NCBI GenBank assembly: GCA_963713605.1
Contig: CAVQMO010000001.1
Span: 544,001-608,000 of the forward strand
DNA: 64,000 nt
Direction: 5' to 3'
DNA from: an uncultured Nitrososphaerales archaeon
GTDB taxonomy: Archaea > Thermoproteota > Nitrososphaeria > Nitrososphaerales > Nitrososphaeraceae
Shown here: piece by piece, positions 1 through 64,000 of the stretch
Layout of the letters: each line of letters begins with the position of its first letter
How positions within the stretch are numbered: the stretch's first letter is position 1
Position numbers and translations under genes: made by a program
Notes under the pieces: generated by a model
What the model saw: the letters and a program-made list of their open reading frames with translations, nothing else
What the model was told of the DNA's origin: nothing
Database searches by the model: none

Positions 1-1
1 A

Positions 2-229
2 ATGGAAGGGGCTCTTGCATCAGTTATATCAGCATTGGTAGATGTCCCCGTCATAGGAGTACCCACGTCTGTCGGTTACGGCATGGGATCTGGTGGCATC
101 GGAGCATTGACATCAATGCTGCAGACCTGCACATTTGGCTTGGCCGTCATGAATATCGATAACGGCATAGGTGCTGGTGCCTTTGCTCGCTCTGATCTGC
201 AAGAGGATGTCATTAAGGCATCACACTAA
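2..229 (+). CDS. larB: LarB-like / AIR carboxylase (PurE-fold) protein, C-terminal part (truncated by window edge)
   Basis: [43 protein letters not shown] motifs; C-terminus probably frameshifted near 187. Confidence 0.8.
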
Positions 230-353
230 AAATGATTTGCTTCGCACTCACTCACTTACGAGGAGATCCAGACCAAGCTAATCTTCTCAAACGTTTATAA
301 AGGCATTTCATTCGTTGGTTATAATTACGTGAAAAGGTGTAGATGAAAATATA

Positions 354-953
354 ATGGGTTACATTGCTACGCTCAAGAGGATTAGAAACGGTCGAACAAA
401 TTACAGGAAAAGGGCCGCTCTCCTTCTCTCAAGAAGAAGATTTGTTACTATAACCGTTAGTGACGAGAATGTTCAAGCTCAGATTGCATACCCGATGGCA
501 AAGGGGGATGTTACTATAACCTCATCACACAGCAGAGAACTCACAAGATTCGGTTGGAACGGTTCTCTGAATTCTCTCCCTGCGTGTTACTTAACAGGTT
601 TGTTGTTGGGCAAGAAGTCTCTGCGAAAGGATGTAGACGAGGCTGTCCTATATACAGGTAAGAACCCGTTTACGTCTAGAGTCGCCGCCTGCCTAAAGGG
701 TATAATTGATTCTGGGATGAAAGTCCCTGCATCAGATTCTTCATTTCCGCCCGAAGAACGCTTGGTGGGAAATCATATCGCAGAATATGCCCGAATTCTG
801 CAAGACGAGAATAAAGATGCTTATAACAATCGCTTTTCAAGGTTAATCGCTAATAATTTCGATCCGACTCAATACAGCAGATACGTACGCAAAGTTAAGG
901 ATGCTATTACTACTTCAGATGGACTAGGTAAAAATGCAGACGAAGAGAAGTGA
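354..953 (+). CDS. rpl18: 50S ribosomal protein L18 (uL18)
   Basis: RRxGRTNYRKR N-terminus, SLPACYLTGLL motif, position in spc-type operon. Confidence 0.95.
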   Translation: MGYIATLKRIRNGRTNYRKRAALLLSRRRFVTITVSDENVQAQIAYPMAKGDVTITSSHSRELTRFGWNGSLNSLPACYLTGLLLGKKSLRKDVDEAVLYTGKNPFTSRVAACLKGIIDSGMKVPASDSSFPPEERLVGNHIAEYARILQDENKDAYNNRFSRLIANNFDPTQYSRYVRKVKDAITTSDGLGKNADEEK

Positions 954-969
954 GTTGGAGTAGATTGAA

Positions 970-1581
970 TTGAGCCGACAAAATCAGCAGCATGCTGAGT
1001 GGGTACCAAGGACATCCTTGGGCTTGCTGGTGGCCAGTGGAAAGATAAACTCGATGGACGAAGTCTACGAAAATGGACTCAGGATACAAGAATCAGAGAT
1101 TATAAAGCGTCTGCTTCCAGACATTCGAAGTCAAGTTGTGCACGTAGGCATTGTTCAGAAGCAGACAGACGCTGGAGAGATGACTAGATTCAATGCCATC
1201 GTAGCAGTAGGCAATGAGGCAGGATGGTTTGGAATAGGAAAGGGTAAGGCATCTCAGATGAGAATTGCAATCGATAAAGCGACCAATACCGCCTTTTTGA
1301 ACGTCATCCCAGTGAAGCGTGGATGTGGAAGTTGGGAGTGTCGTTGTAATCAAACACATTCAGTTCCGTTCAAAGTGACAGGTAGAGGCGGTAGCGTAAC
1401 TATTGAAATTATCCCCGGGCCTCGAGGCCTTGGGCTGGTTGCGGGCGAGAATATACGAAGTCTGTTAAAGCTAGCTGGTTTAACTGACGCATGGACGAAA
1501 TCATTTGGATCAACCAGTACAATGTCTTCGACGACCAAGGCTATATTTGACGCATTGCGGAGCACTTATAGTAAAGGGTAA
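970..1581 (+). CDS. rps5: 30S ribosomal protein S5 (uS5)
   Basis: WVPRTxLG, QKQTDAGE, RGCGSWEC, PGPRGLGLVAG motifs. Confidence 0.97.
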   Translation: MSRQNQQHAEWVPRTSLGLLVASGKINSMDEVYENGLRIQESEIIKRLLPDIRSQVVHVGIVQKQTDAGEMTRFNAIVAVGNEAGWFGIGKGKASQMRIAIDKATNTAFLNVIPVKRGCGSWECRCNQTHSVPFKVTGRGGSVTIEIIPGPRGLGLVAGENIRSLLKLAGLTDAWTKSFGSTSTMSSTTKAIFDALRSTYSKG

Positions 1582-1596
1582 AGGGGAACTAGAGTA

Positions 1597-2055
1597 ATGG
1601 CTTATTTGGTTGTTAGGATGCGCGGTACTGTTAATGTTCCATATTGGGCCGATACCACCTTAGAGAGTCTTAATCTTGCAAAGAAATTCAGGGCAACAAT
1701 TGTACCAGAAAGTACCGAGTATTCGGGTATGCTAAATAGAATAAGGCAGCTTGTTACGTGGTGTCACGTCGACAATGAGACAGTTAAAGATCTTTTGAAT
1801 AAGAAAGGTAGAAAGACAGCATCCCAACCTTTGAAAGAATCTGACTTACCAAAGGAGTATAGCAACATGGACAAACTTGCGTCTGATATCGCCAACGATG
1901 CAGTAGTATTCTCCAAACTGAATGGTATAAAACCATGGTTTGCATTGAATCCACCTCGCGGCGGGTTTAAGAAGTCTATCAAGAAGCAAACAACTCAAAA
2001 TGGAATCCTAGGAGAGAACAAATTATTGATCGATCTCGTTAAGAAAATGATGTGA
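1597..2055 (+). CDS. rpl30: 50S ribosomal protein L30 (archaeal uL30)
   Basis: VVRMRGTVN, FALNPPRGGF motifs, synteny. Confidence 0.95.
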   Translation: MAYLVVRMRGTVNVPYWADTTLESLNLAKKFRATIVPESTEYSGMLNRIRQLVTWCHVDNETVKDLLNKKGRKTASQPLKESDLPKEYSNMDKLASDIANDAVVFSKLNGIKPWFALNPPRGGFKKSIKKQTTQNGILGENKLLIDLVKKMM

Positions 2056-2143
2056 GAGAGCCACGGAGCAAGACTTATTTAAGGTTAGACCCATCTCCAA
2101 CACCAAGACGTTGGGTTTGAACGTGGGAGAGAAGTAACTGATT

Positions 2144-2585
2144 ATGGCTACTAGATTCAGAAAGAGTCGAAGACAAAGGGGAAGTAGGTTTTGCGGCTGG
2201 GGGCAGATAGGGCAACATAGACAATCTGGTAGCCGAGGTGGCATTGGCGGGGCAGGAAAACACAAACACTTGTGGATCAAAACCGTCATTGAAGAACCTG
2301 ATCATTTTGGACATGATTCTACAAAACCTATGCGACAAAATAGATTAAATCGCTGGGTTAATTTGAGAGACGTAAACGATTTGGCAACCCGGTTCGGCAG
2401 TACTAACGAACATGGCAAGCTGAATACTAGATCTGAGATCGATTGGTTATAACAAGCTCTTGGGAGGAGGAACGCTCCAGAAACCTATCGTAGTACAAGT
2501 GGCCAAGGTTTCTGCAACTGCAAAACAAAAGATCGAATTAGCAGGAGGCGAAATAGTTCTGAATGAAGAAATCAGTTCAAAGTAG
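2144..2585 (+). CDS. rpl15: 50S ribosomal protein L15 (uL15), one apparent frameshift near 2423
   Basis: RKSRRQRGSRFCGWG..GGIGGAG; after the frame change reads LDLRSIGYNKLLGGG..AKQKIELAGGE..* ending at 2585. Confidence 0.92.
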
Positions 2586-4003
2586 TGAAAGTCCATTTCG
2601 GCGCATCATAAAGCGCGTATCTACTTACATACCTCAGGTCGAAAAACCCAAGAAAAAATTAACGCTTAGTGAGAAATTTGTATGGTGCGGTATTGCTCTC
2701 CTTATCTATCTTATCATGGGCCAAGTCCCACTTTACGGTGTCACAGATGATCCTGCATTTGATTTCCTCGCTTTCGCCAGAGTAATCTTCGCTGCTCAGC
2801 AAGGAACATTATTGGAATTAGGCATCGGACCAATAGTCACTGCAGGTCTGCTAATGCAACTTCTTAAGGGATCCGAGCTGATAAAACTCAACTTCAAAAA
2901 CCCTGATGATAGGGCATTGTTTACTTCTGCGACCAAACTTGTCACGATTATAGTTATAGTTGCGGAAGGTACGCTTTATGGTTCAAGCGTTTATGGAGGA
3001 CTAGTAGCCCAACCCGAGTTTGTAGCAATCGTCATACTACAGTTGGTTGGTGCCAGCTTGATAGTTATGCTCGCTCGATGAGTAGTCCAAAAGGGATGGG
3101 GATTAGGCTCAGGTATTAGTCTTTTCATAATGGCTGGAGTTGCGCAGGGTATATGGTGGGCGGTATTCAGTCCAATTCCAGCCCCAGATGGTGGAAGCGT
3201 CGGTATCGTTCCATTCATGGTAGAGTCAGCTATGAATGGTGATTTCCAAGAAGCAATATTTAGGTCGGGACAGCTGCCGAGTCTCTTTGGCCTCATAGTC
3301 ACTGGTCTGGTATTGGCTGTGCTTGTGTACGTCCAGGGAATTCACATTGATATCCCTATCGTGTCAACAAAATATAGAGGATTTAAGGCAGTTTATCCTA
3401 TCAAGTCTGCTGTATACTTCAAACATCCCGGTTATATTGGCGTCAGCACTACTTGCCAATGCTGTTTTCATTGGCCAAATGATGTGGGCAAACTATAATC
3501 CTCAGAATTCAAACCCTGCATTCAACTATATCGCGCAATATGATCCCGGGAATCCCCAGAGTCCCACAGGAGGATTGTTGTATTACACTACCCCTCCAAG
3601 GAGCTTCGAAGCGGCGGCTCAAGACCCTGTACGGGCTGTAGCGTATGTCTTATTCCTCACCACTATAGTAACAATTTTTGCGAAATTATGGGTTGAACTT
3701 GGTGGTTTGTCACCTAAAGCTGCAGCTAAGAACTTACTTGATGCCGACGTACAAGTACCCGGGTTCAGACGTTCTGAGGGATCGGTTGAAGCTCTGCTAA
3801 ATCGTTATATCCCGTCTGTAACTATTATTGGAGGTGTAACTATAGGCCTGCTAGCATCGATTTCTGATGTGTTAAACGTTTTTGGTACAGGTATAGGGAT
3901 CCTGCTAATGGTCGATATCCTGGTGAATTACTACAATTTGCTTGTGCGTGAACAGGTTGACGTTCATATGCCAAAATTGGCGGCCTTACTTGGCAGGAAA
4001 TAA
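2563..4003 (+). CDS. secY: Preprotein translocase SecY, apparent indels near 3070-3082 and ~3405
   Basis: GTLLELGIGPIVTAGL, KGWGLGSGISLFI, LLYTSNIPVIL, VPGFRRS, GTGIGILLMV motifs spread over three ORF pieces. Confidence 0.95.
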
Positions 4004-4598
4004 CATTCATAGCAATGCTAGGGTGGTTGTAGTTGGTGTGCCTGGGGTAGGAAAAACGACGGTCATTACTCAGGCTGCTGAACAATTGAACCAATTGGGA
4101 TCAAAAACTCAAGTGGTGGTGTTTGGTTCGTTAATGTTAGACGAGGCGAAAAAAATGGGTATTAAAGACAGGGATGAAATGCGGAAACTGTCAATTACTA
4201 CCCAGCGTCAACTTCAAGAAATGGCAGCCAGGAGCATTAGCGCTATGCGAAGTGCTAATCTTGTAATCGATACTCATCTTTTTATCAATACTAGCGAAGG
4301 AAGATATCCAGGCATGCCACGAAATCTTCTGGACATATTGTCGCCTACGCATTTGGTCATGATTTCTGCAGACCCCGAAGAAATTTTTGCACGAAGGATG
4401 CAAGACGATACTAGAAAGAGAGATTTAATTTCCATAGACAGTATCAAGAACGATTTAGATGTGGCGACCATCATGATAGCAGCATCTTCCGTGTTGACTG
4501 GCGCCCCTTTTAAGATAATTTTTAACCATGAGGATAAGCTAAATGATGCTGTCCGTGAATTAGTCGAAGTAATGTCAATTAAAAGAGAGAGAAAATGA
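3990..4598 (+). CDS. adkA: Adenylate kinase (archaeal AdkA)
   Basis: P-loop GVPGVGKTT, DRDEMRKL, IDTH; follows secY; TTG start at 3990 inferred. Confidence 0.92.
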   Translation: MAGNNIHSNARVVVVGVPGVGKTTVITQAAEQLNQLGSKTQVVVFGSLMLDEAKKMGIKDRDEMRKLSITTQRQLQEMAARSISAMRSANLVIDTHLFINTSEGRYPGMPRNLLDILSPTHLVMISADPEEIFARRMQDDTRKRDLISIDSIKNDLDVATIMIAASSVLTGAPFKIIFNHEDKLNDAVRELVEVMSIKRERK

Positions 4599-5213
4599 TA
4601 CACCCAAGCATTATCGACTCCCTCGTTATGCAGTTGCCTGGTCTAACTCCTCACTACACAAAAAATCCTCTCTTTCCTGATATGGTTTCTGCACTAATTG
4701 TGGCTGCACTAATTGCTATCTCAATGAACTTTGCAATGGCTATGCTTAGGAAGCGGACTACAGATATTGACAAGATGAATAGAGTTATGAAAGAAACCAA
4801 CGAGTGGCGAAAACAGTATACGGATGCTATCAGGAAACGCGATAAGGTTCGTGTAGAGGAGCTAAAAAAGAAGCAAGCTTCAGTAAATAAGATGACTATG
4901 GAGATGCAGCAGGCAGCAGATGAGACCGATGCTGATCTATATGATGCCTTCACTGTTGGTTTGGATACTTGTGTTTCCAGCCATATTTGGTTCTACAGCT
5001 GGTCTCTCTCCAATTCAAATTCCCTGGATTACATGTAGTCAAGAAAATGTTCAGTTGGATCAGCAAGTAGACACCGACGGGCAACCAAAAGGTGCCTGTT
5101 CTGTCCCCGGGGAGATTTTCCTATGGGGTTGGTTTCTGATTACATCATTTGCATTTAGCGGCATGATTTCCAAAATAACCAAAACGTCTATGCCTGGCCT
5201 TACCGGAAATTGA
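4595..5213 (+). CDS. EMC3/TMCO1 (DUF106, Oxa1 superfamily) membrane protein, frameshift near 4912
   Basis: TM + coiled coil + MRPMLIYMMP + C-terminal WFLITSF; conserved position between adk and cmk. Confidence 0.85.
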
Positions 5214-5878
5214 ACTTAAGAAACCAGGAGGTGAATGACTCCATCCATGATGGAAGTGTCGGTGCTAGAAGAGCAGTGGACGAAAGGAGACATAACAAGT
5301 TACGAACATTCTCGATAATTGTTTCAGGCTGGCCTGCGGTTGGTAAAACTACTGTTGCCGCAGAGCTAGCCAATGAATTTGGACTAAAGATTTACAACGG
5401 TGGCGATATCCTTAAACAGATCGCTACTAACATGGGATACCAAACATCTGGTACCGATTGGTGGGATAGTAAGGAGGGCAGAGAGTTCATGGAGAAAAGG
5501 AGGAGTGATCCTATTTCCGATAGGGAAGTCGATAACAAGTTGAAGGAGATCATAAAAGGCGGTAACGCAGTAATAACAAGCTATACTCTTCCATGGTTGG
5601 TAAAGGATAACTGTATCAAGCTATGGCTTCAAGGTTCCCCCCAGAATAGGGCTACAAGAATGGCAACAAGGGATAAGATTAACTATGTTAAGGCTGCGGA
5701 AATCGTAAAGGAGAGGGATTACCAGAATAGACAGATTTATGAGGATTTATACGGATTTGAATTTGGGAAGGATCTCTCCGTTTTTGATTTTTCATTAAAT
5801 ACCGATATGATGGATCTTAGTTCCCTTATCCAGATATCAAAGGAGATAGTAAGGAAGGTCAAGTACCGGGCAAATTGA
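5210..5878 (+). CDS. cmk: Cytidylate kinase (archaeal type)
   Basis: SGWPAVGKTTVA P-loop, DREVD, R..R..D, YxDLYG; true start probably downstream of 5210. Confidence 0.88.
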   Translation: MNLRNQEVNDSIHDGSVGARRAVDERRHNKLRTFSIIVSGWPAVGKTTVAAELANEFGLKIYNGGDILKQIATNMGYQTSGTDWWDSKEGREFMEKRRSDPISDREVDNKLKEIIKGGNAVITSYTLPWLVKDNCIKLWLQGSPQNRATRMATRDKINYVKAAEIVKERDYQNRQIYEDLYGFEFGKDLSVFDFSLNTDMMDLSSLIQISKEIVRKVKYRAN

Positions 5879-6271
5879 CCGCTAATTTAGTTCAACAATG
5901 CCAATCATTAGTTCATTCATTCTTTTTCTAATTGTCATTTTATGGAGACTTTTAATTTCTTGTCCCCTTGCAGATATTTTAATTCATGTAGGACACATGA
6001 AAGACCCAAAGAAAACATTCTGACTGACATTGCAGGTTAAACCTATCATACAAAGGCCAATTCAATTTCGATTGAGTTAGTGAATTCCATCATATTCACG
6101 AATAAACACTCATCAGGAACTGTTGAATTCACGTTGACAATCAATGCTTAACTCCGCAATTCAAGCTCCATGACCATAACGACGATGGAGGGCTCTTTCT
6201 CCCTCTACCATGGTGGATCTTGTCATATCGTGGACTACAAGATAACATAGGTCAGGAAACCTTTAAATTCT

Positions 6272-6901
6272 GTGATCGAGGTTTTTCAGCATAAGGAAAT
6301 GACTACGATTAGCAAATCGATGGAAATCAAGGCTCCACTGAGCGAGGTTTTTACCTATTTCGCGCGACCTGAACACATGGCTGATCAATTCCCTGAAAAT
6401 ATGGGATTGAACATTATCCCTTTAGAAGTAAAAAATGGATTTGGGGTCGGTACCATATTTAGAATAAGCGGAGATTTTGATGGTAAGAAGCTGGAGTGGG
6501 ATTGTGAAACAATAGATTATGTGCCTCACCGCCGAATCGTGGCTAAGATGATTGACGGGCCTTTCAAGAGATGGGAAATAGTAGTTGAATTTGAGGAAGT
6601 CAATAGCAGTGCTACTAAAATCAGCATGCGCGTTGACTATGATATGCCTTTAGGACCTCTTGGTGGCTTAATGGATAAAGTCAAATTAAAGAAGACTGCC
6701 GAACGAGGAATGGAAAATGGTCTGTATAGAGTAAAGGCGTTGTTAGAGGGAACAGGTTCTATACCAGTCTATATAACCCTTGATGCCTATAGACGTGTAT
6801 TAAAAGAGAAGGAGAGACTCCACTGTTCAGTTTCAGACGCTATAGTCACGTTATTGAAGGAGCGTGATGAGAGCCGAGTAGCGGCCAATGTACCAGCTTA
6901 A
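6272..6901 (+). CDS. SRPBCC/polyketide cyclase family protein
   Basis: SMEIKAPLSEVF..P, GPFKRWE, YDMPLGPLG motifs. Confidence 0.8.
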   Translation: MIEVFQHKEMTTISKSMEIKAPLSEVFTYFARPEHMADQFPENMGLNIIPLEVKNGFGVGTIFRISGDFDGKKLEWDCETIDYVPHRRIVAKMIDGPFKRWEIVVEFEEVNSSATKISMRVDYDMPLGPLGGLMDKVKLKKTAERGMENGLYRVKALLEGTGSIPVYITLDAYRRVLKEKERLHCSVSDAIVTLLKERDESRVAANVPA

Positions 6902-7006
6902 TCAGTGATTCGGGCTATTTCATTTTCTTGCAGAAAGTCAAATGGGGAGCAAAAGCCTAACTTTCTATTTTATTGATTGCGAAGAATTAGATGCTTCTAT
7001 ATTAGA

Positions 7007-7014
7007 TTTAAATA
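7007..7014 (+). promoter_or_regulatory. Putative TATA box of the tRNA gene
   Basis: TTTAAATA ~30 bp upstream of the tRNA 5' end. Confidence 0.5.
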
Positions 7015-7041
7015 TCTGCATATCTTGAATTTCCACCTGAT

Positions 7042-7134
7042 GGGTTCGTAGCTCAGCCAGGTAGAGCGTCTGGCTCTTAACCAGTCAGTGTGAATTGGGT
7101 TATAATGTCGTGGGTCCGAATCCCACCGAACCCG
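7042..7134 (+). tRNA. tRNA-Lys(CTT) with ~19-nt intron at a non-canonical position (3' of the anticodon stem / variable loop)
   Basis: Acceptor GGGTTCG/CGAACCC, D-arm GCTC..GAGC, anticodon arm CTGG-CT-CTT-AA-CCAG, T-arm GTGGG-TCCGAAT-CCCAC; 93 nt minus 19 gives a 74-nt cloverleaf. Confidence 0.9.
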
Positions 7135-7168
7135 CTACGATATCGGTTCTTAAATAGGATTCTAACGT

Positions 7169-8267
7169 ATGAAAGGGTGCACAAGATTGAAAGGAACCCC
7201 GAAAAATGATCCATATTCCTTATTCGTATTCTCATTGAAGTCCAGAGAGAGCAGGACGAAGTATACTCAGAGAATAAGCAAATTCTTTGATTTTATCGAT
7301 ATTCCTGATTCTTGCATAGAGAGTCGGTGCATTCTCTTCTTAGACAAGGGAATGCAGGACTCTAAATACGTCTTGAACAGCATCATTACGTTCTTGCGAG
7401 CCCAAAAGGAACGCATAGAAAACAAGGAAATCTCCGGGGGAACAGTTAGGAATTACGTCAATACAATCAAACTGTTATGCGAGGTGTGCGAATTTGTCAT
7501 CCCGTGGAAAAAAGTCTTGCGCGGGATGTCGAGGGGCCGAAGATGTGCTATTGATCGCGCTCCTACGCTTGAAGAAATAAAGAAGATAATCGAGTATCCT
7601 GACAGACGGATGAAATGTATAGTGTATACAATGGCCTCGTCTGGTATGAGACTTGGGGCCTGGGACTATCTCAAGTGGGGACACGTTAAACCGGTTTATG
7701 AAAACGGCGAAGTTTTGGTCGCTATGATTCGAGTGTATGCGGAAGAAGACGATGAATATCTAACAATGCAGAGAAGCATATTCTGCATTGTTAGATTGGA
7801 TGGATTTCCGAACGAGATCTGGAGAAACGGTAAACTCCGAGAGTTGGGTCCTAAGAAACCTGTGGGATTTAGAGTCCAGAGGGCAAGGGATCGCCAGTGT
7901 TCCTAAACGATTGAAGTCATCGGGTGTAAAGAGGTTAATGGAACGTGCCCAATACGCTCAGGGTGTAAGAAAGAAATAAGAGAACGGGAAGAAACGACAC
8001 GAATTTCAGTTGGACCATGGATCTAGGAAATGGTTTAAGACGCAGTGCGAGATCGCAGAAATGAAAACGATAAATATAGAGACACTTATGGGACACTCCT
8101 TAGGCACATCCGACTCGTATTATAGAATTACTGAGCAAGATCTTTTAAAGGACTATCTTAAGGCCGGACCTGGCGTTTTGACAATAAATAGTACCGAAAA
8201 GAAATTGCGAATAGTTCTTCCTTTAGTTTCGAAATTGCGAATAGTTCTTCCTTTAGTTTCGATTTAG
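7169..8267 (+). pseudogene. Tyrosine recombinase / integrase, fragmented (frameshift ~7765, stop at 7977-7979, 3' end altered by a tandem duplication)
   Basis: SSGMRLGA (catalytic R), HGSRKWF (HxxR), ETLMGHSLG..DSYY (H and Y); lies 35 bp after the tRNA. Confidence 0.9.
8201..8260 (+). repeat. Perfect 30-bp tandem duplication
   Basis: gaaattgcgaatagttcttcctttagtttc x2. Confidence 0.95.
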
Positions 8268-8615
8268 ATCCAGATTTGGTAATCGGCCCGCTACGAGGAT
8301 TTGGATTCGAAAAAGCAAGACTAACGTTTTTACATGAAGAATCGTTACAGCATTGAGTCGTCTCCTTGGTTGCGTGGATGGCTAAACAGCAGCAGGAATC
8401 AGCCTTACAGTTTATGCAGATTAGAGAGTTCTCATGATATTCGCTTCGGCTGCATTCTAGAGGAGCACATTCTCATACCGTGCACTTTACTACATTATTC
8501 ATATTCTAAGTATATTCAGGGTAAGGATGGCATATAGTTAATCCATACTGGTGCGGGTGTAGATGTGTTACAAGGTAAAGCATGATCCTAGGTAATAATA
8601 AATAGAAAAAATGCC

Positions 8616-10040
8616 ATGATACGCCTGGGGTTCAACTTGGCTGATGAAAGTGAAAATAGGAGTAAAGATAAAGCAGAATATGTCAAGCCGCAGATACGGC
8701 TAGGTCTTAAACCTAATATCAATCAGTTTTTGCTCTTAATACTAGTAAACGCCTTCGTGGGTGCAATGATCGGTCTAGAACAAACAGTCGTTCCACTCTT
8801 AGGAAAAGAGGAATTTGGTCTAGAGTCCAATGTTCTAATTTTATCTTTTATTGCTAGTTTTGGGATGGTTAAGGCTATTCTCAACCTCTTTGCAGGTAAA
8901 CTATCTGATAGGTGGAACAGGAAAAAGGTCTTAATTTTAGGCTGGCTATTTGGTATACCTGTTCCTCTCATACTACTCTTTGCGCCAAGTTGGGACTGGA
9001 TCTTGATTGCAAACATAATGTTAGGAGTAAATCAAGGTCTAGCGTGGTCAATGACAGTAAACATGAAAATCGATTTGGTCGGAAAAGAGAAAAGAGGTCT
9101 GGCCTTGGGACTAAATGAATTTGCTGGCTACATCTCTGTTGCCATTGTAGGCTTCCTGACAGGTTATCTCGCAGCCGCTTATGGTTTGAAGCCATACCCA
9201 TTTTATTTGGGAATAGCATTTTCACTATTGGGTTTCATTATCTCCGTTACCTTGGTTAAAGATACTTCAAGATTTACCGAACTAGAACTACGGCAAGACA
9301 AGGAGGAGCAACTAAAAAGAGAACACCAGAAGAACCAAGAAGAAGGTGATGAGAGTTCAATAATAAGGAAAAAACCTGCAATAGAGAAAAGTGAAACATC
9401 CGTAAATTATAATCAGGAAATCGAAAATGATAATCTAAAATTCAAACAGGTATTCATTGAAACATCTTGGAAGAATCGTTCCCTATTAGCAGCGAGTCAA
9501 GCGGGGCTTGTCAATAATTTGATTTTTGGTGTGACATGGGGCTTATTTACACTCTACTTTGTTTCATTTGGAATAAGTGTAAGCGATACCGCATTTCTAA
9601 AGGCGCTACATCCTGGGGTGTGGGGGTTCTTACAACTTGCAACGGGCCCGCTAAGTGACAGAGTAGGTAGGAAGAGACTCATTTATCCTGGTATGATTAT
9701 TCAAGCAGTTGGTATCTGGATAATATTATTCTCTGCAAGTTCTTATTTTGGATTAATCATGGGGATGTCACTTTTGGGCGTGGGAACAGCCCTTGTATAT
9801 CCTACACTTCTTGCCTCAATAAGTGACATTGCGAATCCACACTGGAGGGCTACATCATTGGGTGTTTACAGATTCTGGAGAGATTTGGGTTTTGTATTTG
9901 GTGCTGTTGGTATAGGTTTTCTAGCGGACGCAGTTGGCTTAAACATCGCCATTCAGGCAGTCGCATGGATTTCTTTGGGGTCAGGAATATTTGTTCTGTT
10001 GGTTATGCATGAAACCAGGATGCCTGGCAGGTCAAATTAG
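8616..10040 (+). CDS. MFS transporter
   Basis: ~12 hydrophobic segments, GKLSDRWNRK and GPLSDRVGRK loop motifs. Confidence 0.92.
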   Translation: MIRLGFNLADESENRSKDKAEYVKPQIRLGLKPNINQFLLLILVNAFVGAMIGLEQTVVPLLGKEEFGLESNVLILSFIASFGMVKAILNLFAGKLSDRWNRKKVLILGWLFGIPVPLILLFAPSWDWILIANIMLGVNQGLAWSMTVNMKIDLVGKEKRGLALGLNEFAGYISVAIVGFLTGYLAAAYGLKPYPFYLGIAFSLLGFIISVTLVKDTSRFTELELRQDKEEQLKREHQKNQEEGDESSIIRKKPAIEKSETSVNYNQEIENDNLKFKQVFIETSWKNRSLLAASQAGLVNNLIFGVTWGLFTLYFVSFGISVSDTAFLKALHPGVWGFLQLATGPLSDRVGRKRLIYPGMIIQAVGIWIILFSASSYFGLIMGMSLLGVGTALVYPTLLASISDIANPHWRATSLGVYRFWRDLGFVFGAVGIGFLADAVGLNIAIQAVAWISLGSGIFVLLVMHETRMPGRSN

Positions 10041-10086
10041 ATATGATGATATTGTTGTGAAATTCATCGCCTTTTAACAACTCAAT

Positions 10087-10118
10087 CGAACCCGCATACA
10101 AAGTTCCGAATCCCACCG
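10087..10118 (+). repeat. att-like remnants of the tRNA-Lys 3' end
   Basis: tccgaatcccaccg (10105-10118) = tRNA 7115-7128; cgaacccgc (10087-10095) = 7127-7135. Confidence 0.75.
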
Positions 10119-10532
10119 GAATTACAAATGTTTTGTTATTCCCATTGGTTAGCGCCTCCCGTAGACACTACGACCAGGCGGCCGAAGGTACTTTCGAGGG
10201 CTAACCCTGACTGGCTGGCTCGGCTCATCACACGACGGTTGCCACCCGAAGAGTGGCCCGCTGGTCTCAAAAAGCGTATGGAAGATATCAAGGTTATCGT
10301 TGACATGACAATTGCAACATGATGGAGCAGTTATATTGATGAGGTCTGACTGATGAGGTCTGACGAACAAACATTCCAACTTTTGGATAGGCAAACCATA
10401 TTTGTACTAATAGGGAATCAATTTTCAAACCGCTTCCGATGTGGATACCACAAAACTAGAACCGATGTCTGTCCGGCTTAATTACTACTGAAGAACATTG
10501 GGTCATAAAATTATGTCAAATATGGTTTATGG

Positions 10533-10868
10533 GTGTTCGTTAGGACCGCAATAGAAAATGGGGAAGGTTCACTGGATAAGGAATCAACTAGTCATGAGGG
10601 CCTGCTTGATAGTTTCAGAAATGTCCTAGATATTCTTGCGGAACGAGTGTACAATGACACTAAAACAGACGTATTCGAAAATAATATAGTATCACAAAGC
10701 GGGGTTCCAAAATCAATGGTTCAAATCTACTTAAATGAATTAGAGTCTCGGTGCCTCGCCGAGGAAGTACGACCTAGACCTAGCGGTGTGGACTTCAGAC
10801 TATGGAGGATAAAGAAACAAGGGGTTAGAAGCGTTAGAGGATCAAGACCTGAAATAGTATACATCTAA
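10533..10868 (+). pseudogene. Chimeric ORF: terminase-like C-terminal fragment (10542-10619) fused to a winged-helix fragment
   Basis: RTAIENGEGSLDKESTSHEGLLDSFR, then SGVPKSMVQIYLNELESR..LWRIKKQG. Confidence 0.55.
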
Positions 10869-10904
10869 TATATTCCAGCGATACTCTACATATAATGGCA
10901 AGAA

Positions 10905-11234
10905 ATGATTAAGGGAGACGAACTATTCATTATTGGACTTATCAGCGTGATTCTATTCCTAGGACTAAAAATACAACCGACGTTTAGTCAGTCGCTTATA
11001 GAAAATGTATCAAGCAGAAATAGCAGTACTATTAGTAATAGTACAGCGGAATCAATAGCAGAGAAGGTTGTAGATCCAGAGTCACTAATACTAGGCATAC
11101 CTGATCAGGCCGGAGAGAATGACACACTAGATCGAATGATTGGTGAATGCGGAATAATCGAGCCCAGTAGTGAGATGGAAGAAGGTGAAGAAATCGGTGA
11201 GTGTCAAGAAAGGATTCTTAATACGACAGACTGA
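10905..11234 (+). CDS. Small secreted acidic protein
   Basis: Hydrophobic N-terminus, N/S-rich linker, two Cys. Confidence 0.55.
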   Translation: MIKGDELFIIGLISVILFLGLKIQPTFSQSLIENVSSRNSSTISNSTAESIAEKVVDPESLILGIPDQAGENDTLDRMIGECGIIEPSSEMEEGEEIGECQERILNTTD

Positions 11235-11370
11235 CATTGCCACAAACAAAGAATGAAATGAAGGCTAACTATAGATATTTTGCACTTGCAACCCTCTATA
11301 GTAATGGACATCTAAGGCCACGTCGAGAAGAGGATAGATAGCCCAAGCATTACTTGGGTTTAGAGGGGTA

Positions 11371-11448
11371 TTACGACGAAAAGATACCAGTCATGATGCC
11401 TTATTTGATAGTCTTAGGATGTATTCGATGTTTTGGCAGTCCCACTGA
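11371..11448 (+). repeat. Terminase-tail repeat copy
   Basis: Translates KDTSHDALFDSLRMYSMFWQSH*. Confidence 0.75.
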
Positions 11449-11785
11449 CTGGCAGGAATGTCTGACTCCGATAGAGCACGCCTCTATTTGCGTTTGAGTG
11501 TTTCCGAACCAGCCTTCATGTCTCAATCTATGGGGTTTGTCGTGGAGAAGCAAACCTCTCTTACCAATAATGCGACTATGGATGTACCAACGAAGATGGC
11601 ACTTAAGGAGTGACCTGCGAAGTAGCATTATCACTAGGACATACTATCCTTTTTAGTTAGTTCCTCGCTCGGAAATATATCAAAATGGCTATCTGTAAAC
11701 GATGCGGCAGAAACCGACCGTGTTATCTTTCTTTTTGTTACTGCGAGTTGAAAGGTCAAATTGTTCCCGAAGGAGTCTTGGAGTC

Positions 11786-11971
11786 ATGACTGCCGCTATC
11801 GAGAATGAAAACAGAGGGGATAACAAGAATCCTTGTCCAACTTGTAAGCACCCAATGGATATTCATTATTTCACAAAGGACGGAGAAGAGAGGATAAGAT
11901 GTCGAAGCATGGATTGTAAATGTGTCAGTTTGGTGGGTCATGATCCAGAAGGTCTATTAGACGAACTCTAA
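11786..11971 (+). CDS. Small Cys/His-rich (Zn-binding) protein
   Basis: CPTCKHPMDIH..CRSMDCKC; 3' end runs into a terminase-tail repeat. Confidence 0.5.
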   Translation: MTAAIENENRGDNKNPCPTCKHPMDIHYFTKDGEERIRCRSMDCKCVSLVGHDPEGLLDEL

Positions 11972-12065
11972 AAACTTCACATGATAAACTGAGGGATACA
12001 TTCAGATTGTCTTTGCAGTATGGTGCGTCACTGAGGACTTCAGGCTTTCACTGCAGTTCTGGCAT
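11948..12065 (+). repeat. Two adjacent terminase-tail repeat copies
   Basis: EGLLDE../TSHDKLRDTFRLSLQY (11948-12021) and DFRLSLQFWH (12036-12065). Confidence 0.75.
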
Positions 12066-12274
12066 AATTGGATAATAACTATTAATATGATAGTGTGTGT
12101 GCCAGAAGTCCCACACAAAGCCAAGATTGGTTCTGAAGTAGCACCTTTATGGTAAGTCTGACCTCCAGATTCTCCTGGAAGATGCTGTCTTCTGTGATTA
12201 CTTGAGCATTTAAGGTTTAAATCAATAGTGACGATTTTCCCATGATAGAATGGGATATGCGTTTGTTGCTGCTG

Positions 12275-12328
12275 CATGACCTGACGGATGCATTTAGAAT
12301 GTCTTTGCAGTATTGGAAAAGCGACTAG
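12275..12328 (+). repeat. Terminase-tail repeat copy
   Basis: Translates HDLTDAFRMSLQYWKSD*. Confidence 0.75.
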
Positions 12329-12424
12329 GCGAAAGGAATTTGTGAAGGGATTTTTATCGCTTAATCCCTTGAAACCAACTCGACAAAACCTTAAATCTTG
12401 TTACCATTAGTGCTTCTGGCAGAG

Positions 12425-12751
12425 ATGGCAGAAGATACGAGAATAGATGAGGGCACACTAGAAAGAATCTGGTCGAACTTGATGAACCACTTATGTGAAA
12501 GGCATGGGAGGCAGGCTAGAAATGTAAACCCTACATCGGACAATCCTAGACCTACTGATTGGGAGATAGAGAACCTTCGAAATGGACGTTATGGCGGATA
12601 TGATAATGCGGCATACTTCAGAAGACATTTGGCAGAACTAGCGAATCGGTATCCTGAAATACAAATTGAAGGAGATGTTATCAGGCTTACACCCCAAGGT
12701 GTAGATTATTGCAATTCCAATTTTCCAGGCTGGCAAAGAGAATTTAAATGA
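12425..12751 (+). CDS. Hypothetical protein, possible winged-helix
   Basis: C-terminal IQIEGDVIRLTPQG resembles a wHTH wing; T-run follows the stop. Confidence 0.5.
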   Translation: MAEDTRIDEGTLERIWSNLMNHLCERHGRQARNVNPTSDNPRPTDWEIENLRNGRYGGYDNAAYFRRHLAELANRYPEIQIEGDVIRLTPQGVDYCNSNFPGWQREFK

Positions 12752-13452
12752 TTTTTTTCCTTCGGGCGTGGTGTTTCATATGCATCTTGAACTCTTGGAA
12801 ACGACCCTTTAGACCGTCCTATATTCTATCCCACCTATCGAAAGTTTGGCACCGACAACGACCGTGGAGAGCAGTCCCTGAGTTAAGTGGGCTGTTCCCC
12901 TTATTAGGATCGCATGCCTAGTCACGAAGTATGTAGTATGGTAAAGAGTAGAGTTGGTGTAGTCAAGTCACTAGCATGAGAGATAAGGTTTAGGGAATAT
13001 TCTATCAAAGGCAATACCCAGATGCCACTGAGTTGAAGGTTCCACTGACAGACATTATGTTTGTTACAAGTGAAATTTTGATTCATGAATTTTCGCCTAT
13101 CTTAAAACCGATATCTCGGTAAATCGACGACCTCTTTTTCTATTAAATGGCCCTCAGCGATATAATGGTCCAACGCATATCATTTTATTATGACAATAAC
13201 CTACGAATAAAGTGGTTTGTCTCACTCCTGGCGTTTAATAAATAATAGACTAACTGCACACACGCAGGAAAATCGGAAGTTCGAAGGGGATAATCAACGT
13301 GATGTGAAATACATATACGTTGCATTCATTTACCAGACTTAGAATCCTGTTATCGCACCGATATCCGAAGTTCATATGACTTTTGGCCAAAAATGATGCT
13401 CAAAAAAGCGGCTCTATTAGTGTACTTGTTCTTCCACCTGCCGCGATCTGTT

Positions 13453-13980
13453 CTAGTCCTGGCCGATGATCAGGCGAGCGTGCCGACTATCCCTCGACGA
13501 CCGCAGGAGACCAGGGAACAGGTGGCCGATGGCTTCGTGCACAAGGTCAATCGCCTCGCCCCCCTTGAGTTTCGCGGGGTCCTCGACCTCGGGCACGGTT
13601 TGGCCGAGTTGCTTGACCCGTTCCAGGAATCCCATAGTCATGGCTTGCGCGAGAGGTGAGATCGGCGCGTCGAGCGGTACCACGGGTTGATTGAAAACGG
13701 GCACTGGCCGCGCGACGATGTCAGGCCAGGTCTCTGGCTCTCGCGGAACGTCGAGGGTGAACACCCGACTGAAGTCGGGAGCGTCGGCGTCGCGGGCGGT
13801 GAAGGGCAGGCCAAGGTTCCATCGCTCACGCAGCGTGCGGATTACCGACGTGTGACGGTAGGTGTCGGTGACGACGGTCTTCTCCGGGATCCATGGCGAT
13901 ATCGCAATTGCCGGGAGGCGGATGCCTAGGCGGTTGAAGGTGAAGCCCATCTGCCCGGGCGGCCTGGAAGCGACGAACAA
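13453..13980 (-). pseudogene. 5'-truncated phosphoesterase / phospholipase C family fragment, GC-rich, bacterial-like
   Basis: FTFNRLGIRLPAIAISPWI..YRHTSVIRTLRERWNL..TARDA; 13741-13800 is 42/60 G+C against an AT-rich background. Confidence 0.85.
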
Positions 13981-14766
13981 TTTGCTTGCCATGTTTACAA
14001 ACAAGATATCTGGCAGACATGACGGCGATACTGTTTCGGCTTTGTCAGTACCTCTATTATGAGCGACAACGCGAAGCAAATCTGAAACATTTGCTCTCGA
14101 ACCAATCTATTAATCTTCGTCAAGTTAAGATTAGAATGAATACACGAAATGATTCAGAAACTAAACACCGATACAGATACTACAATTATTACTAGTAGTA
14201 TACAGCTCAACATACGGACTGGACTATCGCTGTTCATACGGTGAAATGAAAAGTGGAGTCGGTTAGTTAATGTTTATGAACTGACAGAAATAGTTTGGTT
14301 ATCGATCGTCTGGTTAGCGGTAAAATGCACGTTTATGAATATGTATTATGAATATGTATTCATCTAGATGATGGGGCAGATAGTATTATTACCGATCTAT
14401 GAGAATTTTGAAGCAATTAGGGCCAATGGTTTTTTCCTGTTATCATTAACTATTCATCTGTAGATCGCTCGCTACCATTTGTTATTAGTTGTTATTTTGA
14501 ACCATATTGATGGGGGTATCGAGCACCAACTTTGGCCCGTAGTAATATAAAGAATATTAAGTATTATACAGTCTTGGCTTGACAGTATACGTGCCATCAC
14601 TGCGTTCTAGCATCTGCTTATAATGTGCAAAAGTACTTGCTCGTGAACAGAATCGCAAAAAGATTATCCTCGAATATATGAAAGCGGTCGATACACTAAC
14701 CATTAGTGATGAATACAAACTTCACAAACAGCGCAGCGTGCCGCTTACGAAGATAAATTAAAGAAC

Positions 14767-15096
14767 GTGCCAAAAGTCGAACAACTTCAAGAGCAGCTCA
14801 CCTATAGAATAATTGAGCAAGATTCACTCAAAAGAAAATATGAAAAAGATATGATTCAAATTTGCAGTATCATTCAGCGAAGCGCTAGCTACGATGATGA
14901 CGGATTGGCTACCTTCCTTAGGATGAAGAATTGCGATAACCACCGTCTTGATACAGACGGTGAAGATTGGCCGGCAATTGATTGGAATGAAGTGGGTTTG
15001 AGTAAGCGATTTGCAAGCCTAGGCGATTCCGATATGGCGTGGATTCATAGAAGATTGGCGGAGTCAATAGCCGCTTATTTAGACTTATGGAAGTAG
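14767..15096 (+). CDS. Hypothetical protein
   Basis: 109-aa ORF, no recognisable motif. Confidence 0.4.
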   Translation: MPKVEQLQEQLTYRIIEQDSLKRKYEKDMIQICSIIQRSASYDDDGLATFLRMKNCDNHRLDTDGEDWPAIDWNEVGLSKRFASLGDSDMAWIHRRLAESIAAYLDLWK

Positions 15097-15238
15097 ATTA
15101 AGGGTGTTACTAGTAAGGAAGCTTCAAGGTCTTGAGCGTAAAAGTGTGTAGATATCGCTATCGACTTATAAGAAGAACAAGGCTAGTAAAGCGTTGTATC
15201 GAAAGCTCCCTTATATACGAGCGACATGATACATATAG

Positions 15239-16344
15239 ATGTTGGGGATAAACACGGATTTCTCCCTATGGATGGCAGTCGTAACCATATTCTTAGTACT
15301 GGGCTTTGGACTTGCGCCAGCAATGTTTTTTCCTACATACGGGTCAAGCGACAATAGTAGTCTTCCAAAAGTATCAGACAAAAATGTAAGCGGAATAGAA
15401 AACGGTAATGTTACTACAAAAGGCAATGTATTTTTAAATCAAACAAAGGATACAGCAGGCAATCAAACTGTTTTGGCTATTAATAGCACTAATACTACGA
15501 GCGCAAATGGGACTAATGCAAAAATACTTACCAACGCATTGCAGCAACCGCTAGCGCCTTTGCAGCCATTACGTGGTTTATTGCCTGCACCATCTCAATC
15601 GCAACAACAACAACAACAACCCTCCACCTTACAACAACAACTACCACCTTTACAATCACCACTTAACCTTATCCCACCCCAATCATCACCACAACAACAA
15701 AATCCCCTTCCTCTCATGCAACCTTCACAGCAACTGCCCCCGCCTATAGGTGGTCCATTAGAGCAGCTAGGCCAAACGCAAGGCTTTCAACAACCATTCA
15801 CTATGATGCCTCCTCCTTCCACTCCACTATATCCAGTCCCATCATTTCCTTATGCAGAATATAACTATCAGCCTCCGGTGATCTTGAGCCAATCTTCATA
15901 CGTCAACAATATCGGCAGCATGCATATTGTAGGTGAGATCTTGAATCAAGCCCCAGTGACTGCCAAGTTTGTTAAGATTATAGCAACTTTCTACAATGCA
16001 AATGGTCAAGTTATAGGAACTAGCTTTACATATGCAGATCCTTCAGATCTAGCACCCGGCCAAAGACTCCATTTAACATTATTGCATCAGAAGGAAGCGT
16101 GCCCATGTACCAAATGAGTAGTTATGGATTAACGGTTGACCCAAGTAATATGCCAACGAGTTATCCTTATGTCTATCAGCCATCGCCAAGCGGAAACTGC
16201 AGCCCTTTGTATCCCGATATATGCATACCACCGCCGCCCCCCGTGTTGAACTGTAATGACATTTCAGCAAGAAACTTCAGAATAATTGGACTTGATCTGC
16301 ATAACTTCGATGGAGATAACGATGGCATTGGCTGTGAGGAATAA
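15239..16344 (+). CDS. Secreted Q/P-rich protein with FxLYD-like Ig domain and C-terminal excalibur-like Ca-binding domain (frameshift ~16070)
   Basis: Signal/TM segment; HIVGEILN..VKIIATFYNANGQVIGT..LAPGQ; CSPLYPDICIPPPPPVLNC..FDGDNDGIGCE. Confidence 0.75.
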
Positions 16345-17422
16345 GGAATAAATGAACCTGATCTCGCAGTAGAGCACCATCTATGATTACACTGGCCTGT
16401 TAAACGAATGTGGAAGATCGATCAAGAGCAAGAGCAAGCAAAGCAAGAGCAGTCTGAGATTAGTACAAAAATACAATCTACTTAGTCTTCGAATAGATCT
16501 GAAAGTGATTCTAATTCATTCCATGCTTATTGCCATCAACTATTTTCATAGCATCAACTAACTATTTCTTAATTGATTCGTCTTCATCTTGAAAGAGCCG
16601 CAAGACAATATCGAATAGAATCTTCTACATAGATGAAAATAGTTTCATAGAGAATGTATAACTAAACAAAATAAATCATTGTTCCTCGCAAGACGCATGG
16701 TAACTCCAAAGAGACTAACTAGAAAATGCACAGAATGTGATGGAATGATGGATGGCGAACTTCAACCCATTCAAAATGAAGTTCCGCTGTCAACATATCA
16801 AAAAATAATTCCGGTTAATTATATGCCCGAAATCATGAAAAACATCATTTCTACAAAGTTTTAATATATAATAACTATGGATATCTAAAGATATTTTAAT
16901 TTTGGATCATTGGAGAACAAGATACGGAAACTTAGAAGCGAAATCATAGATTTAGAGTTCAAAAAGAAAGAACTGAAAGATACTCTTATTCTACAGAATG
17001 CTCAATTATTAGATCTTGGCCGAGCTATTACGAAATTTCAAAATCTATCAATAGCGAGAAACAGTAGCTAAGTACCAACGCAGCCAACGCCTGTCAGGTG
17101 TTGGCTTTGGTAAAGCTACAATGCAGATCGGTGATTCCGAAGTATACTATCGGTCCTGTTTCCGTCCGCAACATATCTCCCGCCCCCCCAGACTTGCGAT
17201 CACTTATCCCTTCATATGTCCCACACCTTCAACTTCCTTTTTCTCTTTGTCTGAAGCGACATCCTTTCGTTATCTCCCTATCAGTCTGAGCAGTCTCCAT
17301 AATGAGAACGCGGAATTGTATAACTAATTCTTGTCCTTTAAGAGCAGCGCAGTAGAATAATAGTATCGTTCTTCGGCCGCTTCCGGTCTATGCTGGTTTT
17401 AGGCGTAAATCAGTATTATCTA

Positions 17423-18547
17423 TCAAGAAAGTTTGCTGTATGTTGAAACTTGGCAATCACTAAATATTGATCTTATATCAAAGTCATTAGCTCTGTTTTG
17501 GTCTATATTCTTCTGTCCTTGAAACAGCTGGCCAAATATAGCATTTTGTTGATCGGTGATTATTTGACTATTATCTGAGTTTATCTGCACTGCAAGTCTT
17601 CTGTTGCTTTTGCCACTGTACTGCTTGTTGTCGTCATCGCCGTCGCTATTACCATTGTTGTCTCCCCCTTCGGACGGAGTAATCTTATCGTCACCGTTGC
17701 CATTGTTGCTTTCAGGGATTCCTTCCACTGTCATTATAAAGGTACCGCCGCAGTTAGTTGCAGGAAGTGATGGAAACCATGGAGCTATTATTTGCGAAGG
17801 GGTCGAGACGCCACCCACACCACCAGCCGCTGCCATGGGATATCCGGCACCTGGATAGGTTCCTGTAGGAGGATAAACGGTCGATGGGTATGTTGTACCT
17901 GAAGGTGGATAAACATTAGGGGGAAATATTGTACCTGAGGGTGGATAGTATGATGCTTGTGGTTGCACTGTGGGAATTGTAGACGTTAAGGGAGAAGATG
18001 GAAAAAATTGTTGCTGTTGAGCAGTAGATTGTGGAATAAGCTGCTGAGTAGTAGATGGCTGTTGAGAAATTAGTGGTTGTTGTTGTATAACCTGTCCAGG
18101 GGCAGGAATCTGTTGTTGTCTTGACAGAGTAGCATTAGGTGTAGGCGTGATTGTTTCCTGTTGCTGAACTTGTGGTTGTTGCGCCTGTCGTTGAAATGTG
18201 GATGGCTGTTGCTGTATTAGAGGAATCGTAGGTTGTGGCTGCTGCACTTGGACAGTCTGATTTGATGGAACAGCTGACCCTGAGGTAGTATTTCCTGTTA
18301 TTTGTTTAGCACCAGTCGTATTCTGCGTGCCTATAGGACTGAGGGTAGCGTTAGTAGCGGTAGTTGTTGTCATAGAAGAGTTGCTATTAGGCGGTGCTCC
18401 ATCAAGGAGCGACGGCAAGTCAGATACCTGTCCATTAGCCTGCTGTAATACGCCGCTAGAACCCATAGCGATGTAATTAATCACTGCGAACCCAACCGCA
18501 AGTGCCAGAGATCTTAAAGTGATCATCTGTAAAACGGGCAATGCCAA
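17423..18547 (-). CDS. Secreted low-complexity Q/P/T-rich protein with YPPSGT repeats
   Basis: Reverse complement at 18547 reads TTG GCA TTG CCC (MALP), so minus strand; signal-like N-terminus. Confidence 0.7.
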   Translation of the reverse strand: MALPVLQMITLRSLALAVGFAVINYIAMGSSGVLQQANGQVSDLPSLLDGAPPNSNSSMTTTTATNATLSPIGTQNTTGAKQITGNTTSGSAVPSNQTVQVQQPQPTIPLIQQQPSTFQRQAQQPQVQQQETITPTPNATLSRQQQIPAPGQVIQQQPLISQQPSTTQQLIPQSTAQQQQFFPSSPLTSTIPTVQPQASYYPPSGTIFPPNVYPPSGTTYPSTVYPPTGTYPGAGYPMAAAGGVGGVSTPSQIIAPWFPSLPATNCGGTFIMTVEGIPESNNGNGDDKITPSEGGDNNGNSDGDDDNKQYSGKSNRRLAVQINSDNSQIITDQQNAIFGQLFQGQKNIDQNRANDFDIRSIFSDCQVSTYSKLS

Positions 18548-18726
18548 CTATAATAATAATATTAAATGTTATGTAAACTTTCAGATAAATATCTAGAGAT
18601 AAAAAGCAGTCCTCCTTAGATACCGAGTACTAGCAAGGTCTTCTATAGTAGAGAAAAAATAAATTTCTAAATGTATAGATAACCTCTCTCTAAACCGAGA
18701 AAGAGAAGTAAATCCGAGACGTTCTC

Positions 18727-19047
18727 CTATGGCTAAAGCATAGGATAGGAGAACCAGAGAATATTCTTGATTACTATAGTGAGGAGCAGATCTGGCAAAT
18801 GAGATGCGGAGATAATATGCAGATCATCCCAATCAACTTTCAGAAGAGGCATAAAGAGATGCTGCAGTCGCAGCTGATGTCCAAGAGATTTATCAAGATA
18901 CACCCATCATTTCATAAGTTGATTGTATCTCTAAGGACGGCAGTAGTTATCGATGACTGGAAGCTGGACAAACAGCAAACATCTCATGATGATATACTGG
19001 ATTCATTTAGACTCTCCCTATGCAGTTATGAGCCTCCAAGTAACTGA
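18727..19047 (+). pseudogene. Putative terminase large subunit, C-terminal nuclease-domain fragment (longest copy)
   Basis: LKHRIGE..IIPINFQKRHKEML..IKIHPSFHKLIVSLRTAV..LDKQQTSHDDILDSFRLSL; HDDxxD resembles the last acidic motif of terminase RNase H-like domains. Confidence 0.65.
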
Positions 19048-19295
19048 TGTATTGTACGCTCAATGATCTCACGCCATTAGCACAATTTCAATGAAACGGT
19101 AAGGTGTGCGGCCGTCAATGTCAGGTACTGGTGCTCCTGTGAATATAATGGCATTAGGGGCTCCATCGAATGTAATAGCATTATTGTTGATATAGCCGCA
19201 AAAGTTCTGGCACCGACAATACAAAGATACAGTATAAGATTGTGTAGCTATACTCTCTAAGACTATTAAATAGTGCTTTTCAAAAAGGAGATCGA

Positions 19296-21525
19296 TTGAT
19301 GGTGAGGGTAAAACAACCACTTCTCATTCTTTTGCTATTGTCCTCATTTGCTGTTGTTGTTATTTTTGTTGGTGTAGGTGAGCAGGCATCTGCGGCGAAA
19401 GATCAGGATTTCCGTTGTGGCGACTATGGTGGCGAGTTTGGGTTTCACTGTGACCCCTCACTCTACTTATTAACTTCGTTTGCTGAAAGGGCAAATAGGT
19501 CTGAGATTCTACCAGTAACAAACACCGATCCGGTTTATGTGCAAGGTGTAACAGGTAAAGCAGTAGAGCTAAAAGCACCGCATAAAGAATACATAGAGAT
19601 CGAAGATAATCATCACTACTACGACTACGACAACTTCTCGGTATCTTTCTGGATGAAACAAGTGTTTGATCCGAGTGGTGTAGCACAGGTAGGACAGATA
19701 ATCTCTCATACGAATAACGATCAGAAAGGTGGTTGGTTTTTCAATAGTGTGTTTGATGCTGCTGATAATGACTATCTCCAGTTCATCGTATCAGACCAGG
19801 ACAAAAACACAAGCAAATCATCCCCAATACCAGTATCGAATACAACATTTACGCACATAGTAGGTACATTTAATGGTTCTACATTGAGCGTCTACAGAAA
19901 TGGAAGTCTGTATGATGTTCAGCGATTTGAAGGCGACCGCGACAATGTTAGCCCTGACCCGATACTCCCCATTCACATTGGCAGTGCGTCGTTCTGCGAT
20001 TCTTGTGAAAGATGGCCTGGCATTATCGATGAGGTGATGCTGTTTAATGGTACAATCTCAAGCGACGAGGCAAAGCGGTTGTATTCTGGTGAGGGCGTTC
20101 CAGAGGATGCTAACCTAGTGGGACAATGGGGATTTGATGGTAGTCTAGACGATGCGTCTGGCAACAAGAATAACGCAAGCCTATTCACTCCAATGGGAAG
20201 CATTGCCTTTTCGCCGGATGGTCGTTTGTTTCTGTCTCAAATGAATACAGGCAAGATCATGATCATGGACCAGCAGAAATGGCTACCCAATCCATTCGCG
20301 ACCATTGACGGAATCTATGTTAACTGGGAACAGGGCTTACTAGGCATTGCTATCGATCCAAAGTTCCAAGAGAATCATTATGTCTATGCCTACTATACTA
20401 CCACAAGCAACAAAACGGGAGACCCCATCAATAGAGTGGTAAGGTTCACAGACAAAGACAACACAGGCACGGAGATGAAGATACTTTTAGACGATATCCC
20501 CGCATCCATAGGGTATCATGCAGGCGGCGCACTAGCATTCGGTCCAGATGATAAGTTGTATATCACAGTCGGAGATGCAACCCAGCACAGTCTTGCACAA
20601 TCGCTTTCAGTTCCAATAGGCAAGGTGTTACGCATTAATAGAGATGGATCAATCCCTTCAGATAATCCCTTTGAGAACTCACCTATCTACACTCTGGGAC
20701 ACAGAAACATGTATGGCATCGCCTTTGATAGTAATACAGGCTTAGAGTTTGAAAGCGGAGATACTGTATATGATGAGATAAACGTCCTCAAGAAGGGGGG
20801 AAACTACGGGTTTCCAACTTACCAACCAGCGAACGAACCTCCAGAGCTATCGAACTCCACTATCGACATTAAACCTATCAGAAGTTATTGGAACACCATA
20901 ACGCCTACTCAGGCCATATACTACAACGGTACACAGTTCCCAGATTTGCAGAACACTTTCATATTTGGCACATTCACGGGGAACTTGTATTCTGTAGCCC
21001 TGGCAAACAACAACAACAGCGAGGTAGGCAATGAATCACACATCCTTCTCAAGAGTTATCCATTTGAACCAGTCATCTCTGTCGCTGCGTCCCGTCAGGG
21101 AGGACTTTATTTTGGAGCGTTCCATGTCTACAACTTAACATCGCTAGACCTAAGTAAGCGCGTCCAAGACCTCTTCCCTGTGCATATCGAAAAGCCAGAG
21201 TATTTGACTGTTAAAGGACTTACCGTGAACCCAGATCAGAACTTTGTGCTCTTGGACGTTAACAGGTACAGCAGCAGCAACAGGCGAGGAGGGAGAGAAG
21301 GGCGAGCTGAACATAACTGTGCCTGAGTCTCTGCTGGCCGACGTAAATGCAGTCAATATAACACAATCGGGCGTTGAGCAGTCTACGGAGTTTTCGGTTG
21401 ACGAAGACAACGACAACGATACCATTAGTATCCAAGTGTCTCCAGAACTTGAGGGGCGAATAGTCATTTATGGTGACGGGGACTCTGAGATGGATCGAGA
21501 ACTGGCAGAGGAGGTACTGGATTGA
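19296..21525 (+). CDS. Secreted LamG/ConA domain + PQQ-dependent glucose/sorbosone dehydrogenase (frameshift ~21270)
   Basis: FSVSFW, HIVGTFNGSTLSVYRNG, GIIDEV (LamG); EQGLLGIAIDP, HAGGALAFGPDDKLY, GHRN, DEIN..GGNYG (GSDH). Confidence 0.88.
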
Positions 21526-21880
21526 GTAACATAGTAGCAGCAGTTTTTTCTGTGTCGCTGCTCTTACTAATTGTGGCATTGATGTTACTGTTGCTAAGAT
21601 GAGTATCAATATGATTACTGATGCGGAAGGTGTCTGAATTCGCTTTGCATTTACATCAGCCATAACCGTCTGATACAAACTCGAATAAATGATTTATCTG
21701 AATTCTGGAGAATATGCTTGACACTTAAATCTGATTTATCATCTAGGGTTTATGTCTGCTAGTGTCTGAACGATGAAAAAATAAAAAAGATGTAAATAGG
21801 TTCTCGTGTTCTAGGGTTTCGGAACGGACTATGGTGATGATGATGGTGACGGTGATCCGGTGAATCCTTGGTTTGAGTCG

Positions 21881-22012
21881 AAACTCATTATATCATTGAG
21901 AACTGCCTTAGTATTAGATGACTGGAAGTTGGACAAACAACAGACCTCACATGATGATATTCTTGATTCTTTCAGACTGGCACTGTGCAATTATGAGTCT
22001 CCAAAGAATTGA
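21881..22012 (+). repeat. Second 132-bp terminase C-terminal fragment, homologous to 18916-19047
   Basis: KLIISLRTALVLDDWKLDKQQTSHDDILDSFRLALCNYESPKN*; differences from the other copy mostly synonymous. Confidence 0.85.
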
Positions 22013-22288
22013 TGTGTCATCAGAGAGAGACCTGGAAAAAATAGAAATGTATTCAATTAATTCAGTTAATTCAGGTGCCTGATTACTTCTATTTAGTAAA
22101 GACTCGAACAAAGTAATCATAAATATCTATTACAAGTTTTACGTACAATGTTAATGACGATAAGGGCGAAATTTCATAGAACATTGTAAAGAGATATCAC
22201 TTAGGCACATACTTGTCCTTATCCTATCGTGTGAGATCTTGTAGTCACGCTTTTTATACAATAGTTTGATTGGACTTCAACAATTATA

Positions 22289-22393
22289 ATGGTGATGCAA
22301 TGCATCAAATGTGGTGCAACATGGGAAAGTCCAGACGGAGCGGATGAAAAACAGTTTGCAGTATGCAAAGAATGCTCCAAGAAATACAAGTAG
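22289..22393 (+). CDS. 34-aa Zn-ribbon microprotein (not in ORF track)
   Basis: MVMQCIKCGATWESPDGADEKQFAVCKECSKKYK*, two CxxC; TATA-like ttttata upstream. Confidence 0.55.
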   Translation: MVMQCIKCGATWESPDGADEKQFAVCKECSKKYK

Positions 22394-22508
22394 ATATGGG
22401 CTTTGAGTTTCTAACTCAACGTGTGCTGTCACTTGTTCTTGTCAATGGAAAGTAAAGTACTGAGCATAGAAAAACGTTATCAATTACAGAGTAAACTCCC
22501 AGTAGAAC

Positions 22509-22715
22509 TTATTTGTGCAGTAGAATTAAGCCTTCTACGTCATGCGGATAACAAATAAATTTACCTTCCTTCGGAGTTTTGATTCCTACGACAGCATCTT
22601 TGCAACTAGGACAAACCTGATAGTAAACATACACTTGTTTGTTGTCCTTATTAAGACCTATTGGAAAGTTCCACATTTGGGGATGGAAGTTGCTTTTACA
22701 ATTAGGACATTCCAT
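22509..22715 (-). CDS. Small Zn-finger protein
   Basis: CPNC..CPSC. Confidence 0.65.
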   Translation of the reverse strand: MECPNCKSNFHPQMWNFPIGLNKDNKQVYVYYQVCPSCKDAVVGIKTPKEGKFICYPHDVEGLILLHK

Positions 22716-22907
22716 ATCTTATCATTGACAATTTTAATTCAAAATATTATCGGTTAGGTTATAGTAGAACTTGCTGACCGCTGTTCTTGTCAACGGAAGA
22801 TAAGGTTTTAACTAATAAATGAATGAGAGACTCTGTTACTTCGTAACTAGGAGCAGGAATTCAGTAAACGAAAAAAGTATACGTTATCCCTAGGATGTTA
22901 TTTTGTC

Positions 22908-23261
22908 CTACGGACACTGGTTTTCAGTACCTCCACCTTGTTCACATAACCCTCTGAGTACGTCTGCATTTTCACTAGGATGGGCTCTATCGCCATCATC
23001 ATCATCAAGATCGCCTTCTGCCACGTCTGGTTCCGTGAGGTCTAAGTTACCTACTCCGATACGTGGAGTATTATCTGTGTCAGGGTTATCGTCTGGGTCT
23101 GATGAATGTTTTCCCATTTTTCCAGACTGCCCAAGATCGGATGCAAGATCTCCCCATTCATTCTTCCCAGCGGATACGTCAGTAACGCTTACTGTTGCTG
23201 CCATTATCATTACAGCAGTAATCACTCCTGTAATTAATCCCGCGTACATGGTCTTTTTCAT
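22908..23261 (-). CDS. Small secreted acidic protein
   Basis: Signal peptide, Asp-rich body, C-terminal Cys pair. Confidence 0.65.
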   Translation of the reverse strand: MKKTMYAGLITGVITAVMIMAATVSVTDVSAGKNEWGDLASDLGQSGKMGKHSSDPDDNPDTDNTPRIGVGNLDLTEPDVAEGDLDDDDGDRAHPSENADVLRGLCEQGGGTENQCP

Positions 23262-23273
23262 AGAAGTATCTTA

Positions 23274-23325
23274 TTATAGTGAATATATATAAAGTTATCT
23301 TATAGTGAATATATATACAGTTATG
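23274..23325. repeat. 26-bp tandem duplication over the promoter of 22908-23261
   Basis: ttatagtgaatatatata(a/c)agttat(c/g) x2. Confidence 0.85.
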
Positions 23326-23685
23326 TTATAGCAGATAATTCCATACTCAGAAAAATAAGGCTGTTCGACTGAGGAAGTGTCGACTTGTCTCCACTATCTC
23401 GCCGTTTATCCTTAACTTGACGAATAGACCTAGGTTATTCTCGTCAATATCCTTGATCTCAAAAAAACCCTGATGGGATATTTTGGACCTATCCATTCGG
23501 AACATGCTACTTATTCATACCTCCGAACTCTAGCATTATGTTAAGGATTTTCTTGCTGTCTAGCACGAATGTGAATTGTTCGTCACTCACTCCCCCCTTG
23601 AACTAGGTTTGTTTTTTGATCGTCGCCCACACGACCGCTTAAAAACAATACGGACTTGAAAAATGACGCTATTGGTTTCTTAGAC

Positions 23686-23772
23686 CTTGCTTTAGTTTCC
23701 ATCTTTACACTTACTTTACCTGGCTTCTCTTGACAACTTAAATAGTTTCTCTAGTAAACATTTATTATGACT
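23686..23772 (+). promoter_or_regulatory. ars promoter/leader region, duplicated at 25771-25856
   Basis: Shared ttgctttagtttc..tacacttactttacc..gacaacttaaatagtttc..gtaaacat..atgact; includes TATA-like cttaaata. Confidence 0.7.
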
Positions 23773-24588
23773 GACACGTTAAAAATAAAGGAAAAGGTAA
23801 AGCAAAGATACGCAAAGGTCGCGCTGACTGGCGACTCGTGTTGTGGTCCTTCGACTAATCTTCAAAGTGGAGGAGCATGTTGCTCCGGAAATAGTAATGG
23901 GAGTCTCCACGCTTCACAATCGGCCGCACAGATATCCGAACTGGTAGGGTATGACCCAAAAGAACTTAAGTCAATACCAGAAGCGTCTATTCTCGGAGCA
24001 GGTTGCGGAACGCCAACAAAGTTTGCCTTTATCAAGGAAGGTGATACCGTCGTTGATTTGGGTTCGGGTGCAGGTATTGATGTATTTCTAGCCGCTAACA
24101 TAGTCAAAGGCTCAGGAAGTGTGATAGGCATAGACATGACTGATGAAATGCTAGAAAAAGCAAGAAAGAACACTGCAGGTAATGGTTACACGAATGTTAA
24201 ATTCAGAAAAGGAGATATCGAAGACAGCATTCCTATTGATAGTAACAGTGTAGATGTGGTAATAAGTAATTGTGTGATCAACCTCACAACAGATAAAGTA
24301 AAAACATTTAGAGAAATACATAGAATTCTCAAGCCTAACGGGATTGGAAGGATGGTTATCTCAGACCTTGTCACGGATAAGCAGATAGCCGAAGACATTT
24401 CATCGGTTGATGCAGATAAGTGGTGCAGTTGCATTGACGGTGCGTTGACTAAGGAAAATTACATTGCTAGCATCAAAAAAGGTGGATTTGAGAAGGTGGA
24501 GGTGTTAGATGAAAAAATCTATACTGAGGGAGACGAGGTTGATAATCGAAGGATTAGCAGTCTAGTTATCAAAGCAGTAAAACATTGA
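23767..24588 (+). CDS. arsM: Arsenite S-adenosylmethionine methyltransferase
   Basis: SCC, LGAGCGTP, VVDLGSGAGID, GIDMTDEML, VISNCVINL, WCSCIDGAL. Confidence 0.92.
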   Translation: MTDTLKIKEKVKQRYAKVALTGDSCCGPSTNLQSGGACCSGNSNGSLHASQSAAQISELVGYDPKELKSIPEASILGAGCGTPTKFAFIKEGDTVVDLGSGAGIDVFLAANIVKGSGSVIGIDMTDEMLEKARKNTAGNGYTNVKFRKGDIEDSIPIDSNSVDVVISNCVINLTTDKVKTFREIHRILKPNGIGRMVISDLVTDKQIAEDISSVDADKWCSCIDGALTKENYIASIKKGGFEKVEVLDEKIYTEGDEVDNRRISSLVIKAVKH

Positions 24589-24613
24589 GAGAAGCCAAGA
24601 ACCGTGATTACGA

Positions 24614-25071
24614 ATGAAATTTTCGTTCAGTACTAAACCAGGAATAAAAAAAAGAAGACGATACTCTTTGTCTGCGTGCAGAATGCAGGGAGGAGTCAAA
24701 TGGCGGAGGGATTTTTTAGAAAATATGCTCCAGAAGGCTTTGAGCCAATGAGTGCGGGAACAAAGCCGATCTCCCAGATTAACCCGCTTGCAATACAAGT
24801 AATGAATGAGATTGGAATAGACTTATCCAAACAAAAGCCTAAAGACCTTTCCGAAGACATGATGAGAAATTCAGACAAGATCATCAATACGGGTTGCATG
24901 GACAAGAACTTCTGTCCGACGTTGTTTATTCCTAATGTAATTGACTGGGGGATTGAAGATCCTAAAGACAAACCAATAGAAAAAGTCAGAGAGATCAGAG
25001 ATGAGATAGAAAGGAGAATCAAGGAACTTGCAACAGACATTTCTGTCGCTGAAGAAGAAAACAATAGATAA
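24614..25071 (+). CDS. arsC: Arsenate reductase (LMW-PTPase family); frameshift in the A8 run at 24646-24653
   Basis: ILFVCVQNAGRSQMAE P-loop, GC..CP, DWGIEDP; ATG at 24614 is one base out of frame. Confidence 0.88.
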
Positions 25072-25738
25072 ACTTACATCAAATCAAAAAAAGTTCGTTG
25101 CAGAAGTAGTAGGTACATTCATTGTAGTCGTCTTGGCCACGGGCGCAGTAGTAATTGATGCTAAGTTCCATGGAATATTTGGCATCCCATTTATCGCATT
25201 CCTTCCATTCATAGGAGTGGCGGCAGGAGTGTATTTATTCAGTAAAACATCTATGGCGCACTTTAACCCGGCTGTGACGCTAGGGTTTCTGATTACCAAA
25301 CATATTACAAGGCTACAACTATTATACTATTTTACCGCCGAAATCTTGGGTGCGTTACTAGGAAGTCTTTTTGTAATGTATATAATTGGAAGAGAAGCCA
25401 ATTTGGGCGCAAACTCACCCAATTATGCATATCCATTGTCTATGATATTTGGGATTGAATTATTGGCTTCTGCATTACTCATGGCTGTAATAATAACAGT
25501 GGTTTATACGAATGGTTTGAGGGGATATGGGGGACTTGTCATAGGTGGAATAGTCGGACTTGACATATTTTTTCTCGCTTTTATATCTGGAGCATCAATG
25601 AATCCTGCACGTTCGCTTGCTCCTGCATTAACTTCTGGGGTTCTGGATAATTTATGGTTGTACTGGAGTGCCACATTTATTGGAACTTCAATTGTTGCAT
25701 TGCTTGTTAGAAAAAAGTTTGCAGACAAGTTTCGATGA
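25028..25738 (+). CDS. MIP/aquaporin family channel (probable arsenite efflux)
   Basis: Two NPA motifs (HFNPAVT, SMNPARS); in ars cluster. Confidence 0.92.
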   Translation: MQQTFLSLKKKTIDKLTSNQKKFVAEVVGTFIVVVLATGAVVIDAKFHGIFGIPFIAFLPFIGVAAGVYLFSKTSMAHFNPAVTLGFLITKHITRLQLLYYFTAEILGALLGSLFVMYIIGREANLGANSPNYAYPLSMIFGIELLASALLMAVIITVVYTNGLRGYGGLVIGGIVGLDIFFLAFISGASMNPARSLAPALTSGVLDNLWLYWSATFIGTSIVALLVRKKFADKFR

Positions 25739-26317
25739 CGCTAGGCTCTTGTGTTCTTATAATTTGGGTTTTGCTTTAGTTTCTATTTTTACACTTACTT
25801 TACCCCGGTTCTCTGACAACTTAAATAGTTTCCTCGGTAAACATATGGTGATGACTAATTTGTAAAAAGCAAAACAAAAGAAAAAGACAGGTCGGATAGA
25901 CGACCCATGTTGTGACGACTTCTGTCGGTACCGATTACTGACGAATTCCAGATTTATTGAATTCTTTTCTTATTTTAACTGGCCAATTCTAATACACATA
26001 TTGCTGCATGGTTACCGAAAGTGCATGGTTCAGTATATCATATGTAAGAACAGAATGGAATGGCGGGGAATTAGGATGAATAGTAGCATTGCATTAGAGT
26101 AACTAGATATCTGTAAAAAGAAGTCCATTTGGATCCGTCAGTACACAGACATTTGCTATTGGTCAATAGTTTTAAGTCGTGTGAGCCCCCAATCGAACAG
26201 AATGCTTCTGTATCGAGAAAATCGTTCAGATTTTCGGCATGTGTCATCTATTTTCAGTGAATGGGTAATGATAAATTATGATCCGCCTGCTTTATATAAA
26301 TCCAAGTTTCTTGGATC

Positions 26318-26947
26318 CTACTTTTTCTTTAATCTGATAGAAATTGTTGTTTCATCATATTCCGTTCTAAAGTCTACAGAATCCTGGAGGTTTTCAAGAA
26401 ACTGAGTAAACATTCTGTTCCAAAAGTAGGAGCAATTTACTCCCAAGTTGTGTCTAATTATCACCCAGAAGTTATCTGGCGTCTTATTGTAATTAGTACG
26501 ATTAGAACTACTACTAGAATTAACGATTGAACTTAGCTCTTCCATTTCATCATAGTCAGCATCTCTTGTCAACTTACTAGTTGTAATAACCCTTGCATCT
26601 GTGCCCATCAGGTATTTAGCTATTTTGGAGATAAGGTCCAATGAAGTTTGTAAATTTAATTCTCCCCATAAAAGCCGGGTAACATGGTCTAGTTCTATTC
26701 CCCAATTATCCACTAGATCGTTTAAACTATCCTTGCTAGCATATGAGAATAATGAATACAGAGCCTTTTTCGGTATAGAAACTTTTTCGCTAGATGCTAA
26801 TGGTATAAAAAACTCTGTTTGGGAGTTGATAATAGAGCTAATGTATGCACTAACGCTCAATCCTCTGGCCTTTGCAAAATTGTCGACTATCCTAAAATCA
26901 TTCTCGTTAACCCTTAAGGTTATAACTCTATCTTTTTTCTTAGGCAA
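26318..26947 (-). CDS. Putative regulator with N-terminal ribbon-helix-helix
   Basis: VITLRVNENDFRIVDNFAKARGLSVSAYISSII. Confidence 0.65.
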   Translation of the reverse strand: MPKKKDRVITLRVNENDFRIVDNFAKARGLSVSAYISSIINSQTEFFIPLASSEKVSIPKKALYSLFSYASKDSLNDLVDNWGIELDHVTRLLWGELNLQTSLDLISKIAKYLMGTDARVITTSKLTRDADYDEMEELSSIVNSSSSSNRTNYNKTPDNFWVIIRHNLGVNCSYFWNRMFTQFLENLQDSVDFRTEYDETTISIRLKKK

Positions 26948-27049
26948 GAGCAGCGGTCACAACAAATGTATTCATTGTATTCATTTTTAAGTTTTAGTTT
27001 CATTCTATCTTATAAATATGAACACGTAAAGAGTATCAATAACAAAAAA

Positions 27050-27577
27050 TTGAAAACAGAAAATGTATCTATAGAAGATGTATACGAAGCGTTATCTGAC
27101 AACAAGGCCCTAGTTTTATTTAATACTATAGCCCTTGCAGATGATGATGATGATGTCAATAGAGCGCCACTTCAAATTCGAAAGTTGGGACTCACAACAA
27201 GACAATACTACTCTAGAATAACAAGGCTAACAGAAACTGGTCTGATAAGAAGACAAAATGGCCGATATTCTCTAACTCTATTGGGTAAGATGATATACGA
27301 TATTCATATCACGACATCCAAAGTACTTAGTTACCACTGGAAGCTCAAGGCAATAGAATCTATCCAGATGTCAAATCCTGTAGGCATACCAGAGGAAGAA
27401 TTCTCTAAATTAGTTGATGCACTGATGGATGATTTTAAAATAAAGAATATGGTTGCAAAAGCAATTTACCCCCAATTGACAAACAGTGAAAAGTATCCAA
27501 GACAACAACAAGAAGAAGAACCGCAATCAATCAAAGTACAATCAAGCACAATGCGGCACCTCCACGGGGAGGTCTAA
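27050..27577 (+). CDS. Winged-helix DNA-binding protein (thaumarchaeal type); start approximate
   Basis: EALSDNKALVLF..LGLTTRQYYSRITRL..GLIRRQNGRYSLTLLG. Confidence 0.7.
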   Translation: MKTENVSIEDVYEALSDNKALVLFNTIALADDDDDVNRAPLQIRKLGLTTRQYYSRITRLTETGLIRRQNGRYSLTLLGKMIYDIHITTSKVLSYHWKLKAIESIQMSNPVGIPEEEFSKLVDALMDDFKIKNMVAKAIYPQLTNSEKYPRQQQEEEPQSIKVQSSTMRHLHGEV

Positions 27578-27738
27578 TTTACAGAATCTGGCAACATATT
27601 AACGACACCATCATGGTGGCTTGCGAATATAAACTCCCTCGAACTTATGCCTAAGTTGTTTTGCTTACTTGAAAGAAGCAAAATTATAATGTCTTATTAT
27701 GAAGACTTCGATAATGATAAAAAAATCATTCCTAATTT

Positions 27739-28105
27739 ATGTGGTTGAGGCTAATAGGAGTAATAGTGATGTTCTCAGGAATCGGTATCGCAGTAACATT
27801 AGTAACCATAATCTCGCAGAATCGAGTTCAGCATATGCAGCAAAGATTAAAGTCAAAGACCGAAGGTAAGGGTAGAGTATTAACAGATGAGACGAAGACA
27901 ACCATAAAAGACAAAATCGAGGGAATCGAGAAACTTTCTGAATAAGATTTTAACGTACTTGTTATCATGATGAAGAGTTTACGCCATACTCTACTTGAAG
28001 AATCTAAGAATGTATACAAATGCTTCAGATGCGGTAAAGATTACTATAGTAGGCCCAAATATTGCAGCAACTGTGGTCTTGCTTTGCTTAGCCCATCTGG
28101 ATGAC
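27739..28105 (+). pseudogene. C-terminal fragment of an ion-channel-like membrane protein with Zn ribbon (internal stop at 27943-27945)
   Basis: RLIGVIVMFSGIG TM helix; in-frame continuation after the stop ends CFRC..YCSNCG. Confidence 0.5.
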
Positions 28106-28164
28106 ACTTAGTAGGTTCGAGTAACTACTATTACTACTAACGCTAACTAAACTCTGCTAGTAAC

Positions 28165-29448
28165 CTAGGGTGTTTGTGAAGATAAGATGGTTAACGTCTT
28201 AAAGTCTCTGACTGGATCTGAAAGCCAGCCAAAAAGATCTTCCAGAACCTTTTGATCTATTGGACCTCCAAGAGCAGTCTTCCATTGAGATGAAGGGTAG
28301 AACAAATGGCCGAGGTCCGGATATGTTATCAACGTATGATCAGGATGCCTTACTTCTGTCAGTTCCTGCTCTAAAAGAAATGCTTGCTGTATGGGGGTGT
28401 CTGAATCATTCTTTCCTTGTTGTATTAAAATAGATGTATCGGAAGGAACTTTACTTATGATATCCAAAGTAGGTGTCAGAGCGAATTGTGATGTAAGCCA
28501 AATAGGACACGGACCTTCTAGACCATTACACTTCTCACCCGGTGTCACAACTGATACTGATTTTAGATTGTCTATTAACCTGGGTTTGAGTTCGTCATTA
28601 ATACTTATGAATGTGTCATTATTTGTGTTATATTGGGGATTCAGTTGGTCTGCTGTTGTTCCATTGACCGTAGTAATGTTTTGAGCAAGGATTAGAGTGA
28701 TATTTCCGACCAAAGTACTAAAAACAGGATTCTCAGACGCTTCTTGTACTGATATCAATCCATTGTGATTATGGTCCAGAACCTGTTGAGCGTAGTGTAT
28801 TGGGTTCGTAACACCTTGGAAGTATCCTATTTCACGCAAGTTTTGGGCCACGGCCCCCATCAGTACAATATTATCTACTTTATCTGGATTGTCGATTGCA
28901 ACTCTTGGGACAATCGTTGTACCCTCGCTATGTCCAACTAGAGTTACATGGTTAGCATCAACTTCTGGTTGCTGTATAAGAACATTTAGGGCCTTCTCTG
29001 CATCTTGCCTTAGTTCATCAACAGTTACATTCCCCCATACATTGCTATCCAGAACTGTCAGATTCGCGCCAAAACCTCTCTTGTCATACTGCAATACTGC
29101 AATACCTCTTTCTGAAAGATATTCGGCTATATCAAAGAACGGTCTACCAGGCGGATAAATAATTGAGCCTGTTTCGTTATCTATGTGAACGTAGCCTGCA
29201 GTTTCATTCATATCCGTGGTTCCAGAGCCAGGTACAAGGAGAACACCTGGGAAGGGACCGTCCCCATTGGATGGAAGATTTAGCCTAGCGTTAGTCTTTA
29301 AACCATTACCCAAATCTATAACCATATTTCTATATTTTGTTGTCTGCAAGTCCGATTGAGCATGAACTGTGAGGGCTACACCACAAAATAAGAATGATAT
29401 TGAATAAACTGAAAGAACTACTGCTATTATCTTTAATGACAAATGCAT
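28165..29448 (-). CDS. Secreted alpha/beta hydrolase (serine aminopeptidase-like), paralogue 1
   Basis: Minus strand (revcomp ATG CAT TTG); GPFPGVLLVPGSG, YDKRG, GHSEG nucleophile, GKNDS, YPDLGH. Confidence 0.9.
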   Translation of the reverse strand: MHLSLKIIAVVLSVYSISFLFCGVALTVHAQSDLQTTKYRNMVIDLGNGLKTNARLNLPSNGDGPFPGVLLVPGSGTTDMNETAGYVHIDNETGSIIYPPGRPFFDIAEYLSERGIAVLQYDKRGFGANLTVLDSNVWGNVTVDELRQDAEKALNVLIQQPEVDANHVTLVGHSEGTTIVPRVAIDNPDKVDNIVLMGAVAQNLREIGYFQGVTNPIHYAQQVLDHNHNGLISVQEASENPVFSTLVGNITLILAQNITTVNGTTADQLNPQYNTNNDTFISINDELKPRLIDNLKSVSVVTPGEKCNGLEGPCPIWLTSQFALTPTLDIISKVPSDTSILIQQGKNDSDTPIQQAFLLEQELTEVRHPDHTLITYPDLGHLFYPSSQWKTALGGPIDQKVLEDLFGWLSDPVRDFKTLTILSSQTP

Positions 29449-29579
29449 ATGATAATGGGCCTTTTTACTTAAGGATTACTTGCGGGAGGGAGCGATTCTT
29501 CGGTAGTCTTTTACGTATTTATGTTCTATCTACGGGGATACCCCGTGAAATGAATAAATCTAAATATTTTTAATGAATA

Positions 29580-29894
29580 ATGACTAGTATGTCCAACCAA
29601 CCGGAAGATAAGAGAGAAAAGAGACTTGGAAATTTATCCAACCTCCTGAGAGGCATCGACCGTTCGGATATGGAGTTGACGATGGGCCACTTATCACTTG
29701 AGTTCTATAGACAAGCAACATTGGCTGAGGGCTATGTCCATAACGGAGAAATAGGCGAAGCGGAAAGTCACAGGCTTATCGCAGAGGCAATACACGATAT
29801 CTTAAGAACGCTAGAGGTAAAAAGACGTGAGGCGGTAGAGGCAGAGATAGCACCCAGTGTTACTGATATTCAACGAATAAAGGAGGAGGAGTAG
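29580..29894 (+). CDS. Hypothetical helical protein
   Basis: 104-aa ORF with upstream TATA-like taaata; a terminase-tail repeat follows at 29918-29943. Confidence 0.55.
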   Translation: MTSMSNQPEDKREKRLGNLSNLLRGIDRSDMELTMGHLSLEFYRQATLAEGYVHNGEIGEAESHRLIAEAIHDILRTLEVKRREAVEAEIAPSVTDIQRIKEEE

Positions 29895-31618
29895 GTGACT
29901 TACGAGGAATCATAAATCGGCTTTCTGGCAGTTCTGGCACTAATAAAGTCAGTTAGTCTGGCAACAGACGCCAAGCGTGATAAATTATCTTTGCCTCCTG
30001 ATTACTGTTTTTGTCATTGTCGCTTTGCTTTAACCCTGGACCCGAAGGTCGAGGAAGGAAGGGAGGTATATGCAGTATAGTCAGTTGCTTTAACAAACCT
30101 ATTACTCAATGCCCAAAGTGCACAAACTATTATTGCAGAGACGAGCATTACAAAACACATTTTCATTTATTAAAGATAGGACCCAGAATATTACAGCCCG
30201 ACAGACGAGTGTTTAATTTAGTGTTACTAATAAGAGAGTAACTAAGTAATGAATTTAGGCCGTAAACTATGTATCAAAATTTAGATTGTCTGCTAAAAAA
30301 GTAGGAAAGCATGGTAAGATTTGCAATAGGTCATTTATTTCGACCAGCAAGAGTTCATTCTTTTTCCTTTCCTTTTCTTTCGATATTATTTGCAACTCTG
30401 GCATTGCCTAAACTATTTTTTAGGATCTCAGATCTAGGGTAAGGTAATGATGAGGATGAAGTTGTTGTCGCTTGGTTGGCTATCAGATAGACATGAGTAT
30501 TGCTGTCATAGGTTTGCTGGCGCTACTGGTTGCCAAGTCGCTCACGTGCCTAATGAATGTCTTTCTGAATTAGTAGCGAAGCAATCCTTGAAATTTGAAG
30601 ACGAATTTACAGGCCGATATAGATATCGAATAACTCAGAGGGGAAGCCGGTATTTAGCCCTATTTCAAGATTAATCCGTAACAGTCGTAATGCACTAGTT
30701 TTTAGGATCTTCTACGTCAAAGCACCGAGATTATGTGTTGGTCAGACCTCCTTCGGATTGATGTTAAACATGCAATGTTCCTAAGGCTAAAGAACACGAA
30801 TCCCTATAGTAAGAAGGGTTTTACTAGCCAATACCCGACCAGCAAAGAGATAAGATACCAAGCCAATGCAATCCAAGTCAAGGCATGTCTAACTAACTAA
30901 CCTAACTTTCGATTGTTTATTCTTTATTCTTTGCTGCAGTTCTAGGGTTTTCTGTACGTTTATGCTTTGGATTTGCTAAAACCCTGTTTGTAACATTGGC
31001 GGAGTGTTTCCTAAATTCATTCATCTTTGCAGATACAAATGAATCTAGGTGCTTTTGTTTTTACTGCCAACTCATTTAGGCGTCTATGTCTGTCAGCATC
31101 TATGTCATTATTGAAGACATTCGACGGGGGAAGTTGACGCGATATCTTGTATCCTTGAGTTGTCCATTTGCTTTCTCAAAGGTTTGCCCAAGCAGACTTT
31201 TTTATCGACTCTCATGACGACCTATTGAAGTATTTACAATATATGGTGTCCATTTTGTCCTGGGAATAATGATCTTCACCACCACCAACAAACCTCTAAA
31301 TATTTTATTTAACACGTTAAGAGGAGTTTCCACTTGTCAAGTTCATCTGAGAGAGAAAATACACTAAGCAGTCTTGGCAGAAAACTAGGTCGCGAACTAG
31401 GCGACGATTTCAGAAATGCTGGGAACAAACTGAAGGATATTTAGATTCGTGACTTTGAGATTCAATCTAGCAGAGGTATTTGCTGACCGGAATGATCTCA
31501 TCGAAGCGGCATACCATAGGACGTTGGCCTACAACACCCAGGGATATTGAAATGATGATCGAATGAATAATGAGATGAGATGAATCCTAGTGAACTAGGC
31601 AGCAGGATGTAAGCAGTT

Positions 31619-31849
31619 CTGGCATTGAATGATTCATAAATAACTATTACGCATAAGAAACATCTTTGAAAAACGGAAGTCAGAAATGAGAAAATCGAAG
31701 CAATCTAGCATAAAACAGGACAAAAAGGGTTTACTGGGCACTGCAGAGAGTAATGCAGTTGTCAAAGAAGGCCAAAGACGACGACAGATGCAAGATGAGC
31801 AACAAAGAAAGGTTAAGGATTTTATGGATAGCATAGAATATCGAGCCAA
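31619..31849 (+). repeat. 231-bp direct repeat copy 1 (one mismatch to 36113-36343)
   Basis: Direct comparison; starts at ctggcattga and holds the 5' part of the 36180-36446 ORF. Confidence 0.95.
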
Positions 31850-31945
31850 CCCGTTCTAATTTCATTACTTCACTTCCCTTCCGAGCTTGAATTAAATTCT
31901 TAGAAAAAATTCTATATTCAGGTACTCACTGAATCGTCAAGAATA

Positions 31946-33347
31946 CTACGGACTATCAGAGAGTACTCCAGTCATATTGCTGTTGCTGCTGCCAGTTTCA
32001 TTTGCTCCAGAAGGCGTCGTAGTAGTCATATTACTGAATGCGGGAGTTAAATAGGGATATGAAAGCCCAGAATGAGGTTCGAGCCATGAATAAAGATCTG
32101 CTAAAACATACTGTGGGATGGGTCCAGATAAAGTCGACATCTGGGGCGAAGGATAGAACAAATGGCCGAGATCCGGATATGTTATCAATGTATGGTCAGG
32201 ATGATTTACGTCAGTCAGTCTTTGTTGCAAGAGAAAGGCTTGTTGAACTGGAGTCTGAGAATCATTTTCACCATTAAGCATTAGTATACCCGTAGAGTTA
32301 GAGACGTTACCAATCACACTTAGAGGTGGTATTAGATTAGCATATGATTGGAACCAGCGAGGACATTCGAGTTGATTACATTCCAAACTAGTCATATTAG
32401 AAGTGTGATTTTCGTATCTCTTCGTCAGTGCAGGCTTATATTGTTCATCAATGCTTATAGAATCATTTGTATCAAAATCCTTTGCCAAGGCACCGGATAT
32501 AGCTTCCGTTTCACTTGGCGTTGGATACTTACCGGAAGATAAGAAATTATAAATGTATGAACCAGAATTGAACTTATATAATGAATTTAATAATGTAAGA
32601 TCCTTTGCTATTTGCTGAACTGATATCAATCCAGTATGATTTTCATCTACGACTTGATGGGCGTATTCTACTGGCGCGAGTACATCTTGATAATACTCTA
32701 AATCTAGGGCATTCATTGTACTTATTCCCATAAGTTACAATATTCTTAACATTTGTCGAGTTGTCGATTGCAACTCTCGGAGCAATGATCGTACCTTCAC
32801 TATGACCGACCAGACTTATCCTTTTTGGATCAACTTCAGGTTGCTGCATGAGAACATTCAATGCTTTTTTGCTATCTTCAATTAGATCGTTGATTGTCAT
32901 ATTCCCCCAAATACTAGTGTTAATAACTGTGCCACCTTCGCCTATACCTCTCTTATCGTACCTGAGTACAGCAAATCCCCTCTCTGTAAGATACTGAGAT
33001 ATCTGCCAAAATGGTTTAGCATTCTCTGCCTGTGTTTCATTCATATCATTCGTTCCAGACCCATGAATAAGAAGAACACCAGGAAATGGTCCATTACCCA
33101 CAGCTGGAAGTGTTAATTGAGCCCTAGTCTTTACTCCATCACCTAAATCAATAACCATGTTACGATATTTTTTTGTCTCCAAATCTTGTTGAGCAAGGAT
33201 TGTGAAATTATTACCAGACATTGCGAAAGATATAGAATAAAGAGCAACGGCTGCTACAGTACCTATTAACAGCATTCCAAATATTGCTAGACATCTAAGA
33301 CTATAGTTTGACATAGAACAAAAGATATGATGAAAGTATTTAAACAT
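31946..33347 (-). CDS. Secreted alpha/beta hydrolase, paralogue 2 (frameshift ~32735)
   Basis: GPFPGVLLIHGSG, YDKRG, GHSEG, GENDS, YPDLGH. Confidence 0.85.
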
Positions 33348-33429
33348 TTATCTATACGATTCATACGTAGTCTTGGAACAGGAACCGATCTAACTCGAAA
33401 TTTTTTTCTCGAATTAAATTTCGTGAATC

Positions 33430-33937
33430 CTAATCGAATATCCTGTATTCAGTCGGCGATACCCCCCGTTTCAATTTGATATGTTGAATTCTCCCATTTT
33501 CATAAGATCTAATTACTTCGTAATTGGGATCATCCTTCGAATCATCGTCCTCTATCAAACTGTAAAAGAAAGGTTTAGCCTCTTCGTTCTGAATAGTATC
33601 TAACTGGTTTATGTGAGGAACTAGGTCTTGATTCAATGAAGTTAATGGAATATTATCTTCTAATAGATAGAATTACCCATCCATGACATAACAATTTACC
33701 ACTTGGCAACAGGGTTAATTCGGTATTGCAGTGAATGCAATATTGTGCCTCTTCCAACTTGCCTTCCTTTGTTATTCTAGGCGAAAGATTATCCCTTACG
33801 ATAACTTGGATCTTGTCTTCTTTCAATTCCTCACGGTCAATCATTCGCCTATCAGCCGGATGAAAGCCTAAGTCAACCCGTTCACTTTCAGCCTTGCGTG
33901 AAAAAGGATAGTTAGATGGTTTATTATGGATCTTCAA
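33430..33937 (-). CDS. Hypothetical protein(s), possibly one frameshifted Zn-ribbon gene
   Basis: Adjacent ORFs 33653-33937 (CIHC..C) and 33430-33636. Confidence 0.4.
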
Positions 33938-34468
33938 TTACTTTTCTGAAGGTTTTTCATTTCCGTTTCCCTTTCCCTTTCCCTCTCCCTTGCCCTCTCT
34001 GAATTCCTTGGGGTCAAGCAATAGACCTTTATCAAGTGCCGCTTGCTTTGCGGCGTGCCACCTTTGATAATCTGTTAATCCTGGAATCCTTGAACCATTA
34101 CCGTTGTAATTAATTCCTCTATTAATCGGATAGAATCCCGTCTTATTTGCATCAATCAAATCCTGAATGTCTCCGGCCAGAAAGTCTTCGAACTTTGTAA
34201 CTGTATACTTACGATTGTCCACAAAGAATATTTCCAAACCCGTTGTCATTGCTATGGCCACACTCCAAGGATACGCCTTACATGGTTCGCCAAATCTCTT
34301 CAAGACACCCTTAATATTTTCTGGCGTATCAGCAATGTAATAACGATTCATCTGACCTACAATATGGGAATTAATATTATCTCGAATCAAATTCTGGTTT
34401 AACCCTTGGTATAACATAGCGACCAATGTTAAACTGACATTGATGAATGAAATCGTCATAAATTCCAA
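33938..34468 (-). CDS. Hypothetical protein, probably 5'-truncated
   Basis: 176-aa ORF abutting the truncated hydrolase at ~34480. Confidence 0.5.
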   Translation of the reverse strand: MEFMTISFINVSLTLVAMLYQGLNQNLIRDNINSHIVGQMNRYYIADTPENIKGVLKRFGEPCKAYPWSVAIAMTTGLEIFFVDNRKYTVTKFEDFLAGDIQDLIDANKTGFYPINRGINYNGNGSRIPGLTDYQRWHAAKQAALDKGLLLDPKEFREGKGEGKGKGNGNEKPSEK

Positions 34469-34485
34469 TGTCTACACTCTCTTAA

Positions 34486-35263
34486 AAAGGCAACACTAAT
34501 TGGGCACAGTGAAGGTACTAACATACCCCCAAGAGTTGCCGTCGATAACCCAGATAAAGTCAAGAACATAGTCCTAATGTCTCCAGTAGCTGAAAAATGG
34601 CGTGACATGATATATTCCCAGGAAGTTGCATATCCTCTTCGCTATGCTGAAAGTGTATTAGACAAAGCTCATACCGGACAGTTATCAGTGGAGGAGGCAT
34701 CAGGAGATCCTATCTTTCAGGAGTTGGTGGGTGGCAACCTTATACAGCTTCTTCTTACCCAAACCAATTCTACTGATAGTCAGAATGGAACAGCGCAGCA
34801 ACCACTCCCTAAACAAAACAATACCAGTGATGATCTAATTAGTATTGAAGATGAACTTATCTGCACTTGTAACGGCATATGAAAATGATACATCTCCAGA
34901 ACCATCATTGCTGTCAGCCAAATGCATTAACTTCTTTGGCTGCCCCAGCTACGGAAAATCGTTTCTGCTCTGCATAGCGTCATCGGTATGATAGGTAACG
35001 TGTCTTCAAATACCAGTATCCTTATACTCGAAGGAGAGAATGATAGTCAAACCACACCCGGGCAAGCGTTACTACTGCAACAACGACTAACAGAAGTAAA
35101 TCATCCTGATCATCTAATTATTGTCTATCCAGATCTTGGACATGGATTCGTTCCCTCCAATCAATGGGTAACCTCACATGGCCAAATGGAAGAATATGTA
35201 TTTCAGGATATGTTTGAATGGCTCACATCTCCAGCAAGAGAGGTCAATGAACAGGGACGATGA
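34486..35263 (+). pseudogene. Alpha/beta hydrolase paralogue 3, N-terminally truncated and frameshifted
   Basis: Starts abruptly at ATLIGHSEGTNIPPRVAVDNPDKVKNIVLM; later EGENDS, YPDLGH. Confidence 0.85.
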
Positions 35264-35675
35264 AGAAGTCGAGTTTAAATCCAACTGATTAGTCGACTGA
35301 TTAGTCGACGAGTAGAACCATTAATTACACTACCTCTTCCACCAATACTATGTATAAGAGGCTGCAGGAATTTCTAGTATCAAACATCAGGCTCAGGCTC
35401 GGGCAACAACAATAACAACGATAACAACGGACAACAACAACAGTCAGAAAGTCAAGCACAAAGCCAAAGTCAAAGCGTCTGTATACTCTGCACAACAAAC
35501 TAAGCAACGGGTACATGCATACCGTACACCCCTGACTGGTGGGGGACCGTCCAAAATCTTCTAAATTCGTCCAAGATGTTTTAAAGACAGATTTCAAATG
35601 GATTGTCAGAATAGATTTCAAGATTTGTTAACATGTTCATCGTGTTTTTATATTAGAAAAATGTTGTATAACATT

Positions 35676-35965
35676 GTGTCAAGTCGAAAACTATTCCATT
35701 TCGAGTAACAGAGACCGACTTTCATACACTTACAGAGCTTGCCAAACGTCTCCACCAGATGGGGGAGTTAAAACATGATAATCCTCATATGCTTTCCAAG
35801 GAGTATACTTTTGCTTTTGCCAATATCATAATGAAGATGCATAACTGGGTCCAGACTTCAGACCAGGATGAGGCGGTCTTTGCACTAGCCAGAGGAATGG
35901 CCAGCACGTTAAACCCAGGCCAGCAACAACAGCAACAACAACAAGCAGGAATACCAGGACGGTGA
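35676..35965 (+). CDS. RHH-like small protein with poly-Q tail
   Basis: In-frame upstream extension of the 35759 ORF: KSKTIPFRVTETDFHTLTELAKRL; start codon uncertain. Confidence 0.5.
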
Positions 35966-36112
35966 ATGTAAATAGTCGAGGCTAATTGGCAAAGGAAGAC
36001 TGAAAAGACTGGATATAATGACAGATACGATGATTGTTCTGGCTCTAGTATTGGTAGTGATGATAGTGGCTCATCTTCAGACGATGACGATAATGTCCAA
36101 TCGCAAGCTGAG

Positions 36113-36343
36113 CTGGCATTGAATGATTCATAAATAACTATTACGCATAAGAAACATCTTTGAAAAACGGAAGTCAGAAATGAGAAAATCGAAGCAATCT
36201 AGCATAAAACAGGACAAAAAGGGTTTACTGGCCACTGCAGAGAGTAATGCAGTTGTCAAAGAAGGCCAAAGACGACGACAGATGCAAGATGAGCAACAAA
36301 GAAAGGTTAAGGATTTTATGGATAGCATAGAATATCGAGCCAA
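36113..36343 (+). repeat. 231-bp direct repeat copy 2
   Basis: Matches 31619-31849. Confidence 0.95.
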
Positions 36344-36446
36344 GATAGATCCTGATTTAGCGGGCATCTTCGATACCCTCCGAGAAATGAATAATAGAAT
36401 CGAAGAAATCTTGAGCCTACTGAAAAAGACAAGGAAGGGGAAATAG
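36180..36446 (+). CDS. Small coiled-coil hypothetical protein (intact copy)
   Basis: 88-aa ORF; truncated duplicate inside repeat copy 1. Confidence 0.55.
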   Translation: MRKSKQSSIKQDKKGLLATAESNAVVKEGQRRRQMQDEQQRKVKDFMDSIEYRAKIDPDLAGIFDTLREMNNRIEEILSLLKKTRKGK

Positions 36447-37023
36447 CGGTATTCGCTACAACCAGACTAGAATATAGTCACTGAATGGACCGATACCCAT
36501 TGTAATTTAGTTACAGAATGCAGATATTCGCTAAATGGAAGGACGATTTAAGGCCTCCCAACTGATAACTGGACAGATCTAGGCCCATTATTTTCCATCG
36601 AACCCGTGTCAATCTTGTCCCTTTTTATGCATCCTTATAGTTTCCAAGGTTAAAGATTATGAGAATTCAGAAGTGGAATCTTCGCCCTTCGTTTATATAC
36701 ATTGAATTAGCCAGAAACTAGCAGCACTATCCAAGACGTTTAAACTATTATTTGACTATCTTAGACTTCCTGGAAATTTAACTGAGCAGGCCTTTATATT
36801 CATGGAGAACACGGACAGACCCCTCGACGGAGTAGAGAAATGTTCTTGGATTTTGACTTTCAAGCTCAGGGTCAGACAAAAGAACATGCTTCAGGAACAG
36901 TTAAGAACTATTTTGGAGCGGAATAGGGTTTATCTCCATAATTCCTAACTTACTAATCGTTTCTAGTTATGGTCCCTACGTCTCTACAGTTTCTTTAATC
37001 TTGTTCAAGTTTTGATTAAACTT

Positions 37024-37371
37024 TTAGACAAGCGCTTCTAAGTCGTCCAATACTACTTTACCACGAGCCCCAGAGAGTTTGAATACCTTCTCTAAACTAC
37101 TTTGGTATCCTTCTTCCTTCAATTTCTCACGGATGGGGTATGGATACCGACAGGCATCATTTCCATACAATTTTTCCAATTTGATTAAAAGATCGGTTAA
37201 TACAACATCTATTATGAAATCATTCACACTTCCATGGTTGTATTTTTTTGCCATATCTCGTATCCACGACATTTGATATTTCTTAAACTGTAGGCCGTTG
37301 ACAGTTACCAATTCTGGTTCTTTTCTTACCTCTGTCTCCCCCCAATTCATTTTTCGTGCATAGGTTCTCAT
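37024..37371 (-). CDS. Hypothetical protein, possible RHH
   Basis: WIRDMAKKYNHGSVNDFIIDVV. Confidence 0.5.
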   Translation of the reverse strand: MRTYARKMNWGETEVRKEPELVTVNGLQFKKYQMSWIRDMAKKYNHGSVNDFIIDVVLTDLLIKLEKLYGNDACRYPYPIREKLKEEGYQSSLEKVFKLSGARGKVVLDDLEALV

Positions 37372-38659
37372 GGTTAGCTAAAAAGGTTCCTATCGCGTTT
37401 CATGAAGTATAGGAAGATTGCAGGATTGATTTGTCACGTAACAGCCACTACTTGTTTCGTTCTTGTTTGACATTTTACCACGTAAGTTGAATCCTTCGAG
37501 GCGAATTGTTTGTTCAACTTTTGTGATGTCTTTATGGAACGCTAGATGACAACAAGGAAGAGGGACATCTTTGATTATATAGTTAGGTCTTCACTTTTTT
37601 TGCCAAAAGTGTTAAGGATATCTATCAGTAAAAAAATCATCCGTGGTGAACTAAAGACCGATCAAGGGAATTTAAGTCACAAATGAAATTTCATACAAAA
37701 TCCGCTTAACCCCGTATTATTCAATTTCTGTAACTCCATAATTGACAATAACCATTTGCATCGCAACATTCTCTCTTCAAAGAGTTAAATTGGCTCATAC
37801 GAACTTGAAGTCATTATAATATTGTAATACAGGACACCGATACTGTAATTAACAAATTCCTGAGGACAATTTTCTTGCCTATTTAAAAGTAATTTTATTG
37901 AGTACTGCTCATATTGTTGATCTCCAAACCTAATTTTATCGGTGACTGCATTCCCAACTACAAATCATGGTGAAGAAATCTTAGATCAGGCACAATTGAC
38001 CCGACTTCGTAGTCCAAAACGGTTCAATGAGGAGTGCCGTCATCAATGCACTAGGTGTGCAGTACTATTCAGTTGTGATGATGACTATACCCGATACGAG
38101 ATAGGTTTAAGAAAACTATGTGGAAATCCATTTTATTACGGCAAATGCAGGACTTGCAAGATCTAGCATTCACAATCCAAAAATTGAACACCCGCTGACA
38201 ACAGAAAATTGATTAATCGGTTAGGCATGGAACGCTCTTGTAATCTGCGAAGTAATGTCGCTTCAAGATATTGGCTAGGTTGCTTGTTTCGCTTACGTCA
38301 TTAAATTCATTTGTTTTGTTAACTCTTACGCCTAGTGAACCCAGCTCATTTAACCACCATTCATTCTTTTCGTGAAATTCGAGCATAGTAGCCACTAATT
38401 CATTTGACCATAACCACTGAGTGGTTCAGTTTAATAAATATGAGAGTATAAAATAGATTGACACAGATATTAATTCCTGAATTTATTTGAGGGCGGGCGG
38501 ATGCACACCCAAATTTAGCACGCAATAAGAAAATTGCCTTTGAACTTCAATGGATTGGTAATCGAAGAAAGCATGAACTTATTTACGTCTAAATATCCCA
38601 AATAAAGGCTAAGGGCCAAGGAAACTTAGATTAATGTTTCTTTTTTCTTTGTTCGGTTC

Positions 38660-40215
38660 CTTTCATAACTATTGTCTGACTCAGTTCTTTCAAAATCTGA
38701 CTAAAATAGTATGAGCCACCGGTTCCCTTCCCCGTTGTCCCGGATGCCTTCCAACCACCAAATGATTGACAGCCTACCATCGCTCCAGTCGTAGCACCAG
38801 ACGTTTTATTTACGTATACACTCCTGCCTCAATATCTTGGAGGAAAGTCTCAATCTCTCGTTTGTTACCACTGTAAATGCCAGCTGTCAATCTGTACTCA
38901 GATTTATTGCACTGTTCTAATGTCTCATCAAGTTTAGCGTATTCCGCTATAAATAATATCGAAATGAATAGCTCCTCTTTCAATAGGGGATTGTCCTTTT
39001 GGCACGCCTTCAACGATCATTGGTTCAACAAAAAAACCATATTTTAGATCACCATCCTCCCTGATTTTTCCACCAACCAATACTTTCCCGCAACGAGTGG
39101 CCAGTTTTGAGTATTTCCTATATTTGAAATAAGCACTGGAATTGATAAGGGGACCCATAAAGGTCTCGGCGTCAATTCGATTTCCAACAAACAGTTCATT
39201 TGCCCTTTGGATCAACCGTTCGGTAAAATTTATTTAATATTTCTGTGAACATATACACGAGAGGTTGCACTACATTTTTGACCAGAGTATCCAAATGCTC
39301 CTTGAATTATACCTTCTATTGCGTCATCTAGATTTGCAATTGCTGTGACTACTACTGGATTCATTCCGCCCAATTCTGCAATTACGACCATAGATTTCAA
39401 TTTGTTGGATTCATCTAATATAATGTCACCCACAACTTTAGATCGAGTGAAAGCAATTCCTGCTACCATCCCGCTTTGAACGATGGCATTTCCGACATTA
39501 TTTCCGCTACTAGTTATGAAGTTCAGAGCACCTTCAGGCAATCCTGCCTTTATCATGATTTCAGTAAAGAGATAGCCGACACTGGGGTATCGCTGGCAGG
39601 CTTTAAGACTACTGTATTGCCTGTAATTAAAACTCCGGTACACATTCCGATTGTTAGTGCAGCAGTAAAATCAAAAGGCGAAATTACACCCCAGACTCCA
39701 TATGGCTTCATCACACTCTTACTCCTTTCGCTTAGACGGTCCCTATTTGTATCCGCCTCATAACCTCCGTGTGACATCATTTCACCGGAATAGTATCTTA
39801 TGAAATCGATCGCCCGACATTGCCTCAAATCGATTCTTCCCACTTTCAGATGTTATCCATGCCGATAGTCAAATTTCTTGGCTACGATTCTTCCTGCAGC
39901 AGGAGCAAAAATTTTTACACGCTCTTGATAGTCTGTTTTTCTCCAATTCTCAAATGTCTTAGATGCAGAGGTTATTGCGGAGTTGACATGTTCCAAATTT
40001 CCCCTATGGAAGTATCATAGGACTATTCGAGTGTCCAAGGGGGAAGTATGCTTAAATGACTTTACCGACCTAACTCCCTTGCCACCAATCAACAATGGAT
40101 ATTTCCTACCGAGTTGGGATTTGATATGTTCGATCGCATCGTTATACTTATGAAATATTGACTCCTTATTCGACTTCAATAGCTTCCTGAAAGTATCTAC
40201 GTTCTCAAATCTCAA
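38660..40215 (-). pseudogene. Aldehyde dehydrogenase (1-pyrroline-5-carboxylate dehydrogenase-like), multiple frameshifts
   Basis: AIDFIRYY, KPYGVWGVISPF, LKPASDTP, AELGG, AFGYSGQKCSATSR, QSFGGWKASG over 5 or more pieces; motif decay FTRS and GGMN. Confidence 0.85.
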
Positions 40216-40880
40216 ATTAAATCTGAACGGCGAGGCATAAAATCATGGAGATGGACTTGGTTATACTGTACATCGCTAAATAAGGTAACTACTAAACTAC
40301 TCGCTTGCAATTACGAACCGCATTGGTAGTGAAGTGTCACAATAAGGATATATAAGTTATTATTATTATTTTTACCCTGGAATCCTCTGAAAGGAATTTT
40401 CAGTTGGTAAAGATTTTTAGTTCTTGTTACCCATATTAGTCAATCTAATCTATTTCCTAGTGCAAAGTATGAATAATTACACGTGTACGATGCTTTGTAT
40501 TCTCTGAATTAATTAATACTATGTATGAAATAAGGAGAAGGTTGTTGCTCATCATGCCGATCAAATCGCCCTGCCTTCTTGCTGTGCCTCTCATGGTTCA
40601 GGCGGTGTTAACCATATCTCGAAGTAACACGAGCAACATCGAAGCTTGTCTGTTCCGAAAAGGTGATTAGGTGCTAAGAGAAAGCGAGCCTATTCTTAGG
40701 ATGAGGAGAGAGCGACAGCTCTAGCTTGTTCCAATGAATTCTTTAACGGCTGCTTTGGAGCTAATATCCAAAAAGATTAACGATTTACTGATCAGTAAAT
40801 AAAGAATATTTAAATGCTCCAGCGCGGAGTATTATCTAACAGGGCGTCATGCAGTGTCACATCAAGTAGCCAATTTGATC

Positions 40881-41140
40881 ATGGTAATTGGAATTGAGTG
40901 GATAATTATTATCGTTGTAATTGTCTTGCTATTTTTTGGAGTGAAGAAGACACATCAACTAGCTGAGATCATTTGGCAAAGCTTCTGCAGAATTCCAGAA
41001 ATCTAAGATAGAAGCAAATAGAGAAAGATCAAACTGATGCCTATAAATTGGAAACTATAGTTGACACACTGGAGATTGATTATAGTAACAAGAATGATGA
41101 AGATCTTAGAGACGCAATTGGCAAGGGAGTAGGAAAAGCC
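40881..41140 (+). pseudogene. tatA: TatA/E family translocase subunit, frameshifted
   Basis: MVIGIEWIIIIVVIVLLFFGVKK..LA/SFGKASAEFQKSKIEA/KLETIVDTLEIDYSNKNDEDLRDAI. Confidence 0.7.
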
Positions 41141-41556
41141 TGTATATGTCCAAAGAACATCAAGTATTGATAAAGGTTGGCATGATTAAACCCATGGAAT
41201 TAGATCCAATTAAGATAAAGAATAAACAGAATAATTGGGACCTACTGAAATAGTTGCAATAGTCAGTTAGATTTACATAATCATACAAATCGTTAAAGCT
41301 TAAACTAGACCAGCATACGGACAGCAGTTCAGATCTAGGGTTTGCCTTTACCATATTATACTTCTTCTTGATATTTTTTTAAAAATAGTGCCACCATTTG
41401 ACTACAAATATCGAACCACCTTAAGATATTTGGAAGTCCACCGACACATAGAATCATGATCGATTTGAGTTAAATGAAACGATAGTTCAATAACGCGTTT
41501 CTAAAGTTGGTATCGAGGAAAATATATATAAGTACCTACTGATATACCGAAATTAG

Positions 41557-41646
41557 ATGCCGACATCTACAAAAAAGAAAACTGCAGCTCACTCAAAGAG
41601 GAAGAGCACAACTGCAAAAGGGACAAAGGCGAGCAAAGAAAGGTAA
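41557..41646 (+). CDS. Very small Lys-rich basic peptide (29 aa; ~35 aa if one indel)
   Basis: MPTSTKKKTAAHSKRKSTTAKGTKASKER*; TATA-like run at 41521-41532 and T7 tract downstream. Confidence 0.5.
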   Translation: MPTSTKKKTAAHSKRKSTTAKGTKASKER

Positions 41647-42945
41647 GAAATCCAAAAGCAAGTAACGTGTGCCAGACAAATCTTTTTTTGCTTCATGCAA
41701 GGAGTAGAATATTCGTTAGAATATGATACTCTTCTGCAATATTTTTTCAGGCGATGCTAGGTGGTATTAGATTTTACACTATTCGCTAGCTGGCATATGT
41801 CAGCTGGTAATAAAGTTTCATTTAATTTGCTTCCAGTTCGAGTATGTCTGATTTTGGTTGAGAAAAATGTCTTTTATTTAGTTGACCGTAATCCCCGAGT
41901 TCAACTATCAATATGAAAATGGTTTACCACCAATATGTTGTAGCATGACCCAAGAAAAAGTAACCATTAGTTGGTCCTATTTACATCCATCGTTCATGGC
42001 CGTTAACCGGGAATTTTTCCATTACCAAAAAACTTGAATATTCTTCAAACGAATCTCGTGATCCCGTAAACGATAATTCTTGTGCTATTGGATTCTCTGC
42101 AAGCAATCTATTAACAACTTGAATAAGGCAATAAAGAGTCGATAACTGTGTTATTGTAATGCCCGGATACATCATCAAATGGATTATCATATCTTGAAAA
42201 TGTTTTGAATTTTAGATTTGCTTTGTTGTAGGTGCCGAATAGAAAAATCCTTAATTAATTCACCGTAAGCTGATACTCAATTTCTTGCATCCTCGGTTAA
42301 ACTTTTTTTCTGTTTTACGGTTAAAGTAATCCAAATGGATTAGTAGCTTGCAAGATTTTCTCTAGCAAAATCCATCCCAACATAAAATGAAGAAAACGAT
42401 CATATATTGTTCATGGTTCCTTTCGAGGACATAGAGTACTGTTAATCGGTAACAGACGGCCTTGAGTATTTGTAATCTATGGTGTTAACATAGACTTTCG
42501 TCATTTCATACCAAGTTCTTGATTTGGATCAGTATTTAAGCATGATTGATACTAGAATAAAATCTTCATTTGCTCACTATGGTCCCTAAGATTAACCCAC
42601 AGACACATCGACTAGTGGATCCCTAGATTGCGAAATCAAATAGGATTTCTATTTTTGGGTTGACCCTAGTAGCTCGAGTTTCTAATTCTATGGTAGTATG
42701 ATTCCCGAGACGCCGGTTGGTGATTGATTGGGGGAAGTAGCATCACAAAATTGTGGCCGGCTATAATCATATAGGTGGTTCATGAGTCTTAGGACAAAAA
42801 TATTCCACTTTCAATTGAATTATTGCATTGCAGTAGCGAAATAGACAGATTGTATCATGGTCAGTTAAATTTCATAGGCAAGCGTTATTGGAAACAGACT
42901 TACAAGTAATCCTAAAATCTAGGACCCAATTCAGATTGTACACCA

Positions 42946-44103
42946 TTGGCCAACAGACAAGAATTAATTAATGGATTTGCAACTGCGGAAGGAACCAAGC
43001 GATATGTGAAATATGCTGTAAATGAAAAAAGCAGACCTGAGAGCCATTTTCGCATTTTCGATAATCTAAATCTGTCAAGTCTTGGTATGGGAACCTATTT
43101 GGGAGATATCACAGACTACGAAGACGAGGCAATCGAAAATGCGACATACGAATCCATCAAATCTGGAGCAATGAATGTTATCGATACTGCGATCAACTAT
43201 CGAGCTATGAAATCAGAGAAATCCATTGGAAGAGCACTATCGCGCCTTATCAAGGATCGAATTATTTCAAGAGATCACGTTTTTATCTCGACTAAGAATG
43301 GTTACATAACCAATGACGGAGACTTTCCGTCTATAGGAATGATGGAATACATGCAGAAAATGTACATTACTCCTGGGCTTATAAGTCCGAGTGATATAAG
43401 CAGTGGCTACAATGTATTGAATCCTACATACATTGAGAGATGCATAGACAGATCATTATCCAATATGAAGTTGAGCACAATTGACTTGGTCTATGTACAT
43501 AATTCTTTTGAAAGTTGGTATCAGGATGTTTCCAGGGAGGAATTTATGGAAATGCTCAGCAAAGTTTTTCAGGTATATGAGAAATATAGGGCTAGAAATA
43601 AAATACGTTACTATGGAATGGCTACTTGGACTTGCTTTAGAGTACCTGATGATAGCAGTGAATATTTATCACTGGAAGCAGTTGTAAAGCTTGCACAAAA
43701 TGTCAATGAGGACAGTTCAAATAACCATGGCTTTCGGTTTATACAACTACCTTACAACCTGGCATACAACGAACCTTTGCTTTTAAAAAACCAGACTGTG
43801 GGAAACGAAAAGAATCTTTCAATTCTAGAAGCTGCATCAAAGCTTAAGATTGGAGTCTTTACTAGTATTCCTCTTTTTCAAGGGAGGCTCCTTCGCGCCA
43901 CCATTCCTAGTTACAATGAAGCTTTGACCGATCCAGTTGCAAAGATAGTACAAGTGATACGATCAACTCCGTCGGTGATTGCTCCTCTAATTGGTCAAAA
44001 AAAGCCAGAACATGTGGTACAGAATCTCCGGTTAGCAAATGTGCCACCGATGCAGATAGATGAGTTTAAGAGAGCGATCAACATACTCCTAGGCAAGACA
44101 TAA
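42946..44103 (+). CDS. Aldo/keto reductase
   Basis: SSLGMGTY, IDTAINYR..SEKSIG, STKNG, IDLVYVHN, IQLPYN. Confidence 0.9.
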   Translation: MANRQELINGFATAEGTKRYVKYAVNEKSRPESHFRIFDNLNLSSLGMGTYLGDITDYEDEAIENATYESIKSGAMNVIDTAINYRAMKSEKSIGRALSRLIKDRIISRDHVFISTKNGYITNDGDFPSIGMMEYMQKMYITPGLISPSDISSGYNVLNPTYIERCIDRSLSNMKLSTIDLVYVHNSFESWYQDVSREEFMEMLSKVFQVYEKYRARNKIRYYGMATWTCFRVPDDSSEYLSLEAVVKLAQNVNEDSSNNHGFRFIQLPYNLAYNEPLLLKNQTVGNEKNLSILEAASKLKIGVFTSIPLFQGRLLRATIPSYNEALTDPVAKIVQVIRSTPSVIAPLIGQKKPEHVVQNLRLANVPPMQIDEFKRAINILLGKT

Positions 44104-44712
44104 TTACGGATCCGAATAATCCGATGTCCTTTGAAAATATTGGTGAACATCGTTACTTGGGCCTTAACATATTGAATTACAGTCACTTCGCTTACACTAC
44201 AAAGGCTGACGATGATTTTCTGATAACGTATTGTTCATAGGAACTGAACTGAATTTAACTACACTTACTCGGTTAACAGTCTGATTAATTCAGAAAATAT
44301 CTAAGCATGCATTACATTTATTCATTACTTGAAATGACAATGCACAACCTTACTTCCGTATCAAAACCTACAACTCTGATAAGTTTCAATAATATGGAGG
44401 CCATATTCAATTGAAGGTTCTCTTTATGCACGAGTCGTTGATATGTCCCTATCATAAGAAAGCTCCTGTTCGGGAAAGGTCTTCCATCTCATTAACTTAC
44501 CCAATGTGCATTATTTTTGAACAATTAATTTTTAGATATTTCTGTAGGGTCGCAAACATACACAGCCACCTATACACTGGTTCGAATAACGGCGTAGGAT
44601 TCAATAGGAAAATGAAATAAAAATTGTGTATTAAGAGACTTGAACCATGGAGGTGAGACTTCCAGTGTTTAACATACAATAATTAAGCCTCTTCCACCAA
44701 TTTTCTTCTGCA

Positions 44713-45207
44713 TTATTCTTGGGCCTTCCAGCGATTATTGGAATTGTCCCAGCATCTCCTGCAGAGTTGACCATCGATCTTCCACTTAGGTTTAGGATTG
44801 TACCGGAAGAAGGGCATTTTATTACCACAAACCGCACAGTAGTTGATTCTTTTTTCGTATTCCTTGCTTTTCAGGGAATAACAGCGTTTACAAAGGTTTA
44901 GGTTTGTGTCCATGTTCCACTGCCATTTTGGTTTAAGCCATTCTGAGCCAGAACCAATGTCAGCGTTACACATTCCACATTTTTGAGATACCTCTTTCTG
45001 CTCTTCGATCGCGTCCTGCCCTTTCTTCTTTTTACCTACTTCAGAGCGTCCTGAAAATTCCATGGATTTTATAACGTGACAATCTCCGCAGAGCATACCT
45101 CGAATATCCCATTCGTTTCGTGGCTTGTACTTGAATTTTATCAACTCTTTATTGCAAACTGCACAGTGCTCCTGAGCTTTGTTACGTGTCAGCAGTGGAA
45201 ACCACAT
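44713..45207 (-). CDS. Protein with three tandem Cys4 Zn-finger repeats
   Basis: Three C-x2-C..P..W....LC-x2-C units. Confidence 0.75.
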   Translation of the reverse strand: MWFPLLTRNKAQEHCAVCNKELIKFKYKPRNEWDIRGMLCGDCHVIKSMEFSGRSEVGKKKKGQDAIEEQKEVSQKCGMCNADIGSGSEWLKPKWQWNMDTNLNLCKRCYSLKSKEYEKRINYCAVCGNKMPFFRYNPKPKWKIDGQLCRRCWDNSNNRWKAQE

Positions 45208-45595
45208 CAGTAATTGTCTATAACCTTCCAGTATCTAACTCTTCTCAATTAGATCCATGGTGATGAATATTATTCGATCGATGTGTTGGCTTTACTGAGT
45301 AGAATTGGAGCCGACACATGTAAGACTTTTTGAATCATACATATCCCTTGGGTTCTGCTTGATTGTTGTTTGGATGTTTGTAATTGAAACCGTAGTGCTC
45401 TTAAGTCGCTAGATCCGTACCAAAATCTTTTTTGTAGAAAAAGATGCCTTTGATCACCAGGGCTTGAATTTCACTTATGGTCGTGAACGGCAGACTAATT
45501 CTCGGAGCAGTGTCAGGTCGCTAGATGAAGATTGATTGACCGTACAGTTCGAACCGTATTAAATAAAAGTAATAAAAACATAATCCTTCTATCGG

Positions 45596-46024
45596 TTAAT
45601 GTTTGTGCTCATGTGAAGCACCTCTGCCCGTGAGCGTTCCAGTATAGTCTCCCGTAATTTCCAACACATTCTCATCATTACTTATCTCTTTCAGTTTTTC
45701 TAAGTTCAATCGTTGATTTGTGACATAGTGAGTGCCTTTATCGTAGATAGATGGAACCATTCCCGTGCTCTGGAATATCTTATCTTTCATTAAATCGGAA
45801 TCCGTCCCGTCTTTTGTAAAGATTTCAACCATGTAGAATGGGGTATGCTCTGATTTTTCTTGCTCGCGAACAAGCAAATCATGGATAAGAAGTGGGTCTA
45901 CCTTAGGTAAATATGTTTCATATAGCGTTTGCAACCCGCGAAAAACGGACCTTATTTCTCTCAATTCAAATGATGACAAATTCTCAATATGATTATAGAA
46001 TAACTTATTCTTATAATTTCTCAA
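45596..46024 (-). CDS. Conserved-looking hypothetical protein
   Basis: 142-aa ORF, start uncertain. Confidence 0.55.
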   Translation of the reverse strand: MRNYKNKLFYNHIENLSSFELREIRSVFRGLQTLYETYLPKVDPLLIHDLLVREQEKSEHTPFYMVEIFTKDGTDSDLMKDKIFQSTGMVPSIYDKGTHYVTNQRLNLEKLKEISNDENVLEITGDYTGTLTGRGASHEHKH

Positions 46025-46327
46025 TTTCTGCTGCCCTAACTCCAGAACCAGGAGTGGGAATTCCTTCCCATATTCTAATCAATTCTGTCAGGTAAGATTT
46101 GAGCAAACCATTACTCAACGTCTGATTTCAGATTCATGCTGAATAACTTACTGAGAATATGCATAAATAATCCATAGTCCCCCTTTTTAACGTTTAATAT
46201 TCCCTACAAACTAGGATTAGTTAAGCTCAGAAGTTACATTATAAGAGGACGAAATAATAATGAGATGTAGTAAAAGTGGCTACTATCTGGTTGAATAATA
46301 CAGAGCATCAATAACAGCCAGCAATCT

Positions 46328-46579
46328 TCATTTCTGTGACCTTCTAACAAATCTCGTCAACAAACCAATTGAACACATAATGATCCCTATCACAGCGACT
46401 GCATAGCCATATGTAGTCCAGTCCGCGTTATCGTACATGAAAGAAGAAGAAGGACCCACAAGACTGCTACTCTGAGCGATGAAGACAAGCCCCAATCCAA
46501 TGATGATACCTCCTATTAGTATTATCGAGATAGGTAGGTTCTTAAGATTCGGAAGCAATGCGGTTATGAGACTATCCAT
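46328..46579 (-). CDS. Small two-TM membrane protein
   Basis: TM-Q..GPSSSFMY...W-TM pattern. Confidence 0.6.
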   Translation of the reverse strand: MDSLITALLPNLKNLPISIILIGGIIIGLGLVFIAQSSSLVGPSSSFMYDNADWTTYGYAVAVIGIIMCSIGLLTRFVRRSQK

Positions 46580-46753
46580 CGTCCAATTTATTTCTTCGAA
46601 TGCTCTACCAAATGGATCTATTTCGGGTTATTGATGAGGATAATCGCAAGACCGGACAGACTTCAAGAACGACCCATAGCTATCTAATCTTGGTACGGAA
46701 CGAAAATATTTTGAGTTCGTTGAGCTGCGATTCCAAATGGGAATGAATAAAAG

Positions 46754-47155
46754 ATGACTGGCATTAAAATTCAAATTATGTCGCATCTTGAACCTAACGA
46801 TAGGGTCGTCATTGCCGAGATTAGTTTAGTCTCCCTCGCAAAAGGCAAAACAAGCATGAGCGATGAGATTACTATTGCCTTTATGGCTATTAAGAGGACA
46901 AAAGGTTTGAAGGTTACTCTTACTGGAATGGGAACACTTGTAGAGTCACCAAATTTGAAGACAATTTTAAAGGCTGTCGAAGCTGCTCACGAAGCAGTAA
47001 AAAAAGTCGGCGTATCTCGAATCATCTCTACAATACGCATAGATCAAAGACTAGACAAAATGCATACTTTGGAAGATAGAGTCCAAATCGTGACGAGAAA
47101 ACTAGATGAGCATAAATTTTCATCCCATAATAAAAAAAACCACAAGAATCTTTAA
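46754..47155 (+). CDS. MTH1187/YkoF thiamine-binding family protein
   Basis: IAEISLV..TSMS, TGMGTLVE, RIISTIRIDQR. Confidence 0.8.
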   Translation: MTGIKIQIMSHLEPNDRVVIAEISLVSLAKGKTSMSDEITIAFMAIKRTKGLKVTLTGMGTLVESPNLKTILKAVEAAHEAVKKVGVSRIISTIRIDQRLDKMHTLEDRVQIVTRKLDEHKFSSHNKKNHKNL

Positions 47156-47280
47156 ATTGAAAAACTTATACGGGAATCTACTTTCAGACCTCGAATGGCT
47201 ATGATAAAGAGAATTAAACTTTTGCCCCCGTTTGAATGGAACATCCTATATGGAAGTAATTTGTATCTGGATAGCAGACT

Positions 47281-47889
47281 CTATTCATTTGTTAGTATGC
47301 TTTCTATATTTTCAACAAATAACTGGCTTGAATAGCTATCGCTAATCCCTTCTCTTCTAGCGTAGTGTTTAGCCCTTAGCATAAAAAGTTGATATTCCCT
47401 CTCTAATCTCTGTTTCACTCGTGTAAATTGGATTCTACTTTCGTGAATTTTTGAAGCTTGAAGGTAGGCGAATGATGTTAATATCACTATTGCTGCGACG
47501 GCAGATGCAAGAGTTATGAGCGGGTTGTTGACATTCTGGTTGGTTAAACCTAAAGCTAGCGCGTTTAGAATTGATACAAACAAAGCAGATGATATTATTA
47601 CCATTTTCCAGACGTTGAATTTCATTGAATTTGATCTGGCTTTATTTTGATACCAGTACAACGTTGGTATGAACCGCCTTTCTATATATTCTGAAAGAGT
47701 TGGTGATAATGAAATAGTACCATCATTCATAGTTGAGCTTTCATAATACTGAAAAGTTTCAGTCCCATTAGTTTGAGAACCTTGTGATATTTTTTCTTGA
47801 GCTTGATTGCTTCTCTCTTGCCGCTTTCTCAAATCAACTGCGATCTCTAACGGTATTTTCAGGTATTCCGCGACAAAATTGAGTCCCAT
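47281..47889 (-). CDS. DUF4231/SLATT-like two-TM protein
   Basis: YIERRF..WYQNKA + 2 TM + LEREYQLF..LFVENIESIL. Confidence 0.7.
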   Translation of the reverse strand: MGLNFVAEYLKIPLEIAVDLRKRQERSNQAQEKISQGSQTNGTETFQYYESSTMNDGTISLSPTLSEYIERRFIPTLYWYQNKARSNSMKFNVWKMVIISSALFVSILNALALGLTNQNVNNPLITLASAVAAIVILTSFAYLQASKIHESRIQFTRVKQRLEREYQLFMLRAKHYARREGISDSYSSQLFVENIESILTNE

Positions 47890-48540
47890 ATTTTTACTAT
47901 TTCTTCCCTTCTCTTTGCTTTTAACATCTGTTTGTTAATTAAAATCTTCAAAGTGCACAACAATAATTACTATGCTCTATCGTATTACTGAAACAATGTT
48001 TAGTTTTGTGATTTTTTGAAGCAAGAGAGTGGACCGAACCTGAATAGTAATGCCAGCTGCCCTACTTTGCTAATAATACGTTAAACAAGATATAGAACGC
48101 TCTGCTCGATAAGTAACTCTAAAACCTATACATAACAATCGAAGGAGACTAATCAGTATATTGGAAGAGTTGTAAATGTGTTAAGATATGGTAACTGATG
48201 GTTTTTGTCAACTAGGTTGATGCCGATTATATTTACGGCGGATATTCAAGGCAACTTCTAAAATTTTCCTCACCTTGAAATATACAAGCGCTATCGGAGA
48301 AAGGTTAATCACCGCAACCACTCCTATTTTTATGAGTAAACGGGTTCGAGTCGAGATTTAGAAATTCTGGTTTTATGTTCGACCTTCTCTATAAAAATAT
48401 TGAATCTCCTTGCATTTACGAAGTAACCAAACTTGTCCAAAGGATCTGAGTCTGCACAGAATAATTTGACAAATGATCCGATCTTTTTAGTCTTAAAAGG
48501 GTATATAGGAAGATGCTATTGTTCAAGAACACAATATTCT

Positions 48541-48906
48541 ATGGCCGAATACGAGGACGAGACCTTGGAGTCACAACCCTTGCGAGACGAAAACCATTTC
48601 CTAAACAAAATAAATTTACTTGAGGTTGAAAGAAACTCTCATGGGTCTGAGTTAAATGTGAGTTGGGAGACGATATCCGAGCTAGGAATTCTCGCTAAGA
48701 CAAGCGATGGCATGGCATGCGGGAATGTCATCTGTACATACAAAGACAACATAGTAGTCATAGATTTCGGAAGCTTTAGATTGCATAATGAGTACATCAT
48801 TCCAATATCGAGAATAAAAGGGTATGATGGAAAGTACATCTACCTCAGCGTCCCTAATGAAACAAACCTACGGTCCCTATGTGTATTAGTGGGACAATTA
48901 CTTTAA
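48541..48906 (+). CDS. Hypothetical protein (PRC-barrel-like)
   Basis: AKTSDGMACGNV..EYIIPISRIKGYDG. Confidence 0.5.
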   Translation: MAEYEDETLESQPLRDENHFLNKINLLEVERNSHGSELNVSWETISELGILAKTSDGMACGNVICTYKDNIVVIDFGSFRLHNEYIIPISRIKGYDGKYIYLSVPNETNLRSLCVLVGQLL

Positions 48907-49107
48907 AAAAAGACCATTTCTCATAGGAGGAGGCACAAAATAGGCTCGGCAAAAGTCTGATTATTTAGCCAAGTTTAAGCGATTTGAATCAAGAGGTTCA
49001 AAGTAGCCCTTTTTCGAGAGATCTATTGCAAAGTACAACACACGCTTACTTTGACAACTGACAAATGGTTAAATTTCAACCATAGAATATAGCTTTGTGA
49101 AGCTGCA

Positions 49108-49956
49108 ATGAAATCTAATCGTAATAAATTCGGAGGGAAAATAGTCCTCATCACAGGCGCTTCGGATGGCATCGGTAAACAGACAGCATTAGATTTTGGA
49201 TCGGCAGGAGCGATGGTAATAATTCTCGTCGCGAGAACTGAATCAAAGCTCGCTGAAGTGGAAAGCATTATCAGGGGGGGCAAACTGGTAAGGCAAGCCA
49301 GTGTTATTTCTTATATCTGCGATGTGTCAAACAAAAAGGAAGTATCAAAGCTGGCTCAAAAAGTCATTGATAGGTTCGGTTATATTGATATTTTAGTAAA
49401 CAACGCAGGAATCGGAATCTATGGCAAGTTAGAATATCAGACTACAGAAGATTTAGAATTGGTCATGCGAACCAATTACCTGGGAACTGCATATTGTACC
49501 AAGACTTTTCTTGGCCCGATGCTAAATAGACGGTCTGGTCACATCGTAAATGTAGCTTCAGTAGCAGGAAGCTTTGGAGTTGCCGGAATGGCTGGTTATT
49601 CCGCTTCAAAGTACGCGATATTGGGATTTTCAGAGTCCTTGTATCATGAACTACATGGTACGGGGGTTAAAATCACGGTTGTGAGTCCAATCGGGGTAAA
49701 AACAAATTTTTTCAATCACCACTCATTTGGCCCAAAGAGGCCAAATTACGCAGGCTTGTTCCTGGAGCCCCAGGCCGTTTCAAAAGCAATCCTGAAAGCA
49801 TCTTGCTCAAGTCGCCTTGAGATAGTTGTTCCTTTTTATGTTCGTGCAGGTGTGTGGCTAAAGCAAACTTTTCCGTACCTGTTAAACCCTCTCGTCGGTT
49901 GGCTATTTAGGCGGCAATTGAACAAGTCAAAAAGAGCTATAAGCGACATGAATTAA
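49108..49956 (+). CDS. Short-chain dehydrogenase/reductase
   Basis: TGASDGIG, NNAG, S..G, YSASK. Confidence 0.93.
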   Translation: MKSNRNKFGGKIVLITGASDGIGKQTALDFGSAGAMVIILVARTESKLAEVESIIRGGKLVRQASVISYICDVSNKKEVSKLAQKVIDRFGYIDILVNNAGIGIYGKLEYQTTEDLELVMRTNYLGTAYCTKTFLGPMLNRRSGHIVNVASVAGSFGVAGMAGYSASKYAILGFSESLYHELHGTGVKITVVSPIGVKTNFFNHHSFGPKRPNYAGLFLEPQAVSKAILKASCSSRLEIVVPFYVRAGVWLKQTFPYLLNPLVGWLFRRQLNKSKRAISDMN

Positions 49957-50607
49957 TAAGGCGAGGGAACTTGCTGGCTCAGACCCCATGCTTTCCCGAA
50001 TTACTGTGCCTTAAGAAGTCAGAGTCAACGAACTTCCAAGAATGAACCAGACGATTTTAAGAGTTTTATGATGGAACTGTTAAGTACCAGCCACCATTCT
50101 TCTGAGTTGTAGTTCCAAAGTACTGGATAAATCTATTCCTTTTACTTGAGCCTTCCTCAGTAACTCAGAATCGATATTCACGGTAACTTCTATGATAGAC
50201 GTTTGAGAAACCACGGGTTCGGATTTCGAAGAGCGGTTGCTTTCAAGCCTACTATCTTCGCCAGCCTGTAATTGTTCAATCTCACCCGATCCTTTTTCCG
50301 CATTTTCAAGTTCTGCTTCTTTTCTGCGGTGAATGAGTGATCCATTTTTTCAATTTCATTCTCAGGCTGTACTTCTTTCTTAATCATGTTCTCAACATCG
50401 CTTACACTATTCTCTACATCCTTTTTCTTCTTCTTAAAAAAAGACCCAAATCCCACTTTTTATTCTCTACCTCTGTTCTTTCATAAAGAAATTCATCATA
50501 TTTAAGTAAATTGCAAAATTTAGGTATTTTTGAAAGATAAAATCATCTGAACTAGGAGATGTTTACAAGGTTATTATTCAAATTTGAAAAAGTTAAGGAC
50601 GCGAGAT

Positions 50608-50973
50608 TTATTTTACCTCTCTTCTTGCGTTATCAATTATTTTTGAATGATCGGCATCGACCTCTGTAGTTATATAAAGAATATGTTCTTCATCCAACGG
50701 CATCGTTATTCTTTTGATCTTCTCGTATTCAGCCAAAACGTATTTACCTTTACCTATCTTGGACTGAAGTGTGCTCCTGGTCTTCCAAGCGTTGACAGCC
50801 AATTCCAAGGATTTTTTACTTTCCTCTGGGGACAACAGGTTCTCTACTCCTTGTCGATGACCGGAGTGCATAATTCTTCCGTTCAGGTCACATATGGTGA
50901 CCAACCTAATTCTCGGATCAAGATTCATTATTCTTTCGTGAATAGATTTGTAATCCATTGTCCAATAATACAT
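50608..50973 (-). CDS. Thaumarchaeal roadblock/GAF-like small protein (DUF6659-like)
   Basis: IMNLDPRIRLVTICDLNG..GKGKYVLAEYEKIKRITMP. Confidence 0.7.
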   Translation of the reverse strand: MYYWTMDYKSIHERIMNLDPRIRLVTICDLNGRIMHSGHRQGVENLLSPEESKKSLELAVNAWKTRSTLQSKIGKGKYVLAEYEKIKRITMPLDEEHILYITTEVDADHSKIIDNARREVK

Positions 50974-51060
50974 AGGTGCTTCTAATAAGACTTGTTGAAT
51001 AGATGTATGATTGAATTTTATGTTAGGCCGAGAATACTCTTGTTGTTCGGATATTCTTCT

Positions 51061-51507
51061 CTATTCTGCTCCGAGCAACCCTAACAGATCGAATTCTTCT
51101 GCCTCTGATGTTGTGGATGCGGTTCTCTTAAGCTGAGCAATCGAGATTAAATGACCATCAGGATCTTCAACTATTGCATGCATGCCAAAAGGCTCTTCTC
51201 TGGGTTCCTTGAAGAACCGAACATTATTTTCTTTCAGAAATTGAACCGTAGAGTCAATATCGCTAACCATGAATCCTACCAGGGTTCCTGTCCCCAATTT
51301 CGTGTCCTTGCTGTCGACCTTGTTACTGCCTTTACCCTTTTTTAATGCATGTAAGGACAAGGTCGTTTCCCGATTAAAAAATTCAACCCAATCTGGAGAC
51401 TGAGTCTTAGTCTTAACTGGCAACCCGAGCACTTCTTTATAGAATTTCACTGATCTCTCCATATTCGACACCAGAAGTATCACAGTTCCAACTTTAGTAA
51501 AAAGCAT
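51061..51507 (-). CDS. VOC / glyoxalase family protein
   Basis: VSNMERSVKFYKEVLG, EPFG..EDPDGH. Confidence 0.88.
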   Translation of the reverse strand: MLFTKVGTVILLVSNMERSVKFYKEVLGLPVKTKTQSPDWVEFFNRETTLSLHALKKGKGSNKVDSKDTKLGTGTLVGFMVSDIDSTVQFLKENNVRFFKEPREEPFGMHAIVEDPDGHLISIAQLKRTASTTSEAEEFDLLGLLGAE

Positions 51508-52431
51508 TATCTATCTAAACCCCCTCATTTTCCCTTAATTCCAACTGAGTTATAATTTTATCCATTAGATTCGCATTAATTGCGAAGTTTTTGAAGCATA
51601 TTGTGAACCCCTCTGTTAACGAACTCTGAAATAGCGAATTGTGACATAAAAACACTGACTATTATTATCGACAATTGGGGAAAACCTGTGGTCCAAGGGG
51701 GATAAACCCATTCTGCAACCCTTATGTCCACCCAATAATTCACATGAAATTAGGAATTAGGTATTATTGTAGATATAACAGTATCATTACAGAGTTCCTT
51801 CATTGCAGTAGGTCAACTGAAATCACGATTGATCATTTCGTGTATGCTTATATGGGTATTCATTGAGTGTCGCAAAAAGGACTATCATATCCTCATATGA
51901 ACTAGAAACTCTCGGAGCAAAATATTTTCTTCCTCGCGACCAAGGCCTATTCTTCGTTCCTTCTCGTAATTTCGTTTTATATTTCAAACTGGCACCTCTT
52001 CTGTCCAGTCGCATATCCTATGGTTTTTTGTGCCTTGTACCTAGTGCATATTCCCATACAAGCCAAATATTATCTGGCCTTCCAGTCTATGATTGACAAT
52101 CCGACAATATAACCTCTAATGGCATTTCTATGCGCATTAGCAAATTGTGATGTACTTCCGATTCTTGCATATTGTGTGAGCTCTTTTTCGAACCTGTATG
52201 GTATATTCAATATCTGCCGACGTACCGATGTGAAAAGGCGAACATTGCTTCCTTACAATGGGGTTCACCTATTCGTCAAAGATGTTCATTTGATATTGAT
52301 AATGACTCCGAATCAATTGCGATTTGTGTCTTGTCAAAACAGTTGCCACGATTTGGTGTGAAACTTTTTTGGACGAGAAGTGCATGCAGAATGATCGTCT
52401 TGTTTATAATAATATTCCGGAAATACGGGAA

Positions 52432-53877
52432 CGAATGCGTTATTTCCATTATCGCCTTGGACAGATAGCAATGCTTTTTGCTCTCTTTTTCATCAGTTCC
52501 TATATTACTGACCTTAATCTAGGTATTGCTCAGAATAACCAAAATCATAATTTCCCATATCAGACGCCTCTCTTCTCTTCTCTCGACGAGAAAGAGGTAG
52601 TCGAAGCCAGTCCAAAGAGTGACGGGGTAGCCAGGATACTTCAGAACGCCACCATATCGCAAGGATCTTCTTCAGTTTCTGATGTAGAGGAGGTGTTAGA
52701 TGAACTTGCTGCTACTACTGGTAACTCCAGCCGGACAGTTAATGGCACTCAAGATGGTAAGCGTTATGATCGCACAGTCAGTTCTGATTCTTTTATGCTT
52801 GATAATGCCCTGTTCAAGCATTACCGAGAAGATGTAAATGGCATTACAATGCATTATGTAATGGGCGGGAAGGGAGAGGCAATTGTGTTATTGCATGGTT
52901 GGCCCCAAACATGGTACGAATGGAGAGATGTGATGCCGCTTCTAGCGAAGAACAACTATACTGTAATAGTGCCCGATTTGAGAGGCTTGGGAGACACTTC
53001 CAAACCCGCAGCTGGTTACGATGGAAATACGACGGCCTCTGACATTTATCAGCTGGTCTCTGGTTTGGGTTTTAATACCACCTATATAGTAGGTCATGAC
53101 ATAGGGGCTCAAACAGCGTATTCTTATGCTACAGCTCATCCAAACAATGTTAGCAAACTTGTTGTGATAGATCATGTATTTCCCGGTCTACTTTCAAATG
53201 AATCGTTTGTTGAACCTTGGTGGTTTTCATTTCATAGAGCATTGGACTTGCCCGAGGCTCTTGTTGCTGGTCACGAAGGTGAGTATTTATCATGGTTCTA
53301 TCGACAGCTTGCGCACAATCCATACTCTATCGACGAGGAGGCCATCGGCGAATATGTAAGGCAATATTCAGCTCCAGGAGGAATGCGTTCAGGATTCGAA
53401 TATTTCAGGGCGTCTCCAATTAATGCAATGACGAATAATGAAACATCAAGATCTAATCTCCCCACACCAATTTTAGCAGTATCTGGGGAAGTTTCACCTT
53501 TTGGGGGAGGCGACACCAAACCGAATTATGGTTTAGAATCAGCAAGACGGTTAGCAAACAACGTCTCTGCAATAATAATGCCTTCCTCTGGCCATTGGAT
53601 TCCTGAAGAGCAGCCCGGTCCCTTGGCAGACCTCCTAATCAAGTTTTTCAACGAAAAGTCTCAACCCCCTTTGTCCAACGAAACCGGAACAAAAACGGCC
53701 AATGCGATTGAAGCTCTAATTAAGACAATTGATAATGATAGCTTGCTTGAGTCTAACATTTCCCAGATGACTAATCTTAGCACTACTGCATCTCCAGATC
53801 AAACCACGCAAGTCCCTTCATCTAATCTTTCGACTGGCCCAGATACAGGGTCCTGGCAGGAACGAAACCATAAGTAA
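52432..53877 (+). CDS. Secreted alpha/beta hydrolase (epoxide hydrolase/dehalogenase-like); start uncertain
   Basis: LLHGWPQTW, PDLRGLG, GHDIG, SGHWIPEE. Confidence 0.88.
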   Translation, partial: RMRYFHYRLGQIAMLFALFFISSYITDLNLGIAQNNQNHNFPYQTPLFSSLDEKEVVEASPKSDGVARILQNATISQGSSSVSDVEEVLDELAATTGNSSRTVNGTQDGKRYDRTVSSDSFMLDNALFKHYREDVNGITMHYVMGGKGEAIVLLHGWPQTWYEWRDVMPLLAKNNYTVIVPDLRGLGDTSKPAAGYDGNTTASDIYQLVSGLGFNTTYIVGHDIGAQTAYSYATAHPNNVSKLVVIDHVFPGLLSNESFVEPWWFSFHRALDLPEALVAGHEGEYLSWFYRQLAHNPYSIDEEAIGEYVRQYSAPGGMRSGFEYFRASPINAMTNNETSRSNLPTPILAVSGEVSPFGGGDTKPNYGLESARRLANNVSAIIMPSSGHWIPEEQPGPLADLLIKFFNEKSQPPLSNETGTKTANAIEALIKTIDNDSLLESNISQMTNLSTTASPDQTTQVPSSNLSTGPDTGSWQERNHK

Positions 53878-54238
53878 TGTGTCCATTTCTAGCAACATGC
53901 CAGGCGAGAAACAAGATGACGAACAGTTGGCAGATCAAGTGACAATTCCTGGAAATAGATCATCTATCGAGTCAGCTAGAAATATGGATGGGCAGCTCCC
54001 TCCAAATCAATCTGGAGCGAAAGAGGAGCCATTGGCCGACCAAGGAACCCCCCTATCAGAAGCAATTGAGGCAATTTCCAAATTATTTGGAAGAAACAAC
54101 AGCGGCTGACAGCTGACAGAAATCTCACTAGTTTTTCCTAAATTCTGAAGTAACATCTAATTCATTTTTATTTAGCTCTTCGATTGTGTTGGATTACTGT
54201 ATATTTTTATGCGATAGTAAGTTAAGGGATCTGTTAGC

Positions 54239-54445
54239 GTGGGCAATCGAAAAAAACTTTCAAAAATCACAGGCAGGGTACCCGACGCGTGGTTAAGATG
54301 CAATTTGTGTTTTGGAACAGGTTACATCTTCTCGACCTCAAGGGTAGGCATCAAGGATAACACGAGTGGAACTGTTGCGACGATGACGAATGACAGATGT
54401 GAAACCTGCCTGGGAAGTGGATTTATTCAATATCTAGATGATTAG
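54239..54445 (+). CDS. Small DnaJ-type CxxCxGxG Zn-finger protein
   Basis: CNLCFGTG..CETCLGSG. Confidence 0.65.
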   Translation: MGNRKKLSKITGRVPDAWLRCNLCFGTGYIFSTSRVGIKDNTSGTVATMTNDRCETCLGSGFIQYLDD

Positions 54446-54664
54446 ATCCAGGTGTGTAATTCTTATTTTTAAAATGTTTAATGTAACTTCAACTGTTGAC
54501 ACCTCACAATTTAGTTTAGTCATACCTACAAGTAGGTAATTAATTCGATTAGGATTTTTTCCGTGGTAATTCGTTAACTTATTCTATTTGCTTGTGTACA
54601 GAGGGTCCTATTAGACGTGTTTCAGGAAGAAACACGTAATTATTCCACGTGCAAATTCCTGTGC

Positions 54665-54865
54665 ATGTCAAAGGATTGTCCAAAATGCCAAGGAAAGTTT
54701 GAAGAAGAAACCCAAGCCATTCCAAAAAAGGTACCGTTACCGATCCCATTAAAGCCGACCATGTCGATAGAAAGGTACCTTCCAAGCATTATGAAGAAGT
54801 ACAGTAACTACACTCTTTGTATCTGTTCAGTGTGCGGCTATATGGAAGTCTTTTTTAAGCGTTAG
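54665..54865 (+). CDS. Small Zn-ribbon protein
   Basis: CPKC..CSVCGYME. Confidence 0.6.
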   Translation: MSKDCPKCQGKFEEETQAIPKKVPLPIPLKPTMSIERYLPSIMKKYSNYTLCICSVCGYMEVFFKR

Positions 54866-55014
54866 CCTAGCTCTTGAGCATTGCTTGTTTCAAGGGGGTT
54901 TTTATCTCATTGAACAATAAGGAAAATGCACAAACAAGATTCAGTTCACCTTCTTAACAAATATTCTTGATGCATGGTAAAATTAAGTGTGCATGTAACA
55001 GAACTCTAGTCGGA

Positions 55015-55713
55015 ATGTCTTTCTTTGATAGATGGAGTGGACCAGAAAAGAAAAAGAGCAAGGCTTCAGGTGACCTTAAGAATAAGATCAGGGATAGCTT
55101 GAGATCTGCAGAGCCTCTAAAACCTCGACTAGAGCAAGCACACCGAAAGCTCCAGATACAAATCTCTAAAATGGATGCCTTTTCTGGGCGACTAAAGCAA
55201 CGTGACAAACAGATCTTCACCAATGTTGTAGAAGCTGTACAGAGCCATGAAACAAATTATGCAAAATCACTTTCAAACGAACTCTCTCAAATACGCAAGA
55301 TAAACAAAGTAGTCAAATCTACCATGCTGACAACAGAACAAGTAAGACTGAGACTTGAAACAGTTACTGAGTTAGGAGATGTGGCATCAACACTAACACC
55401 TACCACGTCTGTAATTAAAGATTTAAAAGGCGGTCTTTCTTCAGTCATTCCTACCGCAGACCATTCGCTTTCGCAAATTTCTGAATCCCTGGGAGATATA
55501 CTAAACAGTACATATTCCGATTCATCATTGCAAGGCAACGGGATAGCTAGTCTAGATTCGATAGGAACGGATGGTGCTGAAATTACGAAAATCATGGAAG
55601 AGGCCTCAGCTGTAGTGGAAGTGAACATGGAAGACAAATTACCAAATCTTGCACCATCTAAGACCAGACACAAAGGCACATCAGAGGATACTGGAGAGAT
55701 ATTTCCATTCTAG
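55015..55713 (+). CDS. cdvB: ESCRT-III / Snf7 family cell-division protein (CdvB paralogue)
   Basis: PLKPRLE..LQIQISKMD..RD..IF..ELSQIRK..EQVRLRLETVTELGD..IMEEASAV. Confidence 0.85.
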   Translation: MSFFDRWSGPEKKKSKASGDLKNKIRDSLRSAEPLKPRLEQAHRKLQIQISKMDAFSGRLKQRDKQIFTNVVEAVQSHETNYAKSLSNELSQIRKINKVVKSTMLTTEQVRLRLETVTELGDVASTLTPTTSVIKDLKGGLSSVIPTADHSLSQISESLGDILNSTYSDSSLQGNGIASLDSIGTDGAEITKIMEEASAVVEVNMEDKLPNLAPSKTRHKGTSEDTGEIFPF

Positions 55714-55895
55714 TAACGTCATGATTTTCGCGCATACGGCACAATTCGTGCTGACGGTCAGTACAAGACTACTATTCAACCCTATTCTATAGCCAGTTTG
55801 AATTGCTTTCTTGATGCATCAAAGGTCCAATACACTTATGGGCTCACAATTGCTACATTTGAATGGGACGGGGGGGGCAATCAAAATCGACGGTA

Positions 55896-56702
55896 TTAAT
55901 CTGTCACTCCTTTACACATCCCGGACGGTAGGCTAAGCTCACAGAAATTACCTACGTATGTATTATTTGTCATATCTTTGGACAAGCCATTGGCATGGTT
56001 AATATCGATTATATTGCGCAAGAAATTATATGAGATGCCATTTGACATGCTAGAAGGATCGGTAAAGATGCCGTTTTGGCTTCCATTTATGTAGTTTAAC
56101 TTGATGGATGACTCTCCTGTATTGATAAGAGAAACTCCGGCCAGCGAATTATTATAAAAATAGTTTTCGTTGGACAGAATGCCACTGCTGGAATGCGCTG
56201 CAATTCCTAATTCGTTGTTCTTCAACATGTTATATTCAAGGACTGAATTAGAGGAACCAGTCAAGTACACGCCTATTCGATTCTTGTCAAGAAAGATCGA
56301 GGATATATTTAGCGTGTCCGAACCTGTTCCGAAGATGGCTGATTGGAAGTCAACTATACGCCCTGGGCCATAAACTGTTACGTTATCAAGATCTGGTACA
56401 ATTATTCCAGATTTTGTACTTTGGCTCCCAGGACCAATTATGGAATATCCGTTGAGTACAATCGATATGTCTGAAGCATTAACTATAAGTCCATGATCAT
56501 TACAAATAAGGTTCGCTGAAAGCTTAGTAGATTCATTAATTACACTTCCGCAGCTTGCACTTAATACTCCATATGCTGAGATAAAATCAATAATTTGTGC
56601 TTCTATCATGACAATTGCAATACAATTACTAAGAGTGAGCGCAAATAGAGTAACAGATAGCAAGTTCAAGTTGGGTTCCCACTCGTAACATCGACGTTGC
56701 AA
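55896..56702 (-). CDS. Secreted right-handed beta-helix (NosD-like) protein
   Basis: Repeated N..GI/GV.L...S..N units. Confidence 0.8.
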   Translation of the reverse strand: MQRRCYEWEPNLNLLSVTLFALTLSNCIAIVMIEAQIIDFISAYGVLSASCGSVINESTKLSANLICNDHGLIVNASDISIVLNGYSIIGPGSQSTKSGIIVPDLDNVTVYGPGRIVDFQSAIFGTGSDTLNISSIFLDKNRIGVYLTGSSNSVLEYNMLKNNELGIAAHSSSGILSNENYFYNNSLAGVSLINTGESSIKLNYINGSQNGIFTDPSSMSNGISYNFLRNIIDINHANGLSKDMTNNTYVGNFCELSLPSGMCKGVTD

Positions 56703-56905
56703 CTATTATCTCCTCCTCATGTGGGCTGTCTAATTACATATTTCATTGAGTATTTATTCATATAATTCAAATTATACTTCGCCTGTTCTTTCAGAGTCAT
56801 CGCCATTCATGTCTTAATAGTGGCTTATCCAGGAAATCATACTGGCATTCAGGCACGATAGGTGGGCTAATCTAAGAAAGAATAGATCGGATATAAAAGA
56901 AATTC

Positions 56906-58600
56906 TTAACTGGACGTCATAGGCTCAAACGCGATCAATGAACCCTCGCCGCTTGTAGATGATTGTGCGGGGTTAGAGACTAATTTACCTGTGGGTACAA
57001 AAAGTAGACCATTAGCAACAGATGGCCCAACCGGAGCTATAGGTGCATCCACATTATACTCCCATAATTTGCTTCCATTCTGTTTGTCTAGAGCCAGAAT
57101 TGTCCCTAATTTTGTTTGTCCTTCGTATGGAATATAACCAGTAAATAGTAAATCATTAGTAACCAGAGGCGACACTCTAGGCGGAAACTCTGTGTCGAAT
57201 TTCCATCTAGTTTTACCGGTAAGGATATCAATCGCATATATGGTCCCATTCTTTAGTCCTTGCTCGATCGTATCCGGAGCTGCTTTCTTATGGCCACTCA
57301 AACCATCGGTAAAGAATTCTAAACCGCGATTTGTGGCAGTAATGTAGAGTGTATTATTATTGTCCACAGCATGATAATTATAAACACCATATGCCCAAAT
57401 GAGGCCGGTACCGTTTGGTGAAGGGATTTTATTGATGTTGATTGGGTTTCCCAATGTCTTCCACCATATTTCGTCACCGGTTTTGCCATCCATCGCGATT
57501 AAATTACCCATCTTATCATGTCCTATCACGATCTTCTTTTGAGTTCCATTTTGCAGCGAAATCTTACTAATGCTGCTACCCCATGAGGTATCCCAATCGT
57601 GAGTATCTGGAACTCTAACATTATTTAGGACAGTACCATGTGCTATAAACGGTGTAGCCCATATTATCTCCCCCGAAGTAACGTTCACAGCTATCATGTG
57701 ATTAGAATAGAGGTTTGGAGTTTGCCTCGTTGAAGCGTTAAAGTTCGGTGAAGCGCTTCCTAATGGAAAATATAAAATTCCTTCTTCTGGATCAAATGAA
57801 CCTCCAGACCATGCCGTTGCCCCTCCATTTGGCGGAGTCTTCCCCTTTTCAACCCATTCACCCGTGGTTGTTTCAAGATTCCACAGTATACTGCCATCAG
57901 TACGGTTAAGAGCCGTAACGTTACCTTTTACATAACCAAGGCCCGGTGGCAATCCACTGCCCCCTGACCCAGCGATTACATAACTCTTCCATACAATAGG
58001 AAAGGAATCTATACTATAACCCAATGAGGTATTACCAAGAGTTTCAGATTCCCATTCCTTACTACCATCTGTTGAGTTAATTGCAACAACAGTGCCCTTT
58101 GAAGCAGTGCTAGAAAAGATTAATCCATTGTCATAACTTAGCCCCATTGTCGGCCCATGACCAACACGGACATTCCAAATGACGCGTCCGTCCTGTATAT
58201 TAAATGCAAAAACATTTCCAGCATAATCTTGAACGTAACCAGTGTTGTTAACAATTATAGGGGGATCCTGTACTTCAAAATTATTTACGATCTGCCATTT
58301 GACTCCTAACGAATCCACATTCGTCTTATTGATAATTGTTTGACTGCTACTCCTTGTACCATACAAATCATGATTAACTGTCGACCACCAGTCATCATTA
58401 CTGTTTGATGCATTGTTACCAGTTACTGTAGTAGCATATACTATCATGACATAAGATGATAGCGAATTAGGGAATTTGCTCTCGGATACGTAATAATCAA
58501 AAATTGGATTTGACGCATGAATCGTAATGAAAACCAGAACTGAAAAAATGCACAAGTAAACAAATGAACATTTTGATTCACAAAATTCTATGGTCTTCAC
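56906..58600 (-). CDS. PQQ-binding beta-propeller protein (alcohol dehydrogenase-like)
   Basis: Minus strand (revcomp GTG AAG ACC); repeated A.D..G...W blades, GGATAW, HDWD. Confidence 0.88.
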   Translation of the reverse strand: MKTIEFCESKCSFVYLCIFSVLVFITIHASNPIFDYYVSESKFPNSLSSYVMIVYATTVTGNNASNSNDDWWSTVNHDLYGTRSSSQTIINKTNVDSLGVKWQIVNNFEVQDPPIIVNNTGYVQDYAGNVFAFNIQDGRVIWNVRVGHGPTMGLSYDNGLIFSSTASKGTVVAINSTDGSKEWESETLGNTSLGYSIDSFPIVWKSYVIAGSGGSGLPPGLGYVKGNVTALNRTDGSILWNLETTTGEWVEKGKTPPNGGATAWSGGSFDPEEGILYFPLGSASPNFNASTRQTPNLYSNHMIAVNVTSGEIIWATPFIAHGTVLNNVRVPDTHDWDTSWGSSISKISLQNGTQKKIVIGHDKMGNLIAMDGKTGDEIWWKTLGNPININKIPSPNGTGLIWAYGVYNYHAVDNNNTLYITATNRGLEFFTDGLSGHKKAAPDTIEQGLKNGTIYAIDILTGKTRWKFDTEFPPRVSPLVTNDLLFTGYIPYEGQTKLGTILALDKQNGSKLWEYNVDAPIAPVGPSVANGLLFVPTGKLVSNPAQSSTSGEGSLIAFEPMTSS

Positions 58601-59548
58601 CGATAATCGAATTCGTTGATAGACTATTATACTTTATATGTTTATTCCTATAGTTCTCACGGGCGAATTCTGAAAAGATTCCTACCATTATCGAAATACA
58701 GGAATGCATCTAGCTTAAAAGTAAAAATGTTGTACATCCTGTATCGTTGAGTAATCATCGTTATCTTTGAGCTTTTGGTTTCATGCACGTACACTTGAAA
58801 AATTAGCATATGGATCGATTTCAGATATCTGTCGTGAAGTAGTTTCAGGTGGACACGATAAAATATGTATTGTTGTTTTGTACATGCCACTGAGTCAATG
58901 CCTTGTGATAGATAGGCATGTGGACCTGGTTTCATCACGCTATCACGTATGTTGCACGAGCAACATCGCCGCTGTATTAGTGTCTCCTATTATTCGAAGT
59001 GCGCTAACCACATGTTAGAAACGCATCGTGTTAAACAGGGATTCAGATTTTAAGCTATCTTGAATTCAATAGGGCGTTCTATTGTGCATTGACAGGAATG
59101 GAGATCATATGTGCCTACGAAATTTGAATACTATGGGAAAGAATGATGCCACAAATATAGAATTGTTTATAGTTAGGTTGCTGTCGGATTGTCTAATGGC
59201 TCGATCGAGATTTCCCATGCACGATTAGCATTGAAGCAGTGATTACGTATATTTGATTTGCCCAAATGCTGTCTCTAATCTTCTGTACACTCGCCGACAC
59301 CACTACCTCTTTTGAGGTCGAGAGATAGCTATATCCCGCAGGGTGTAGTCATAGACCTCTAGTAGTTAAAGATGCGAGAAACATGCCGCATATTACTAAA
59401 TCTTTAATAGATCTTAGTCCTTGCCATCGCTGTCGAGCTATATAGGTTTTATTTGCTCAAAATTTGTCGAGGTCTGCCAATCTTTCACCGGTTTTTATAC
59501 TAGTGACACCCAAAAAACTATAAAGTGTTTGCAATAAGATATTAAGGG

Positions 59549-59875
59549 ATGAAGAAAGAATTTATAGTCTCACGTATCGAAGCAACCCAAGACGGTAGTC
59601 CTTACATATATCTAAGCTTTAGCGATCCTTCTTCTGCTAATGAAAGCAGACATCGATCTCCACAGAGTCCTTTTGGTGCTCATGCATTTGCATTCACCTC
59701 TCCAGAAGACATGATGAAGAATTTACCTAAGGCATTTTCAAATATGATGGGGGGCATGGGGCTTTCTGAATCTCCTACCCTAAAGTTAAGTATGAGGGAG
59801 GACGAGGACATGGGTCTAAAGGTAGGAGATAGGGTTACTCTAGAGATTAAGAAGGTTGATAATGTAGGGATATAA
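59549..59875 (+). CDS. Conserved hypothetical protein (possibly arcadin-1-like)
   Basis: Good TATA/start context; beta-rich ends, LKVGDRVTLEI. Confidence 0.65.
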   Translation: MKKEFIVSRIEATQDGSPYIYLSFSDPSSANESRHRSPQSPFGAHAFAFTSPEDMMKNLPKAFSNMMGGMGLSESPTLKLSMREDEDMGLKVGDRVTLEIKKVDNVGI

Positions 59876-60158
59876 CTAAATCTTGGACGGACGGATGTCA
59901 GCTATGTATCTCTACTAATATTTTTGAATCCGTTAATAATTACCCTTTGCTGATTTGAAGGCATCTTGCTGTTGTATGTTATTAAATAATTAGGTTAGAA
60001 TTTTAGTCTCCTTCATATCATGGTCTACTTCGCCAACTAGTTGACCAGTTGCTTCTATTCATCGGAAATAACCTAAAAAGTCAGTTCGGTTTACGGTGTG
60101 GTACTTTGTAGACCGAAAGTTAATCTAAGAAAAGAGAGCTTGACATAGAACAATAAAT

Positions 60159-61460
60159 ATGTCAGATGCTTTGGGGATTATGGGGCTTACACCAATTGTG
60201 GCATTCTTTTTTACCTTCATACTTTTTCCTCTGGGTCTAAATTCGGCCTTCGCTCAAGGGCAGCTTAGCGATCCGAGTCTCAAAATTCAAACTATGGTAG
60301 ATGGATTATCTTCCCCAACCAGTTTGGCGTTTCTTGACAATAACAACATCTTATTTCTAGAGAAGGAAGGGAATGTCAGATTGATTTCAAACGGAGTTTT
60401 GCAACCAGAACCGGTGTTACACATTGAACAAGTTGAGAGCAACAACGAGCGGGGCTTATTAGGGATTGCTTACGATGGTAATAGAGTATACCTTTTCGTC
60501 ACTGAAAGCGGCGCCCAAGTGGAGGGAGTCTCTACAGAAGGCGAAGTCAGGAACAGGGTTTATAGCTACGCCTGGGACGGATCCTCTCTAATTGACCCGC
60601 AGTTGCTTCTGGATCTTCCGGCTACACCAGGCACAAATCATCAAGGAGGAAAGCTCAAGGTTGGCCCAGACAAGCAACTATATGTCGTAGTTGGAGAGAT
60701 GCAAAGAGAAGGGCAGCTTCAAAACTTCCAAAACGGCCCGTCACCAGATGATACTGGCGTAATACTTAAAGTAAATCCCCTTGATGGATCTGCCTCTGCG
60801 AATAATCCGTTGGTCGCTAGCGGCGAGGAGGCTGGTAGATATTATGCCTATGGTATTAGAAACAGTTACGGATTTGATTTTGACCCTTTGACGGGGAAAC
60901 TCTGGGACGCAGAGAATGGTGAGGATGTATACGATGAAATTAATCTGGTTGAGCCTGGATTTAATAGTGGTTGGAAATCAGTCATGGGGCCGATGAGTAC
61001 TAACCCCGGCGTGTCTCAATCTGATTTAGTTAATATTCCAGGCTCATATTATGCTGACCCTGTCTTTAGCTGGGCTGAATCACGAGGAATAACTGACATT
61101 GAATTTCTAAATTCAACAGCATTTGGCTCAAAATATGAAAATGGAATTTTTGTAGGAGATATAACTTCAGGGACGCTTTACTATTTCCAGCCTAACGCCG
61201 ATAGAACAGGAATTAGCTTGGAAAATGATCCGCTATTGAGCGATTTGGTTGCAGACAGCGATGATGAGATGTCAGGCATAACACTTGGAACTGGCTTTGC
61301 AGGGATTGTCGAAATAGAAACTAGTCCTGATGGCAATTTGCACATGCTGACATACGATCGGGAAAATGCAGGTCAGGGAAGTCTCCTGAAAATAATTCCA
61401 TCCTCCCTGTCTCAAAGTGATTCCTCGTTTCAAGATGAAACTGGCGAACAAGGAGATTGA
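60159..61460 (+). CDS. PQQ-dependent glucose/sorbosone dehydrogenase
   Basis: ERGLLGIA, HQGGKL, YGIRNSYG, DEINLVEPGFNSGW. Confidence 0.9.
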   Translation: MSDALGIMGLTPIVAFFFTFILFPLGLNSAFAQGQLSDPSLKIQTMVDGLSSPTSLAFLDNNNILFLEKEGNVRLISNGVLQPEPVLHIEQVESNNERGLLGIAYDGNRVYLFVTESGAQVEGVSTEGEVRNRVYSYAWDGSSLIDPQLLLDLPATPGTNHQGGKLKVGPDKQLYVVVGEMQREGQLQNFQNGPSPDDTGVILKVNPLDGSASANNPLVASGEEAGRYYAYGIRNSYGFDFDPLTGKLWDAENGEDVYDEINLVEPGFNSGWKSVMGPMSTNPGVSQSDLVNIPGSYYADPVFSWAESRGITDIEFLNSTAFGSKYENGIFVGDITSGTLYYFQPNADRTGISLENDPLLSDLVADSDDEMSGITLGTGFAGIVEIETSPDGNLHMLTYDRENAGQGSLLKIIPSSLSQSDSSFQDETGEQGD

Positions 61461-61787
61461 TCAATTGAAGGTAATACCTTCGGGTCGGGTATGAACAACA
61501 CAACCCCAGAGGATTAGCAATGAACGAAGTAATGAATTAAGTCATTAAGGTGGAATTGAATTAAAACGAAGAATAGGAGACAACTAAAATTCATATTGGA
61601 ATAATAAAGCAATTCAGGTACAAATGGCTAAGATGAACAGGATTAGGTGCTGCGCCTTGGCCAAAGGAGATAAATGGAGTCCCAAATACCGTAATCACTC
61701 GGTGAATTCAACATACTAGGTTCTACTACGCTGGGACTATGAAAGCCTTTAAGGCTTCAAATAATATATTCTGTTGATAAGCAAGAA

Positions 61788-62297
61788 ATGGACACTTTCG
61801 AATGCATAATATCCAAACTCGAAGTAAGGGAATTTATGAGGAAAGAAGTTGGATCAGAAATAAAGCAAAGAATTCTAGAATCTGCTAGACAAACAGGTTC
61901 CGGTTTGAATTTGCAACACTGGCGCTTCATCCTCGTTGAGGACAAAAAGAATCTGAGTAAGCTTGCCCTGGACAGCACCAGTGGAGGATGGATCGCAGGA
62001 GCAGATTTTGCAATAATAGTTCTGACGGATCCAACACTACACTTTCATTTAATCGATGCGGGCAGAGTAGCTCAAAACATGCAACTAACTGCATGGAATG
62101 AGGGGGTAGGGTCCGGGCTGTACACAGGAATAAAGGAAAGTAATCTTCGAAACGACTTTAAGTTCCCAAATCATTTGACTCCTTCGGTTATCTTAGGTTT
62201 CGGATATCCCATTAAGGCGTCAATCGGTAAGAAAAAGAATCGCCTCCCCCTTATCCAATTAGTCTACAGGGAAGTATATGGTTCTAACCAAGAGTAA
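61788..62297 (+). CDS. Nitroreductase family protein
   Basis: VREF, SGLNLQHWRF, DAGRVAQNMQL.A..GVGS, FGYP. Confidence 0.9.
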   Translation: MDTFECIISKLEVREFMRKEVGSEIKQRILESARQTGSGLNLQHWRFILVEDKKNLSKLALDSTSGGWIAGADFAIIVLTDPTLHFHLIDAGRVAQNMQLTAWNEGVGSGLYTGIKESNLRNDFKFPNHLTPSVILGFGYPIKASIGKKKNRLPLIQLVYREVYGSNQE

Positions 62298-62689
62298 TTT
62301 GAAACACATTTGAACCATTTGAGGTCTAGGATTTTTTCTCAATTATCAATTGTTTCGACTAAAATGCTAACTTTTGTACAGTGGCTTTCTTCTTACCTGG
62401 ATGAATGCGTTGCCGACAGCTAGAATCATCTATCTTAAGGTTCAGCTTCTTACAAACCTGATACTTAGAATCGAATGTAATAGTCATAAAATGTAATAAT
62501 ATCAGGGGCACTGTCAGGTCCTATCGAATACGGTCTTTGAGAAATAGACAGAATGACTAACTCTAACTTTAAAGTCATCAGGTATCATTAGCCTACTCTT
62601 TTTTGACTAATTACGATCGCAATACCACCTTTAGGAACATCTTAATAGAAAACAACGAAAGTGATAGATTTCTGAGCCCACGTAAAACT

Positions 62690-63139
62690 CTAGATACTCT
62701 CCGAATTGGCAGATTTACTAGACATTGCTGACGAGATTCGATTGAGCAGATGTTTTTGGTTAAAATGAGAGACAAAATCGAACTTCAAATCTTCAAATCT
62801 CTGGTTGTCAGTTACGATGTATTTGTGCAACTTATTTCCATATGTACAGAAGGTAAAGCTTTGAGAATACTCCCAACATTTCGGACACCGTAAGCCCCTA
62901 TTTCGGAAGCCATGAGCCTCCCCAACTATACAGTTTTTTGCATCCTGGATATCTAGGTTGGGATTATTCGAGCATCCTAGTCGTAGCGCAAGGGACCATT
63001 GTGGACAAATCTCCTCAAATGAAAGAAATTCACTATGTATCCGAATGAACACTTTGTCCACGTTCTGCATTCTCTTCCCACTACTGAAAGGCCGTATAGC
63101 CATTTGTTTCTGCAACCCCAAATTATACGAATAGGTCAT
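62690..63139 (-). CDS. Hypothetical Cys/His-containing protein
   Basis: CPQW..CIVGEAHGF..CPKC..HFNQKH. Confidence 0.55.
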   Translation of the reverse strand: MTYSYNLGLQKQMAIRPFSSGKRMQNVDKVFIRIHSEFLSFEEICPQWSLALRLGCSNNPNLDIQDAKNCIVGEAHGFRNRGLRCPKCWEYSQSFTFCTYGNKLHKYIVTDNQRFEDLKFDFVSHFNQKHLLNRISSAMSSKSANSESI

Positions 63140-63749
63140 TATTATGTTTTCTTAAGAGACACTCGATCTGATAATGAAATGTAATATTAGTCCCAAAAGA
63201 TTGAAAGAATTAGCAAATACCAGTTACTGTCATGTAAAACATGATATTCAATTGGATACACATATGCGTCACTAAGATAACACCAAAGACAGGTTGAGAC
63301 CAAAACGTAAATCTATTTCTACAAAGTATATGGAAACTCGGTTAAGTCAAACTATTTTATCGATTGAACAGGAACTTTCAAATTACCATCAGCAGCAAAC
63401 TAGTCCATTGCTCAATCGACAGATATACAATAATAAACATGATGAAGTTCTCTTGAATGAGTAACGCTAATATGTCAGGTTCAACCTTCATATGTTTGAA
63501 TATTTCTAGAGAATAGAGATGTATTTAGTAAACCTTGAATATGTAGTTGCTGAAGTCTGAAATGTAGATAAAGATTTTAATTTACTTTTTATTATTAAAT
63601 ACCTCGTTCTTTATTGGATTGGGATATAGTTTAATTTTCAAGCGAATGGTCAACCGTCCACGAATCCTAATCAATCTCAAATAATTAAAATGGCAATTTT
63701 CGAGTTAGAATTTAATATAAACCACAATCAATGCGAAAAGATGGTTGAA

Positions 63750-63983
63750 TTATTCGAAAATTGATCTGACATCACCCTCAAGGACACCTGCATCAAATTC
63801 ATTGTGAAATCTGTCCATATGTTTTGAAAGGCCTTCGGTGGTATCAAATGGCGACTGACAGTATGGACATAGGTAATTTACCTTACTCTTATCTTTGATA
63901 TATGTGACAGATTTCGAATTCACAATGCATACCGGGGTTCCACTAATTGCCAAGTTTTCGGTCGAAAGGGAAATCTCCTCCAT
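63750..63983 (-). CDS. C2H2 zinc-finger small protein
   Basis: CPYC..F...LSKHMDRFH. Confidence 0.7.
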   Translation of the reverse strand: MEEISLSTENLAISGTPVCIVNSKSVTYIKDKSKVNYLCPYCQSPFDTTEGLSKHMDRFHNEFDAGVLEGDVRSIFE

Positions 63984-64000
63984 CTTCCTGTAAATCTGCT

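Follow-up and report, generated by a model that had tools for sequence, protein, structure and literature searches.

Remnants of terminase large-subunit genes at the joints of cargo blocks in genomic islands of a Nitrososphaeraceae archaeon

Closest described systems

PICIs usually carry TerS only, and cf-PICIs additionally carry capsid genes. In integrons, the attC site is an imperfect palindrome that folds in single-stranded form, and the integrase gene neighbours attI where the array begins. Earlier archaeal satellites are given as pSSVi and pSSVx, satellites of spindle-shaped viruses (10.1101/2025.02.15.638363). Tycheposons of Prochlorococcus, according to the available text (Hackl et al., 10.1101/2020.12.28.424599), combine an integrase, a replication module and cargo, integrate serially at tRNA ends and build islands from degenerated elements and partial tRNAs; a figure legend names a capsid protein and TerS as their packaging-related genes. 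In the thaumarchaeal host Ca. Nitrosopumilus koreensis AR1, element NitKor-E1 has TerS right before TerL and a tyrosine integrase; the available part of the article mentions no other head-tail virus gene and regards the element as an enigma and a likely relic (Krupovic et al. 2019, PMC6563490).

The elements described here share the gene order integrase, replicase, packaging module with PICI/SaPI and cf-PICI and likely depend on a helper, but the possession of a TerS-like gene and terL without portal or capsid genes fits neither PICIs nor cf-PICIs. They resemble Tycheposons in modules and in island building, the differences being a TerS-like gene accompanied by a full terL and the terL 3′ end ("tail") as the accumulating remnant. 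A TerS or TerS-like gene, terL and a tyrosine integrase without other virion genes are common to these elements and NitKor-E1; the latter is a single element, whereas here there is a diverse family and more than 100 tails, and the likeness noted is one of gene content. With integrons the islands share a repeat at the joints of exchangeable genes and a locally single orientation; they differ in the lack of a hairpin and of fixed ends, the coding origin of the repeat, its dispersal over 59 clusters and an integrase that targets tRNA. The literature search returned no large capsid-less TerS-TerL family building islands, NitKor-E1 being the nearest published case. On balance, the tails are probably footprints of small capsid-less integrative elements of soil ammonia-oxidising archaea, whose cargo was kept while the 5′ side eroded, the tails later serving as joints in recombination.

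Terminase tails in a tRNA-Lys island

The window, a 64,000-nucleotide stretch of a contig from an uncultured Nitrososphaerales archaeon, contains a 29.5-kb island anchored at a tRNA-Lys(CTT) gene (7042..7135, + strand, ARAGORN), which was found at the same place in 13 of 13 congeners searched. The 3′ half of the tRNA provides the attL core (7115..7128, +), an exact 14-mer recurring as the attR (10105..10118, +) of the newest element of about 3 kb, with a chance expectation of 0.24. The element encodes a tyrosine integrase (7169..8267, +; phrog_1, E 4.6e-5, and integrase profile matches) with a weak match to archaeal XerA (E 5e-4) and, as cargo, an MFS transporter (8616..10040, +; Pfam MFS_1, E 6.6e-44). 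The integrase gene, flanked by tRNA-derived att copies, is split over three frames, and the frameshifts may be assembly errors. Other cargo includes a 2-kb block with arsenite methyltransferase, arsenate reductase and aquaporin genes (23767..25738, +), which several congeners also carry, with as many as 3 copies. The right end of the island is marked by a degenerate attR with the original tRNA flank (36594..36615, +), which has 2 mismatches to the tRNA 3′ 13-mer, followed by 8 letters that trail the tRNA in two congeners. Synteny with congeners picks up again at 36948-37035 and, together with the att copies, bears out the island limits proposed in the first-pass annotation.

The island holds all supported tails of the window. 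Profiles that were trained on tails from beyond the window detected 7 copies, every one on the + strand. Tails of B type are located at 10540..10635 (59.6 bits, the last codons replaced, in frame with ORF 10533-10868), 11381..11441 (24 bits), 11973..12020 (23 bits), 12038..12067 (short; 10.3 bits, E 0.007; PWM 25.8) and 12276..12321 (20.6 bits); those of A type are located at 18732..19047 (about 105 nuclease-domain codons, E 2e-59) and 21875..22012 (118 bits). The profile matches proper span 10540-10635, 11381-11438, 11973-12019, 12038-12065, 12276-12316, 18732-19044 and 21875-22009. A repeated block begins at 10617 and occurs in 3 other places in the genome and also in congeners. Two further + strand copies are strong short cores, at 29925..29942 (the last 6 codons; 14-nt core of 22 bits) and 31610..31627 (22.6 bits). 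Their 14-nt cores are the best in the window, shuffles giving 1-7 matches of at least 11 bits, and the family downstream of the former also follows tails elsewhere. The B-type model found 0 matches in the reversed window and 10 shuffles. The A-type model found 2 in shuffles (5.5-6.6 bits), and its one match outside the island (5273, 6.0 bits) is at shuffle level.

Several slighter copies lie on the same strand. A degenerate 18-nt core (30389..30406, 16 bits) opens a block that recurs at 5 loci elsewhere, and a degenerate trace (31208..31230) is homologous to a tail at C10:1042971. A trace of a tail's 5′ part (29483..29497) emerged from alignment to the homologous locus C10:1129063-1129214, which carries a tail and 98 bp at the point matching window position 29497. 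The possible 14-nt core at 19202..19215 (16.1 bits) is borderline and at a level that chance could reach. For the last 10 nt of terL at 36113..36122, the sole support is their place at the beginning of a segment, 36105-36343, that is a 98% copy of 31611-31849.

The first-pass annotation had listed clear copies and weaker traces of the motif on the + strand only. Its exact 11-mer was found at 12054, 29929 and 31614 and is absent from the − strand. The clear copies held up, that at 36113-36122 by virtue of the 98% copy, except for 36748-36768, which lacks profile support and lies beyond the right att remnant (36594). The weaker traces mostly went unsupported: the core ending at 30406 stands and that ending at 19215 is borderline, while 8380-8420, 10128-10147, 12841-12858, 17340-17410, 22427, 30908-30945, 31368 and 33351 have no profile support.

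Contigs of public short-read runs, which may include the source sample, span two 5′ junctions with no mismatch (X1, 21710-21979; X9, 18698-18856), so an assembly artefact is unlikely. Tail-tail joints in public contigs (10567-11385, 12316-21881, 18712-21917) were considered as excised forms and rejected; because of the different letters between the tails and the short sides, they were read as other tail alleles.

The terminase family and its intact elements

Longer copies of the motif-bearing gene match phrog_2 (E 2.3e-17 and 7.1e-22), and the fold of the TerL model matches T4 gp17, Sf6 gp2, D6E and HK97 TerL (E 2e-16 to 4e-12); the PDB searched by sequence alone returned no TerL match. The window fragment by itself was assigned to no family in Pfam or PHROGs, and the suggested profile and structure check succeeded with the longer copies, from which the terminase identity follows. 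The protein has the TerL architecture, with an N-terminal packaging ATPase and a C-terminal RNase H-type nuclease. Residues D481 and D484, which we take to be the last acidic, catalytic motif of the nuclease, do not vary among 11 intact proteins and lie 10-13 residues ahead of the stop. These profile and fold matches identify the recurring motif as the 3′ end of a terminase large-subunit gene, as the first-pass annotation had proposed.

The scan of viral contigs with a single protein found no relatives; an alignment-based scan did. The same TerL family occurs, at 32-46% identity, in head-tailed Nitrososphaeria viruses and proviruses (L050, L142 and IMG/VR loci). Portal or capsid genes adjoin terL in 24 of 30 IMG/VR loci vs. 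1 of 79 genome loci (30 of them with at least 3 kb behind terL). Six portal-bearing rows cluster apart in a quick tree, which includes one wrongly picked row (L071) and gave long-branch warnings and was used solely for this grouping. With the queries used, neither portal and major capsid genes beside terL in this genome (87% complete) nor a helper provirus in this genome and 24 family genomes were found. The TerL family is diverse and, with synonymous sites saturated, is under purifying selection. Each of 14 undamaged tails is a different synonymous allele, in agreement with the earlier proposal that the copies stem from different related elements.

Intact elements in related Nitrososphaeraceae have the order integrase, (replicase), TerS-like gene, TerL, variable cargo and att, with recognisable primase and integrase families. 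The TerS-like gene overlaps the terL start and has HTH matches; no TerS family match was obtained for this HTH gene. Where at least 8 kb of sequence precedes terL (26 loci), a co-oriented integrase is present in 11 and an oppositely oriented one in 0; a TerS-like gene lies within 4 kb in 16 of 26. PICI-like traits (integrase, replicase, att boundaries, small size) were found in 11 of the 26 assessable loci. Direct repeats of 13-17 bp, the 13-14-bp ones possibly due to chance, bracket the integrase-to-cargo segment at L129, L033, L141 and C10:19500, ending 1.2-3.2 kb past the stop. In a tRNA-Met island, 4 attR copies accompany 7 tails, each in the direction of the integrase. Some relatives have many intact terL copies per genome.

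In 15 of the 26 loci no integrase lies within 8-10 kb of terL, which counts against the footprint reading. The same loci, the tandem TerS-TerL-cargo units at L032 and the helper not found would suit a TerL that, by its RNase H fold, acts like a transposase and mobilises one-ended pieces or the TerS-TerL module with no virus involved. Given complete ATPase motifs, phage motors as the nearest folds and no conserved sequence behind the terL stop, such a role is highly improbable.

The first genes behind 25 intact terL genes belong to 24 families, 16 on the same strand and 9 on the opposite one, and 13 of the 25 have their start or end no more than 150 bp from the stop. That proximity would be expected if the tail were retained as a promoter or terminator for the cargo behind it; this is quite unlikely, since no conserved non-coding signal occurs, the downstream families include members without any tail and tails accompany both cargo orientations.

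Tails as joints and their likely origin

The genome contains 112 profile-supported tails and 161 when short cores are included, 4 of 26 short cores being units of a 42-bp tandem repeat (C1:720126-720253) and probably false; three near-identical segments on C2, C12 and C13 were counted separately. The tails form 59 clusters on both strands (66 +, 46 −). Hence, the limitation to the + strand is confined to the window and the picture of one array beside one integrase was abandoned, while clustering and local co-orientation were observed: neighbouring tails at most 5 kb apart share the strand in 73 of 82 cases. The 5′ half of terL is present in 3-9 copies. Remnants per position number 12-22 for the integrase and 13-20 for TerS; that tails outnumber both five- to tenfold is unfavourable to the footprint reading.

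Repeated blocks cross a tail in 4 of 328 matches vs. about 41 of 294 in controls (22-59 over 8 draws of about 294 each), and block starts pile up from −60 to +60 around the stop. Both tail pairs sharing upstream DNA and pairs sharing downstream DNA were seen, so the claim that tails lie at cargo-block joints and are recombined across is well founded. Recent copies of 95-98% identity start within about 20 nt of the stop, and a 549-bp gene located 3 nt behind one tail is missing from the homologous locus.

The first-pass annotation had proposed an integron-like array, in which the tyrosine integrase of the element attaches at the tail and adds cassettes serially. The position of tails at joints, their local co-orientation and a filled/empty pair with crossovers in two tails (C10:1129063-1129214 vs. 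window 29497) speak for it. Against it, att is the tRNA-Lys 3′ end (7115, 10105) or, in intact elements, another repeat 1-3 kb behind terL, so that the tail is not the attachment anchor. Tail 5′ ends range from about 10 to 900 nt, core variation tracks codon degeneracy, with switches among six-fold codons and use of each of the three stop codons, and cargo lies in both orientations. The tails have no DNA conservation beyond the protein and no hairpin (mean z −0.21 and −0.11, n=65) and are thus not attC-like sites. With the score used, the genome-wide test gave only 7 clean indels, a number too small for a decision, 2 of which touch a tail and none at both ends; the tail-to-tail candidate C3:9224 vs. 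C12:5840 was dropped, its right end having no tail. This reading is very unlikely and already largely refuted.

As footprints, the tails would derive from elements of the form att, tyrosine integrase, (primase/helicase or other replicase), HTH TerS-like gene, terL, cargo, att, most likely satellites with their own packaging motor that borrow the capsid of a helper virus. The variable cargo slot would start directly past the terL stop because terL is the last essential gene, and the sharp 3′ edge observed may be due to selection on terL in live elements. Serial integration at one att in a single orientation results in co-oriented tails, as was seen. Dead elements would lose the integrase-to-terL DNA and keep the cargo, as is partly seen, so a 5′-ragged tail would hitchhike with each cargo. 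Tails are the islands' commonest short repeat, and homology-assisted exchange, insertion and deletion of cargo blocks could then take place at them, as the patterns suggest; a site-specific recombinase acting on the tail would be unnecessary. Favouring this reading are the element architecture with its near lack of portal and capsid genes, the varied first cargo genes, the direct repeats, the tRNA-Met island, the shared strand of neighbouring tails, the exponential tail lengths with greater damage in shorter A tails, the integrase and TerS pieces upstream of tails, last-codon synonymous identity at the gene average and the rarity of blocks that cross a tail.

Packaging of downstream DNA from the integrated state is known as lateral transduction. 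By an analogous route, TerS-TerL might make its cut inside or close to the end of its own gene, or at a pac site upstream with resection to follow, and package the DNA behind; incoming fragments would begin with a tail, join on the left by microhomology and on the right by homology, and the tails, made directly, would remain start points. The excess of tails over other element parts, the clustered block starts, the 95-98% copies, the 549-bp gene and the undamaged tails of 61-140 nt (11 of 45) favour this possibility, which we nevertheless consider doubtful. A pac-like DNA motif conserved beyond the protein was sought in intact genes and none was found, synonymous identity over the last 50 codons being 0.42-0.63 vs. 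a gene average of 0.48-0.51 (13, 5 and 3 alleles). Tail lengths fit exponentials whose scales differ between the two types (mean about 95 nt for B, KS p 0.37; about 320 nt for A, p 0.63), and among A tails damage increases as length falls (rho −0.58, p 0.003, n=24). Direct integrase-tail and TerS-tail fusions (C10:466308/466315, C10:54715/54712) indicate deletion. Tails at G001 loci appear longer; because these loci were chosen by protein matches, their lengths were given no weight.

Other length data are less favourable to the footprint reading. Damage of B tails shows no relation to length (rho −0.14, p 0.25, n=68). Random one-step deletion was rejected for them (89% are at most 135 nt vs. 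7% expected), and their lengths would take 5-6 deletion rounds. Of 159 tails, 6 have a piece of integrase or TerS directly on their upstream side and 0 on their downstream side; the upstream count scarcely exceeds controls (2-4 of 159).

The large genomes of soil Nitrososphaeraceae are ascribed to lateral transfer followed by duplication in the available text of Sheridan et al. (2020, PMC7603488), in whose main text "terminase", "phage", "virus" and "transpos-" are absent. The more than 100 tails appear to record repeated deliveries of genes rather than to form an integron, and the elements are a candidate vehicle for this transfer. One tail per cargo delivery would provide a countable marker, with tail length as a rough clock. 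NitKor-E1 may belong to a large functional family, and head-tailed archaeal viruses are predicted to have satellites that bring an entire packaging motor and no capsid. It is conceivable, if rather unlikely, that capsid-less TerS-TerL elements form a standing gene-transfer system of soil Nitrososphaeraceae in which packaging starts at or near the terL end, downstream cargo and island DNA reach other cells, and each delivered fragment leaves a tail able to anchor or start the next round; packaging from that end would make the terminase a gene-capture engine behind the genome expansion of the family. The C-terminal probe matches 86 of the 151 family genomes searched, so soil viromes offer a way to test the question.

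Identity of the motif and its copies in the tRNA-Lys island

The recurrent motif of the window is the end of TerL, the terminase large subunit. Longer copies elsewhere in the genome are continuous with a gene for an ATPase-nuclease, which is preceded by an HTH gene. The ATPase-nuclease gene matches phrog_2 (terminase large subunit), a model of the TerL protein matches TerL of T4, Sf6, D6E and HK97, and the motif spans the C-terminus together with the final pair of invariant aspartates. The record titles of the related loci are Nitrososphaeraceae or its higher ranks. Leftover 3′ ends of terL, or tails, were modeled separately as A and B types. At loci L032, L033, L018 and L037–L040, nuclease halves of differing type (A, B or a third) are joined to shared ATPase halves at a conserved linker, where many A remnants also begin. 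TerL C-termini vary with nuclease type, perhaps mirroring differences between helper portals.

The peptides and the three exact 11-mers quoted in the first-pass annotation were found in the window. Profiles trained on tails outside the window detected seven motif copies, all on the + strand, and profile scoring added two more 14-nt cores at 22 bits; the B-type model had no matches in the reversed or shuffled window. Among the other sites proposed there, 30406, 36113–36122 and 19215 gained partial support, and 36748–36768 and eight weak traces gained none. Every supported copy sits within an island bounded by the tRNA-Lys 3′ end (7115) and a degenerate attR (36594), the newest element of which comprises an integrase and an MFS gene and is closed by an exact 14-bp attR at 10105. 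Core synteny picks up again 0.2–3.4 kb behind the tRNA, corresponding to window positions 36948–38235, in five congener loci that extend to both sides with little DNA between (including L168 from unpublished genome G013). One of these five loci has an island of 18 kb in which no tail was detected.

The island also carries an arsenite methyltransferase–arsenate reductase–aquaporin unit (23767–25738), which recurs as a 2-kb block in several congeners, with as many as three copies, and three members of a secreted alpha/beta hydrolase family (28165–35263) expanded at many further loci of the same genome. A GC-rich phosphoesterase fragment (13453–14079), 91% identical to a congener stretch, is probably a recent import from bacteria.

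Core genes of the window are frameshifted (secY at 2563–4003; rpl15, secY and neighbors split within 2144–5213), probably by assembly indels, and the integrase (7169–8267) is likewise split, which suggests indel errors there too. Hence, the “broken” full-length terL genes at C10:221244 and C10:11338 may be intact, and tail damage scores are noisy.

Genome-wide distribution of tails

The window peptide had 114 matches on 11 of the 15 contigs of the genome. DNA profiles, with no matches at E ≤ 1 in the reversed genome, yielded 174 non-overlapping terL remnants, 112 of which extend to the stop, 86 being of B type and 26 of A type. The restriction to the + strand seen in the window does not hold genome-wide (66 tails on +, 46 on −). 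Coverage of terL is 3–9 across the ATPase half versus 94 (B) or 25–38 (A) at the end; the protein profile agrees, with integrase at 12–22 and TerS at 13–20. Weight matrices located 161 ends, a few of them probably false, with 117 distinct downstream sequences. Instead of a single array beside one integrase, as had been envisaged, the ends form 59 clusters across the genome; 55% of gaps are ≤5 kb versus 18% expected, and 73/82 close neighbor pairs share a strand.

With matched 60-residue probes, the 3′ excess was seen again in 10/10 copy-rich genomes, chosen for high copy number (3′ versus other-probe counts, for example, at least 42 versus 6 in the genome studied, 38 versus 6, 22 versus 4 and 14 versus 8; any count of 42 means at least 42). 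The C-terminal probe matched 86/151 family genomes (including unpublished G013, G062, G161 and G164) and a longer probe 13/13 congeners (including G013). Three copies with >99% identity (C2:87000–94600, C12:386500–389318 and C13:8600–16000) are the product of a recent duplication or of strains duplicated in the assembly.

Source elements

Only terL, tyrosine integrases, replicases and a TerS-like HTH gene recurred around the 79 related loci. Among 26 loci with enough upstream DNA, a co-oriented integrase was present in 11 and a TerS-like gene in 16; 15 had no integrase within reach. The elements are polar and capsid-less: portal or capsid homologues adjoin 1/79 loci versus 24/30 viral contigs carrying the same TerL family, and the queries used found no such genes in the genome studied, which is 87% complete, nor in 24 genomes of the family. 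Cargo occupies a slot behind the terL stop, immediately 3′ of which the DNA diverges between loci; the first genes there represent 24 families among 25 genes, in both orientations. In four cases the stretch from integrase to cargo is flanked by short direct repeats, 1.2–3.2 kb behind the stop. The tRNA-Met island at C10:850575–890650, a cleaner example than the window, combines four copies of attR with seven terL tails, all oriented as its intact integrase is. Given these repeats and attR copies, the attachment site is not the tail. The system would work like a tRNA-targeting, cargo-carrying satellite; activity, packaging and expression of its elements are putative.

In L083, L086, L089 and L090, which come from a different genus, the interval separating the TerS-like gene from terL holds cargo genes as well. 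L032:2249–7850 holds a tandem pair of TerS-TerL-cargo units that are not separated by an integrase; in the second unit, the TerS-like ORF is a C-terminal half only. At L097:9519 and L119:5659, a B-type tail of 225–260 nt lies within ~10 bp behind an intact A-type terL. The tails’ commonest downstream partner is a small ORF converging on terL (window 29950–30030 and at least 13 other loci). L142 (Nitrososphaera provirus) and L050 (IMG/VR contig), which combine the same TerL family with portal and capsid genes, are helper candidates.

Krupovic et al. 2019 (PMC6563490) describe five thaumarchaeal TerL genes; one belongs to NitKor-E1 of Ca. Nitrosopumilus koreensis AR1, which otherwise has just TerS and an integrase and was judged a likely relic. 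As far as the available accounts go, the tRNA islands of Prochlorococcus tycheposons are built in the same way as here, and the systems of PMC11849493, PMC13573593, 10.1101/2025.02.15.638363 and 10.64898/2026.08.12.739948 are AOA viruses or other archaeal satellites, different from tail-leaving elements. Neither a capsid-less TerS-TerL family nor piled-up terL tails are described in the full-text literature searched, most subscription papers being outside it.

Tails as joints and their origin

Tails act as joints. Repeated blocks run across a tail in 4/328 matches versus 22–59 of ~294 when shifted control positions are used (matches ≥99% excluded, the remainder not independent), or in 4/124 versus 14–23/127 by locus. 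One upstream flank occurs with differing downstream flanks, and vice versa. The 5′ ends of terL remnants range from ~10 nt to full length, and 77/86 B tails are ≤135 nt long. All 14 undamaged B tails are distinct synonymous alleles, and thus originate in many working terL genes.

The best reading, and a fairly probable one, is that the 3′ edge was fixed by selection, the 5′ side was deleted with cargo kept, and homology-assisted shuffling at tails followed. Selection on terL in live elements would keep the 3′ edge sharp, deletion of dead elements with retention of cargo would leave the 5′ edge ragged, and the tails could then seed shuffling; we infer helper dependence, selection on cargo and this order of events. 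Exponential tail lengths, more damage in shorter A tails and direct integrase-tail and TerS-tail fusions argue for such erosion. Against it stand the number of tails, which exceeds that of other element parts five- to tenfold, few upstream remnants (6/159 tails versus 2–4 in controls), B tails with no damage trend and the many deletion rounds needed. The main rival, that terminase cuts made the ends, as they do in lateral transduction, appears unlikely. An integron-like site at the tail, the gene-capture reading of the first-pass annotation, is very improbable: three of the features tested are lacking, and the system is not an integron. Neither extra synonymous conservation nor a hairpin was found in the tail.

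Only 2/7 clean indels touch a tail; in one case each, a 150-bp patch has a tail at both ends and an inserted gene lies 3 nt downstream of a tail.
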